Below are positions 1 to 48,932 of a stretch of DNA of 48,932 bases, in pieces; within the stretch, counting starts at the first letter, position 1; every line of letters starts with the position of its first letter. A program made the position numbers and the translations under genes. This DNA comes from a virus: IMG/VR virus record IMGVR_UViG_3300048858_000013, positions 1 through 48,932 of that record, one strand, 5' to 3'. The notes below the pieces were generated by a model. It ran no database searches. It saw nothing but the letters and a program-made list of their open reading frames with translations, and was not told where the DNA came from.

Positions 1-127
1 GTGTACCCGCAAGCTCGCCATCCTTCAGGACTCCAGTCAGCTGATCCCGCGTGTGAGCGGCGTTGAAATCATACGAGTCATTAACGACCGCATACTTCAA
101 AACCACGTCCGCAGGCTTTGCGCCGAG
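1..127. repeat. Left copy of exact 127-bp terminal direct repeat (identical to 48806-48932)
   Basis: Read directly: gtgtacccgcaagctcgcc...caggctttgcgccgag is present at both ends of the window. This is typical of a circular contig written with an assembler overlap, or of terminal redundancy. Confidence 0.95.
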
Positions 128-171
128 CGCCCACGCCATCAGCTGCGCAGTCACCCCACTATAGAACTGAC

Positions 172-522
172 TCATTTCTCACGGCTCCTGCTGGCTCGGG
201 GCGGGAGATAACCCTTGTCCATAGCCCAGGCTTCGATCGACTGCTCCCAGAGTCGACGGTCAATATCCTCATCACCCCGCTTCTGCAACTCCGCGCCCTG
301 CCCCTGAATCGAGGAGAGCGCGGCTGTTGTCTGAGTCTGAATCCCGCCTAGATAATAGACGAGAGTCACGACGGGGATGAGGATGGCAAAAAGATTCAGG
401 AGGACGCCCGCCACGACCCAGTACTTGACTCGAGTCTCGGCGTGCAAAATCCGCCTATCAATGTCATGACTCAGCTCGGGGAATAACTCCCAGAGGTTGG
501 TCGGTGGTGGGTTCTGACTCAT
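172..522 (-). CDS. Small membrane protein, 116 aa, one hydrophobic helix (YWVVAGVLLNLFAILIPVVTLVYYLGGI); function unknown (lysis or virion associated)
   Basis: ORF in the leftward structural operon. Its start overlaps the stop of the upstream gene by 4 nt (ATGA-type coupling). It has a single clear TM-like segment. Confidence 0.7.
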   Translation of the reverse strand: MSQNPPPTNLWELFPELSHDIDRRILHAETRVKYWVVAGVLLNLFAILIPVVTLVYYLGGIQTQTTAALSSIQGQGAELQKRGDEDIDRRLWEQSIEAWAMDKGYLPPRASRSREK

Positions 523-1211
523 GTTACCCCTACGAGTTCCGCCTGTTCTGTGGAGATGATGCCCTTGCGCTGCTGCATCCAGAGGCTGTAACTGACTCGT
601 TGACGCGCATCATCGCTGAGTCGTTTGTAGATCTTGGCGCGGAGTCCTTCTTCGAGAACCGTATTCCAGCCCATCAAGAGCCAGTTCGTCACCATGATCC
701 GGGCGGTCATACGAGTCGTCTCGTCGATATCGAACGCTGGCAAGTAACTCCAGCCCAAATCCACATCGTAACTCGCAGGCCGTTCAGCCACTTCGTAATA
801 CTTATGCGCTCGGCAGAACTCGTAGTAGGCGATTAGGATGCGCCCGCCGACTCCACCATAACCCTTGAACACGAGCCGGTCGCCCGCGTGCTGAAACACG
901 TACTGCTCCGAGTCAAAACGCTTGCCGGGATTCAACATCTTGGCGTACACGCCGCCGACGGAATCATACCGAACTGCGCCAACCCCCTGAAAGACTCCAG
1001 GGTTAGGAACGTCCCACGAGGCGCCGGTGTCCACAGTCGGAATCACCAGCGCCTCGCGGTAAGCAGACCGCATGAAGACCACCGTGTTGCGCTCAGGCTC
1101 GAAAAAGCACTCACGAATCGACTGGTTTGCATACCGAATCACTTCGGCCTTCAAATCCGGGCGACGCGTTTCGAGCAAGATCGAGTCAACAAGCTGCGAG
1201 AAGGTGGTCAT
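519..1211 (-). CDS. Virion structural protein, 230 aa (head-completion/adaptor candidate by position)
   Basis: Ordinary globular composition, co-oriented and tightly packed two genes downstream of the capsid gene. The function is inferred from gene order only. Confidence 0.75.
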   Translation of the reverse strand: MTTFSQLVDSILLETRRPDLKAEVIRYANQSIRECFFEPERNTVVFMRSAYREALVIPTVDTGASWDVPNPGVFQGVGAVRYDSVGGVYAKMLNPGKRFDSEQYVFQHAGDRLVFKGYGGVGGRILIAYYEFCRAHKYYEVAERPASYDVDLGWSYLPAFDIDETTRMTARIMVTNWLLMGWNTVLEEGLRAKIYKRLSDDARQRVSYSLWMQQRKGIISTEQAELVGVT

Positions 1212-1223
1212 CTGCGAGTCCTA

Positions 1224-1994
1224 TTAGATCGACGAACCGACGGTCTTGGTCGGGCCGTTGCCTGCGTTGTCGATGCCCTGGATCATGCGATTCTGATCGA
1301 GGAATTGCTTGGCCAGTTTGTTCGCGGCGCCGGTGTCGATCTTCTTGACTCCGTTCTTCACGAACGCGGGCTGCTTGTCGAGGAGTTCGTCGAACTCGGC
1401 AACGTCGTCACCCTTCAGAGTCAGCGTCGAATTCTCGAACTGGAATCGGCCCAGCTTGAGGGTTTTCGTCGGATGGCTCGTGTAGCTCGTGCCCTGGTCC
1501 GAGTCGCCTTCGGCCGTTGCGCGCGCCAGCATCTCGCCGAGGCCCAACATCGTATTGCCGCCGGCGTCGAACGAACCCGAGTTATCGTCCTGCCGCTTCA
1601 TCTGCGCTTCGAGTCCAGCATCAGCCGTCTCAGCCGCGCGCTCCTGCGAAACCTCGCTCAGCGTCTGTTGACGGGTAGCCGAGTCGCTAGCGCCCGCGGA
1701 CAGCTGCGCATTGCGGCCGGTCGCGGAAGCATCGAGATTGTCGCCGACCTGATACTGAGTCAGAGGATCGAGATCGGTCGTGGTCGCCGAATCGACCTGG
1801 CTCGCGCTCGTCGTGTTGGTCGTGTCCAGCGGCTTGTCGCCCGTATCCGGAGTCGGACCCTTCTCCGGTTCACCCGAGATATCGGTCGAGGTATCGCTCG
1901 TGGGCTTGCCGGCCGTGGGATCGAGTCCGGGGCCTGCTTCTCCGCTCTTGTTCGAATCCGATGCATTCTTGCCGGTGAGATTGCCTAGTTTCAT
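1224..1994 (-). CDS. Hypothetical virion-associated protein, 256 aa, with a disordered D/T/S/G-rich N-terminal half
   Basis: ORF directly downstream of the capsid gene on the same strand. Low-complexity N-terminal half, globular C-terminal ~90 aa. Decoration or head-associated role is only a guess. Confidence 0.7.
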   Translation of the reverse strand: MKLGNLTGKNASDSNKSGEAGPGLDPTAGKPTSDTSTDISGEPEKGPTPDTGDKPLDTTNTTSASQVDSATTTDLDPLTQYQVGDNLDASATGRNAQLSAGASDSATRQQTLSEVSQERAAETADAGLEAQMKRQDDNSGSFDAGGNTMLGLGEMLARATAEGDSDQGTSYTSHPTKTLKLGRFQFENSTLTLKGDDVAEFDELLDKQPAFVKNGVKKIDTGAANKLAKQFLDQNRMIQGIDNAGNGPTKTVGSSI

Positions 1995-2096
1995 GAGTGC
2001 ACTCCTTTCCTTTACTGACGCCAGCAGCTCTCCTGGAGTCAGAAAAAGGGGGGAAGCCCGAAGACCTCCCCCTGAGTGGTTCGTACCGACTACGAA

Positions 2097-3293
2097 TCAG
2101 GCAGCGAAGTCCGACTTGACGGCGCGATTCACGTTCTGCAGGTAGCCCATGATGGACGCTGCGCCGACCTCGATGCCGAGTTCGGTGGTGATCACGCCTT
2201 CGTCGGCGTCGAGTGCATTGGTGCGCGAACCGTTGGAGTCGTAGTTCTCCTCGAAGGTTTCGCGAAGAACGCGCTTGCGGATGGCGCCGGGGTGCAGGAC
2301 CATCAGGTTCTTCGACCACGTCGGGTTCTCGTTGAAGAGCGGATGAGTCATCAGCTTCAGCGTACCGAACGGAGTCACGATCGTCCAGACCGAAATGCCC
2401 AGCTTGGACTCGCCCTGGGTGATCTGGTAGTTGCCGTCCGCCATCGTCATATCGTTGAGGACCTGCACGACCTGATCGCCGCCAAGTGCGATTCGCTCGT
2501 TGGGCATGCCCTTGACGTTGTGCTTGAACACGCGCCGGATGAAGTCGCCGAAGTCACGCTGCGAGTAGTTGCCGGCGACTCCGTCAGTGTTGGCAGCTTC
2601 GACGATACCGCCGTACTGCTTCAGCTGACTCAGAACACCGTCCGTCATGCGGAACGGCTGATTGTTCAGGGTGCCGACGTGCTTGACTCCGAAGATGAGC
2701 GAACGCTCCATATCCTCGGCGTGGTACATCGCGCAGTCCTTCTTGTTCTTCGCGACCTTGTTGCCGGTGCGGAACTTGACAGCCTTCGCAGTGCCCGAAA
2801 CCGCCCACGAGTTGCGGAAGATTTGGACATAGTTGAGTCGCAGCGTGCCCTGCTGAGCGATCGGATTCGGCTTCGTCGAAGCTTCCTCGTGCGCGTTGCC
2901 GATCGACTGGACGTGCATCGTGTTGTCGATCGCGACGATGGTAGTGCCGCCGATTCCGCGCATGACGGTCAGGGTATTCCCAACGATCGACGTGACCAGC
3001 GTGACTTCGCCAGTCTCTTCGACCATGAGCACCTGACCCGGCACGTACATGGAGCCATCCGCGACTCCAATGCCAGTGCCCGTACCGCCGCCGGTGGTTG
3101 CCGTGCGGCCGGCCTGATGCGCGTCCTCGAACCAGTTGAACACAGTGTCCGACGCGGGCTCGCGACTCATACCAGCGCTGAGCGCGAGCAGGAGAGCGGT
3201 GCCGGTCGGATTGATCTGGAGAATCGCGCTCGAGAAATCGCCGACACGATCGCCGACGATGCTCGAGTTGGACATGAAAATACCCTGAATCAT
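2097..3293 (-). CDS. Major capsid protein (HK97-fold type, putative)
   Basis: 398-aa ORF immediately after the scaffold-like gene and downstream of portal. GAGG Shine-Dalgarno about 8 nt upstream of the ATG at 3293. Size and segments such as ERSLIFG and TTELGIEV resemble podovirus coat proteins. No search was run. Confidence 0.85.
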   Translation of the reverse strand: MIQGIFMSNSSIVGDRVGDFSSAILQINPTGTALLLALSAGMSREPASDTVFNWFEDAHQAGRTATTGGGTGTGIGVADGSMYVPGQVLMVEETGEVTLVTSIVGNTLTVMRGIGGTTIVAIDNTMHVQSIGNAHEEASTKPNPIAQQGTLRLNYVQIFRNSWAVSGTAKAVKFRTGNKVAKNKKDCAMYHAEDMERSLIFGVKHVGTLNNQPFRMTDGVLSQLKQYGGIVEAANTDGVAGNYSQRDFGDFIRRVFKHNVKGMPNERIALGGDQVVQVLNDMTMADGNYQITQGESKLGISVWTIVTPFGTLKLMTHPLFNENPTWSKNLMVLHPGAIRKRVLRETFEENYDSNGSRTNALDADEGVITTELGIEVGAASIMGYLQNVNRAVKSDFAA

Positions 3294-3297
3294 CGCA

Positions 3298-4074
3298 TTA
3301 CCTCATTTGAAGGAGTTCTTGTACAAGACTGCTTGGCCCGTTCGACGTGAAGTCATCCGGGTTGCTGGGCGGAGTCGAGAGCCCGAAGTCGCCAGCGCCC
3401 AGCTGACCCATTGACTTGAGCATCCCGCGAGTCATTTCGAGCGCCTTGGTGCGATCCCCCTTCGAGTGCTTCAGCGACTGCTGGAAGACACCCTGAATCA
3501 CAGGACGAACTTCCTTCTTCGCGAAGCTGGGGAACTGCTCTGCCAGCATGGACTCATCCGACTGACGAGTCGAGTTCTCGGTGATGCTGCCCTTGATGCG
3601 GCCATCCACCTGTCCCTCGAATCGCTGCAGAATCTGCGCGGTCATGATCATCGCCTGCCGCATCATCGTCTGACCGAATTGCTGCATGCGCTGATTCACG
3701 CCCTCCAGGTTGCCCTCTGCGATCTGACTCGCAGTCTCCGCGTCGAAGATGGTCGGCGGAGTGAAGTTCGTGATGGACTGCATCAGAGTCTGACCGAATT
3801 CCTCGTCGGTCGGACCTTGCGACTCGCCGGTGCCGCCGTCAGCGGGTTCCGGGTTGTTCCAGAATGACGCGGGCTCGAAACCAAGTCCATCGTTATTTTG
3901 ATTCTGGCCGTTTTGGCCGGAGTCGCCAGAATTACCGGTCCCGTTATTTTGGGGCTGGCCCGAGTCACCGCTGCCCTGATGATCTTCGCCTTCCTTGGGC
4001 AGACCGCCATGGAGTCCGCGACGCGCGCCAGTGTACAGGTAGATGCTCTTACGGCTTGCACGATTCTTACGCAT
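3298..4074 (-). CDS. Scaffolding protein (putative)
   Basis: 258-aa ORF between portal and capsid genes. G/N/Q/S-rich disordered N-terminal part followed by a helical Q/M/E-rich part, the classic position and composition for a scaffold. Confidence 0.65.
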   Translation of the reverse strand: MRKNRASRKSIYLYTGARRGLHGGLPKEGEDHQGSGDSGQPQNNGTGNSGDSGQNGQNQNNDGLGFEPASFWNNPEPADGGTGESQGPTDEEFGQTLMQSITNFTPPTIFDAETASQIAEGNLEGVNQRMQQFGQTMMRQAMIMTAQILQRFEGQVDGRIKGSITENSTRQSDESMLAEQFPSFAKKEVRPVIQGVFQQSLKHSKGDRTKALEMTRGMLKSMGQLGAGDFGLSTPPSNPDDFTSNGPSSLVQELLQMR

Positions 4075-4324
4075 TGGTACGCTCCTTCTTTAACTCGTCG
4101 CCCAGACCCTGCATGGCACGACAGACTTTGATGAACTCTTGAGTCACTCGGATTTTCTTAAGAAGTTCTGCGTCCTCCTGTTCATGGAAACCCTGTGCGA
4201 GTCTCTCGATTAGAAGCTGTTCCTGCAACGACCAAACGCCCGTCAATGATAGACTCACGAGCGCTTGGGTTGCGAGTTCCTGCTGGACCGGGTCTAGCAG
4301 TTCGAGAATGGCCCTCTCTAACAT
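4067..4324 (-). CDS. Hypothetical protein, 85 aa, helical and acidic
   Basis: Co-oriented ORF filling the gap between the portal and scaffold genes. It overlaps the scaffold start by 8 nt. Confidence 0.6.
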   Translation of the reverse strand: MLERAILELLDPVQQELATQALVSLSLTGVWSLQEQLLIERLAQGFHEQEDAELLKKIRVTQEFIKVCRAMQGLGDELKKERTNA

Positions 4325-4332
4325 GCTGAGTC

Positions 4333-6387
4333 CTAGCCGAAGATCGGGGCTGTTACGGCCGCCGGATCAGTTGCGGGTGTGATTCCCCCGGCTGCGGCCG
4401 CGAGGGCTGCTGCGGGATCGGCTGCACCGGGGGCCGCTGGCGGAGTCGGGGGCTTCGTCTTGAATTGCTCGAAGTTCGCCTCGATATCCATCATGGTCGT
4501 CCAGTGGTCGATCATCTTCATAATGTCGATCTGCTCGCCAGTCTGCGGATTCGGAGCCAGTACCTGCGGCGCCTGAATCAGAGCGAAGATTAGCTGCTGG
4601 ATCGCCTGCTGCGCCGCCGTCCGATCGAGCGCCTTGAGTCCCTGCCCGATGATGAACGGAAGGTTGGTGTCCTTCATGTCCGCCAGACTCAACTTGAAGA
4701 TTTTGCCCGAGTAATAATCGGTGATCTCTTCCTCAGTCGGCGAGTACTGGATGACGTTGTAATACATCGCTGAACGCATGGGACGGAACATGGAGTCATC
4801 GAGCAACCGAGCCGACTTCTGCTGACGACGATTTGCGCCCTGCTGAACGGCCGCGACCTGATCCGTGACTGCGCGGTCGATCGAGGCGATCTGACTCGGA
4901 AGGCTCTGCGTCGGGAAGAACTGGTTGATGATAGTCATCACCGAGTCAACATCCTGCATTGTCTGCCGAGTATCGACGTTGTTCGCCTCCTTGAAGATGC
5001 CCGTCCGAATGTCGCGGCCAATCGCCGAACTCTTCATCGGGACTCGCATGCCCACTTCGCCCGGCGCAACTGCCGAGAAGTCGAACATGGTCGGATCGTA
5101 GAACGTGGTGCCCCAGATTGACTCGCGCGAGCCCTTGATGTGGATGTTCAGAAGTGCCGAGGCAAAGTCCTGCAACGGCTCCAGCAACTCAGCCACCGAC
5201 TTCTGCGCCGCGCCCATCAGATCATCGTTGATGACTCCGAAGTAGAACGGAAGCTGGCCGTGCATGTTGTTCTGCTGCTCAGCCGAAACGATCCACTCGG
5301 CGTCCATGATCGTGAATCGCCAGAGTTCGTAACCCCTGCGCGCCGCGTTCTCGGCTGGCGGTACGAGTCCAAAGTCCACAGGGTTGAGCCAGATGTAGAT
5401 ATGAACCAACTCGTGCCCGCCAACTTCAGTCAGATCGACGTCGCTGAGTACCTGAACCCAGTTGGTCTGACCGTTATCCGTGCCATCGTTGGTCTGACTC
5501 AGTTTAGCTTCCTGCGGGGGCGCGCGATAGTACGACACCGTGCCGCCCTCGAATCCCTCGCCCTTCTTGAAGGCTTCCTGGCAGTTGTAGAACTGGCCTG
5601 CGACTGCGCGCTTCTGCACCCAGAAGTGACTCCGAACCTCAGCGAACGCCGCGAACTCGCCCTCCTTGTGCAGATCGACCAACTCGCAGGTCGGATCATA
5701 CAGGAAGTTGTACATATCGACGGACTTCATCCGATTCCCAGCCCACTTAAGTTCCTGGGTCACGTTGACCTGCTCGCCTGCACGCTCGACTCGAGGGCCT
5801 TGGTCAGACCCCCACGCCACATGCACGCCGCCGATGTTATACTTGAGTACGGAGAACAACGTGCGCAGAATCTCGCGGAAGTAACCCGAGTACAGCGCGT
5901 CGTTGTTCATCTTGGTCACGAGTCCACGCGCCTGCGGAGTCTCGTCCGGCTCGCCCGTGAAGTAGAACATGCCGCGATTCGGAGCGAACGTCTGCGCGAA
6001 GTACGTCATCATATCGTCGAGATGCACGAACTCCAGCGGGAGAACGATATCCGACATGATGGGCTTGCCAGTCCGATTCGATTCATTGCGGCGCTTCTGG
6101 TCTTCCTGACTCAGCTTCAGCCAGCCGGCGACCTTCTGGTCCGTGTGGACGTAGCGAGGCAGCTGGTTATCGCGCGGCTTCTTCCCGATCAGGAGTCGAG
6201 CCTTGAGATAGCTCAGCAGCTTCTCGTGGTTCTCCTTGTGGAAGAACGGATGAGTCCGGTGCAACCCTGAGGGGCGCGCTAGAGTCAGGTCCGGGTAGGT
6301 GAGTTGGTGATCACCTGTATTATTCGGATTATACACTGCATACCTCCATGCCGGATTGAATCGCTTGGGCCATATCATCGTCCACAC
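4333..6387 (-). CDS. Portal protein
   Basis: 684-aa ORF immediately downstream of terL and upstream of scaffold/capsid. Size, position and the A/P-rich C-terminal tail are typical of podovirus portals. The first ATG overlaps the terL 3' end by 59 nt, so the true start may be internal. Confidence 0.8.
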   Translation of the reverse strand: MWTMIWPKRFNPAWRYAVYNPNNTGDHQLTYPDLTLARPSGLHRTHPFFHKENHEKLLSYLKARLLIGKKPRDNQLPRYVHTDQKVAGWLKLSQEDQKRRNESNRTGKPIMSDIVLPLEFVHLDDMMTYFAQTFAPNRGMFYFTGEPDETPQARGLVTKMNNDALYSGYFREILRTLFSVLKYNIGGVHVAWGSDQGPRVERAGEQVNVTQELKWAGNRMKSVDMYNFLYDPTCELVDLHKEGEFAAFAEVRSHFWVQKRAVAGQFYNCQEAFKKGEGFEGGTVSYYRAPPQEAKLSQTNDGTDNGQTNWVQVLSDVDLTEVGGHELVHIYIWLNPVDFGLVPPAENAARRGYELWRFTIMDAEWIVSAEQQNNMHGQLPFYFGVINDDLMGAAQKSVAELLEPLQDFASALLNIHIKGSRESIWGTTFYDPTMFDFSAVAPGEVGMRVPMKSSAIGRDIRTGIFKEANNVDTRQTMQDVDSVMTIINQFFPTQSLPSQIASIDRAVTDQVAAVQQGANRRQQKSARLLDDSMFRPMRSAMYYNVIQYSPTEEEITDYYSGKIFKLSLADMKDTNLPFIIGQGLKALDRTAAQQAIQQLIFALIQAPQVLAPNPQTGEQIDIMKMIDHWTTMMDIEANFEQFKTKPPTPPAAPGAADPAAALAAAAGGITPATDPAAVTAPIFG

Positions 6388-7879
6388 TGCCGTCGTAGGC
6401 AGCTTGAATCAATGGCAGGAACTGGTTCATCATCGCGGGACCATAGGCGCACGAGTCAATCCTATCGTCCGGCTGATCCTTCTTCCGAAAGTCGAAATTG
6501 ATGATCTGCTCCGTCACGGCCATATCCGTATCCGGGAGCGCCCACTCCTTATTCGCCATTAGACTCACAAAGACCTTGATGCGCCCGAGCTTGGGATCGC
6601 CACGACCCGCCATGAGTGGGACGAATACGATCTTGTGATTCAACTGAAGCTGCATAGCCATCATGGTGAAGAGCGTAATCAAGACCTTCTGGGCCGCGAC
6701 CGCTTCAATCCCCCACGTGTAGCATCCCCAGTATCGAGTCAGACGCATCGCCTGATTGAACATCTCAAGCTCGTCGCAATGCCCACTCCACGTCTCAACC
6801 GTCATCGGAATCCCATTGCGCGGGAGCACGTGAACCGAGATTGCAGTCTCGTCGTTATGCGCTGCGAGTCCAAAGGCAGGGTCGATCGTGAGCCAAGCGC
6901 ACAGGATATCATCTGGAGTCGGAGGCGGTAGATAATGCAGATGCTCAGCCGTAAAGCCATTCTCACCGTGGCCCGGCATGTTCATCATTTCGCACATCCA
7001 AGTCTCAACGAGTCCGTTGTCCTTGTACTCTTGGAAGTCCTCCTGTAGCGCCTCCGTACTCCACTTACCCGGCCAAAGCGGGATCATGAGTCCAGTCATC
7101 GTGTCCTTGACGAGGCAGCCAAAGACGACCGGGTTCCAGCGTGGATTCCGCGACAGGCGAGCAAGCAGACTCGTCTTGGCCAGCATGTTGCCCAGCCAGA
7201 TAATCTTCTTGCGCCGCGCGAGCGCCTTAATGAATGGACCGAACACCCACTTATCTAGCTTCTTCTGCTGGTCTTCCGAGTCGACAACATCATTATCCTC
7301 CACATCGTCGCAAACTGCGATATCGGGACGCTGGTTATCGACGTTGATTCCGCGCATCTGCTGGCCCTGTCCGAGTCCACGGAGGATGCACCGCTTCATC
7401 TTGCCATCCGGCATCCGCAAATCGAAAATCCAGAGCCCTTCGTTCTCGCTCTGCTTCTCAATCCTGATACGCCCGTAGACTCGGATGAAGTTCGGGTTGC
7501 TCAGGAATCCAATGATGTCCCGGCAAGCGTTCTTCGCAATCGGCGCGGTGTTCGAGATGTACGCACAGAATCGGTGCTTAGTATGCAGCCAGTACCAAAC
7601 CACCACCAACTTAGCCAGAGTCGTCTTGGCATGGTCGCGCGGGACAGCGAGTAGGATACGCTCCTTCTCGTCGTCCGTCATGAGTCCCCAGATCTCCTTG
7701 TGGAACTCGGGAACCGGCATATCAAGCGAGTCAGCCAGGAAAAACTCGATGAAAAACTCGGCATCGTCCTGCATAAGCCGACGAATCAGAGCTATCTCGC
7801 CCTCTAACTCCTGAGTTTCAACTCCGGCGTCAGTTGCGTTGGCCCTCCAAGCCTGTTCGAGTTTGTCCTGAATTTCCAT
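6329..7879 (-). CDS. terL: Terminase large subunit
   Basis: 516-aa ORF with Walker A-like AVPRDHAKTT, Walker B-like DIAVCDDVED, and a C-terminal nuclease-like segment (WLTIDPAFG, IDSCAYG). It sits directly upstream of portal. Confidence 0.9.
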   Translation of the reverse strand: MEIQDKLEQAWRANATDAGVETQELEGEIALIRRLMQDDAEFFIEFFLADSLDMPVPEFHKEIWGLMTDDEKERILLAVPRDHAKTTLAKLVVVWYWLHTKHRFCAYISNTAPIAKNACRDIIGFLSNPNFIRVYGRIRIEKQSENEGLWIFDLRMPDGKMKRCILRGLGQGQQMRGINVDNQRPDIAVCDDVEDNDVVDSEDQQKKLDKWVFGPFIKALARRKKIIWLGNMLAKTSLLARLSRNPRWNPVVFGCLVKDTMTGLMIPLWPGKWSTEALQEDFQEYKDNGLVETWMCEMMNMPGHGENGFTAEHLHYLPPPTPDDILCAWLTIDPAFGLAAHNDETAISVHVLPRNGIPMTVETWSGHCDELEMFNQAMRLTRYWGCYTWGIEAVAAQKVLITLFTMMAMQLQLNHKIVFVPLMAGRGDPKLGRIKVFVSLMANKEWALPDTDMAVTEQIINFDFRKKDQPDDRIDSCAYGPAMMNQFLPLIQAAYDGSVDDDMAQAIQSGMEVCSV

Positions 7880-7884
7880 CTGAC

Positions 7885-8499
7885 TCAGAGTCCCGAGAAC
7901 ATCTTCGCGATTTTGGAGATTGTCGAGCCCAACGAGTCACCGTCAGTACCCGGCGCCTGCATGAACCCTGCAGCCGCCGCTTCTGGATCGTTTGCGAAGC
8001 TGGCGGAAGCGTTGCCCGCGGACTTGCGCTTGGACTGCTTGGCCTTTTGAGTCGCAGGGTCGAGCGTGGATTCATCGGCTGTGCCACCGAGAATGAGTCG
8101 ACCGATGATATCGCCGATGCCCCGGCCGGATTGACCCGATGGATTCCCGGGATCGCGCTTAATCCTTGGTGCTGACTCAGACATTCCGACGGTCGGGAGT
8201 GCGATGCCCGAGATATCGTCGACTCGGACGGGCCCAACAGCTTGCTGGCGCGTAATCGGATCGACGCGGTCAGGCCGCCCATTGACCACGATATCCCCGA
8301 AAGGGTTCGAGTCGGTCTGCACGGCGGGAGCCGGAATCACGTCAGCGGTTGTCGCGCCAATCACCGGCATTGACTCGGCGAGCGCTTTGTCTGGGTCGAT
8401 TGGAGTCAACAGGCTAGGTTGCAGGAATGGCGAGGAGATATCGCCGGTTCCTTGGGCCCGTATCCCTTTGACTCCGTTGTACTGGCTGAAGTCGATCAT
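7885..8499 (-). CDS. Hypothetical protein, 204 aa, P/G/A/D-rich
   Basis: Co-oriented ORF between the terS-like gene and terL. No recognisable motif. Confidence 0.65.
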   Translation of the reverse strand: MIDFSQYNGVKGIRAQGTGDISSPFLQPSLLTPIDPDKALAESMPVIGATTADVIPAPAVQTDSNPFGDIVVNGRPDRVDPITRQQAVGPVRVDDISGIALPTVGMSESAPRIKRDPGNPSGQSGRGIGDIIGRLILGGTADESTLDPATQKAKQSKRKSAGNASASFANDPEAAAAGFMQAPGTDGDSLGSTISKIAKMFSGL

Positions 8500-8552
8500 G
8501 ATATTCCAGTCCTTCTTCTGGTCGGGAATCCTGTATGGGCGTTGCCGCCGCG

Positions 8553-9272
8553 TTACTCGTCCAGATCGTGTAGTGAGTCATTGCTCTGCTGGATGGTTAG
8601 CCGCGATGGCGTGAGGTGCGGCCGAATCGCGAGCATCTCGTTGACCTCATCGAAGCTAGGGTTGGTCATCGACCCGTCATGAATCGAGAGACTCCGTTCC
8701 TCCACCACAGTTCGGTGCCCAGCCTGCGTGATCTTCTGGACCATGCGACTCGTCAGCGTGACTGCGGTTTTTCCGGCACCTCGACTCGGATCAAGTACCA
8801 AGTCCTGATTCTTCTGCCTGCGTGTCATACGATTCGCCGTTGCTGCGGCTTTCAGGAGAAACTCCGGATCGTTCGAGTGCTGGAGTCGCTCAAGAAGCCT
8901 AGTGCCTGCTATCGACTCGATCGAATCCCAGATCATGGGCTGATCGGCGTGGTTCGCGGCTACCATCACACCAATAGCTGTGCGAATCCGTTTGTAAAGC
9001 TCGTCCGACTCGACCTCTTTGATATCTTCGGGCTCGCACCCTATGACCTCGGCGATCGACTCATCATCCAGCCCTTGCACCTTATGCTTGGCCACGATGA
9101 CATACACATCTGGAACTTCTTCCCCAAGCTCTTGACTCAGGGTCTTGCTCGTCACGTTGGCGAGGTTCATTGGATTATCCTTCCCTCGAATCCATGTGTC
9201 AAGGTCTATCTTTATTCCGCTTCGAGTCGGAACAGAGAGAGGCTTTGACTCCATCTTGCGGAGGTTGTTCAA
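8553..9272 (-). CDS. Putative terminase small subunit / DNA-binding protein
   Basis: 239-aa first gene of the morphogenesis operon, upstream of terL. It has a helix-turn-helix-like segment (GLDDESIAEVIGCEPEDIKEV). The start in the ORF track is TTG at 9272; an alternative ATG lies at 9254. The function is inferred from position. Confidence 0.55.
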   Translation of the reverse strand: MNNLRKMESKPLSVPTRSGIKIDLDTWIRGKDNPMNLANVTSKTLSQELGEEVPDVYVIVAKHKVQGLDDESIAEVIGCEPEDIKEVESDELYKRIRTAIGVMVAANHADQPMIWDSIESIAGTRLLERLQHSNDPEFLLKAAATANRMTRRQKNQDLVLDPSRGAGKTAVTLTSRMVQKITQAGHRTVVEERSLSIHDGSMTNPSFDEVNEMLAIRPHLTPSRLTIQQSNDSLHDLDE

Positions 9273-9368
9273 TTTTTTTGTCGGAACATGCGGGACTCAT
9301 ATTAAAGGTGGGGGCTGTCGGTCGAAATGGGGGGATACCCCGCCCCCCTATAGTACGAATCAAACTAC

Positions 9369-9580
9369 GAACGAAGTGAGCTGTCAGTCATTACGTCGAG
9401 CGAAGCGAGTCAACATCGAGCGTAGCGAGCTAATCAACGAAGCCGAACGAAGTGAGTCAATCCGAATCAACCTTGTCCGAGCGACTAGCGAGTCCTTTCA
9501 TAGAGCGTAGCGACTCTCTTAATAAAGAATCGAGCGAAGCGAGTCTATATGCCGGAGCGAAGCGGAGGCCGGCGCGAGTC
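9369..9580. repeat. Array of about 8 degenerate 14-nt direct repeats, consensus GAGCGWAGCGAGTC
   Basis: Units start at 9369, 9398, 9418, 9445, 9479 (with a 2-nt insertion), 9503, 9532 and 9555, plus a half unit GCGCGAGTC at 9572. Spacing is 20-34 bp and all are in one orientation. The array is non-coding and lies between the early-operon terminator and the terS-like gene. Confidence 0.85.
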
Positions 9581-9600
9581 ATGTTATAACATCACATGAG

Positions 9601-9642
9601 TCGGATAAAGAAAAGGGAGGCCAGCGGTTAAGCCAGCCTCCC
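9601..9642 (-). terminator. Rho-independent terminator of the leftward early operon
   Basis: A 7-bp G/C stem (GGGAGGC 9615-9621 paired with GCCTCCC 9636-9642) lies right after the stop codon at 9652-9654. On the minus strand it is followed by TTTTCTTTAT. Confidence 0.7.
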
Positions 9643-9651
9643 CCTTGAGTC

Positions 9652-10641
9652 TTAGGCGGTCGGGGCAGCCTCTTCCCCATTGCTCGCCTCGGTGCCGGAG
9701 TCGTCGGCCTTGGGCTCGGCCAGCATGGCTTCGGCCAGCGAATCGAAGTCAAGGGCTTCGTCTTCCTCGGTCGTCGCCTCGTAGGCTGCGGCATCGCGCG
9801 AATCCAGCCAGCGAGTGAAGATGGTAGGATCAAGCCCCTTCTTCTCGGCGGTCATTGCGCCCAGCTTCAAGGCCATGACGAACAGCGAACCATTCGCGCC
9901 AGCCTCTTCAAGCTCGGGGTAGGAGTCGAGCGCAAAAGCCTTCGATTCGAGTGCAGCGCGAAGCTCGGACTTGGTGAGCTTGCGGCGCTTCCAAGCCGGG
10001 CTGGCCTTCGACAGCGTATCATTGACGTGCTTGTAAAGCTCGTTGTACGCTTCCACGATTCCAGCGTCGCCGCGGCTCGACGAGGTGAAAGACTCGACCG
10101 AATAGGGAATCTGGTCCGCAACGGTGGCGGGATTCTCTGCAACGCGAAGCTGCCGGACTGCGCGGTGATTCAGTTCCTTGCGAACGATCTCTTGCACGAA
10201 CTGGCGGCCGTCGTCGGACTCAAGCAACAGGTCGAGCGTCGGAATCGGCGTAACGACAATGGCCTTCAAGCTGGTAGCACCGCGCTCCTTCAACGTGGCA
10301 ACCATCGACTCATAACCGGGCGCGTCGAACTTCTCTGCGTCAATCTCGCCTTCCTCGGTGACGAACGGGATAATGATCGTCTGATCTTCGGTGTTGAAGT
10401 CCGTGAACTTCTCGCCGCAAGCTGCCAGATAGGCCAGCATCGAAGCAGAGTCGGCAAACGTCTTGCGCGCGCTCATGTTCTCGAACGTGGTCTTGGGCTT
10501 CGGTGCCTTGGTGGCTGCGGTCGAGTCGGTGGCGGGTGCTGCTGCGGTGTTGGTGTCGGTCATGTTCTGAGTCGCTTTCGATTGTGCGCTTGATTGCGCG
10601 GGTGGATTCGGTGGGCAGGTGATATTCTCTGCGCCCATCAA
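9652..10641 (-). CDS. Hypothetical early protein, up to 329 aa, with a strongly acidic C-terminal tail
   Basis: Long ORF with ordinary globular composition. An alternative ATG at 10563 (MTDTNTAAAP...) is plausible. No recognisable catalytic motif. Confidence 0.75.
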   Translation of the reverse strand: MMGAENITCPPNPPAQSSAQSKATQNMTDTNTAAAPATDSTAATKAPKPKTTFENMSARKTFADSASMLAYLAACGEKFTDFNTEDQTIIIPFVTEEGEIDAEKFDAPGYESMVATLKERGATSLKAIVVTPIPTLDLLLESDDGRQFVQEIVRKELNHRAVRQLRVAENPATVADQIPYSVESFTSSSRGDAGIVEAYNELYKHVNDTLSKASPAWKRRKLTKSELRAALESKAFALDSYPELEEAGANGSLFVMALKLGAMTAEKKGLDPTIFTRWLDSRDAAAYEATTEEDEALDFDSLAEAMLAEPKADDSGTEASNGEEAAPTA

Positions 10642-10671
10642 CAGAGTCTCAAACTAGGTGGCGGGTGTCAA

Positions 10672-10917
10672 TCACCATTCGCCATATATATACGCGGGCG
10701 AGCCTTCGGGACGCTCAATCCAGCAAGTCATCCGGTAGGAATGGCCGTCAAGGATGAACAGAACGTCGCGGCACTCAAAGCCATCGACTAGGTTGCGAGT
10801 CGCGCCATGAATCGTGACAGGCTGGCCGTGTGAGGCGAAAAACTGGCGGGTGTAGTCCATTGCGTCGGAAGTCGTGATCTGCGCGCCGGTAAATGGGAGA
10901 GTCGAGAGGTAGGACAT
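10672..10917 (-). CDS. Hypothetical early protein, 81 aa
   Basis: First ORF of the leftward early operon, with GGAG upstream of the ATG at 10917. Globular composition. Confidence 0.6.
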   Translation of the reverse strand: MSYLSTLPFTGAQITTSDAMDYTRQFFASHGQPVTIHGATRNLVDGFECRDVLFILDGHSYRMTCWIERPEGSPAYIYGEW

Positions 10918-11664
10918 AGGGTGGACTCCAGAGAGGGGAGGCGGGAGACTCTGCCGGGGCTTGTCGTTCCGTCTGACTCCTATGTGGGCGCGTGCGGGCG
11001 CAGATGCAAGGGCGGGAGTCGAAAAACGCGATGAACCGAGTCTGCAAAGCGATTTTTCTTTCGATGTTCATCTGAGTCAGGGGTTTGATGAACGATTCTG
11101 CCCGGATTCGGTCTGGCGACCCCAGCTTGGAAAGAGGAGCCGACTCGGTATCGCGGACTTGATGGTTGAAGACATTTGAATTGATTGGTTTGAGTCGGAA
11201 AATTGTAATGCTGTGCTATTGCTGTGCTATTGCGATCCCAAATCCCGTTCAGCCTCTCGCTGCTCCCAGCCCCGCTTTCCCCCGCTCCGATGCGCTGCGC
11301 TCCACTCCGACTCAGCCGCTCATCCTAGCCTCTCCGAGTCTTATGCTCTCCCCTCCCCCTGACTCAGTGATATATAAGATGAAGAATTTTTTGGACGGGG
11401 CCATATATCCTCGACGTATTCAGTAGAGTCTAGGGATAGAGTCGTGAGGTATCGCTATCGGAGTCAGGGATAGTGGATTCGGAGGGGGCAGGGTAGCAAG
11501 TTGGTAGCGGGCGGGATTCGGGACAGCAAAAGCATGGTAGCAAGCAAGCACGGTAACAATAACACAACATAACATGGACTTACGTGCTGGCGTATGCCAT
11601 AAACCGGATTACCGATCATCGGTTGAGTCACACCACTCTGACTCGTAACTAAGGAGCGAATGAT
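10918..11664. promoter_or_regulatory. Divergent control region between leftward and rightward early operons (promoters and/or replication origin candidate)
   Basis: 747 bp without a credible ORF. It contains a tandem 11-mer (11210-11231); GGTAGCAAG at 11492 and 11536 with relatives at 11503 and 11552; AGGGATAG at 11432 and 11466; an AT-rich patch at 11368-11393; and a sigma70-like TTGATT-17nt-TGTAAT at 11181-11209. Confidence 0.6.
11210..11231. repeat. Perfect tandem duplication of the 11-mer GCTGTGCTATT
   Basis: Read directly: gctgtgctatt gctgtgctatt. Confidence 0.9.
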
Positions 11665-11967
11665 ATGAAACCGAATACGATGGTGTTTGCGCGTTTTTCC
11701 TCTACCGGCAAGCCCCGATTCAACAAGGAAACTAGTGGCACAGTCGCAGAGGTTATGCAAGAGCTGATTCGTTGGGTCTTCGAATGCCACATGGGTACGA
11801 GTCTAAAGATCACCTTCGCGCGAACGGCTGAGGAACTGCGTATCGCCACGGGTTCTGGCTCTGGGCCTGACTCGGCCGCGACTGCTGAGGATTTCATGGC
11901 AGAACTCTTGGCCCAGATCGACCAACCCACTCTCGCGCTCAACCCTGACTCTGACTCGGAGGATTGA
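11665..11967 (+). CDS. Hypothetical early protein, 100 aa
   Basis: AAGGAG Shine-Dalgarno at 11651-11656, 8 nt before the ATG. First gene of the rightward block. Confidence 0.75.
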   Translation: MKPNTMVFARFSSTGKPRFNKETSGTVAEVMQELIRWVFECHMGTSLKITFARTAEELRIATGSGSGPDSAATAEDFMAELLAQIDQPTLALNPDSDSED

Positions 11968-11970
11968 TCC

Positions 11971-12525
11971 ATGGACGTTAAAGTAACTGGTTGGTATGGC
12001 CGACTCAAGATCGACGGAATTGCTGGCGCAACCAAGCTCGATGGCTCCATCGTCTCCATGCTCGGGCAGATCATGCTTCATCTGACTCAGGCCAAAGCTC
12101 GAACGAATGGCGAGGGCTCGAAGATCATCACTATCACGCTTTCGGACGCTCCCATCACCGACGACTCCATCGAGATTGCAGAAGCTGCCGCAAAGCTAGA
12201 AGCCGCAATCCTCGCAGAAGGAATCGAGATCGACTATCCCAAGCCTCTCGACGGCGAGGATATGCTCACCATGGCCCAGCGACTCCAACACGCCGAAGGC
12301 TATAATGCCGGGACAGCCATGTTCCACGCACGCGACGCATTTGGCTACGGCCCCGATCCCGACCTCGCGAAATGGCAAGCCGACTCCAAGGTGCGAGCAT
12401 TCATCAGGCTTAACGCATCTGATCGGGCGGTGGAACAGGCCGATCCGCAAGAGTATCAACGACTCAAGAACTATACGCGCGAGACATACCCCAAGTTCTA
12501 TGCGATGATGACGATTCGAGGTTGA
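11971..12525 (+). CDS. Hypothetical early protein, 184 aa
   Basis: GGAGGA precedes the ATG. It starts 3 nt after the previous stop and has globular composition. Confidence 0.8.
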   Translation: MDVKVTGWYGRLKIDGIAGATKLDGSIVSMLGQIMLHLTQAKARTNGEGSKIITITLSDAPITDDSIEIAEAAAKLEAAILAEGIEIDYPKPLDGEDMLTMAQRLQHAEGYNAGTAMFHARDAFGYGPDPDLAKWQADSKVRAFIRLNASDRAVEQADPQEYQRLKNYTRETYPKFYAMMTIRG

Positions 12526-12756
12526 GGCCGAAGGCAAACGGCAGACACCAGCGCAGATCGGTGAGTCGAAAGGATGATGTTATTTTCACTCAGCTAACGA
12601 CTCACCACTGCACTCACTAATTTATTTTCACAAGGCCCTTGGACTACTTGACATTTGAGTCATGACGTGCTATGCCTAAGAGGCAGGTTGGTTACGGGCG
12701 ATTCCCGCTCTCTCTAATCTGGTTTGACTCGTACCTAACAGTAAGGCACCTGACTC

Positions 12757-12936
12757 ATGCAAATTACCGTACTGACAAACGATAAGCTCGACGCAGCCAA
12801 GCGACTCGGAAGAGGCTATACACAACCTGAGCGCAAGGCGATTAACTGGAATGATCGCAGCGATCGCAAGTGGCTCGACTCGCATCTGCATTGGGCCATG
12901 AACAACGGCAAAGCAGTCGAACTCGTTCCAGCCTGA
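12757..12936 (+). CDS. Small hypothetical protein, 59 aa (not in the supplied ORF track)
   Basis: My own translation gives MQITVLTNDKLDAAKRLGRGYTQPERKAINWNDRSDRKWLDSHLHWAMNNGKAVELVPA. AAGG lies about 11 nt upstream, and the ORF is co-oriented with its neighbours. It competes with an antisense 108-aa ORF that I consider spurious. Confidence 0.4.
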   Translation: MQITVLTNDKLDAAKRLGRGYTQPERKAINWNDRSDRKWLDSHLHWAMNNGKAVELVPA

Positions 12937-12967
12937 CTCACTCGTACCCATTTGAAGGGAATCAAAA

Positions 12968-13780
12968 ATGTCTAAGCTCCACTCTTTCTTCGCTGCGTTC
13001 ACCGAGAGCTATCCCGGAGTCGATCCGACCGGAACCTATTGCCTGATGACTGGCCGCATGATCGGCACGAATCACGAGGTTATCGAACTGGTCGAATCCA
13101 GCGATATGGACGTTGAAGAATTGGCAGATGATATCGCCATTCGACTCTTCGCTTCCATGCGTCCCGGACTCTTCTGGAACAAGATGAACCTCAAGAGCGT
13201 TGCTAACTTGCAGGAGTCGCGCCCGGTTGAAACGCTGGCATGGCTGCTCAATCGCTTGCTGAATCCGCCGCAGTTCAAGGGTGATGTTTTCGCAATCAAC
13301 CATGACCGGATTCGTACCTTTCAGTGGTGCCTGACTCTGGACTTCGAGGTTCGCAACGAACTGATCGACCGGCTGATTGCTTTGGACGCTCGACTCAACC
13401 TGAACGCGCAGCTTCCTGACTTCACGTTTGACACGCTTTCGGCCAAGGCAATTCACCTCTGGCTTGAGTCGGCTGAGAAGCAGGCTGACAAGCGCGAAAA
13501 GGCAATGGAGCTTCAGACTCGCTGGTATCGCGACGGCAACACAATGTCGAAGGCTGCGGCCGTTCAGACGTTCGCCAAGAAGAAACCCGAGTCGCCAGCC
13601 AAGGTCGCCAACACTGAAAAGCGCCAGACTGCCGCGATGATGGACAATCTTCTGGCCGCTCTCATGACTGGCACTGCGACTCCAGATAGCCGCTCAGTCT
13701 CTACTCCCAAAACTCCAGTTGCTGGTACGACTCCAAAGCCAACCGGCCTGTCGTTCCTCGCCAAGAAGAAGGCTTCCTGA
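12968..13780 (+). CDS. Hypothetical early protein, 270 aa, ending in GLSFLAKKKAS
   Basis: GAAGGGA precedes the ATG. Globular N-terminal 190 aa, basic/T/P-rich tail, and a C-terminal motif shared with the helicase. Confidence 0.8.
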   Translation: MSKLHSFFAAFTESYPGVDPTGTYCLMTGRMIGTNHEVIELVESSDMDVEELADDIAIRLFASMRPGLFWNKMNLKSVANLQESRPVETLAWLLNRLLNPPQFKGDVFAINHDRIRTFQWCLTLDFEVRNELIDRLIALDARLNLNAQLPDFTFDTLSAKAIHLWLESAEKQADKREKAMELQTRWYRDGNTMSKAAAVQTFAKKKPESPAKVANTEKRQTAAMMDNLLAALMTGTATPDSRSVSTPKTPVAGTTPKPTGLSFLAKKKAS

Positions 13781-13781
13781 T

Positions 13782-16157
13782 ATGTCACTCGCGTTTCTCA
13801 AGAAGCAGCCGACTCCACAGGAAGTCAAGACGGAAGTCCGGCAGGCGATCGCCCAAATGGCTGAGGATAACAAGCTGCTCGACCAGCCTGACTCCGAAGT
13901 CATCCCCGACCTCTCTGATATTGCAGAGGATAGCGAGCACACTGGCCGAGTCAGCGCAGCCTCCAAGCTCTCCAAACTGATTGACGAGGACTTCCCCTTC
14001 GATGAGTCGCAGATCGCTGCGGTCGAGGGAATGGTGGCTGTACCTTATGCGTGTCTGACTGGCGCGGCGGGTACGGGTAAAACGACCGTTACGAAGAAGT
14101 TGGTCGATCGACTCCTAGAGACAGTCGCAATCGGTGCTGTAGACTTGACGCGGTACTGGAAGACTAAGGATGACGACGGCAACGAGTACGAGTCCAACGA
14201 CTACGAGCAGCATGGCTACGTGGACGACGAGGACTACGAGATCACTGAGTCGATCATCCCCTCTGTAGCTCTTTGCAGCTTCACTGGTCGTGCGAGTCAG
14301 CAGATCAAGGGTAACTTCCCCCGCGATTGGCATGGCAACATCATGACCATCCACCGACTCCTAGGCTTCTATCCCGAGCCGTATCAGGAGTGGGACCCGG
14401 ACTATCGCAACGATGAAACTGGCGAGGAAGGCAAGTTCGTCACCAAGCGTCGATTCGTACCGACCTATACGGCTGACTTCAAGCTGCCTTGGGACGTTAT
14501 TGGTATCGACGAAGCGGGTATGCTTGGAGTCGACCTGTGGCACCAGCTATTCGATGCAATGAAGCCGGGTTGCCGAATCTACTTCATCGGTGATATCAAC
14601 CAGCTTCCGCCGGTGCATGGCAAGTCGATCTTCGGATTCGCAATGGCTAAGCTGCCAGCGTTCGAGCTGACTCATGTTCACCGTCAACAGGGCAAGGATA
14701 ACCCGATCGTTGATAATGCGTGGCGAGTCATTCATGGGCAGATGCCTGTGTCTGGTGGTCGCTTCCAGATGATCAAAGTTGACGGCGATGCACAGCTTGT
14801 GAGTCGTAAGGTTCGGGCCATGATGCCCAAGCTCCAGTCGATGGAAATCTACGATCCGATTCGTGACACGATCATCACGCCGATCAATGGCGAGGATGGT
14901 GCCAAGGGATACGCGCTCGGTCAGTTGCCTCTGAATCGTGAGTTCGCGCTCATGTTCAATCCAGCCAACGTGAACCCGCGTTACATCATCGACGGTGGCC
15001 GCGTTAAGCAGCGATTCGCAGTCGGTGATAAGGTGATGGCGACCAAGAACGATTGGGAAGCTGGAATCACCAATGGCATGACCGGCATTATCACGAGCAT
15101 TGCCGAGCATGGCGGATATATGGGCGACATTGATCGCTATGGTCCGATTCACGAAGTCACCGAGCGCATGAAGGCAGCCGAGACTGATCTGCAAGAGACA
15201 GAGTTGCTCGATATCAATGCACTCTCCGACTCATTCCTTGCGATCGAGGAAGGCAACAAGAACAAGAAGGAGAAGCGGGAGCGCGGCCCAGCCAGCCATA
15301 TCGTGACAGTGCGATTCGGCAATGGCGAGCATAGCTTCGAGATTCCGTTCAGCACGTTGGCGGAAGTCGGAAGTCTGATGACTGCCTATGTCGTGACTTG
15401 CCATAAGATGCAGGGCGGTGAGTCGCCAACCATCGTCATCATCGTGCATGACGCGCATCGTGCAATGCTCTATCGCGAGTGGCTCTACACGGCTATCACG
15501 CGGGCCAGCGAGAAGTGCATCCTGATCTACACTGAGTCGGCGCTCAAGATTGCTCTCAATAAACAGAATATCAAGGGCCGGACTCTCAAGGAGAAGGTCG
15601 CCAGCTTCAATGCTCTGATGAACGCGAAGGACTCGTTCGATGCTACGGCTCGTGCAGTTCGTTTGCCTGAATTCGAGTCGTCGGCACTGACCATCATGGA
15701 TCGGGACGAGAAGCAGGTGATGACGCCCGCTCGCCTGACCACTGACTCGGAGAAGCAGGGTGGGCTTGCCTCGCTCGTGTCTAAGCATCGCATCAAGATC
15801 GAATCGAAAGTCGAGGTGAAGCATGTTCATGTTCATATCCACCATCAGTCTGATTCTGATCGTGTTAATCCTACTCCGACTCGCGAAGTGGATGGAGGCG
15901 AGCTCAAGCCTCAGCCAGTGGCGGAACCGATTCGTAGTCAGCTACCTGATAGCAGTGGTCCTGTGGCTCGGAGCCTTCGTGTACCTGTGCGTGAACCTCA
16001 CAAGCTAGTGAGTCAGCACGGGGCAGTACGGATGGCACTGTTCCTCTCCAACGCGGTCGAGTCCAAGCTCCTGACCTACCAGCCACAACCCGAAACGCCC
16101 TCGGTGCCAGAGACCAAGAAGTCCGGCCTCGGATTCCTGATGAAGAAAAAGGTGTAA
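13782..16157 (+). CDS. SF1 helicase, RecD/Dda-like (AAA_30 / UvrD_C_2 type)
   Basis: Walker A is LTGAAGTGKTT and Walker B is VIGIDEAGMLG. Further motifs are FIGDINQLPPV, LTHVHRQ, TCHKMQGGESPTIVII and LYTAITRASEKCILIY. I place the start at the ATG at 13782, 1 nt after the previous stop; the track ORF begins at 13719. The C-terminal ~170-aa extension has a His-rich patch HVHVHIHH and ends in GLGFLMKKKV. Confidence 0.9.
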   Translation: MSLAFLKKQPTPQEVKTEVRQAIAQMAEDNKLLDQPDSEVIPDLSDIAEDSEHTGRVSAASKLSKLIDEDFPFDESQIAAVEGMVAVPYACLTGAAGTGKTTVTKKLVDRLLETVAIGAVDLTRYWKTKDDDGNEYESNDYEQHGYVDDEDYEITESIIPSVALCSFTGRASQQIKGNFPRDWHGNIMTIHRLLGFYPEPYQEWDPDYRNDETGEEGKFVTKRRFVPTYTADFKLPWDVIGIDEAGMLGVDLWHQLFDAMKPGCRIYFIGDINQLPPVHGKSIFGFAMAKLPAFELTHVHRQQGKDNPIVDNAWRVIHGQMPVSGGRFQMIKVDGDAQLVSRKVRAMMPKLQSMEIYDPIRDTIITPINGEDGAKGYALGQLPLNREFALMFNPANVNPRYIIDGGRVKQRFAVGDKVMATKNDWEAGITNGMTGIITSIAEHGGYMGDIDRYGPIHEVTERMKAAETDLQETELLDINALSDSFLAIEEGNKNKKEKRERGPASHIVTVRFGNGEHSFEIPFSTLAEVGSLMTAYVVTCHKMQGGESPTIVIIVHDAHRAMLYREWLYTAITRASEKCILIYTESALKIALNKQNIKGRTLKEKVASFNALMNAKDSFDATARAVRLPEFESSALTIMDRDEKQVMTPARLTTDSEKQGGLASLVSKHRIKIESKVEVKHVHVHIHHQSDSDRVNPTPTREVDGGELKPQPVAEPIRSQLPDSSGPVARSLRVPVREPHKLVSQHGAVRMALFLSNAVESKLLTYQPQPETPSVPETKKSGLGFLMKKKV

Positions 16158-16158
16158 C

Positions 16159-16350
16159 ATGGCCAAGACAATCGTACCGACTGACTCGCAGCTGATGAAG
16201 ATGCCTAAGGCACGCGCAGCGGAGTACGAACTGAGTGACAAGGAGACGAAGACTCTCCGCACTCGACTCTACGCAATCAACAAGGATGGAATCTGCCGCT
16301 TCCGCATCTTCCGCGACGGCAATATCCTCGTAGTCTGGAGGTTCAAATGA
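16159..16350 (+). CDS. Hypothetical protein, 63 aa
   Basis: AAAGGTG precedes the ATG. It starts 1 nt after the helicase stop and overlaps the next gene by 4 nt. Confidence 0.65.
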   Translation: MAKTIVPTDSQLMKMPKARAAEYELSDKETKTLRTRLYAINKDGICRFRIFRDGNILVVWRFK

Positions 16351-17111
16351 CCAAGATCAAGGAAGTGATTCCAGTCAGGAAGATTGGGGACACCATGCTC
16401 TGGGGCTACAAGATCATTCTCGAGTCGGACTACGTGATCCAGTACCATTGGGACGGTGAGAATGCCCGTCCCATGTATAATCATCTGCACGAGATTAGCG
16501 GGGTGAGTCCGGCCGAAGAGTTCCAGCCAGAAAGGGACCTACTCGGTAAAGAGTGGCGCCCTTTCGCGGGAATTGGCGAGCCCGAGTCGGAGGAGTTCGG
16601 AACCGTTTTGGACGGAGACGTGGCACTCTCTACCCCTGCTGAATCACGGCACATCTGGCCGGGTGAGATTCGGAAGCAGGTACTCGGCGGCAACTCAACG
16701 TTTACCATTGTGTTCGGCGAATCGGTTGGGCGTTACACCTTCAAGGTCAAGTCCAACAAGAAGGATCGCGATTCGAACTGGTCAACAGGGAATCAGGACA
16801 AGAGCCTCTATTGGGTATCGGTGAAGATCGGACCCGGCGATGGCTATGATGATTACCTGACGATCGGCCGACTCGTAAAGAATATCGACGGCGAGTATAA
16901 GTTCCTGCCCGCGCACGATAAGCGCAACGGCAAGATGCACTTTGCCGCCGTCATGTTCCGCAGCTTCTGGATTCCGTTGGAGAATGGGTGCCGACTCTTT
17001 CCCGGCTGGGAGTTCTACCACGCCACCACATGCTGCGTCTGCGGGCGTAAGCTGACGGTCCCTGAGTCAATTGTATCGGGTATCGGTCCCGAATGTGCAG
17101 GAAAGGAATAG
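16347..17111 (+). CDS. Hypothetical protein, 254 aa, with a C-terminal Cys-rich zinc-ribbon-like motif (CCVCGRKLTVPESIVSGIGPEC; DUF6011-like)
   Basis: Translationally coupled ORF. The C-terminal C-x2-C ... GIGPxC pattern resembles a motif seen in other phage proteins. That resemblance is from memory and was not searched. Confidence 0.75.
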   Translation: MTKIKEVIPVRKIGDTMLWGYKIILESDYVIQYHWDGENARPMYNHLHEISGVSPAEEFQPERDLLGKEWRPFAGIGEPESEEFGTVLDGDVALSTPAESRHIWPGEIRKQVLGGNSTFTIVFGESVGRYTFKVKSNKKDRDSNWSTGNQDKSLYWVSVKIGPGDGYDDYLTIGRLVKNIDGEYKFLPAHDKRNGKMHFAAVMFRSFWIPLENGCRLFPGWEFYHATTCCVCGRKLTVPESIVSGIGPECAGKE

Positions 17112-17113
17112 TT

Positions 17114-17380
17114 ATGGACGAGAATCCGAAGCTGGATATTCAAGTGCCGCCTCCGTTGGTCGAGTCATTGTTGCAGGTGATTCAGACGATCAATCCGCAG
17201 CATCCTGATATCCACGTCATCGTGATCGCGGCGCAGACTGGTTGTGCTCCGACTCTGACTGGCACGATGCATCCTGATTCTATGCACGATTTGTTCCAGT
17301 GGTTGATCGACCATCGGGATCGGTCGGCGATCGAGGTTCATGACCTGAACAACCCTGACTCACATCCATCGGTGCAGTGA
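17114..17380 (+). CDS. Hypothetical protein, 88 aa
   Basis: ATG at 17114, 2 nt after the previous stop, with AAAGGAA upstream. The track ORF starts at 17093, which would overlap the previous gene. Confidence 0.65.
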   Translation: MDENPKLDIQVPPPLVESLLQVIQTINPQHPDIHVIVIAAQTGCAPTLTGTMHPDSMHDLFQWLIDHRDRSAIEVHDLNNPDSHPSVQ

Positions 17381-17404
17381 GTCTAACCACGAAGGAGACT
17401 AGCA

Positions 17405-18133
17405 ATGCCTATGCAAACTTCCCCGAGTCAGCTCCGCGAACTCGCAAACACTCTCCGAAGAGAGGCAGATCAACTGGATGATGCAGCAGCAACCCTTGAC
17501 TCTGCGTTGCCCATCCTCTCGACGCGCACGAATCCGGGTCAGATTGCTGAGTCCGCGATCGGTACTCGCCCGACTGAATCGAATCCAATTGGCAACCAAC
17601 CTCGGGAAATCGTGATTCCATGGGGCAAGAAGGCAGCGGCTCTGGACGACGGCTTCATCGACGGGCTGTTCTGGATTCAGGACGAGATCAAACTCGATCC
17701 AGTCTTGTTGGTTCCATGTATGCACTTCGAGTCGAAGCTCGATCCCAAGGCTCGGAATCCTGCGTCGTCGGCATCGGGCCTGATTCAGTTCATGTCGGCT
17801 ACTGCAATCAGCCTCGGTACTACGATCGAGAAGATTCGCGCGATGGGTCCGATGGAGCAGCTTGGATTCGTCCATAACTACTTCAAGAAGATCAAGCGCG
17901 ATTGGACTGGCGCGACTCTGTGCGATGTCTACCTCGCCATCCTCTGGCCCAAGGGTATCGGCTTGCCTGAGTCGGCTAACATCTTCGTCAAGGGCACGCA
18001 GACCTACGCGGTCAATGCTGGACTCGACAAGAACAAGGACGGGTACGTTACCAAGTCCGAGATCTGCGCTCGACTCTACAAGGAAGCGCAGGAAGGCATG
18101 GGCGAGAACGCGCTCTACCTGACTCGTCCGTAA
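17405..18133 (+). CDS. Lysozyme-like / soluble lytic transglycosylase (SLT) domain protein, putative endolysin
   Basis: AAGGAG Shine-Dalgarno. The motif MHFESKLDPKARNPASSASGLIQFMSATA (catalytic E-S ... GLxQF) is typical of the SLT/lysozyme-like fold. Confidence 0.75.
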   Translation: MPMQTSPSQLRELANTLRREADQLDDAAATLDSALPILSTRTNPGQIAESAIGTRPTESNPIGNQPREIVIPWGKKAAALDDGFIDGLFWIQDEIKLDPVLLVPCMHFESKLDPKARNPASSASGLIQFMSATAISLGTTIEKIRAMGPMEQLGFVHNYFKKIKRDWTGATLCDVYLAILWPKGIGLPESANIFVKGTQTYAVNAGLDKNKDGYVTKSEICARLYKEAQEGMGENALYLTRP

Positions 18134-18153
18134 TAACTAACCGAGTACCACCC

Positions 18154-18354
18154 ATGAAGATGCTCAAGACTAAATGCGAATGCTGTAATCGGGACACAGC
18201 TTTGTGGGTGGTATTCGACTCGATAGCGATCTGCCAGATTTGCAAGATGGATACGATTTATGCGATGCAGCATATTGGATTCGGTCTGAGTCGTGCGCAT
18301 CCATTCCTTGACGAGTTCGCCGGAGTTCGAGGGGTTCACTGGCATCCTCTTTGA
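18154..18354 (+). CDS. Small zinc-ribbon protein, 66 aa (CECC ... CQIC)
   Basis: Two Cys pairs about 17 aa apart. Co-oriented. Confidence 0.55.
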   Translation: MKMLKTKCECCNRDTALWVVFDSIAICQICKMDTIYAMQHIGFGLSRAHPFLDEFAGVRGVHWHPL

Positions 18355-18432
18355 CTCGTTATTTTTTGGAAATTTTCTGCTTGACTTTTGTTTAGGCATA
18401 TGAGTTACTGTCTCTAGGATTTGGAGCAAACA

Positions 18433-18768
18433 ATGACTGTCCGACTCAATGACCCTCCGCTCAATGACACGGAGCAACTACTCGGTAGCGTCCTCAAGGT
18501 CTTGCTGGCCGAGTCCGACGCACGAGTCCTGTTCCTGTGCCCAGCGTCGCAGGGTGTAGCGATCGTGCAGCGACTCCGAGTTGCAATCTCTCGCAATCGC
18601 AACAAGCTGCTCTCGAAGGGTAGGCGTCCCCGACGGTTCCGACTCCGGGCCAGCTTCCATCCCGAGACGCATGATGGTGTGCGACACGAGGCATGTGTGC
18701 TTTGGTTGCAGATCAGCGATCAGAATCAGATGCTTCAAGATTTGGAAGGACTCATGGCCAATGGCTGA
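18433..18768 (+). CDS. Hypothetical protein, 111 aa
   Basis: GGAG lies 6 nt before the ATG at 18433; the track start at 18421 is TTG. Basic protein. Confidence 0.65.
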   Translation: MTVRLNDPPLNDTEQLLGSVLKVLLAESDARVLFLCPASQGVAIVQRLRVAISRNRNKLLSKGRRPRRFRLRASFHPETHDGVRHEACVLWLQISDQNQMLQDLEGLMANG

Positions 18769-19642
18769 CCTCAAGGCTATGTTTGCGAAAAAGGGCCCGC
18801 TCCCCGATAAGCCAGCCGATGCTGACGTCCGAATCGGCAACGCCATTTTAGGAATCAAGCCCGATGACTCGACTCCGACTGCAACTCCTGATGCCCCCGC
18901 GCAAGAGGTTCAGGCCGCTGCCAGTGATGCACCAGTGGCGACTCAAGCAGAGGCTCAAGCGGAACCTGCGCCGGCTGCGCCAGTCCGCAAGGGGCTTGGA
19001 TTCTTGGGGAAGGGCCAACCATCGGCTGCGAATGGTGGATCGGTTGCTCCGACTCAAGCTCCAGTTGATGCGCCAAAGAGCGTGGCGAACGCACCGACGA
19101 AACCAAAGCTGGCCGGTCTCGGACTCGGTAAGCCCGCTGCTAAGCCAGTTGAGAAGGTGGAAGCGCCAACGGCGGGAGAGGTAGCAGCAGGCGAGCCAGT
19201 CATCGACTTGCAATCGTTGATGGATGATGAGTCACCAGCTCCTGCTCGGGTAGCTCGTCCACTCCCGGCCGATCACGTGCCAGCAACTGCTCCGATTCGT
19301 CCGGTCCCTGAGGATGCGACGGCTCCGATGTTGCAGTTCGTCAAGCTGATCGACTCGGTGTACGAGATGCAGTTCGATCAGGACTTGCTCGGCAACGTCA
19401 TCAAGTCGATCATGGTCGAGCTTCAGACGAATCCAGCCTACATCAGTTCGGACTGGAAGAAGAGTCTGGTGCAGCCCGATGATATCCGCGTGTGGATTCG
19501 CAACATGCGTGAGGTCATGGGACTCAACAAGATCGTCAAGGCTGAGAAGAAGGCGAAGCGGGCCAGCGGCAAGGCGAAGAAGGTTGACTCGAACGAGATG
19601 CTCGACGACCTTGCAAGTCTGGGATTCACGCTGGAGGGTTGA
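18761..19642 (+). CDS. Hypothetical protein, 293 aa: A/P-rich linker region with GLGFLGKG and AGLGLGKP units, and a globular C-terminal domain
   Basis: The ATG at 18761 overlaps the previous stop by 8 nt (ATGGCTGA). The part of the track ORF upstream of it (18581-18760) overlaps the preceding gene and looks non-coding in this frame. Confidence 0.75.
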   Translation: MADLKAMFAKKGPLPDKPADADVRIGNAILGIKPDDSTPTATPDAPAQEVQAAASDAPVATQAEAQAEPAPAAPVRKGLGFLGKGQPSAANGGSVAPTQAPVDAPKSVANAPTKPKLAGLGLGKPAAKPVEKVEAPTAGEVAAGEPVIDLQSLMDDESPAPARVARPLPADHVPATAPIRPVPEDATAPMLQFVKLIDSVYEMQFDQDLLGNVIKSIMVELQTNPAYISSDWKKSLVQPDDIRVWIRNMREVMGLNKIVKAEKKAKRASGKAKKVDSNEMLDDLASLGFTLEG

Positions 19643-19645
19643 GTC

Positions 19646-19768
19646 ATGCAGCATCGGCCGATCGTAGGAACCAAGTTTTACCGGGGCATGTGCGTCGGCT
19701 GTGTGTGTGTGATTCCGATGTGGATCGTCATCATCTTGTTTGCATATTGGATTTGGAATCATGGGTGA
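19646..19768 (+). CDS. Small hydrophobic peptide, 40 aa (not in the supplied ORF track)
   Basis: My own translation gives MQHRPIVGTKFYRGMCVGCVCVIPMWIVIILFAYWIWNHG. It starts 3 nt after the previous stop, and its stop overlaps the ATG of the next gene (ATGGGTGA). Confidence 0.35.
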   Translation: MQHRPIVGTKFYRGMCVGCVCVIPMWIVIILFAYWIWNHG

Positions 19769-20708
19769 GAAAGCAAAGATTCGGGTGAGCTACAGTTCGC
19801 TGGCCACCTTCGAGTCATGCCCTCGCAAGTTCGAGTTCCAGAAAATCTATCCCAAGGTTGCTCGGAATCAGGACGACAACTACGCAGCGGACGTAGGCAA
19901 GGCACTCCACGCAGGATATCAGGAGTACCTGACCAGCAAGGATCGTGACTCGGCGACGTGGCAGTTCATGTTGCACTTCCCGTTTCAGGGTGAGTTCCAG
20001 CAGTCGAATGACTATCGCAACTTCGATGCGAGTCTGGCGACGTTGGACGAGATGATGGACTACATCCAGATGGATGAGTTCCGACTCGCGCAGATCAAGA
20101 AGCCGGATGGCACGGTGGCTCCAGCTATCGAAGTTCCGTTCGAGATTGAGTTCAAAGGAATCGAAGTTCTTCCCTGCGAACGCTACCCATTCGGTGCCAC
20201 GTTCAGCGTGATCGGCTACATCGACGCCATCATGCAGAACCTGATGACGAATCACTTTCGCACAGTCGACGTGAAGACGAGTCGGATGAAGCTCAATGAC
20301 TCCACTGGCAAGTTCAAGTTTGATGGACAGCAGGTGCCTTACGGTATCGTCGTCGAGCATGTGAGCGGCCAGCCTGTTGAGTCGTTCGAGGTCATCTACT
20401 TTGATTGCTACATCGACTTGCTTGAACCCAAGGTAAACCTTTACAAGTTCCTCAAGACTGGACTCGACATTCAGGAATGGGGAATGAACAAGGTGATTCA
20501 GTTCCAGCAGATCGCACAGTTTATCGGTGCCGATTACTTCCCGCGAACTGACTCGGGTTGCATGTTCTACAACTCGCCTTGTCGATTCCTTGAGCCTTGC
20601 CAGTCCCGCGATTACAAGGGGCTGCTCGCATGGTTTGGAATGGACGGGCAGATTGTCGAGGATGACTTCGAGCCTTGGATCAAAGCGACTCTGAATGTAG
20701 GAGACTGA
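19761..20708 (+). CDS. PD-(D/E)XK nuclease, Cas4/RecB-like, with a four-Cys cluster
   Basis: N-terminal YSSLATFESCPRKFEF, core GYIDAI ... VDVKTS, and C-terminal CMFYNSPCRFLEPC. One N-terminal Cys plus three C-terminal Cys is the Cas4/AddB Fe-S pattern. I place the start at the ATG at 19761. Confidence 0.8.
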   Translation: MGEKAKIRVSYSSLATFESCPRKFEFQKIYPKVARNQDDNYAADVGKALHAGYQEYLTSKDRDSATWQFMLHFPFQGEFQQSNDYRNFDASLATLDEMMDYIQMDEFRLAQIKKPDGTVAPAIEVPFEIEFKGIEVLPCERYPFGATFSVIGYIDAIMQNLMTNHFRTVDVKTSRMKLNDSTGKFKFDGQQVPYGIVVEHVSGQPVESFEVIYFDCYIDLLEPKVNLYKFLKTGLDIQEWGMNKVIQFQQIAQFIGADYFPRTDSGCMFYNSPCRFLEPCQSRDYKGLLAWFGMDGQIVEDDFEPWIKATLNVGD

Positions 20709-20734
20709 CCTTGCCCAACCTTGCCGACTCGAAT

Positions 20735-20935
20735 ATGCGTAGCCAGTTCGTTAAGAAACTGGAAGCGTGTGAGAAGTTCCGGAATCATCTCGATGATTGG
20801 GAGCAGAAGTTTGCCGACGATATGCGCGAGAAGTTCGATGGTCGTGACGACGACGTTGACTTGGGCGTGTCGCCTTGGAACCCTAGTGCGAATCAGTGGA
20901 ACACGCTGAGCGAGATCGCGAGGAAAGTGTCATGA
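20735..20935 (+). CDS. Hypothetical protein, 66 aa
   Basis: ATG at 20735. The track ORF starts at 20675, inside the previous gene. Acidic helical protein. Confidence 0.55.
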   Translation: MRSQFVKKLEACEKFRNHLDDWEQKFADDMREKFDGRDDDVDLGVSPWNPSANQWNTLSEIARKVS

Positions 20936-21093
20936 TGCAGCGAATCAAATGTTTCTTCGGCGCTCACGGCTACGGTGAGTATATCGGAGTCGGCATGAGC
21001 TTCCGCCACTACGGCAAGCAGGTCAAGTTCCGCAAGTGCCATCACTGCGATGAAGTCTACGAGGATTCACATGCCCCCGTTCGATCCCACTAA
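20932..21093 (+). CDS. Hypothetical protein, 53 aa, Cys/His-containing
   Basis: The ATG overlaps the previous stop (ATGA), with GAGGAAAG upstream. Confidence 0.5.
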   Translation: MMQRIKCFFGAHGYGEYIGVGMSFRHYGKQVKFRKCHHCDEVYEDSHAPVRSH

Positions 21094-21457
21094 GCGCCAC
21101 AAGATCACGCTGACTCCGCCGATCTTCCCTGACCATACCCAGCCCAAGGGTCATCTGTCTTCGGACATGCGGAGTCAGGCGTGCTGGTACTTCTACCTCA
21201 TGGCGCAGAAGCAGCTTGAGCGGGTCGGCGGAATCATGGATGAGAAGGAGACGCAGTTCGGTCTGCTCGATATCTACCCGTGGCAGAAGACTCACTATCA
21301 GCAACTGGCCAAGACGGTAGCGTTTCTCTACCAGCTTGAGTCACCATCGGAGTTTGCAAAGGCATGGTCGGAAGTCGAAAGGGAAGCGGCCGCAAGCGGA
21401 CTCCCAGCTCCGAGAGAGGAATACAAGCGCGTCGCTCCAATGATCCTCCTGAGCTGA
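21071..21457 (+). CDS. Hypothetical protein, 128 aa
   Basis: GAGGA lies 5 nt before the ATG at 21071. It overlaps the previous ORF by 23 nt. Confidence 0.65.
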   Translation: MPPFDPTKRHKITLTPPIFPDHTQPKGHLSSDMRSQACWYFYLMAQKQLERVGGIMDEKETQFGLLDIYPWQKTHYQQLAKTVAFLYQLESPSEFAKAWSEVEREAAASGLPAPREEYKRVAPMILLS

Positions 21458-21604
21458 TTCACGTATCGTATAAGCGGCGGTACAAAGTTCAGCCGTGGAT
21501 CGTAGCGCATGATCGACTCTACGTGTTAGCAAAAGCTACGCTGTATCGAGGTCATCCGATCTATTTCAAAGTCAACGCAACCTACCGACTCAAGGAACTA
21601 CCTG

Positions 21605-22615
21605 ATGCCACGTATGGACCAAGCCCCGCCAGCCAAGAAGCTCGTCAAGCTGATGATTATCGGCGACGGCAAGATCGGTAAGACTCACTACGCAGGTGAG
21701 GCAGCGCGGGCTGGATTCAACGTGCTCTACCTGAATGGTGACGTTGCGACTCAGACTCTGGCCACGCTGGACAAAGAGATTCAAAAGCGTATCTACCTGA
21801 TGGAGATGGGCGATATCATCAATGGTGGTATGCGCGATCCCAAGTTCATCCGAATCATGAAGGAGTTCACTTCGCAGATCACGCTGCGGTGGAACGACCG
21901 GACTCAGGAGCCTGCCAAGCGCAGCGATAAGTCGGATGAGGTTTGGGAGATCAAGCCGGGCAAGCTGGACGAGAACGTCGTACTTGTGATCGACAGCTGG
22001 ACCTCGCTGGTTGAGTCGATGGCACAGGAAGCAGCGATCGCCAATGGGCTCGATCTTGCTACTGCCTCGACGAGTCAGATGCGTAACGTCTACCAGTCCA
22101 CCGGCGCACGCGGCACAGCCATCCTCCAGATCATTCGGTCGATCGCCTGCCATGTGATTCTGATCTGCCACCCCGACGAGTACCAGCACAAGACTGCTCC
22201 CGAGGGCAAGCGGATTCAGGATATCAAAGAGACGGAGATGATCGTCGATTGGACCAAAATGATTCCGAAGTCATCCTCACGTCCGCATGGTATGCTTATG
22301 TCCAAGTACCTGACCGACGTGGCATGGATGGAGATTAGTCCGAGCGGGAAGGAACGCCGACTCAACTTCACGCTGCGGCAGGACAGGATTTCTGGCGGGC
22401 ACTTCGATGGAGTCAAATCTGTCGAGGAATACTCATTCGCTAATCTCGTCAAGCAGATTGGCGGTTCGATTCCAGACGGCAACCAAGACATTGAGCATTG
22501 GCTGAAGATCATTCCAGCGGGCGAGATGGTGGAAGCCGCTCCACAGATTCTTGATGGGACTCAGACGACCGAGGTTAAAGCACCCGGTCTATCGGGACTC
22601 TTCAAGGGAGGCTGA
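21605..22615 (+). CDS. AAA_24 / Sak4-like RecA-fold ATPase
   Basis: Walker A is IIGDGKIGKTH and Walker B is VLVIDSWTSL, with AAGGAA upstream. It is followed by a DUF669-like gene, as in many phage replication/recombination modules. Confidence 0.75.
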   Translation: MPRMDQAPPAKKLVKLMIIGDGKIGKTHYAGEAARAGFNVLYLNGDVATQTLATLDKEIQKRIYLMEMGDIINGGMRDPKFIRIMKEFTSQITLRWNDRTQEPAKRSDKSDEVWEIKPGKLDENVVLVIDSWTSLVESMAQEAAIANGLDLATASTSQMRNVYQSTGARGTAILQIIRSIACHVILICHPDEYQHKTAPEGKRIQDIKETEMIVDWTKMIPKSSSRPHGMLMSKYLTDVAWMEISPSGKERRLNFTLRQDRISGGHFDGVKSVEEYSFANLVKQIGGSIPDGNQDIEHWLKIIPAGEMVEAAPQILDGTQTTEVKAPGLSGLFKGG

Positions 22616-22664
22616 CTCGGTGCCATAACCGAGCCCAACTGTAACCTAACTGAAAGACTACAAC

Positions 22665-23159
22665 ATGACTGTTGATACCAACGATCTCGACTCGGGTTTC
22701 TCGCTTGCCGATCTGGCCAACATCGACGTCAGCGATATCGAAGAGGTACGCTTTCTCGATCTGCCGGCTGGAATCTACGACTGGATCGTGGCCGCGACCG
22801 AACTGACTGAGGACACCAAGGACGGCGAGCGTCGTTTCAAGGTCGAGTTCCGACTCAAGATCCTCGAAGTCAAGTCGATTCTCGAGCCCGGCAAGAACGC
22901 CGACGACTACGTGAACAAGGAACACACCGAGCGGTTCTTCATCTACCCCGGTAAGTCGGAAGAAGACGTGAAGAAGGCGATCGGCCGAGTCCGCGCATTC
23001 ATCACCGATATCGGCCAGGATTCCAGCGGCAAGCTCGGCGCCATCGTCGAGAACGCGAAGGATCACACCTTCACCGGCAAGATCACCAAGCAGAAGAACA
23101 AGGACGATCCGAGCCACCCCGGCTACGCTCGTCTGCGACTCGAGCAGGGCAAGAACTAA
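22665..23159 (+). CDS. DUF669-like protein, putative ssDNA-binding protein
   Basis: 164 aa with an N-terminal acidic stretch followed by LPAGIYDWIVAATELTEDTKDGERRFKVEF. This pattern and the position after the AAA_24 ATPase resemble DUF669. From memory, not searched. Confidence 0.5.
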   Translation: MTVDTNDLDSGFSLADLANIDVSDIEEVRFLDLPAGIYDWIVAATELTEDTKDGERRFKVEFRLKILEVKSILEPGKNADDYVNKEHTERFFIYPGKSEEDVKKAIGRVRAFITDIGQDSSGKLGAIVENAKDHTFTGKITKQKNKDDPSHPGYARLRLEQGKN

Positions 23160-23173
23160 TCTAGCCTGATCGT

Positions 23174-23211
23174 GGCGGGAGGGAACAGCAAAGACGGCGC
23201 CCCCTCCCGCC
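23174..23211 (+). terminator. Stem-loop, putative intrinsic terminator
   Basis: GGCGGGAGGG (23174-23183) pairs perfectly with CCCTCCCGCC (23202-23211) around an 18-nt loop. It is followed by CTTTCGTT, a weak U tract. Confidence 0.55.
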
Positions 23212-23337
23212 CTTTCGTTGAGTCATGCTGGTAATTGGCAGCTTCATTTTTGCGTGATGATGAAATCTCCGGAGTCTTAGCCACCTAGCTCCGGTGCTGA
23301 CAGGTCTATGCAGCATGACTCAACTAAGGAGAATCAG

Positions 23338-23679
23338 ATGGGTGACTTCACCATCGGTCGAGATACCCCGATTGAGGGGACTCACTTGACAGAGCTTGAG
23401 TTGCAGGAGTATTGGTATCAGCATTGCGAGTCATTGGCAGCAGCCGGGCTCGGTCCTGTGTCGAACCATCGTGCTCATAAGCGACTCTTCCCACGTAGCC
23501 GACGCGACCTGATCGACTACTATACGAAGCATGACTTGGAGTCAAAACATGGACACGAGACAGAAGATACGGTTTTTTCAGCTGGCGAATCAGCGGCCGG
23601 TGAACAGCGAGTTCCAGATGGAGTTGCCAGCAGACGTCCGCGTACTCCTGGGTTCCTTGCTCCTCGAAGAGGCGGTTGA
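23338..23679 (+). CDS. Hypothetical protein; 5' part well supported, 3' end uncertain
   Basis: A strong AAGGAG lies 7 nt before the ATG at 23338. The last ~44 codons (R/G/P-rich) overlap the next gene by 131 nt in another frame, so the real C-terminus is unresolved. Confidence 0.45.
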   Translation: MGDFTIGRDTPIEGTHLTELELQEYWYQHCESLAAAGLGPVSNHRAHKRLFPRSRRDLIDYYTKHDLESKHGHETEDTVFSAGESAAGEQRVPDGVASRRPRTPGFLAPRRGG

Positions 23680-24421
23680 GTACGCCGTAAAGGGACTCGG
23701 ACTCCGCGTGGCGATCGACTTTATCCCCGGCATGGATAAGTCGGCTCAGTATTTCAAGGTGGAAGCGACGGATCATCCGTTGAATCCTAAGGAAATCTGT
23801 GATGGACTCGCCGACGTCGATGTGGTCAATCACTTCTGCGCTCACTGGCACGGGTTCAATCTGAACTATGCCACGCATGTCGCGAACGAGTCGAACATGA
23901 CCAAGCTCGATGACAACGGCGAGCCGATCATCAACGGCGTGACTCCAGGCTACTTGCAGGGTGAGCCCGGCTATGATCCCGAGAAGCCGATCGGCAAGAT
24001 TCTGAAGTCGAATAACTTCCGCGAGCCAGACTTCGATGCCGTCATCGCATTCGGGAATCCGCCTTACGATCCATGGGATGATGTAGGTGTGAGCCTGACT
24101 CCGCTCCATGACTATGCCGAGAAGGTTGCGGCGGGTGATGGCGATTACAAGCTCGACTCCGAACCGCTGATTGACTACTCGAAAATCCCTAGCGGATCGC
24201 TCGGCGTGTTGGTCGAGCAAGCCGAGAACGCTGGCATCCATCTGGACTCGTCAGAGATTCGACCGGCTGCGTTGTTGGAGCATTGCTCGTTCCACCCGGA
24301 TCAGACGGTTGACAACTGCGAGGGCGGTTACGGGCTGGCCGGTGGTGGAGTCGGAAGCTACTTCACCTGCGGCAAGTGCGGTAACATCTTCGGCAAAACC
24401 CCAGACTCAGAGGAAGAATAA
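23549..24421 (+). CDS. MazG-like all-alpha NTP pyrophosphohydrolase fused to a C-terminal zinc-ribbon region
   Basis: LLLEEAVEY ... EICDGLADVDVV (ExxE ... DxxD metal-binding pattern) and NESNMTKL ... GKILKS match MazG-like phage proteins. The C-terminus has CEGG ... CGKCG. GGAG lies 8 nt before the ATG at 23549; an alternative ATG is at 23531. Confidence 0.65.
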   Translation: MDTRQKIRFFQLANQRPVNSEFQMELPADVRVLLGSLLLEEAVEYAVKGLGLRVAIDFIPGMDKSAQYFKVEATDHPLNPKEICDGLADVDVVNHFCAHWHGFNLNYATHVANESNMTKLDDNGEPIINGVTPGYLQGEPGYDPEKPIGKILKSNNFREPDFDAVIAFGNPPYDPWDDVGVSLTPLHDYAEKVAAGDGDYKLDSEPLIDYSKIPSGSLGVLVEQAENAGIHLDSSEIRPAALLEHCSFHPDQTVDNCEGGYGLAGGGVGSYFTCGKCGNIFGKTPDSEEE

Positions 24422-27078
24422 TGGCAGGCCGCATTCTATACGTGACAGACAAGTTCGGAGTCTCGGACGGATATAAGCCGGCCTTCCAGAACCTACTCAA
24501 GAAGGCTGCGATTCCAAGCGGCGCAGTTCTGATGACGAACATCTACAATCTCGTCAAGAATCCGTTGAAGAAGTACGGGAACGAGACGACTTGGAAGTTC
24601 GATATCGACAAACTCGACGAGATTAAACGGGCGTTCGACGCTCGACTCAACGCCATCAAACCTGACCTCGTAGTTGTGTCGGATCAAGCCTGCCTTGGTG
24701 TCCTGACTAACGGCGATATCAAGGGCTCGACTCTGGAGAAGATGCGTGGTGGAGTCTACGAGTACAATGGTTATCGCATCATTGTCGTTTTGCCGATCAC
24801 GGCAATCCACCAGCGAGTCGACTCACGAATCATTGAGAACGAAGATGGCGACAAAGATACCCAGGAACCTTACCAGATCAAAGATGGTGCGCAGACTCTT
24901 AGTTGGGACTGGCAGCGAGTCGGTCGATACTATCATGGCCGGGAACGCAAGCTCCCACCATTTGTCTATAGTGTTTGTCGGACGCTCGATGATTTGTTCG
25001 CGGCTCGAAGGTTCCTCCTTGATTCCGTGGTCATTAGCCACGATATCGAAACCGGGAATTATCCTCCACAGATCACATGCGCAGGATATACTGGCGTACA
25101 TAGTGATGGGTCGGTTAGAACCTTCGTTATTCCACTGACAGATCCCTACTCCGAGTCGGGATGCTTCTGGTCCGAGGAAGATCATCTGGTTGCGTGGTCC
25201 CTGATTGTCGAAGTCAATGCCTGTGATGCAATCAAGACGATGCAGAACGGTGCGTATGATTCCAGTTATGGCATCCGCGATCGCGCCCCGTCCAAGAACT
25301 ACTTCCTCGACTCGCAGTATATGTGGTGGTCCATCTATATGGAATTGCCCAAGCGGCTCGACTTCATCACTTCGATCCTCTGTGACTCCTACCAGTATTG
25401 GAAGGACGATATCAAGGGGCAGGAGAACGAGACTGGAATCGGCGACCTCGAAGGGTACTGGCGATACAACGCGCTCGACTGCTACTGGACGATGATGAAC
25501 ACGCTGTATCTCTTGCAGCTTCTGACTCTTCCGAAGAACCGGAAGATGCTGGAGAACTTCAAGGATGCAATGCTGCGAGTCTACTCGGGTCTGGCAATCT
25601 CGATGCGCGGAATCAAGGTGGACTTCGCGCGCCGGGACTATCACCGAATCATCCTCGAAGAAGAGATGGCAGAAGCGAATCAGTTCGTTCAGTCCATGCT
25701 TGACGAGCCAGACTTCAACGTGTCCTCGTCGGATCACAAGAAGGACTTGCTCTACAATCTGTTCGGACTCAGAGAACGGACGGCTCGCGGTAAGCTAGTC
25801 GATCAATCCAAACCCAAGAAGGGAGTCAATGCTCCGTCTGGCGGCAAGCTGCCGATGAAGATGGCCAAGACCGAGCATCCCCTCTTCCGTGCAATCATCG
25901 AAACGATTGAGTCAGCCCTTGAGCCACGAGTCCAGCTCTCGAATCTCTTTGGTTATACCGACCCGAGTCGACCTTACGGTGTGCGCGGCGGCCTATTCCT
26001 TCCAACAGGACGCTTCCGAACCGCGCTGGGTGCAACGGGTACGGAGACTACTCGATTCAGCTCCAAGAAATCCAACTTCTGGGATGGAGGAAATGGCCAG
26101 AATATTCGAGGAAAGTACAAGGACTGGCTAGTTCCTGAGTCGCCAGACCACATCTTCATTGACTTCGACTTCAGCCAATCGGATGACGTGTTCATCGGCT
26201 ACGAGTCTCAGGATCAAAACAAGATCGACGTGATTGAGTCTGGTCGAGACGGTCACGCGGTACACGGTGAGTTGTTCTATGGCATCCCTTATGACTCGAT
26301 CGTCGCGGGTAAAAAGGCGGGAGAGGATTGGGTCATCCATCCGATCAAAGGAGTCCGTCAGAATGCTAAGCGCGTTGTCCATGGCACCAACTTCCAAATG
26401 GCGGGCTTCACTCTCTACGTTACAATGGGTCGTGAGGCCGTCGTTTCGATCGCTGAACTGCTTGGGAATCCAGATGCGGGTAGCTGGTCGGAGGAGCGAC
26501 TCGTTAATCTTTGCGCAGAACTCATGGCGAAGTATCGCAAGAAGTACCCGCGACTCACGAAGCGCGGCTGGTATCAAGAGATCGCCGATATGCTCATGCG
26601 TGACGGAGCTATCACCAACTGCTTCGGAATCACCCGGCAGTTCCTCGGAAATCCCAAGGATAACGGAACCCAACGTGAGGCCACTGCGTTTATCGGTCAG
26701 TCTGCCACCGCGGGCAACATGAACCGAGTCATGTACGAGGTTGACCACGGCTACATGCCTCAGGTTTTCCGAGACGGGCCGAATCCAGATCGGTACGAGC
26801 AGCCGCTCAAGATGAATCATGAGTCGCATGGTTTCTCGATCATGCTTCAGGTTCACGATAGCTTCCTGACTCAATACGACACCCGGCACCCTCGCTGGAA
26901 GGAGGCCGCACGTAACATGTTGCATGTTATGAATCGACCTGTCATCATTCATGGGCGCGAGGTTCGAATCAAGACTGAGGCCGAAGTCAGCCTTCGTTGG
27001 GGCAAGTCCTCAATCGAATGGAAGGGCAACAATCCTCACGATCTGGATGCGATCATCGGGCGACTCAAAGCAGCCTGA
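24421..27078 (+). CDS. Family A DNA polymerase with 3'-5' exonuclease domain and an N-terminal degenerate UDG-like domain
   Basis: Exo motifs are SHDIETGN, NGAYDSSY and YNALDCYW. Pol motif A is DFDFSQSDD, motif B is RQNAKRVVHGTNFQM and motif C is LQVHDS. The start overlaps the previous stop (TAATG). Confidence 0.93.
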   Translation: MAGRILYVTDKFGVSDGYKPAFQNLLKKAAIPSGAVLMTNIYNLVKNPLKKYGNETTWKFDIDKLDEIKRAFDARLNAIKPDLVVVSDQACLGVLTNGDIKGSTLEKMRGGVYEYNGYRIIVVLPITAIHQRVDSRIIENEDGDKDTQEPYQIKDGAQTLSWDWQRVGRYYHGRERKLPPFVYSVCRTLDDLFAARRFLLDSVVISHDIETGNYPPQITCAGYTGVHSDGSVRTFVIPLTDPYSESGCFWSEEDHLVAWSLIVEVNACDAIKTMQNGAYDSSYGIRDRAPSKNYFLDSQYMWWSIYMELPKRLDFITSILCDSYQYWKDDIKGQENETGIGDLEGYWRYNALDCYWTMMNTLYLLQLLTLPKNRKMLENFKDAMLRVYSGLAISMRGIKVDFARRDYHRIILEEEMAEANQFVQSMLDEPDFNVSSSDHKKDLLYNLFGLRERTARGKLVDQSKPKKGVNAPSGGKLPMKMAKTEHPLFRAIIETIESALEPRVQLSNLFGYTDPSRPYGVRGGLFLPTGRFRTALGATGTETTRFSSKKSNFWDGGNGQNIRGKYKDWLVPESPDHIFIDFDFSQSDDVFIGYESQDQNKIDVIESGRDGHAVHGELFYGIPYDSIVAGKKAGEDWVIHPIKGVRQNAKRVVHGTNFQMAGFTLYVTMGREAVVSIAELLGNPDAGSWSEERLVNLCAELMAKYRKKYPRLTKRGWYQEIADMLMRDGAITNCFGITRQFLGNPKDNGTQREATAFIGQSATAGNMNRVMYEVDHGYMPQVFRDGPNPDRYEQPLKMNHESHGFSIMLQVHDSFLTQYDTRHPRWKEAARNMLHVMNRPVIIHGREVRIKTEAEVSLRWGKSSIEWKGNNPHDLDAIIGRLKAA

Positions 27079-27094
27079 ACCAAGGAGATTTTCT

Positions 27095-27331
27095 ATGTCT
27101 GCTCTTTCTGGAATCCAGCCCGTCAATGACTATGCCGCAGCCGGCACCCCCGCAGCCAAGATCGACCTGCTCATTGCTCTCATCCCGAATCCGGATGGTG
27201 GTCAGGGCGGCACCGGCGTTCGTCCGGGCGGTCAGGCGGGCCAGAAGGGTGCGTTCCTCGACGAGATGAGTCCGGCTGCCTGCGCGCAGATCCTCGTCGA
27301 GTTGACCGCGCTCAAGGCGACGCTCGCGTAA
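27095..27331 (+). CDS. Hypothetical protein, 78 aa
   Basis: AAGGAG at 27082-27087 precedes the ATG at 27095. The part of the track ORF upstream of this lies inside the polymerase gene. Confidence 0.65.
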   Translation: MSALSGIQPVNDYAAAGTPAAKIDLLIALIPNPDGGQGGTGVRPGGQAGQKGAFLDEMSPAACAQILVELTALKATLA

Positions 27332-27352
27332 TCCCTCGGGTCGCGCCAGGGT

Positions 27353-27401
27353 GGGGAGTCAGGAGCGATCTTGGCTCCCCAAATTTTCTCTGTAATTTTT
27401 T
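27353..27401 (+). terminator. Rho-independent terminator
   Basis: A 9-bp stem (GGGGAGTCA at 27353-27361 paired with TGGCTCCCC at 27372-27380, including one G:U pair) with a 10-nt loop. It is followed by AAATTTTCTCTGTAATTTTTT. Confidence 0.7.
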
Positions 27402-27416
27402 CGGGAAAGCGATCGC

Positions 27417-28004
27417 ATGTATATTGTTGGATTCAACGGTCCGCCTGAGAGCGGCAAGGATTCACTCGCCGAAGGGCTGGCAGGGGTCATCGAGAACCTT
27501 CACAATATTCCAGTCAAGTTCGAGTCGCTCTCGATGCCGCTCCGCAAGATCGCGTATGCAGCGGTGGACTTCAAGGGTGACTTGGATGGACCGGACTACG
27601 CGCGGTTCAAGACGACCGAGTTCTCCGAACTTGGAGTCACAGGTCGGCAACTGATGATCGACGTCAGCGAGAAATTTCTCAAGCCGACCTACGGAATCAG
27701 CGTCATGGCCAAGCTCCTGATCGAACGCAACGCTGAGTTCCACGGCTTGCTTCTGATTCGCGACTGCGGCTTCCAGTGTGAAGTCGATCCGCTGATCCAA
27801 TGGGCCGGCAGCGAGAACTTCTTCATCGCGCGTTGTCACCGACCGACCAAGAACTTCGCTAACGACTCGCGCGAGTACGTCTATCATCATGCGACGCGGC
27901 TGATGGACGATGACTACTACAACGAGTCGACTGAATGGAACTGGAAGACCGTCGAGGCGCAACGAGTCTACGCTCGAATCGTCAATCTAGGTTGGAAGCT
28001 CTAA
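27417..28004 (+). CDS. P-loop kinase, deoxynucleoside-monophosphate-kinase-like
   Basis: The N-terminal IVGFNGPPESGKDSLAE (GxxxSGKD P-loop at the extreme N-terminus) and the ~195-aa size are typical of phage dNMP kinases. Confidence 0.6.
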   Translation: MYIVGFNGPPESGKDSLAEGLAGVIENLHNIPVKFESLSMPLRKIAYAAVDFKGDLDGPDYARFKTTEFSELGVTGRQLMIDVSEKFLKPTYGISVMAKLLIERNAEFHGLLLIRDCGFQCEVDPLIQWAGSENFFIARCHRPTKNFANDSREYVYHHATRLMDDDYYNESTEWNWKTVEAQRVYARIVNLGWKL

Positions 28005-28020
28005 GTCGATCGGTGGATTT

Positions 28021-29343
28021 GTGTCTCAAAAACTATTCGAGACAGAGTATCTCAACGATTACTTGCAGATGGTGGAAGACACTGAGTCACCTCGGGTCTT
28101 CCATATCTGGTCATCGCTTTGGGCAATCTCTGCTGCACTCGGGCGAAGGACTTGGCTGCCATTCGGCACCTTCGATCTGTTCCCCAACCAGTACGTCCTG
28201 ATCGTCGGCAGTCCCGCGAGTCGCAAGTCCACCGCTCTGTCGATGGCTCGCCGACTCCTTAAGGATTCCACCGGCGTACGCTTTGCCCCGGCAGACACCG
28301 GAGGGCAGAGGCAGGGACTCGTCCTTGCTATGCAGGGTTCGGAGGAAGATCACGCGAAGGAGTATCTGGGCGCAGCGGAATTGGGTTCGCGCGAGAATAC
28401 CATTGCGAGTCTAACTGACTTGGCGGATATCACCAATATCCCTGAGACGCCAGAGATGGCCGAAGTCGCAGAGGCAGACAAGCATCACATCGCAGCAGCG
28501 GCCAGCGAGTTCTCGCGATTCATCGGGCAGAACAATCTCTCCATGCTCGACTTCCTAGTGGAGCGTTACGATGGGGAGGACTATGAGTATAAGACTCGGA
28601 CGTCCAACATCGTGATGAAGAAGACGCTGATGAACATGCTGTCAGCTACGACTCCAACCAGTCTCAACCTCTCTTTGCCACCAGCAGCGGGCGGGCAGGG
28701 ATTCCTCTCGCGAATGGTGCTAGTCTATGGGGCGAAGAAGTATAAAGAGATACCGCGTCCCCGCGCACCTGATGCCGGACTCGTTGGGAAGATCAAGGAC
28801 CGACTCAGTGACATCTACTCCAACCATAACGGACCCTTCGACGAGACACCTGACGGGAGAGCCTATTCCGAGGGCTTGTACGGGTATGACATTGGAGTCT
28901 CTGACTCGCGCTTTGCCTACTATGCGGAACGGCGTTATACTCATCTCATCAAACTGGCAATGGTTCTGGCTGCCACACGAGATGGAAGCCTCTGCATTAC
29001 TAGAACAGACTACGAAGAAGCCCACCGAATCCTAGCGGCAACTGAGCTAGGCATGACTGAGGCGCTTGGCGAGTTCGGCATGAATCCGCAGGCCGTCCTC
29101 AAGCAAGAGATTCTGGAACAGCTTCGCGCTGAGCAAGGCCCGCTCTCGATGCAGGCCATCATCGCAATGTTCCACAGAGATGCGTCGAGTCGGGATATCA
29201 GTGAGGTCGTTAATGACCTTATCCGGGTCGGCCAACTCCGAGTCAGCGGGAGTTCTACGGGACAACAGCTGGTCTCCGCGGTGTATACGAAGCAAGACAC
29301 CGAGGATGCTATGATGAAACTGCTTCAAAGGAAAAGAACATGA
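28021..29343 (+). CDS. DUF3987-like P-loop NTPase (putative replicative helicase / primase-associated protein)
   Basis: GTG start with GGTGGA upstream. The N-terminal region FHIWSSLWAISAALGRR followed by LIVGSPASRKST resembles the DUF3987 family. From memory, not searched. Confidence 0.6.
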   Translation: MSQKLFETEYLNDYLQMVEDTESPRVFHIWSSLWAISAALGRRTWLPFGTFDLFPNQYVLIVGSPASRKSTALSMARRLLKDSTGVRFAPADTGGQRQGLVLAMQGSEEDHAKEYLGAAELGSRENTIASLTDLADITNIPETPEMAEVAEADKHHIAAAASEFSRFIGQNNLSMLDFLVERYDGEDYEYKTRTSNIVMKKTLMNMLSATTPTSLNLSLPPAAGGQGFLSRMVLVYGAKKYKEIPRPRAPDAGLVGKIKDRLSDIYSNHNGPFDETPDGRAYSEGLYGYDIGVSDSRFAYYAERRYTHLIKLAMVLAATRDGSLCITRTDYEEAHRILAATELGMTEALGEFGMNPQAVLKQEILEQLRAEQGPLSMQAIIAMFHRDASSRDISEVVNDLIRVGQLRVSGSSTGQQLVSAVYTKQDTEDAMMKLLQRKRT

Positions 29344-29978
29344 CCGACTCGAGCATTGCAGCACTGACCTCCAACGAAGTCGTACCCTTCAACGTCACCA
29401 TCATGGTCGATATCGAGACCCTCGCCAAGTCGCCCAATGCGGTCGTGACTCAGCTGGCTTTCATCGCGGCGCCGTCCGAAGACCTGAACGATATCATCAG
29501 CTATGACTCGTTCTACCTTCCGCTCCAACCTCAGATCAACATGGGCCGTCGCATCGACGCAGACACGATCATCTGGTGGCTGACCCAGGCCGGCGAGTCG
29601 GCACGTGCCAAGTTCATACAGAATCAGGGCGGCGACTACGACGTACTCGTGGCATTCGTTCGCTCGTTCATCCGCAAGGTTGATATGGTGATTCAGCAGG
29701 CTCTGCTCAGCAACGGCACGATCGAGATCATCGCGAAGGGGCCGCAGTTCGATGTGGTCATCATCGAGGATTTGATTCAGATGGTCGGCGAGATCGAGCC
29801 GTGGAAGTACAGCTGGGTCAGCGACCTCCGGACTCTCATGAAGAAAGCCGGCGTCACTCCGAACGACGTAAAGCACGACGATATCGTACCACACGTTGCT
29901 CTGGAGGACTGCCGGCTTCAGCTTCGTCTTCTGGATGAGTCGGAGTTCAGGCTGGGCCTGCGTACCCGCGACGCTTAA
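29340..29978 (+). CDS. DnaQ-like 3'-5' exonuclease (Rv2179c-like family)
   Basis: VDIETLAKSP (DxE), AKGPQFDVVIIEDL and PHVALEDC (H-x4-D). The ATG overlaps the previous stop (ATGA). Confidence 0.75.
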   Translation: MTDSSIAALTSNEVVPFNVTIMVDIETLAKSPNAVVTQLAFIAAPSEDLNDIISYDSFYLPLQPQINMGRRIDADTIIWWLTQAGESARAKFIQNQGGDYDVLVAFVRSFIRKVDMVIQQALLSNGTIEIIAKGPQFDVVIIEDLIQMVGEIEPWKYSWVSDLRTLMKKAGVTPNDVKHDDIVPHVALEDCRLQLRLLDESEFRLGLRTRDA

Positions 29979-32900
29979 CTACATTCCAAAGGGGGACTCC
30001 GGGTCTTCCATTGGAATCTGAGTCCCTTCAGAACCCTGCTGGTCGTAGTAATCGTCCAGCAGGGTTTTTGTTTGCCCCATGATGGCGTTCATGTCATCGT
30101 CCGAGTACGTCTCGTTCGCGTCGATGCTGACTCCCATGTCCATCATGCGCTGCGCCCGATCGAAGTAAGCCGGGTTCTTCAGGAGCTTTTCGAGTTGGCG
30201 TTCCGCGCGAGTCGTGGTTGCCGCCTCATAGTTCTCCTTCATCCAACGCTTGAAGTGCTTCGGATCACCGCCGTTGTTGAGGTACGACTCGAAGATTGTC
30301 GGCAGCTTTCCGAAGTTTCCTTCCCGCATCGCAGCCCGAGTCGAGGTACGAAGCCTGTCGTCGAGCGCGGACTTATGCTCCATCGCGTTCTTGTCAGAGT
30401 AGTAAGCCTCCAACTCCTGCGCTTGCCGCTGCGATCGCAAGCCGAGTCCACGATAGACCTGCTCCATCCAGCCCCGGCTCTCCGAGACAACCTGCCCATA
30501 CGAGTCAGTGTCAAGGCCACCGGCCCCAAACTGTTCGATGAGTCCTGAGATCGGCCGATTCGCCAGTGTGTTCGAGAGAACCTCAGCGACTTGAGTAGCC
30601 GTGAGATTCGGGTTATCGCCAAGGAAGAGTCCGAGTGCGGCAGACACGCCCTCATAGAGCTTGCTGGCGACAGCCATACCTGGCAACTGTTGAGTCCCGA
30701 CTCCAGGAACCCGGACGCTCGTGTCACCGCGCGACGAGAAGTCAACCGCCGACCCACCGAACAGTGCAGGGATTTGGCCTAGGAGTCCATGGCCGAGGAA
30801 GCCACCAGCGGGATGCTCATCTGCCCCCGACACCGCCTCCACTGTACCCATAAGCTCCTTGTAGCCTGCGAGTCCAGTGATGCCAAAGAGCGCTGACTGC
30901 GTGGCGTATTGTGTAGCGAAAGCTCGTGCATCCTTCGTCTCGATATACCTGAAGAGTCGCTGATAGTAGTTCTGCACGAACGACTGGAAGAGGCCCAACG
31001 GAGCACCGAGCGCGCCTTGGAAAACCTCCGGCCGATTCGCGGGGTTATAGTTGGCGATCATCTTGTTGGCCATATCATGCGCGAACGCGTGACGGGTTTC
31101 CATACCCTCGATCTTGAGGATATCAGCCAGCTCGAGTCCAACCATGTGGCCCCAGCTACGGCTCAGGTCTTCCGACCGATCGGACAGGATCGAGAGATGA
31201 TCGACCATCTTGCCCATCCACTCGCGACTCGCGCCGGGAGTATTGATCGCGCCGAACTGCTTCTGGAACTCCGCGACTTCCTGCGAGAGATAGCCGCGCT
31301 TCATCATGAAGTCATAGTCCGGATGGCTCTTGCGACTCCATGCACGCTGCAACGAGCGCTTGCCGATCTTGGCCATGTCCGCGATTCCGATAGCCCGGCC
31401 ATCATCCAGCTTGAAGATGGTAGCCGAGTGACCGATCCGCGCCGCGTAGTCGGCCGTCGACTCGCCGATCGAAGGCTGGAAGTGCCGAATCACGGATGGC
31501 ATGGCGTTGATGATGCCCGCCATATTCATGATCGGCTGACCGATTTCCATGATTCGCAACATCATCGCCGCAGAGAAGCGATTGACTCCGCTGGTGATCT
31601 TGGCCGTGGTCATGGGATCGACGCCCGCGAACTTACGTGCAGTCATCTCCTGCGCGCTCGCGAATGGCATGTAGTCGCCGAGCTTTTCCGAAAGCGCGTT
31701 GAAGTCTTTGACTCCCTGCTCAGTCTCCTTGCCGGTGAAGTTGCCCCAGCGTTCGCGGAACCAGCGATTCGTCATATCCCAGACGACTGCGCCGTTGTTG
31801 CTCGCGCCCTCCAGCACCTTGTCGATTGCCTTCTCCGCACCCTTGAAGACTGGACCGACCAAGCTGCTTGGATTCGTCAGCTTGTCCTGACCCAGCAGGT
31901 TCTCCAGATAGTAGTCATGCACCGAACGGAATCGCTCAGCCTTTCCGCCAGCGTCCCGGACTACAGACGTGCTGATGGCGGCGCGCGCCTTGGCTCCGTC
32001 GATCTGCTCGCGCAGCAGGACTTGCATGATATCGTTGCCATGATTCAGGTACTGATCCTGCAAGTATCGCAGCGAGTTCTGAAAAGCATCGGTCTTGACC
32101 TCGCGCCCGACCAACGCACCGCGGGCTTTCTTACCCGGCTGAATCGCAGTGATGTTAGGGTCGAACATCTCCATATCCGCACGATCCCAGATGGTAGTGA
32201 ACTTGCGGATATCGTCCTGAGTCCGAGTCACATAGCCCATGCCGTTGCCGGGCAGTTCCTTGATGCGCGACTCCAACTGCTTCATAGCAATCTCGAAGCC
32301 AGCCTGCGTATCCTCGACGACGCTGAATCCGGGAACGGTCTTGCCATCCGGGCCAACGACGAACGCGATGTGCTTGCCTTGCACGTCTGGACTCGGAACG
32401 AAGTGGTTCTGCAGATTGATTTGGCTGCGAGCCTGCGAACTCAGGAGCGAGTTCTTCTCCCGAATCAGCTGCTCAGTGACGGCCCCGTACCGCTCTTGAA
32501 TATCCTTTGCGAGATCATCGAGGACGATCGGACGGCCCTCGTAGGACTGGAGAATCGGACCGACTCCCTCCTTCGTGACCGGCATCTCCTTGCCATAGAC
32601 GGCTTTCCACCGCTCGCGATTCCCTTCGGTATCACCCAGCCGAGTCGCCCAGAAGCCATCCTCCGTCTTGACGAACTCCTTCTCCACATCCCAGCCAGAA
32701 CGCAGCGAGTGGTACTGATCGAGCAAAAGCTTGCTGCTCTGATTCCGCCCGTTGTTCAACACCTTTAGAGTATCGCCGAACGCAGTCTCGATGGTCGTGC
32801 GCATGTTGTCCCGAGTGATTCGGGACACGGTATCACGCAGACGGATGGCCGCCAGCAGACCGGGCGTATCTCGGGCGATGTGTTCCGAGGTCTTCACAGT

Positions 32901-35378
32901 CCGACTCAAAGCGCCAGGCCCAGTACCCGGCATCGAGCCGAAGACCGAACCCTGAATCTGCAAGTCGTTGAGCATATCCGGCCGCGAGACCAACTCGAAG
33001 TCAGCGGAGTTGATGATCGACTCGGTGATACCCTTCGTCATCGGAGCGTTGGGATTCGCAGTCAGCACGTTGACGGTGCGGGCCTTGCGATTCGCCATCC
33101 GTTCTGCGACGTGATCCACGCTCCACTGCTCGGGGCTGAACTTGCGGAACATGCCAACCAGAGGCTTTAGAGTCTCGCCATTCTCGCCCTTGCCGAACTT
33201 GAAGGCGTTGCCCATCAGACTCTTGACGTCGTTCGCGGTCGCATCAACCACGTCGTCAATCCGGCGGAACTGCGCGATTCCTTCCTTGAGGTCCTGCGGA
33301 GTCAGAGTACGAAGCGTCGCCTCATCGACCTCGCCCATACCACGCAGCAGCATATCGACTGGCGATTGCTCGGAGCCGCTGAGTCCACGCTCGTAAGCCG
33401 AGAGCTTCGGGAGGTTGAACCGGATGCGCGCCTGCGACAGCTGAGCCGAGTAGCTGAGTCCCTTCTCGTTCGCCTTCATTGCCTTATGCAGATCAAGCGC
33501 GCCGAGTTGTTTGATGCTCTTGGCCTTCTGGACGAAGCTCTCAACCTGAGCCGACTCGCGAGTCATCTTGCCGGGGTAGACGATTTCTGCGTTGGCGTTG
33601 CGGCGCATCATCTCTTCGGCTACGTCCAGCTGGAACCACGTGGGCTTAGCCGGCAGTGCGATTCGAATGGTGTCCTGCCCCAGCGAGTCAATCATCTTGT
33701 CGGCCAGATGCCAGCCCCGCATGACGTCGAACAAGTCAGCCTTCTCCAGCGACTTGCCGCCGGGCAAGGTGAGCGAGAGGTTCGAGTCAAGCGTGACGCC
33801 ACCGCCCTTGACGGGAGACTTGGTTTCGAGGAAGACCGAGGCACCCGGAGTCTTAGAGTCCTGACGCTTAACGATAATCTCAGGCTCGACCCACTTGCTG
33901 ATCGACTCGCCTTCGCTGAGCGGCATCCATTCGCCGTCGACCGAGACCATTGGAGTCAGCTCTTGCTCATACCGCAGGCGCTTGGCCAGACTCTGGGCGG
34001 TCTCGAACTCAACCTTCTGTTTCGGAGTCAGACCCTTCGCAGCCTGCTTCTCCATCAGGTCTTGGATTTTCGTTTCTGTTTCTTCAAGGTACGACCCGAC
34101 GCGGTCGAAATGGGCGTCGGTGATATCCCGGACTCCGATGTTATCGGGAACGCCACCGAGCATCTCTGCGTTCTGGAGTGCAAAAGGATCGCGGTCGAGC
34201 AACTGCCTCGTATGATTCCAATAGGGCTGGGCCGTTTGATTAAACCGCGTTTGTCCATTCGTCGAAATCCCCTTGGAGGTAACGCGATTCAGATCGGTCG
34301 TCATCTGCGAACCGAGTTCATTCGCCAGCTTGTTGCGCTGAGCGGCGAGGACTTGCGGGTTATCCGTCGAGCTAAGTCCAGTCGGGCTCTCACGCAGCTT
34401 CGAGATGTTGACGTTGAGGTCGCTGATTCGGTCAGTGATCGAGCCCGCAAGCCAATCGCCCGGATTGAGTTCACCCTTCCCGCCCAAGCTCGTGGCCAGA
34501 CCCTTCCATCCGAGTCGGCCAGCACCCACGCCCTCGGGGTCCAGAGCATCAGCGGTAGCCCGCCGCATTAAGTCGGAGTTGGCAAACTTCCGAGCCTTGT
34601 AGCCGATCGAGAACGCCTGAATCCCGCCGCCAATACCGAGGCCCATCGCGCCAAACGCGAGGTTGTAAGCCATCGACTCGTCGTAGAGGAACCCGTTCTG
34701 GTTGAGCCCGAGAGCCATCACCGCTTCGGTCGCCGCAGCATCACGCACGCCTGCGAGTCCGGCAAAGCCCTTGGCCTTCCAGAGTTCCTTGGAGCGCGCG
34801 AACGCCGTGGGCATGATGGGGCCTGCCGCGCTCGTGAGTAGAGTCGCCTCGGTACGAGCCATAGCCGTTCCCGAGATACCGCGACTGGCAGCTACCCGAG
34901 TCAGAGCGTTCACAGTCTCGAGCGCAGCGCCGGCTTCGCGATCCAGCACTGCGATCCTGCGCAGGTACGGAGTCGAACGCATGGCACCCATAAAGGCGCT
35001 TGCAGGCGCGGTGAACCGCCGGGCGATCAGCTCTGCGCCCACCACACCCGCGATTCCGGAGGCAACCTCCAGCCCGCCCTTATTCTGCTCGTACCACTTG
35101 GCGACGCCGGGACTCCCAGCGAATGCCACAGCCGCATGATTCAGGTCTTCGCGGTTCCAGTCAGTTGCGCTGCTGAAGCCCGGCAGACTCGAGCCAACCG
35201 TATCGACCAGATCGACTGCGCCGCCAATGGCATAGCCGAGCACCTGAGTCAGAGGGTTGTAGCTCTCAGTCTGCATGACTCCGGCTACGGCCTGATCGGC
35301 CCCAATCGAAACCGTACCAGTCCGATCCTCGTCTGTGCCGAAGACTTCGAGTCCATCACCTGCATATGGCATTATCAA
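29979..35378 (-). CDS. Giant internal virion / ejection protein, 1799 aa
   Basis: Last gene of the leftward block. Its N-terminal 300 aa carry G/A-rich hydrophobic segments (GIAGVVGAELIA, AFGAMGLGIGGGIQAF), and the rest is long and largely helical. The position after an SLT-bearing internal protein parallels the T7 gp15/gp16 and P22 ejection proteins. Confidence 0.8.
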   Translation of the reverse strand: MIMPYAGDGLEVFGTDEDRTGTVSIGADQAVAGVMQTESYNPLTQVLGYAIGGAVDLVDTVGSSLPGFSSATDWNREDLNHAAVAFAGSPGVAKWYEQNKGGLEVASGIAGVVGAELIARRFTAPASAFMGAMRSTPYLRRIAVLDREAGAALETVNALTRVAASRGISGTAMARTEATLLTSAAGPIMPTAFARSKELWKAKGFAGLAGVRDAAATEAVMALGLNQNGFLYDESMAYNLAFGAMGLGIGGGIQAFSIGYKARKFANSDLMRRATADALDPEGVGAGRLGWKGLATSLGGKGELNPGDWLAGSITDRISDLNVNISKLRESPTGLSSTDNPQVLAAQRNKLANELGSQMTTDLNRVTSKGISTNGQTRFNQTAQPYWNHTRQLLDRDPFALQNAEMLGGVPDNIGVRDITDAHFDRVGSYLEETETKIQDLMEKQAAKGLTPKQKVEFETAQSLAKRLRYEQELTPMVSVDGEWMPLSEGESISKWVEPEIIVKRQDSKTPGASVFLETKSPVKGGGVTLDSNLSLTLPGGKSLEKADLFDVMRGWHLADKMIDSLGQDTIRIALPAKPTWFQLDVAEEMMRRNANAEIVYPGKMTRESAQVESFVQKAKSIKQLGALDLHKAMKANEKGLSYSAQLSQARIRFNLPKLSAYERGLSGSEQSPVDMLLRGMGEVDEATLRTLTPQDLKEGIAQFRRIDDVVDATANDVKSLMGNAFKFGKGENGETLKPLVGMFRKFSPEQWSVDHVAERMANRKARTVNVLTANPNAPMTKGITESIINSADFELVSRPDMLNDLQIQGSVFGSMPGTGPGALSRTVKTSEHIARDTPGLLAAIRLRDTVSRITRDNMRTTIETAFGDTLKVLNNGRNQSSKLLLDQYHSLRSGWDVEKEFVKTEDGFWATRLGDTEGNRERWKAVYGKEMPVTKEGVGPILQSYEGRPIVLDDLAKDIQERYGAVTEQLIREKNSLLSSQARSQINLQNHFVPSPDVQGKHIAFVVGPDGKTVPGFSVVEDTQAGFEIAMKQLESRIKELPGNGMGYVTRTQDDIRKFTTIWDRADMEMFDPNITAIQPGKKARGALVGREVKTDAFQNSLRYLQDQYLNHGNDIMQVLLREQIDGAKARAAISTSVVRDAGGKAERFRSVHDYYLENLLGQDKLTNPSSLVGPVFKGAEKAIDKVLEGASNNGAVVWDMTNRWFRERWGNFTGKETEQGVKDFNALSEKLGDYMPFASAQEMTARKFAGVDPMTTAKITSGVNRFSAAMMLRIMEIGQPIMNMAGIINAMPSVIRHFQPSIGESTADYAARIGHSATIFKLDDGRAIGIADMAKIGKRSLQRAWSRKSHPDYDFMMKRGYLSQEVAEFQKQFGAINTPGASREWMGKMVDHLSILSDRSEDLSRSWGHMVGLELADILKIEGMETRHAFAHDMANKMIANYNPANRPEVFQGALGAPLGLFQSFVQNYYQRLFRYIETKDARAFATQYATQSALFGITGLAGYKELMGTVEAVSGADEHPAGGFLGHGLLGQIPALFGGSAVDFSSRGDTSVRVPGVGTQQLPGMAVASKLYEGVSAALGLFLGDNPNLTATQVAEVLSNTLANRPISGLIEQFGAGGLDTDSYGQVVSESRGWMEQVYRGLGLRSQRQAQELEAYYSDKNAMEHKSALDDRLRTSTRAAMREGNFGKLPTIFESYLNNGGDPKHFKRWMKENYEAATTTRAERQLEKLLKNPAYFDRAQRMMDMGVSIDANETYSDDDMNAIMGQTKTLLDDYYDQQGSEGTQIPMEDPESPFGM

Positions 35379-38300
35379 TTACCTCCGAACCACGAGGAGT
35401 TTGCGAGCTTCTCGGTCGACTCATGGAAAAGACTCCAGTCCTTAGCGACCTTCTTGCGAAGTGCCTCAGCGCGGGGGTCTTCGAACTTACCGTTGAGGAT
35501 GGTGGACTCGATTGCCTTCCAGCCAGCCCGGCCAGTCTGCGAGTCCGCTTGCCCCATCGTTTGGCTGCGGTTGATAGAATCGAGGATGCCAACTCCTGTC
35601 GACTCAGCAGGGATAGCAGCCTTGACGGCTCCAAGCAGATGGGCCTCGTCTGCATCCGTGAGTCCAGGGATTGCCTTAACCATGAATGCGAACCGAGCCA
35701 TCGGCTGATTCCGCAGAGCTTCACCCTTGACTGCGACGGACTTGGCAGTCTGCGCGCGATAGGTTACGAACGATTGATTCGCCCGCTTCACCAAGTTCTG
35801 GACCTCGTTGCCGAACCCGCCGGAAGCCGCTGCACTCGCAACGAATCCGCCCATCGTTCCGCGCTCTTCGATCAGCCCCTGATTCTTGGTGCCTTCGTAG
35901 AACTCGGGACGATTCATCAGGTCCTTCAACATGGTCGAGGGCGCGGCAGGCATGTTGTCCGTGCGATACGAGTCGAGGATCTGGAACGTCGATTGCATCT
36001 GCCCAGCCTTGAGAGCCTCGCCCAGCATACCGAAGTTCTTCTTGTCGTCCGGGAGTCCCTTGACCAAGCCCTGCCAAGTTGCACCCTTTTCACCCTCGCG
36101 AAGAATCTGCTTCACCACCTTGGGATCGTTGAGTCCAAGGTACTGAGCGGCGACCGAATAGCCGCGCTCATCACCCTGCTGAATGGCCGTGCTCATAGCC
36201 TCCTGACTCACCAGCGAGAACGGGTGAACCTTGCCGTTGACCTTGACCGCGCGAGCCGTGACAGGTGCATCGACCAGAGTCTTCGTCAGCATTTCGGAGT
36301 TGAACACGCCGCCCAGCCGTCCAGCAATCTGCTGAATCAGAGCATTGTCGCGATCCCCAGCCGTACCCTTGAGCGCGTCCTCACCAGTCTGCTTTGCATC
36401 CCATGCCTGAGTCGCAGCACGAACGGTCTGGAACACCTTGGCCGCGGTGCCTTGGAACTTCATGCCAGCTGGCGCACCATTGCGCGCCATATAGACGAGT
36501 CCGCGCATAGCAGCACCCGGTTCCACCTGAGTCCCCTGCGCCCACGAAATACCGATAGCTTTGAGGTCAGCGTTTCCGCCAGCCCAGCGAGTCGTCATCT
36601 CATCAACCAGCTTATCGCGGCGCTCGGTCATCTGCTGCAACTCGGGCATGGTCGCAGCAACCAACTGGCGTGCCGCCTCATCCTGCCCACTCGCAGCGAG
36701 TTGCTTGATCTGCTGACTCACCTGAATGATCCGGTTAGTCTGCATCTTGAACTCGTTTTGGAACTGGTCCGGAACTGTGCCAAACATCGACCCGAGTCGG
36801 AGGGCATAACCATGCGTCGTGCCGGTGAAGTTGTTGACCGTCGAAGCCCACTGACCGCCAGCGGTCGCCATGATCGAGTCTTGCGCCTGACCCTGACTGA
36901 CTTCGCGCAGCTGCTGAGCACGAGCGCCAAGCTTCACCACGTCGAACTGGACTCCGTCGATGATACCTCCATTGTCGATACCCTCGCGAACCTGATCCAG
37001 ATTCAGAGTCTTGAGTACCTTCTCCTGCGCGGTGTCGACGAGAGCTTGGTTCTGCTGCATGAGTCCGAGCTTCAAGGCACCCATATGGTAACCCTGTTCC
37101 TGCCTACGACTCTGCTCTTCAAGAAGCATCTGCTTTCCGATTGGCATACCCTGCACTTCGACGATTCCATTATCGGAAGCATCAGCCTGCATCAGCATCT
37201 CGTTGATCTGGCCGGTCGAAGCCGTCGAGAGCAGATTGCCGCGCTGCTGAGTCTGAGCCGCAAGCAATGCCGAGTCAGTCTTGAACGGAGTCATCTCCGC
37301 GTCGAGCAGAGCGCCGCCCATCTCGTAGGACTGGATCGCGAGTCGCACGTCCTCACCGAGATTGCCCAGCTGCGCGTTGTAGAGCACGTTCTGGTCAGCG
37401 TTCTTGGCGGTCGCGAGTCCGATCAGGTTCTCGTGCAGCTTGTTCTGGTGCGTGTATTCCTCGTCGAGCAGACTCAGGTCCGCCTTCAAGAGGTTGTCGC
37501 GAGACTCCAGAGCATCCGAGTTCCAGTCCGGGTCGATGACTCCCTTGACCATAGCGACGAACGGATTCGAGCCGGCCACTTCCTTGCGACGCTCAAGAAT
37601 CTGCTTCCGCTGCTGAAAGATCGGAGTCGCAGCATTGATCAGCGCGTTCGTCGTCTCTTCGCCATGCTCGTAAAGCTTCTTCTTCGCAGCGACAGTCGAG
37701 TCGATCTGCTGCAACTGGTCCTTGCGGATCGCCTGGCTCTCGGTGGTGGCCTGCGCAAGGATGGCGTCAGCGAGGGACGCACGACTCTGCACGCGATCAA
37801 CCGCCTTGACCGCGCCTGCGGTGTCGAATGGGTTTCCGACTCCCTGATAGGGCTGACCGAGCGCCGCCTTCTCACCGGGCGTAGCTTGGACCTTAGTGAT
37901 ATCCTCGACTTCAACGGGAGTCGGCATGCTGCCAGCCATTCCACTTGCTCCTTTACCCATGCCGACATACTTGCGGCCGACAGGCCCGAGTCCTTGCGCG
38001 AAGTTTGCGCGTCCGTATTGCTTGAGAGCCCGATCGACTCGGCCTTCGCCAGAGTGATAAGCCCCGAGTGCAAGCTGCTCATCGCCGCCGTACTTCTGGA
38101 GCAGATCGCCCATATGCAGATCGCCAAGCTGCAAATTATAATCATCGTTGTTCAGCAGCTTCCCCTGACTCCAAGGGATACCATGCTTCTGAGCCGTCCG
38201 CTTGGCAGTAGCGATCTGAATCTGGCTGATGCCCCACGCCTTCTCAGAGTCCTTAGGCGTAGAGCCATCCGGATATCGACCCACGAGAGGCTTGCCCTGT

Positions 38301-38461
38301 GCGTCGAATTGCCTGCCACCCGACTCGCGGTTCATCTGCCGAGGCTTCATATACTTCGGCTGATAGGTCAGATTCGTGGATTCGGGTGCCCCTGTGGGAA
38401 CGGTGCCATCCGGCGTGTCTGCCGCGAACGTGTCGCCCAGCGTTTTGAACAAACCAACCAT
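35375..38461 (-). CDS. Internal virion protein with N-terminal lytic transglycosylase (SLT) domain, 1028 aa
   Basis: DSEKAWGISQIQ ... LGAYHSGEG is the SLT signature (catalytic Glu, GxxQ, AYxxG). AAGGA Shine-Dalgarno. The 4-nt overlap with the next gene indicates coupling. Confidence 0.85.
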   Translation of the reverse strand: MVGLFKTLGDTFAADTPDGTVPTGAPESTNLTYQPKYMKPRQMNRESGGRQFDAQGKPLVGRYPDGSTPKDSEKAWGISQIQIATAKRTAQKHGIPWSQGKLLNNDDYNLQLGDLHMGDLLQKYGGDEQLALGAYHSGEGRVDRALKQYGRANFAQGLGPVGRKYVGMGKGASGMAGSMPTPVEVEDITKVQATPGEKAALGQPYQGVGNPFDTAGAVKAVDRVQSRASLADAILAQATTESQAIRKDQLQQIDSTVAAKKKLYEHGEETTNALINAATPIFQQRKQILERRKEVAGSNPFVAMVKGVIDPDWNSDALESRDNLLKADLSLLDEEYTHQNKLHENLIGLATAKNADQNVLYNAQLGNLGEDVRLAIQSYEMGGALLDAEMTPFKTDSALLAAQTQQRGNLLSTASTGQINEMLMQADASDNGIVEVQGMPIGKQMLLEEQSRRQEQGYHMGALKLGLMQQNQALVDTAQEKVLKTLNLDQVREGIDNGGIIDGVQFDVVKLGARAQQLREVSQGQAQDSIMATAGGQWASTVNNFTGTTHGYALRLGSMFGTVPDQFQNEFKMQTNRIIQVSQQIKQLAASGQDEAARQLVAATMPELQQMTERRDKLVDEMTTRWAGGNADLKAIGISWAQGTQVEPGAAMRGLVYMARNGAPAGMKFQGTAAKVFQTVRAATQAWDAKQTGEDALKGTAGDRDNALIQQIAGRLGGVFNSEMLTKTLVDAPVTARAVKVNGKVHPFSLVSQEAMSTAIQQGDERGYSVAAQYLGLNDPKVVKQILREGEKGATWQGLVKGLPDDKKNFGMLGEALKAGQMQSTFQILDSYRTDNMPAAPSTMLKDLMNRPEFYEGTKNQGLIEERGTMGGFVASAAASGGFGNEVQNLVKRANQSFVTYRAQTAKSVAVKGEALRNQPMARFAFMVKAIPGLTDADEAHLLGAVKAAIPAESTGVGILDSINRSQTMGQADSQTGRAGWKAIESTILNGKFEDPRAEALRKKVAKDWSLFHESTEKLANSSWFGGN

Positions 38462-38470
38462 GACTCATCC

Positions 38471-39331
38471 TTACAGTGCGAGAGACATACCGCCGCCCGA
38501 CTTCTTGCCGGTGGTCTTGGAATCTTCGGTCGCGACCGTGTTCGTGTTCTGATTCAGCAGCGTATTGATGATCGACATCAGGGACTGCGTCGTATCCTGT
38601 TGCGAGGTCGACGTATTCGTCTGATTCTGATTCTGCTGCTGTGTAGAATCCTGCGACCCGGTCTGGCTCTGAGTCGTAGCCTGCACACCAGTCGTGGCCT
38701 GCGTACCGCCCTTGAGCGCCGCCAGAAGCTGAGCCGCGTAGCCTTGCACCTGATTCGCGCCCGCCAGTTCAGTCTGGATATTCTGATTCTGGATCTGAGC
38801 AGCCTGCCCAGCTAGAGTCGCGCGCTGACCAGCCAGTGAAGCATTAGCGTCACCCTGCAAGCGATTCGCAAGCAAGGCACTCATGCTGTTGCCCGAGGCC
38901 GTGCCGCCCGACGCATCGAATAATCCGTTGAGGCTCTGCTCCAGCTGGGCCTGCTGACTCGCAGCCGCACTAGCCATCCCGCCAGAGACAAAGGCATCTG
39001 CGTCGAAATCGTTGGAGGTATCAACCTTCGCCGAGTTCGCGGCTTGAATGGCACCCAGAGTCGAACCTTCGAGCGCCGATAGAATCACGTCCGAGAATGA
39101 CTTAGTAGTCTGATCCTGCGTGGTCTGACCAGCGGTCTGCTGAGTCGAAACCTGCGAACCCTTGGTTGCGCCGGTGGTCGCCTGCGAACCAGACTGATTG
39201 GTCGTGGTCGAACCAGTCTGAGTCTGATTGGTGTTCTGGTTCTGATTCGAAGCAACCGTTTCGTTCTTGGTCGCGTTCGAATTCGTGGTGGCTTTATTCT
39301 TGCTGGAGCCGAAGCTGAGTCCGAGTGCCAT
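38471..39331 (-). CDS. Q/T/N/S/A-rich low-complexity internal virion protein (gp14-like by position), 286 aa
   Basis: Co-oriented ORF directly upstream of the two large internal proteins, with extreme polar low complexity. Confidence 0.7.
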   Translation of the reverse strand: MALGLSFGSSKNKATTNSNATKNETVASNQNQNTNQTQTGSTTTNQSGSQATTGATKGSQVSTQQTAGQTTQDQTTKSFSDVILSALEGSTLGAIQAANSAKVDTSNDFDADAFVSGGMASAAASQQAQLEQSLNGLFDASGGTASGNSMSALLANRLQGDANASLAGQRATLAGQAAQIQNQNIQTELAGANQVQGYAAQLLAALKGGTQATTGVQATTQSQTGSQDSTQQQNQNQTNTSTSQQDTTQSLMSIINTLLNQNTNTVATEDSKTTGKKSGGGMSLAL

Positions 39332-39343
39332 ATCCGGAGTTCC

Positions 39344-40495
39344 TTAGAGAGTCGGGATGCGCATGATGAAGCACAACGCGTAGTAGGGTGGAAGATGATT
39401 CACATCAGTGATCGGATGACGGTGAGCCGCAACCTCGTCGACGCTCACAGGATGCTCATGGGGCTGATCACCACCGACTCCAGTGGTGTAGCCTTCGCGC
39501 GTACCCGCGGACGAGTTACCGTCGATCGAGTCACCCTTCGTAGGAACCGCCGGCTGGCCGCCATGGTTGAACAGGTTATCGTTCTTGTCGACCACACCGT
39601 TCAAGTGCTTGTGACTCGGCAGTTCATCGACGGTGAGTGCATGACCGCCGACTTCGACACTCGGAGTATGCGCGCCACCCAGTTCCGTCTCGCCACCATG
39701 GTCGTGAGTCGTAGCGCCCCCGGTATCGCCCGGCTCATAAGCCAGACCCCCAGCCCCGATCACGAACTTATCGCGGAGGTCTGGAGTCCCGTTCAGCCCG
39801 TTGCAGAGTGCCCAGCGCTCCGGGATATCAAGCTCCGAGCCGGACCACATGATAATGAAGCCGACTCGCATGGCGTTGTCGAGAACGAAGTCGAGGACTC
39901 CTCCGATGGCCTCAAGAGGTATCTGACCTTCGTCGAATTTAATTGCCTTGCCTCGAACGTCGAGGTCACCCGCGAAAGATCCTGTGTGATTCCCTGAAGC
40001 ATCACCAGTGACGTCACCAGTAAGGTTGCCAGTAACGTCGCCAACAACAGGACCAGTATGCTTGCCCGCCGTATCGCCATTGATTCCCGACTCGACCTCA
40101 AGTACACCTTCGATGAGGATATCACCGCCGAAAGTATGATCGGTTTCGATTCGATCGGCAAGTCCGAGTTTAGGATCGCCGCCATATCCGTCGGGGTTGG
40201 CGACCGTAAGCTGCTCCGCATTGACGAGAAGCTTTCGGATTCGATATACGCCTGTACCGAGTCGGGCGAGGAATCCACGCTTCTCAGGAGTGAAGTTAAT
40301 TCCGTCAAGCTCTTCTGACTTGGCTTGGTAGCGTTCATCGTTGTTATCCCGGCTTAGTATCGGATGGCCACCTGGAGTCTCGCCGTCGTGCAGACGGATA
40401 TCCCAGTTGTCCATATCGACAGTGACTTGCCGCTCGGCGCCGACATAGGCATCCTGAGTCGGCTTGGTGCCCCCAACTTCCTGCTCGATTTTCAT
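39344..40495 (-). CDS. Tail fibre protein with Mtd-N-like N-terminus and phage tail-collar domain
   Basis: The N-terminal VTVDMDNWDIRLHDGETPGGHPI resembles the tropism-determinant N-terminal domain. The C-terminal IIMWSGSELDIPERWALCNGLNGTPDLRDKFVIGAG ... LPSHKH is the tail-collar signature. Confidence 0.8.
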   Translation of the reverse strand: MKIEQEVGGTKPTQDAYVGAERQVTVDMDNWDIRLHDGETPGGHPILSRDNNDERYQAKSEELDGINFTPEKRGFLARLGTGVYRIRKLLVNAEQLTVANPDGYGGDPKLGLADRIETDHTFGGDILIEGVLEVESGINGDTAGKHTGPVVGDVTGNLTGDVTGDASGNHTGSFAGDLDVRGKAIKFDEGQIPLEAIGGVLDFVLDNAMRVGFIIMWSGSELDIPERWALCNGLNGTPDLRDKFVIGAGGLAYEPGDTGGATTHDHGGETELGGAHTPSVEVGGHALTVDELPSHKHLNGVVDKNDNLFNHGGQPAVPTKGDSIDGNSSAGTREGYTTGVGGDQPHEHPVSVDEVAAHRHPITDVNHLPPYYALCFIMRIPTL

Positions 40496-42264
40496 AGGTA
40501 GCGTCCCGCATTAGTCGCAGTCAACTCAAAGGTGTGGAGATGATAGGCTTCCCCAACTGACTCCGCACCAATCTCAACGATATGCCAGATGCCCGGAACC
40601 GAGCAGGCGAACGAACGCATTTCCGGCAAGATGGTAGCTAGAGTCGGAGCCTCGCGCACGAAGTCCGAACCACCATCTACCGTACCAACCACCTCCAAGG
40701 TATGATTGATATAGTTGAGTGGACTGAGGCCCTTATCCTCGAATCCAAACAAGAGATTAAAGTCCTCGTCCGCAGTGCCATCAGGTACGAGGTTGAAGTC
40801 GACCTTGAGAATGTCCGAGTCACCGGACTTAACGCTGCGGACGAGGACCGAAGTGACCTCCCCCATTGCATCGGCGGGACCATCGTCAATGATCCGAAGG
40901 AGGCCGAACCGGAACAGGGAGTCAAGACCGACTAACTCTGCATTTACAGGACTCGTTGAACCAACAGAGTAATAGCCCTCAGTCCTTGATATGCCTGCCC
41001 GGCTGAATCCACTCAGCTTCGCCGACGAGGACAGGACCATGCCACTTTCCTCGTTGAGAGACTGAGTCGGCTTCTGAATTACGGGCCTATAAAGGTTCGA
41101 TGTGCGGGGTTTTGTCGCGGATTCGACGGGTGCCTCTCGCGCTCCACCGCCGCGCCAATAGCGAGGACGACCCGACTCGTCGACAAAGCCGAAGTAGTCG
41201 TCAGAACGCTCCGAACGGTTGACCCTAAACGGGAGTATGCCGTAGTGCGACTCATTGAACTCTCCCCATTTATCCAAAGGTGGATAGTAGACGAAGCATT
41301 TCTCGTACAGCGGTGAAGAGTACGAGTCAGAATAGCTAACGAAGAGATAACGCTTGCGGTCATCCCATTCGAGTCGGACGTTCACGCCGTCCCGATACTT
41401 GTTGTCCTGCAAGAAATTGATGAGGAACTCGTTGAAGACCGGCGCGTATGGCGTGATAGCCTCGCCCCGACTCTGGAACAGTCCACGCTCATCCAGGAAG
41501 ATCACGGTATCCTCGTCGACTCGCGCCATGCAGAACGAGTTGATCGGCCGATACTCGGTGTTCAGCGTACGGAATCGGAAGACTGAGACGTCGCCCGTAA
41601 ACTCCGCACGCATGATGCCACCGCTCGTCCAAGTCATCACGCCGCGCGCGTAGGACATTGCGAGGATAGGATCGCCTGCGACTCGCTCGGCAATCTTCTG
41701 AAAGCCGGCGCCGCCAAAGCCCGGAGTAAAATCCAGACCATTTGACGGCGCCGACCATCCGAGTAACTCGTCAGTCATCACGACGAGTCGGCCATTGTTC
41801 TCCGACACAGCCATGATTCGGGGCAGGGTTCCCTTAGCCACGTCTTCATGCGGAGCACAAATTCCGGTATCCAAATTCAGGACAAGGAGTCCCGTCGATG
41901 GATGCGCGAAATACATTTGGCCGTTCAAGTATTGATGAGTCCAACGGTAGGGCGTGACCGACAAGTCAGGAGTCTGGTAGATCGTTCTGAATCCACCTTT
42001 ATCCTCGTCCCACTCGTGAACACCATCCGAGAGCAGCGTGAAGCAACGATCGCCGCCACGAAGACGGAGTCGTACACCTTGCGCATGTTCCGGCCGCGTA
42101 AATGAGACAGGCGTCAGGAGGCGATTGCCGAACGGGCTCTTCACCCCCAAAGAGTCGAACGTATAGTTCTTCCCCTCGAGAGCGAACAGCTCTTTCGACT
42201 GAGTCGGATCAAGTCCGGGCGTGCGCCCTTTAATGTCCGCTGCTTTGAATCGACCTTCAGCCAT
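40492..42264 (-). CDS. Large tail structural protein, 590 aa (nozzle/tubular-B-like or baseplate-like; beta-rich)
   Basis: Co-oriented and coupled to the fibre gene by a 4-nt overlap. Beta-rich composition. The function is inferred from position only. Confidence 0.7.
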   Translation of the reverse strand: MAEGRFKAADIKGRTPGLDPTQSKELFALEGKNYTFDSLGVKSPFGNRLLTPVSFTRPEHAQGVRLRLRGGDRCFTLLSDGVHEWDEDKGGFRTIYQTPDLSVTPYRWTHQYLNGQMYFAHPSTGLLVLNLDTGICAPHEDVAKGTLPRIMAVSENNGRLVVMTDELLGWSAPSNGLDFTPGFGGAGFQKIAERVAGDPILAMSYARGVMTWTSGGIMRAEFTGDVSVFRFRTLNTEYRPINSFCMARVDEDTVIFLDERGLFQSRGEAITPYAPVFNEFLINFLQDNKYRDGVNVRLEWDDRKRYLFVSYSDSYSSPLYEKCFVYYPPLDKWGEFNESHYGILPFRVNRSERSDDYFGFVDESGRPRYWRGGGAREAPVESATKPRTSNLYRPVIQKPTQSLNEESGMVLSSSAKLSGFSRAGISRTEGYYSVGSTSPVNAELVGLDSLFRFGLLRIIDDGPADAMGEVTSVLVRSVKSGDSDILKVDFNLVPDGTADEDFNLLFGFEDKGLSPLNYINHTLEVVGTVDGGSDFVREAPTLATILPEMRSFACSVPGIWHIVEIGAESVGEAYHLHTFELTATNAGRYL

Positions 42265-42270
42265 GATACC

Positions 42271-42738
42271 TCAAATATACAGGCGATACTTGAACTTACG
42301 GAGCGACTCATCAGTCGTTGGCGCGATGATAATCTCGGCAGGCATTAACCCGCTGAGCGCATACACCGGAGCCCCGACCGCATACACACCGCTCCCTACC
42401 AGTGCGAGTCGCTGCACTGGCTTGTCGAACGGGCCGGGTGCCGCTTCCCACAGAGCGAACTCTGATTCCACGTAACACTCGGTTGCGCTCGTAGCAACGA
42501 TGGGCCAGCCGTCGTCATCGCGAGTCAGCTGGATTCTCTGGTAGCCGTTGACCCCAATCGTGGGCTCGGCCATGTTGGTCATCGTCATATCGAGAGTGGG
42601 GGCTCCCGCTACGAGTCCGACGAAGAAGGTGGGTGCGACCCCTTGGAATGCCGCGCGGAGGAATACCTCTGCTCCGGCTAGGCTGACGTTGTTGGGGATT
42701 ATGAGTCCGTCAGCCCGAATAAATTCACCGCGCATCAT
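42271..42738 (-). CDS. Hypothetical tail-associated protein, about 155 aa
   Basis: I place the start at the ATGATG at 42733-42738, preceded by GAGGA. The track ORF start at 42786 would overlap the upstream gene by 62 nt. Confidence 0.65.
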   Translation of the reverse strand: MMRGEFIRADGLIIPNNVSLAGAEVFLRAAFQGVAPTFFVGLVAGAPTLDMTMTNMAEPTIGVNGYQRIQLTRDDDGWPIVATSATECYVESEFALWEAAPGPFDKPVQRLALVGSGVYAVGAPVYALSGLMPAEIIIAPTTDESLRKFKYRLYI

Positions 42739-43126
42739 GGTGGTCCTCGTTGGGCGTTGATTCGGCGATCTTTTTGAACCGCTCAAATGGGGTCAAGACG
42801 GGGTCAGGTGCGGGATCGAGAACTTGCGGAATCAAAGCCTCAGACTCCCCCGCAAGTTCCTTAATCTCTTCTTCCGCTCGACCAGTGACTTGGACTCCAA
42901 CCACCTGCTTTACCACATCAGTCGTCGTCACCCCCTTTGTGACTCGATTCTCCACATGGAGACCGATGAACTGAGCGATCTTCTGGACAGTGCCCAAAGG
43001 ACCAGTGGCATCATCAGGTATGAGTCGCGAGACGATGTTAGCTGCGGCCACGAGAACGCCCATGTAAAAGAGCGTATCCGCTTGGCTGATGCCTAGGAGT
43101 CTAGCGATGTCTGGAATGAGGTCCAC
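42725..43126 (-). CDS. Small protein with one N-terminal TM-like helix, 133 aa (holin-like candidate)
   Basis: Hydrophobic segment TLFYMGVLVAAANIVSRLI followed by a charged tail. The function is a guess. Confidence 0.6.
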   Translation of the reverse strand: MDLIPDIARLLGISQADTLFYMGVLVAAANIVSRLIPDDATGPLGTVQKIAQFIGLHVENRVTKGVTTTDVVKQVVGVQVTGRAEEEIKELAGESEALIPQVLDPAPDPVLTPFERFKKIAESTPNEDHHDAR

Positions 43127-43197
43127 AAAATCTCTCCGTCTTACCCCTCCCAGAGTAAAGATTACGGTTATGAACTACAAGGGTTATGATTCAGGGA

Positions 43198-43464
43198 TCA
43201 ATAAACCTTGCCAGCTAGAGCGTCTTGAATCACTTGGAACAAGCCGCGCTGCGGAGGCGGGGCCACGCCTTTCTTGGGCTCCTGAGTCGGACCCGCTGTC
43301 TTGCGTACGACCGTGACTTCACGCTTAGTCTGCTTTTGTTTCTCGAAGGCGAGCATCTCTGTCGCGTTCTTGAATCCAAGCTGCTTTGCCACGGCCTCCT
43401 TCTCGGCTGCTGTGTAATCCGGAGTCGGACCCAGAGCGGTAGCTAATTCTGCAAAGTTAATCAT
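43198..43464 (-). CDS. Hypothetical protein, 88 aa
   Basis: Co-oriented ORF 9 nt downstream of the fibre gene. Lys-rich. Confidence 0.6.
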   Translation of the reverse strand: MINFAELATALGPTPDYTAAEKEAVAKQLGFKNATEMLAFEKQKQTKREVTVVRKTAGPTQEPKKGVAPPPQRGLFQVIQDALAGKVY

Positions 43465-43473
43465 ACCTGACTC

Positions 43474-45942
43474 CTACAGGATCTCGAAGGCCATGATGTG
43501 GAATGGAACTGTGCGCCCGATGAATGAAGCGCCATTGCCAACACAGAAGAATCCGAACTCGTTTATGTTCGCACCACCTACGTAAGTCTCCAACGCAGTA
43601 GCTGTACCGTGGCATTGGAACCACGACTCGCCATCTGAGCTAATAAACCATGACAGTACGGTGCCAACCTTTCTGAGTCGAATCCAAATTGGCGAGGACT
43701 GCGCAATATCGCCAGAGACTTCCACGACGCTGGAGTTATACGTTCCGAGCGCCGACCAATTCATTGCGCGGATACGGGCGGTTCCGATTCCAAAGGTCGA
43801 TAACCTGCCGGTAACTGTATTCCGAACATACAGGCTAACATTCGTATAGTTCTGGAAATACATCGGAGTCGAAATGAGCATCCGAATATCCCAGTCACCT
43901 GCTGGCGCAGGACGTTTCAGAATCGCACATCTATCTGAGTTCGCCAGCGTTACCTCGGCCAGAATACCGCGACTCGTTTGCTTGGCAGTAAAGACAGTCG
44001 AAGCTGAAATCTCGGACGTGAACCCTGCGAGTACCGGAGGCGTAGGCGGCTCAGCCCAAAATGGACTCGGACCTGCATCAGCACCACCGCCACCCGCACC
44101 AACCAAAGTCGACGGCACGCGAATCAAACGATCCTCGAAGCTATTCCAGCCACCCCAACCGAAACCAGTCAGAGTCTGCCAGTCTGCGCCATTATCCGAG
44201 AAAGCAACCTGTCCCGCGATAGGCGCTTGATTCCCATTGTCGAGACTCGAACGAATGAGAATTTCTTGAACCTCAGCTGGAGTCCCGAGGTCAAAGAACA
44301 CAGACGCGGAGGGGCCTAACGCCGCCCATTTCGTACCATTGTTTCCGTCGACTAGATTCGCAGCCTCAAACCCAGCACCATAAATCGAGTTAGCGGTCGC
44401 GGTGATTCCAGTCAAATCAGGACCACCGGGTGTTGATCGCAGCTTGAGTTCGCCGATCTGCAAGTTGGCTGAGTCCATGGCAGCAACCATGCCAAGAATC
44501 GCCCAGTAACGATGAGCGCCTATTTCACCCGAGCCACCACCGCCACCACCACTCGCAACAGTACCCGGCTCATAGCGTTGACTCACACTATTCCAGACCA
44601 AAACCTGCCCATGCGCGGGTGCAGTATCTGCTACATCATTAAGCGCTACAACCGTAGTCGGATAGTGATGTACGACAACCTCATCTTGATTCGCAAGCGG
44701 ATGATTAAACGTCTGCGCAGCATCATTGGGCCAAGTAGTGCTGGTGCTCCACTCAGTGACCCATGTGACTCCATCATCGCTTCGCTGAATTTGGAACGAC
44801 GTAGGCGCCTGATAATGGTATGGCGCTGCGCGAGGCGTGATCGACACCTGACGAATTGCTCGGGGAGTCGAGAAGTTATATCCCAACCAAGAAGGCAAAC
44901 CTCCCTGAACAATCGTCATTGTATTCAAATTGTTGTCGAACGCGTTAATGGCCGCGTTGCCACTTTCATTATAGAGTCCGCTGACAACCGGCACGCCGTT
45001 TACAGCTTGCTCTGCAACACCTATTTCTTGACGAAATTGCAACTCACGAGTCGAGAAGTATTGCTCACTCCCGAAAGTAAGGCAATTAACACGCCAATAC
45101 TTAGCCGCAACGGGGCCGTTCGTTGTTGGGCCGCTTGGACCTGTGGCCGTCGGTTCAACCTCAAAAGTCGAATCACCACCGCCGCCCGAGCCACCTTCAA
45201 TTGTACCCGGTTTGAACTTCTGCTCCGAGTCATCCCAGATCATTACTTGACCGTCGGTTGGCTCTACAGTCCAATCGACGTCGTTCAGGGCTTTGTAATG
45301 AGTCGGATAGTAATTCTTAAGTTCAGGATCGTTAGGGTTCGCATGGTAAACCTGTGGCACGTCGTTGGACATACCCGAGTCAGGAATATGCCACTCAGTC
45401 GTCCACGTCAGGCCATTGTCATCTGACCAATCGACATTCAAGGCGCCCGGCGCGCCAGTGGGATATCCACCGCGGATTCGCATCATCACTTCACGAACGA
45501 GAACTGGCTGGGGGAAGTGATACCCTATGATTCCAGCGCCGCCACCAGCCGTATGCCAGAAAGTCCCGGTGTTGTTGTCGAAGGCGTTAGCTGCGACTTG
45601 ACCTTGCAACACAGAGCTAGCGAATGCGACTCCGCCGGTCGCCAATTCCGGCACACCAACAACACTGCGGAATTGAATCTCCGAAAGCATTACGGAGTCC
45701 CAGCCCTTGGTCGTAAGGCAATTTAGCCTCCACGATTTATGGGCACCTGACTCCACAAGGTATCCTGAAGGTCCGGTCGCAGTCGGTTCTACATCGCTAG
45801 ACGGCCCGCCCCCGCCACCGGCCATCGGCCCCGGCACATACATGCCAAGGAGCGCATTCCAGATCAGAACATCATTATCATCCGGTGGAGTCCCAGAGAT
45901 ATCACTGATATCAGAAAGTTTGATCTTCATGTCAGAATCCAA
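43474..45942 (-). CDS. Tail fibre / receptor-binding protein with three discoidin (F5/8 type C, CBM32-like) modules and a C-terminal ConA/LamG-like domain, 822 aa
   Basis: The protein has three modules. Each consists of a (V/L)(L/M)IW...Y/K-PG(P/T) segment, a poly-Gly linker, and a domain with the AFD(N/G)N..T.W signature (AANAFDNNTGTFW, AINAFDNNLNTM, AANLVDGNNGTKW). The C-terminus has DWDIRM ... WIRLRKVGTVLSWFISSDGESW. Confidence 0.85.
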   Translation of the reverse strand: MDSDMKIKLSDISDISGTPPDDNDVLIWNALLGMYVPGPMAGGGGGPSSDVEPTATGPSGYLVESGAHKSWRLNCLTTKGWDSVMLSEIQFRSVVGVPELATGGVAFASSVLQGQVAANAFDNNTGTFWHTAGGGAGIIGYHFPQPVLVREVMMRIRGGYPTGAPGALNVDWSDDNGLTWTTEWHIPDSGMSNDVPQVYHANPNDPELKNYYPTHYKALNDVDWTVEPTDGQVMIWDDSEQKFKPGTIEGGSGGGGDSTFEVEPTATGPSGPTTNGPVAAKYWRVNCLTFGSEQYFSTRELQFRQEIGVAEQAVNGVPVVSGLYNESGNAAINAFDNNLNTMTIVQGGLPSWLGYNFSTPRAIRQVSITPRAAPYHYQAPTSFQIQRSDDGVTWVTEWSTSTTWPNDAAQTFNHPLANQDEVVVHHYPTTVVALNDVADTAPAHGQVLVWNSVSQRYEPGTVASGGGGGGSGEIGAHRYWAILGMVAAMDSANLQIGELKLRSTPGGPDLTGITATANSIYGAGFEAANLVDGNNGTKWAALGPSASVFFDLGTPAEVQEILIRSSLDNGNQAPIAGQVAFSDNGADWQTLTGFGWGGWNSFEDRLIRVPSTLVGAGGGGADAGPSPFWAEPPTPPVLAGFTSEISASTVFTAKQTSRGILAEVTLANSDRCAILKRPAPAGDWDIRMLISTPMYFQNYTNVSLYVRNTVTGRLSTFGIGTARIRAMNWSALGTYNSSVVEVSGDIAQSSPIWIRLRKVGTVLSWFISSDGESWFQCHGTATALETYVGGANINEFGFFCVGNGASFIGRTVPFHIMAFEIL

Positions 45943-47533
45943 TGATCTCGATCAGATCGCCCGCCGCATTCGTGGTGATCGTCAGTTCCTGTTCCGTGAT
46001 GGTGTATTCCGTCGTGGGCCATTTAAGTCCATTGACGTAGACAAACACCTGAGTCACGACCAACCCACTGCTCGGAAGCAGAATCGCCTGCGGATCGCCA
46101 GTCCCCTCAGCTTGCATCGCCCACGGCTGAGGCCTTAACTGCTGGTTGGCCGACGCCAGTAGACTCTCGATGGTTTGCTCGGCAGTGGATCGCCATAGCT
46201 CCAGCGCTTTGAGTCGTTCATCATCGCGAGCCTTCGTTCGTTCCACCAAGCTCTTGAGCGAATCAATCTCTTGATAGACTCCGGTAAGATCGCCGCCTGT
46301 TCCTCCGCCACTTGCGAGTCGTCCAACGGCTTCATTGAGAGTTTCGATCTTCCGATTAAGATTGGCGTCTGTCGTGTTTCGCGACTTTGACTCGGCTTCG
46401 AGTCGCTGCTCAAACAATACTTGCTGCCGTCCGAGTGCCTCGATGGCAGCAGCGTAATCGTTATCCTCAATGGCCGCGATGGCCTTCTGGAGTTCCGCGA
46501 TCTCTGCTTCGATCGGAATCAGAAATGGTCTGACGCGCTGGTCGATATACTCGGGAGTTACGCCACCATTGAGTCCGACGCTCCAAGTTCCAGCTGGAAG
46601 AATCCAAGCCTTCTTGCCCTTCGTGGTCGGGACTGTCACGATAGCTGGAGTCGGATCGATGATGCGCGCGACTTCAGGTCCGGGCCCGACCACAAGGATC
46701 GCCGGATTCGCAGGGTCCCAAGTTAGGGATTGGTCGGCAACGATGGGGCCATCTGACTCAACCGTGATGGTAACGGGAGCGCGCCCATGCGTCATCACCC
46801 AGCCGTACTTCCCGGCCACATCTCCAGAAGCAAGGTTGAGTCCGAGAGGACGCCAGATGCTCGTGCGCTTGAGGGTTTGGCTGCCGACCCACTCAGTACC
46901 ACCACGATCCGAACCCAGCATCAGAGTCGGCTGAACGGTGTCTGCCGCATACTGAACAAACCGGCCACTGATCAGGCCCATCTGCGGGTGCACGAATCGA
47001 GTCATAGACCCGAGCGTGAACTCAGCCTTGTCGGCAGGCAGCGTCGCGACTTCCCACGGGAAGGTTGAATCGCCCGCCTGAGTCAAGTTATGCTGTTGCC
47101 TCAGGAGTTCCGCTTGCTCGCGCAGGTACTCATAAAGCTCCGGGTCTTCCGCCGCGAGCTTATTGGGTACGTCGGGGCGGTATGGATTCAACTCCAAGGA
47201 GGTCGCGCGCGCGACTGGACCCGGTCGCGTAGGCGCTTCGTAATCCAATTCGCCGATCGGCCAAATCTCTGAGTCGGAAGGCCGAACAAGAAGATCAAAC
47301 TTAAGCAGATCGCCCAACGAGCGAAGCACTTCAGCATGAATCGACGCAAACTCAGTCTGGTAAACATCATGAGTCTGATGCGTTACTTCGATATAACCCG
47401 AAGCGAATTGAAGTGGATAGAACTGAGTGGTCTGATGAGTCACCTCTGCAACATAAGTCGCAACTGCAAACGGTGCATCATCCTGCCGAGTTACTTCGGC
47501 AGCCAACCACCCAGTTCTAGTTTCATCCACCAT
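45932..47533 (-). CDS. Tail fibre / tail-associated protein with a central coiled coil, 533 aa
   Basis: Heptad-like segment AEIAELQKAIAAIED ... LEAESKSRNTTDANLNRKIETLNEAVGRL. It overlaps the downstream fibre gene by 11 nt. Confidence 0.75.
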   Translation of the reverse strand: MVDETRTGWLAAEVTRQDDAPFAVATYVAEVTHQTTQFYPLQFASGYIEVTHQTHDVYQTEFASIHAEVLRSLGDLLKFDLLVRPSDSEIWPIGELDYEAPTRPGPVARATSLELNPYRPDVPNKLAAEDPELYEYLREQAELLRQQHNLTQAGDSTFPWEVATLPADKAEFTLGSMTRFVHPQMGLISGRFVQYAADTVQPTLMLGSDRGGTEWVGSQTLKRTSIWRPLGLNLASGDVAGKYGWVMTHGRAPVTITVESDGPIVADQSLTWDPANPAILVVGPGPEVARIIDPTPAIVTVPTTKGKKAWILPAGTWSVGLNGGVTPEYIDQRVRPFLIPIEAEIAELQKAIAAIEDNDYAAAIEALGRQQVLFEQRLEAESKSRNTTDANLNRKIETLNEAVGRLASGGGTGGDLTGVYQEIDSLKSLVERTKARDDERLKALELWRSTAEQTIESLLASANQQLRPQPWAMQAEGTGDPQAILLPSSGLVVTQVFVYVNGLKWPTTEYTITEQELTITTNAAGDLIEIIGF

Positions 47534-47537
47534 CGAA

Positions 47538-48590
47538 TCACACCGTTATTTCAGGCCGCAGAATGAGATCGTTAACAGCCTCGCGAGTCCAATCGACATT
47601 GCCGTCGGGATTCTTCGAGAGTCTACGTTCATACCGGGCGAAGCCAGAACCCATGTAGATATCTGGACCCATATCGACGACCTCGCCGGACTCAAGACCT
47701 AGCGCAATCGCTCGAATCGTTGAACCGGTTTGCTGGCCAAGCATGATCAAATTGACCTCGAAAATCGTAGCCGAGTCCGAGGAAAGATTCTTGATCGTAT
47801 ACTGGTCATACTGACCCGGCGCAGTCCCGATAACGTAGTCCGCAATATTCGGAGTCACGTCGTCAATCATGGCCGCGTTGTCAGCGCCGGTCAATGGGGT
47901 GAAGTCCTGATGGGCTCCATTGCCATCAACAGGCAAGGACTCGATACGGATAGGTCCGCGACGAATCGGTTCATCCCAGATATAGATGTCGTCGATTCGC
48001 CAGTTGACTCCGCCCGCGAATTGCGGATGCACGCCCAGATCGAGATAGCGTGCAGGGCCGGGACCGTCGAATACAGTGTCGATATTCACAGCACTAATCA
48101 CAGGCTCAGGATCGCCGTTCATATAGAGTCGAACGAATCCTTCAGTCTTGTGGAGTTTGATCTCCAACTCGAAGAAGTTCCAGACGTTCGGCTGAATCAG
48201 ATACGGGGCCGACCGGCAATTTGCCTGAATGACTCGTGCGCCATTCGCGCCACCATTGAAAAAGATGCTGCCGTCCGGATCAATCATGATTCCCCATTGC
48301 CGCTGCAAATTGGCATTGAGAGTCTTGATGTATGACCCACCCATGAATCCAGTGGGCAAACCATACCAAAGGCCCGAGAATCCAACCGTGAACTCCGTGA
48401 TTTCTTCATCGAGTGGGCGGAAGCACTCGTTGGACTGCTGATTGCCCAGGAACAACGATCGGCCCAGGAATCGGCCCGGCTGCAACGAGTAATCGCCACG
48501 GTCAGTGCAAGTCCAACGACTGAAGAAACCAACCGGCGCATCACGGCCGGTATAGGTGTCAAACGATTCGCGAAAAACAAACTTTGCCAT
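47538..48590 (-). CDS. Virion/tail structural protein, 350 aa, jelly-roll (ConA-like) appearance
   Basis: Co-oriented, beta-rich ORF with a segment WNFFELEIKLHKTEGFVRLYMNGDP. The function is inferred from position. Confidence 0.7.
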   Translation of the reverse strand: MAKFVFRESFDTYTGRDAPVGFFSRWTCTDRGDYSLQPGRFLGRSLFLGNQQSNECFRPLDEEITEFTVGFSGLWYGLPTGFMGGSYIKTLNANLQRQWGIMIDPDGSIFFNGGANGARVIQANCRSAPYLIQPNVWNFFELEIKLHKTEGFVRLYMNGDPEPVISAVNIDTVFDGPGPARYLDLGVHPQFAGGVNWRIDDIYIWDEPIRRGPIRIESLPVDGNGAHQDFTPLTGADNAAMIDDVTPNIADYVIGTAPGQYDQYTIKNLSSDSATIFEVNLIMLGQQTGSTIRAIALGLESGEVVDMGPDIYMGSGFARYERRLSKNPDGNVDWTREAVNDLILRPEITV

Positions 48591-48593
48591 GAT

Positions 48594-48911
48594 TCAAATC
48601 CTGAATACCCCGTTGGGGGAGAATCGAAGAAGGAGTTCCGGCGCCGGAATGATGAATGGGAGGTCGGCAAAAGCCGTCTGATTCACAAAGGCAATCAGCT
48701 TAGAACCGCCCGTCCACGAGAAGTAGAAGACGATTGCTTGCATCACGTCACCTGGAGTCAAACCTAGCAACTGAAGCTCCCCAACTTTGACGGTCGATCC
48801 CTCCAGTGTACCCGCAAGCTCGCCATCCTTCAGGACTCCAGTCAGCTGATCCCGCGTGTGAGCGGCGTTGAAATCATACGAGTCATTAACGACCGCATAC
48901 TTCAAAACCAC
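48594..48911 (-). CDS. Hypothetical structural-module protein, 105 aa; its 5' end lies in the terminal repeat
   Basis: Its stop lies 3 nt before the start of the next gene. The start codon at 48911 corresponds to position 106 in the left repeat copy. The gene therefore follows the 172-522 gene on the circular map. Confidence 0.7.
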   Translation of the reverse strand: MVLKYAVVNDSYDFNAAHTRDQLTGVLKDGELAGTLEGSTVKVGELQLLGLTPGDVMQAIVFYFSWTGGSKLIAFVNQTAFADLPFIIPAPELLLRFSPNGVFRI

Positions 48912-48932
48912 GTCCGCAGGCTTTGCGCCGAG
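48806..48932. repeat. Right copy of exact 127-bp terminal direct repeat (identical to 1-127)
   Basis: Read directly; see the left copy. Confidence 0.95.

Follow-up and report, generated by a model that had tools for sequence, protein, structure and literature searches.

Strong positive selection acts on GANTC as a DNA word throughout the phage genome analysed here, and its sites are spaced far more evenly than those of control words. The window, i.e. the whole stretch of 48,932 bp, represents a complete podophage genome of 48.8 kb with a circular map and 48,805 unique bp, in which an assembly overlap (1..127) recurs identically at 48806..48932; the contig was taken from the Logan assembly of SRR35925186. 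An exact count yielded 847 GANTC sites in the window and 845 in the unique sequence (17.3/kb). The most informative features of this lattice are its even spacing and its conservation across a clade of related phages, both absent from the original prediction. We found no published precedent for such a GANTC lattice.

Selection acts on the word GANTC

The original prediction proposed, on the basis of hand counts, a genome-wide excess of GANTC, and the excess is real and stronger than claimed. GANTC reaches 4.58 times the base-composition expectation and ranks first among all 256 XYNZW words (the runner-up, TCNTC, reaches 2.01-fold). Recounting the five hand-counted stretches gave 45 GASTC, 25 GAWTC and 7 GTSAC, and the three non-coding stretches contained 9, 12 and 8 GASTC, as reported; the quoted positions and both 10-bp palindromes were also correct. 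In a count of all pentamers, the GASTC and GAWTC pairs occupied the two highest ranks in the window, with 543 GAGTC+GACTC versus 104 expected (5.2-fold) and 304 GAATC+GATTC versus 81 expected (3.8-fold), while the controls GTGAC and GTCAC occurred 38 and 39 times versus 51-53 expected. The coupling of GA and TC is restricted to a 1-base gap (847 versus 229-335 occurrences at gaps of 0 and 2-7 bases), and words differing from GANTC by one mismatch are not enriched (0.6-1.5x, as in outgroups).

The special status attributed to GAGTC/GACTC was not borne out, as W- and S-centred forms are equally enriched across 48 clade loci (4.24x each). Because neither the central position nor the flanks show a base preference, the enriched word is GANTC and not GAGTC. 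The counts thus support neither a flanking preference such as YGAKTCK nor the proposed connection to the nicking-type word of PleI, MlyI and Nt.BstNBI.

Genes contain 772 GANTC sites, compared with 298 ± 11.5 after synonymous-codon shuffling (2.59x, z=41) and 489 ± 11.5 after shuffling that keeps amino acids, codon usage and dinucleotides (1.58x, z=25); both ratios lie above the value of ~1.5 that had been preset for refutation, and GTSAC stays at 1.0x under both shuffles. Non-coding DNA contains 53 sites versus 13.4 ± 3.8 in a first-order Markov model (~4x). The maximal-order Markov ratio is only 1.25, but this model conditions on the GANT and ANTC tetramers, which are themselves inflated by GANTC sites. 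The proposal of selection on the DNA word itself thus withstood the codon-preserving shuffles, and it agrees with the occurrence of sites in every codon phase, outside genes and on either strand. As originally proposed, GANTC is not a polar signal of the Chi/KOPS type. Among [DE]-Ser dipeptides, 180 of 195 are encoded as GANTCN, and these dipeptides are over-represented 1.5-2.2x in clade proteomes versus 0.6-0.9x in outgroups. Thus, selection for GANTC has reshaped the proteins themselves.

GANTC sites interact with each other

The 847 sites show a mean spacing of 57.7 bp (median 56 bp), a coefficient of variation (CV) of 0.50 and a largest gap of 153 bp. Equally common control words have CVs of 0.92-1.07, and drawing subsets at random from the 1,490 synonymous opportunities gives CVs of at least 1.0. 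The probability of encountering the next site is neutral (0.005/bp) at 5-20 bp from a GANTC, rises to 2-3x baseline at 21-48 bp and reaches 5-8x from 49 bp onward; enrichment is absent within less than 23 bp of another site. Of the synonymous opportunities, 54-61% are used at distances of 23-37 bp and 94-100% at 47 bp and beyond; only 12 of those located at least 47 bp from both neighbours are unused.

Pair-correlation analyses revealed peaks at 24-27, 32-35, 48-54, 57-61 and 82-87 bp, and this short-range order recurs in 3,207 independent sites from relatives. The ripples have periods of ~27 and 8.5 bp, with the 10.5-bp term absent, and the fine structure consists of doublets at 24/33 and 51/60 bp and a trough at 38-46 bp.

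Three non-coding regions of the window illustrate the array outside genes: 9171..9651 contains 15 sites and four direct repeats of 20-21 nt (9394-9550), 10918..11664 separates two divergent gene arms and contains 20 sites, and 12526..12756 contains 6 sites at 26-58 bp spacing. In putative non-coding stretches of the clade, defined as more than 150 bp without an ORF of at least 70 aa, GANTC density is unchanged at 17.5/kb; therefore, the ~58-bp set-point is seemingly not set by coding limits.

The trait follows a phage lineage

All relatives found, ~45 related uncultured contigs with GC contents of 46-59%, share the same GANTC density and order. Repeating the count in related phages, as had been suggested, gave a median clade density of 16/kb that holds over GC 48-59% (r=0.15, 48 loci), and the median of the largest gap per clade locus is 192 bp. 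Outgroups lack the enrichment (Tiera, 1.14x; EBPR podovirus 3, 1.15x; L020-23, 0.46-0.83x), and the Caulobacter phage Kuura even depletes GANTC (0.31x; 0.46x versus codon shuffle). Because the density is alike across the GC range of the clade and absent from outgroups, the trait follows the phage lineage.

The clade markers are the Family A DNA polymerase (24421..27078, plus strand) and the large terminase (6329..7879, minus strand). The polymerase gene contains 46 GANTC sites, compared with 36-43 in each of six aligned orthologues, where they occupy mostly differing positions; 86 of 152 site columns are singletons. Site positions turn over while the density is held.

A proposed docking array along the phage DNA

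We favour, tentatively, the view that the lattice is a docking array for a phage-encoded, stoichiometric GANTC reader. The original prediction had listed a docking word for a phage protein among several hypotheses, and this one fits the spacing best, with its unselected zone of ~23 bp and its preferred distances beyond; the binding itself is what we infer from this pattern. GANTC would serve as a docking word arrayed across the whole genome, bound by a symmetric dimer with a footprint of ~23 bp, and each bound unit would serve ~50-60 bp of DNA. Selection would therefore fill stretches that are out of reach and ignore additional sites within the footprint. The footprint-sized zone of no benefit points to simultaneous occupancy and not to a catalytic mark, and the lineage-bound trait points to a reader that travels with the phage and would thus be phage-encoded, although it may be provided by the host instead. 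Against docking, a 5-bp palindrome with 2-bp half-sites and no bias at its centre or flanks is what methyltransferases and restriction enzymes typically recognise, and not architectural or regulatory DNA-binding proteins, and the doublets at 24/33 and 51/60 bp with the trough at 38-46 bp follow from no concrete structural model.

A clade-specific gene at 18433..18768 (plus strand) encodes a basic 111-aa protein with a predicted Alba/SpoVS/IF3-C-like fold (beta-alpha-beta-alpha-beta-beta; AlphaFold2 pLDDT 87.7, pTM 0.75). Foldseek assigned probabilities of 0.96-1.0 for SpoVS and 0.57-0.80 for Alba, in matches that are weak by E-value (1e-3 to 5e-2) and TM score (0.30-0.51); neither an Alba nor a SpoVS Pfam model matched, and no sequence-level match was found. 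Every clade locus covering the region carries the gene and outgroups lack it, and among 1.84 billion proteins its family counts only 124 representatives. Gene and trait go together without exception, but shared descent confounds this association, and at least six other clade-specific genes associate equally. The next gene (18761..19642, plus strand), whose start overlaps the end of the gene for the 111-aa protein, is also clade-specific. Its 293-aa product has a disordered Ala/Pro-rich N-terminus of ~180 aa and a helical C-terminal domain, carries a basic patch and ends in an acidic tail; a fold search with it returned no match. These features only weakly suggest that the 111-aa protein, the sole candidate we can put forward, is the GANTC reader, possibly together with the 293-aa product. 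Alba-family proteins bind DNA without sequence preference.

Alternative explanations

A GANTC N6-adenine methyltransferase of the CcrM/M.HinfI type, provided by the host as an orphan enzyme or within a restriction-modification system, could write dense m6A on the phage DNA as a self-like mark that is read or respected. The acceptance of any central base without flank preference is the exact specificity of these enzymes, and a phage that is always GANTC-methylated would pay no restriction cost for the word. Only the host could write such a mark, since, as originally noted, no methyltransferase gene was detected when the genes called in the window (at least 74 aa) were searched with Pfam and/or PHROGs, when 1,868 ORFs of clade loci were scanned for motif IV, or by Pfam searches of 41 accessory gene clusters. 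GANTC methylation is common in environmental bacteria, including Alphaproteobacteria (PMC9836097) and freshwater Chloroflexi, in which 88-99% of GANTC sites are methylated (PMC6329791). However, a catalytic mark predicts neither the ~23-bp zone of no benefit nor the preferred distances of 24-27, 33 and 48-62 bp, and we know of no m6A benefit that extends 25-30 bp from a site. The trait is also tied to one phage lineage over GC 46-59% and is not convergent, and the phages of CcrM hosts examined so far, such as Kuura, deplete GANTC, as do about half of the pelagiphages (PMC9516812). We regard host methylation as unlikely, but as a serious rival. Its suggested readout for transcription timing by GcrA-like proteins, for which no gene was found in the phage, leaves a uniform, genome-wide and evenly spaced array unexplained.

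An improbable alternative is that a phage enzyme of unrecognised fold modifies bases at GANTC in a bulky or unusual way, with the lattice spacing the adducts. For about half of the genes no family could be recognised, and the polymerase gene is flanked by clade-specific nucleotide-metabolism genes, one dNMP-kinase-like (27417-28004) and one matching a PHROG family annotated 'nucleotide pyrophosphohydrolase' (23549-24421); recognition of bulky adducts by a defence or repair enzyme could set a steric length scale. Nonetheless, many 6-bp palindromes (TTTAAA, CCCGGG, GGATCC, GGGCCC, GGTACC and GAGCTC) are avoided 6- to 20-fold and CCWGG ~3-fold. The DNA thus seems accessible to ordinary type II restriction enzymes, which suggests that it is not broadly modified. 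Family searches of the window genes and accessory clusters detected no hydroxymethylase, PurZ, DpdA/Que, glycosyltransferase or Mom-like families, no writer can be named, and ThyX, encoded by one relative, implies an ordinary dTMP supply.

There is a slim chance that the genome acts as a sponge, titrating a protein of the host that binds GANTC, such as CcrM or GcrA, off the chromosome and thereby arresting or reprogramming the cell. A full burst of genomes with 845 sites each would bring very many GANTC sites into a cell, and the exclusion zone, expected if only simultaneously occupiable sites count, is explained. The benefit that grows with distance is not, because under additive capacity a site at 25 bp should be worth the same as one at 60 bp. 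Moreover, a contribution of 1/850 per site seems too weak for near-saturation and amino-acid changes, and the model allows gaps larger than those observed.

It is very unlikely that the sites are points of enzymatic action, at which the DNA is nicked, a primase starts or recombination begins. Known nicking enzymes do recognise GAGTC, and the phage encodes a primase-helicase, a RecD-like helicase, a PD-(D/E)XK exonuclease and a Sak4-like annealing protein. However, no central base is favoured over the others, which does not match a nickase specific for GAGTC, and a genome nicked on both strands every 58 bp would fall to pieces. Neither priming nor recombination needs this density or predicts saturating selection, and the helicase and exonuclease also occur in outgroups lacking the trait.

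An excess without function, arising from base composition, from codon or dipeptide usage, or from a mutational or repair bias, can practically be dismissed: the low maximal-order Markov ratio and the enrichment of GA/TC dinucleotides and CGA/TCG trinucleotides would fit, but the excess persists in the most stringent shuffle and in non-coding DNA, is specific to the 1-base gap and comes with neither excess nor depletion of one-mismatch neighbours, the dipeptide excess is missing in outgroups, and no mutational bias produces under-dispersed spacing.

Relation to known systems and implications

CcrM/M.HinfI methylation with its reader GcrA shares the word and the indifference to the central base, but acts at regulatory sites at promoters; GANTC is rarer than expected in the genomes of CcrM-type hosts and depleted in some of their phages, in contrast to the 4x enrichment here. 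Restriction-site avoidance, which the present genomes also display, is likewise DNA-level selection on short palindromic words, yet of opposite sign, and GANTC sites additionally interact in spacing. The uptake sequences of Pasteurellaceae and Neisseriaceae (USS/DUS) are, like GANTC, over-represented and more evenly spaced than by chance, in their case because one copy per processed segment suffices. They differ in length (9-12 nt versus four specified bases), in density (~1/kb versus one per 58 bp, here in a lytic phage) and in their origin from uptake bias and recombination in competent bacteria. Chi and KOPS likewise occur in excess, direct a DNA-processing machine and label DNA as self, but they are asymmetric 8-mers with strand polarity and kilobase spacing, whereas GANTC is palindromic and non-polar. 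SeqA forms a protein filament that reads multiple copies of a short methylatable palindrome and for which spacing matters; it acts on hemimethylated sites at oriC and behind replication forks, and GATC is not evenly spaced genome-wide. The link to archaeal chromatin (Alba), SpoVS and IF3-C is limited to the predicted fold of the 111-aa protein.

The p6 protein of phi29 likewise covers a whole viral genome in a regular array. To our knowledge, the phi29 genome carries no comparable lattice, and no p6 homologue was found in this phage. Dimers of p6 bind every 24 bp and wrap 63 bp in each superhelical turn, and a cell contains up to ~700,000 copies of the protein (PMC10899789). The two lengths compare with the onset of benefit at 23-24 bp and the main spacing mode of 48-62 bp observed here. 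Different from the GANTC lattice, p6 reads bendability and not a word.

The sites are spaced so evenly, and at such a price for the proteins, that some factor probably must dock along the whole DNA molecule of these phages. Its purpose would be to coat, organise or mark the phage DNA in the cell, and it may protect against nucleases, distinguish phage from host DNA, or provide a scaffold for replication or compaction comparable to p6.

Enrichment of GANTC and identity of the selected word

An exact count places 847 GANTC sites in the window (17.3 per kb), which corresponds to 4.58 times the expectation from base composition and ranks GANTC first among all 256 XYNZW words, the second-ranked word standing at 2.01. 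The genome-wide hyper-enrichment put forward in the original prediction is confirmed by this count, and the hand counts and quoted positions behind it were accurate on recount. The two most over-represented pentamer pairs are GAGTC/GACTC (543 observed vs. 104 expected) and GAATC/GATTC (304 vs. 81), and GTGAC/GTCAC, a control of equal composition, is not enriched. Coupling between GA and TC is confined to a gap of one base, with 847 occurrences vs. 229-335 at gaps of 0 and 2-7.

The excess survives codon-preserving shuffles, the kind of test that the original prediction had set for its own refutation. When synonymous codons are shuffled within genes, 298 +/- 11.5 sites are expected and 772 are observed (2.59x, z=41), and a stricter shuffle that also keeps all dinucleotide counts gives 489 +/- 11.5 (1.58x, z=25); the control word remains at 1.0 in both. 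The non-coding DNA of the window contains 53 sites vs. 13.4 +/- 3.8 under a first-order Markov model. With a maximal-order Markov model the ratio is only 1.25, which is not read as a refutation because this model takes the GANT/ANTC tetramers as given, and these are inflated by the sites themselves. A repair or mutational drive of very-short-patch type was rejected as a source of the excess, since the 12 one-mismatch neighbours of GANTC occur at 0.6-1.5x, matching unrelated phages, and behave like those of the outgroups.

The Chi and KOPS signals are asymmetric polar words, whereas GANTC is palindromic and without strand bias (GAGTC/GACTC 295/248 and GAATC/GATTC 147/157 on the + strand), in line with the earlier view that the word is not of this polar type. 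On the coding strand of the window genes, GACTC (295) exceeds GAGTC (191), and GAATC and GATTC are equal (144/142); the GACTC surplus is probably an effect of codon availability (Asp-Ser, Leu CTC, Thr ACT) and not a strand signal.

The emphasis originally laid on GAGTC/GACTC holds for the window but not for the clade, where W-centred and S-centred forms are equally enriched (4.24x each) and 4,054 sites show no bias at the central position (1.02/0.98). Thus, the selected word is GANTC, and the surplus of GAGTC/GACTC in the window is local. A flank preference such as YGAKTCK, which had also been considered, was rejected: the sole flank information in the 4,054 sites is at position -1, where A is disfavoured (0.57x).

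Even spacing of the sites

GANTC sites in the window have a mean spacing of 57.7 bp, a coefficient of variation (CV) of 0.50 and a largest gap of 153 bp. For control words of similar abundance, the CV is 0.92-1.07 and the largest gaps are 255-1,022 bp, and random draws of an equal number of sites from the 1,490 synonymous GANTC positions yield a CV of at least 1.0. Across the clade the array is near-regular, and gaps larger than about 150-200 bp are hardly ever tolerated.

The chance per bp of encountering the next site was measured on 9,939 intervals pooled from the window and its relatives. It is 0.005 at 5-20 bp from the previous site, about the level of the codon shuffle, increases to 0.010-0.015 at 21-48 bp and to 0.026-0.039 at 49-60 bp, dips to 0.020 at 65-68 bp and reaches a plateau of 0.03-0.045 beyond 68 bp. 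The share of synonymous opportunities that are used also climbs with the distance to the nearest other site, from 24% at 5-22 bp to 54-61% at 23-37 bp, 39% at 38-46 bp and 94-100% at 47 bp or more; the whole genome contains only 12 unused opportunities that are at least 47 bp away from both neighbours.

The pair correlation peaks near 24-27, 32-35, 48-54, 57-61 and 82-87 bp, with troughs at 28-31, 37-46 and 63-67 bp, and its order has faded by about 120 bp. The same structure recurs in 3,207 sites of the relatives, with the window excluded. Its dominant ripples are at about 27.5 and 8.5 bp; a 10.5-bp term is absent, and helical phasing was therefore rejected. A convex model in which sites simply fill gaps was rejected as well, because it predicts that 84-bp gaps are split in the middle, and 38-46 bp is a trough.

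Cost to the encoded proteins

Asp/Glu-Ser dipeptides are written as GANTCN in 180 of the 195 cases in the window. The same dipeptide is 1.5-2.2x over-represented in the clade proteomes, vs. 0.6-0.9x in three outgroup phages, which indicates that the proteins themselves have been altered by the DNA word. GANTC density is the same in putative non-coding stretches of the clade (17.5 per kb); thus, coding constraint does not seem to set the spacing of about 58 bp.

Distribution across the clade and in outgroups

Polymerase and terminase searches of IMG/VR, together with a look-up of contigs with a clade-specific gene, recovered 52 loci of relatives from about 45 distinct contigs. In agreement with the window, GANTC is the top gapped word in every profiled locus with a polymerase identity of at least 42% or a terminase identity of at least 51%. 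Over 48 clade loci, its density is 10.7-20.2 per kb (median 16.1), observed/expected ratios are 2.7-5.2 and the median spacing CV is 0.53. Density is independent of GC content, which covers 48-59% in this set (r=0.15), and codon shuffles of eight relatives give 1.7-2.7x (z=10-27).

Outside the clade, the observed/expected ratio is 1.14x in Polaromonas phage Tiera (CV 0.98), 1.15x in EBPR podovirus 3 (CV 0.99) and 0.46-0.83x in four contigs with a polymerase identity of at most 34%. Caulobacter phage Kuura (L010), a distantly related podophage, has only 45 GANTC in 43.8 kb, i.e. 0.31x of the expectation (CV 1.06) and 0.46x of the codon shuffle, a depletion opposite in sign to the enrichment in the clade. 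Its host genus, Caulobacter, is the model for CcrM methylation.

Each of seven polymerase orthologues carries 36-46 GANTC sites, and 86 of the 152 GANTC-occupied columns in their alignment are singletons, which shows that density persists even as individual positions come and go. GANTC-free islands longer than 230 bp are rare and are found in seven of the compared loci (L036, L037, L041, L044, L045, L049 and L051). They gather near homologues of an acidic 303-aa protein (9652-10563) and of 12968-13780, in regions homologous to window positions 9652-13780, and several of those in L049 are of low GC content (0.42-0.46). These islands have the appearance of DNA that was imported recently and in which the lattice has still to build up.

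Genome organization

The window derives from a Logan assembly of run SRR35925186. Its bases 1-127 are identical to 48806-48932, an assembly overlap as expected for a circular or terminally redundant genome, and it is therefore considered to be circularly closed, with 48,805 unique bases; two GANTC sites within the overlap are counted double in the window total. The 49 called genes cover 94% of the sequence and, according to gene calls and family searches, are arranged as two arms. The virion arm on the - strand (29979-48932, continuing into 1-10917) encodes the large terminase, portal, major capsid protein, tail proteins, a 1,797-aa virion protein and a 1,028-aa protein with a transglycosylase domain. 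The replication arm on the + strand (11665-29978) encodes a RecD-like helicase, a PD-(D/E)XK exonuclease, a Sak4-like ATPase, a family A DNA polymerase, a DUF3987 primase-helicase, a dNMP-kinase-like protein and a DEDD-type exonuclease.

Megablast with the polymerase gene as the query gave no match in 50,697 phage records, and the closest protein matches are only 22-27% identical (EBPR podovirus 3, Polaromonas Tiera, Pseudomonas 119X/PaP2 and Caulobacter Kuura). By these sequence comparisons, the phage has no close cultured relatives. Attempts to identify the host gave no lead: no polymerase relatives were found among 185,579 species genomes, and matches to the lysin and tail fibre are dispersed across many Proteobacteria and cyanobacteria. 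For the same purpose, tRNA genes and Rfam families were sought in the window, and neither was found; searching three proteins without known family by sequence against solved structures and folds returned nothing useful.

Two repeats lie in non-coding DNA. Four direct-repeat copies of 20-21 nt (TCGAGCGAAGCGAGTCAACAT-like) occupy 9394-9550, adjoining unannotated genes upstream of the large terminase, of which a small terminase could be assigned by position only; three of the four copies contain GANTC. They could represent a packaging site or origin iterons. A short tandem repeat (gctgtgctatt gctgtgctatt) is present at 11207-11234 in the 747-bp region that separates the divergent arms.

Methyltransferases, base modification and restriction palindromes

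The original prediction saw no methyltransferase gene, and this holds after family searches (Pfam and PHROG type) of the window genes, which returned no DNA methyltransferase family, a motif IV scan of 1,868 clade ORFs, which gave only non-conserved chance matches, and inspection of the 41 accessory gene clusters of the clade. A gene for a beta-class N6-adenine methyltransferase (DPPY motif) was not found in the phage, which thereby differs from CcrM/HinfI-type systems, although it shares with them a GANTC word with any central base. The sequence AFGNPPY in 23549-24421 was rejected as motif IV, because this look-alike is absent from orthologues; the gene matches a PHROG family annotated as nucleotide pyrophosphohydrolase and is missing from many clade members. 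Searches for enzymes of wholesale base replacement (dCMP/dUMP hydroxymethylase, PurZ, DpdA/QueCDE, glycosyltransferases) detected none.

Many palindromes are avoided throughout the clade (window and 48 loci): TTTAAA (0.05x), CCCGGG, GGATCC and GGGCCC (0.07x each), GGTACC (0.09x), GAGCTC (0.15x), AGGCCT (0.16x) and CCWGG (0.31x). In the window, CCWGG is at 0.20x, and at 0.17x of the codon-preserving expectation, the measure by which GANTC reaches 2.59x, a sign opposite to that of restriction-site avoidance. Such strong avoidance suggests that ordinary type II restriction enzymes have access to the phage DNA, which makes the GANTC excess all the more pointed. It also argues for ordinary bases in the phage DNA, and the profile might serve as a footprint of the restriction enzymes of the hosts and thus aid in host identification.

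Clade-specific genes and a candidate reader

Among the genes that the clade conserves and the outgroups lack are 18433-18768, 18761-19642, 21071-21457, 22665-23159, 27095-27331, 27417-28004 and 29340-29978. The first encodes a basic 111-aa protein, a weak candidate for the reader, for which a confident model (pLDDT of 87.7) predicts a beta-alpha-beta-alpha-beta-beta topology. Its nearest structural neighbours are SpoVS, the Alba chromatin proteins of archaea, IF3-C, Rpp20/25 and one phage SpoVS-like protein, with Foldseek probabilities of 0.96-1.0 for SpoVS and 0.57-0.80 for Alba; these fold matches are statistically weak (E-values 1e-3 to 5e-2, TM 0.30-0.51). Pfam and NCBIfam, including the Alba and SpoVS sequence models, gave no match at E <= 0.01, and the family numbers only 124 representatives in a set of 1.84 billion proteins. 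A scan of viral contigs with the Alba-like alignment gave no matches, the peptide patterns being too strict.

All clade loci that span this region contain the 111-aa gene, and the outgroups lack it. The four contigs with the most divergent family members all show the lattice; as they are syntenic clade members, the association between gene and lattice is confounded by descent. The end of this Alba-like gene is overlapped by the start of 18761-19642 (+ strand), which encodes a 293-aa protein with an Ala/Pro-rich disordered region of about 180 aa, a conserved helical domain for which a fold search gave no match, a KAKRA-type basic patch and an acidic C-terminal tail (MLDDLASLGF). Two further clade-specific genes encode the dNMP-kinase-like protein (27417-28004) and an Rv2179c-like DEDD exonuclease (29340-29978). 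They are a hint that nucleotides are salvaged from degraded nucleic acid of the host, in which case the phage would have to distinguish its own DNA from host DNA.

Possible readers of the lattice

The lattice is statistically secure and conserved. A phage-encoded, stoichiometric binder along the whole genome is favoured as its reader, because the trait follows one lineage over a wide GC range and because GANTC is depleted in phages of GANTC-methylating hosts, of which few have been compared so far (Kuura and about half of the pelagiphages). A second GANTC within about 23 bp of an existing site is selectively neutral, as steric exclusion of bound molecules predicts and a catalytic mark does not, given that methylation can act on both of two GANTC sites separated by 10 bp. 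A site is worth more the farther it lies from its neighbours, up to about 50-60 bp, and there are hardly any long gaps, which points to a coverage-type requirement and not to local regulation or the additive capacity of a sponge; the sponge is ranked low, together with nicking or priming and a non-selective origin.

Host methylation at GANTC is a serious rival, even if its probability is low in our estimate. Two half-sites of 2 bp are typical of methyltransferases and restriction enzymes and not of architectural proteins, and orphan GANTC methyltransferases are common in nature (PMC6329791). Against it stand the neutral zone of about 23 bp and the depletion of GANTC in Kuura and in about half of the pelagiphages (PMC9516812). 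A modification written by an unrecognised phage-encoded enzyme is quite improbable, given the avoidance of so many restriction palindromes.

The favoured phage-encoded binder would be anchored by its word and cover the genome in analogy to phi29 p6, whose dimers, one every 24 bp, coat the viral genome, each superhelical turn taking up 63 bp (PMC10899789). The spacing of the GANTC sites themselves has its onset at 23-24 bp, a ripple of about 27 bp and a main mode at 48-62 bp. In contrast to the proposed reader, p6 is not anchored by a specific word, and a p6 homologue was not matched among the window proteins searched (Pfam, PHROG, NCBIfam). DNA uptake sequences are likewise over-represented and spaced more evenly than by chance (CV of 0.50 for GANTC vs. 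about 0.95 for controls), but they comprise 9-12 nt and are read by the competence uptake machine of a transformable bacterium, whereas GANTC has four specified bases and belongs to a lytic podophage genome.

The array may serve in protection, in marking self against host DNA or as a scaffold for replication or compaction, the self-marking option being tied to a phage that appears to recycle nucleotides. In a specific version, which is tentative and rather unlikely as it stands, the small Alba-like protein of these tailed phages and its disordered partner would polymerise on GANTC every 25-60 bp into a sequence-anchored phage chromatin that marks and shields the phage's own, otherwise ordinary DNA or spares it from the phage's own nucleases. 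The demand for this would be so strong that codons and amino acids are rewritten proteome-wide.

Implications

Full-text literature searches returned no report of GANTC enrichment, or of an evenly spaced lattice of a short word, in a phage; what they did return on GANTC concerns regulation in hosts and depletion in pelagiphages (PMC9516812). The clade avoids palindromes, yet it keeps one restriction-type word at about four times expectation. Phage genomes in general are known for their avoidance of short palindromes. The lattice and its cost to the proteins point to a genome-wide, sequence-anchored process, i.e. coating, marking or scaffolding, that is without description in the literature searched. 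Should a phage protein turn out to be the reader, it would represent a new kind of viral DNA organization or of self/non-self marking, and provide a ready-made orthogonal pair of a 5-bp word and its binder. If the reader is instead host methylation, this would be the first phage that has evolved to maximise, rather than evade, an epigenetic mark. Under either reading, the lattice is an easily computed signature for members of this lineage in metagenomes, where lattices on other words may be recognisable in the same way.
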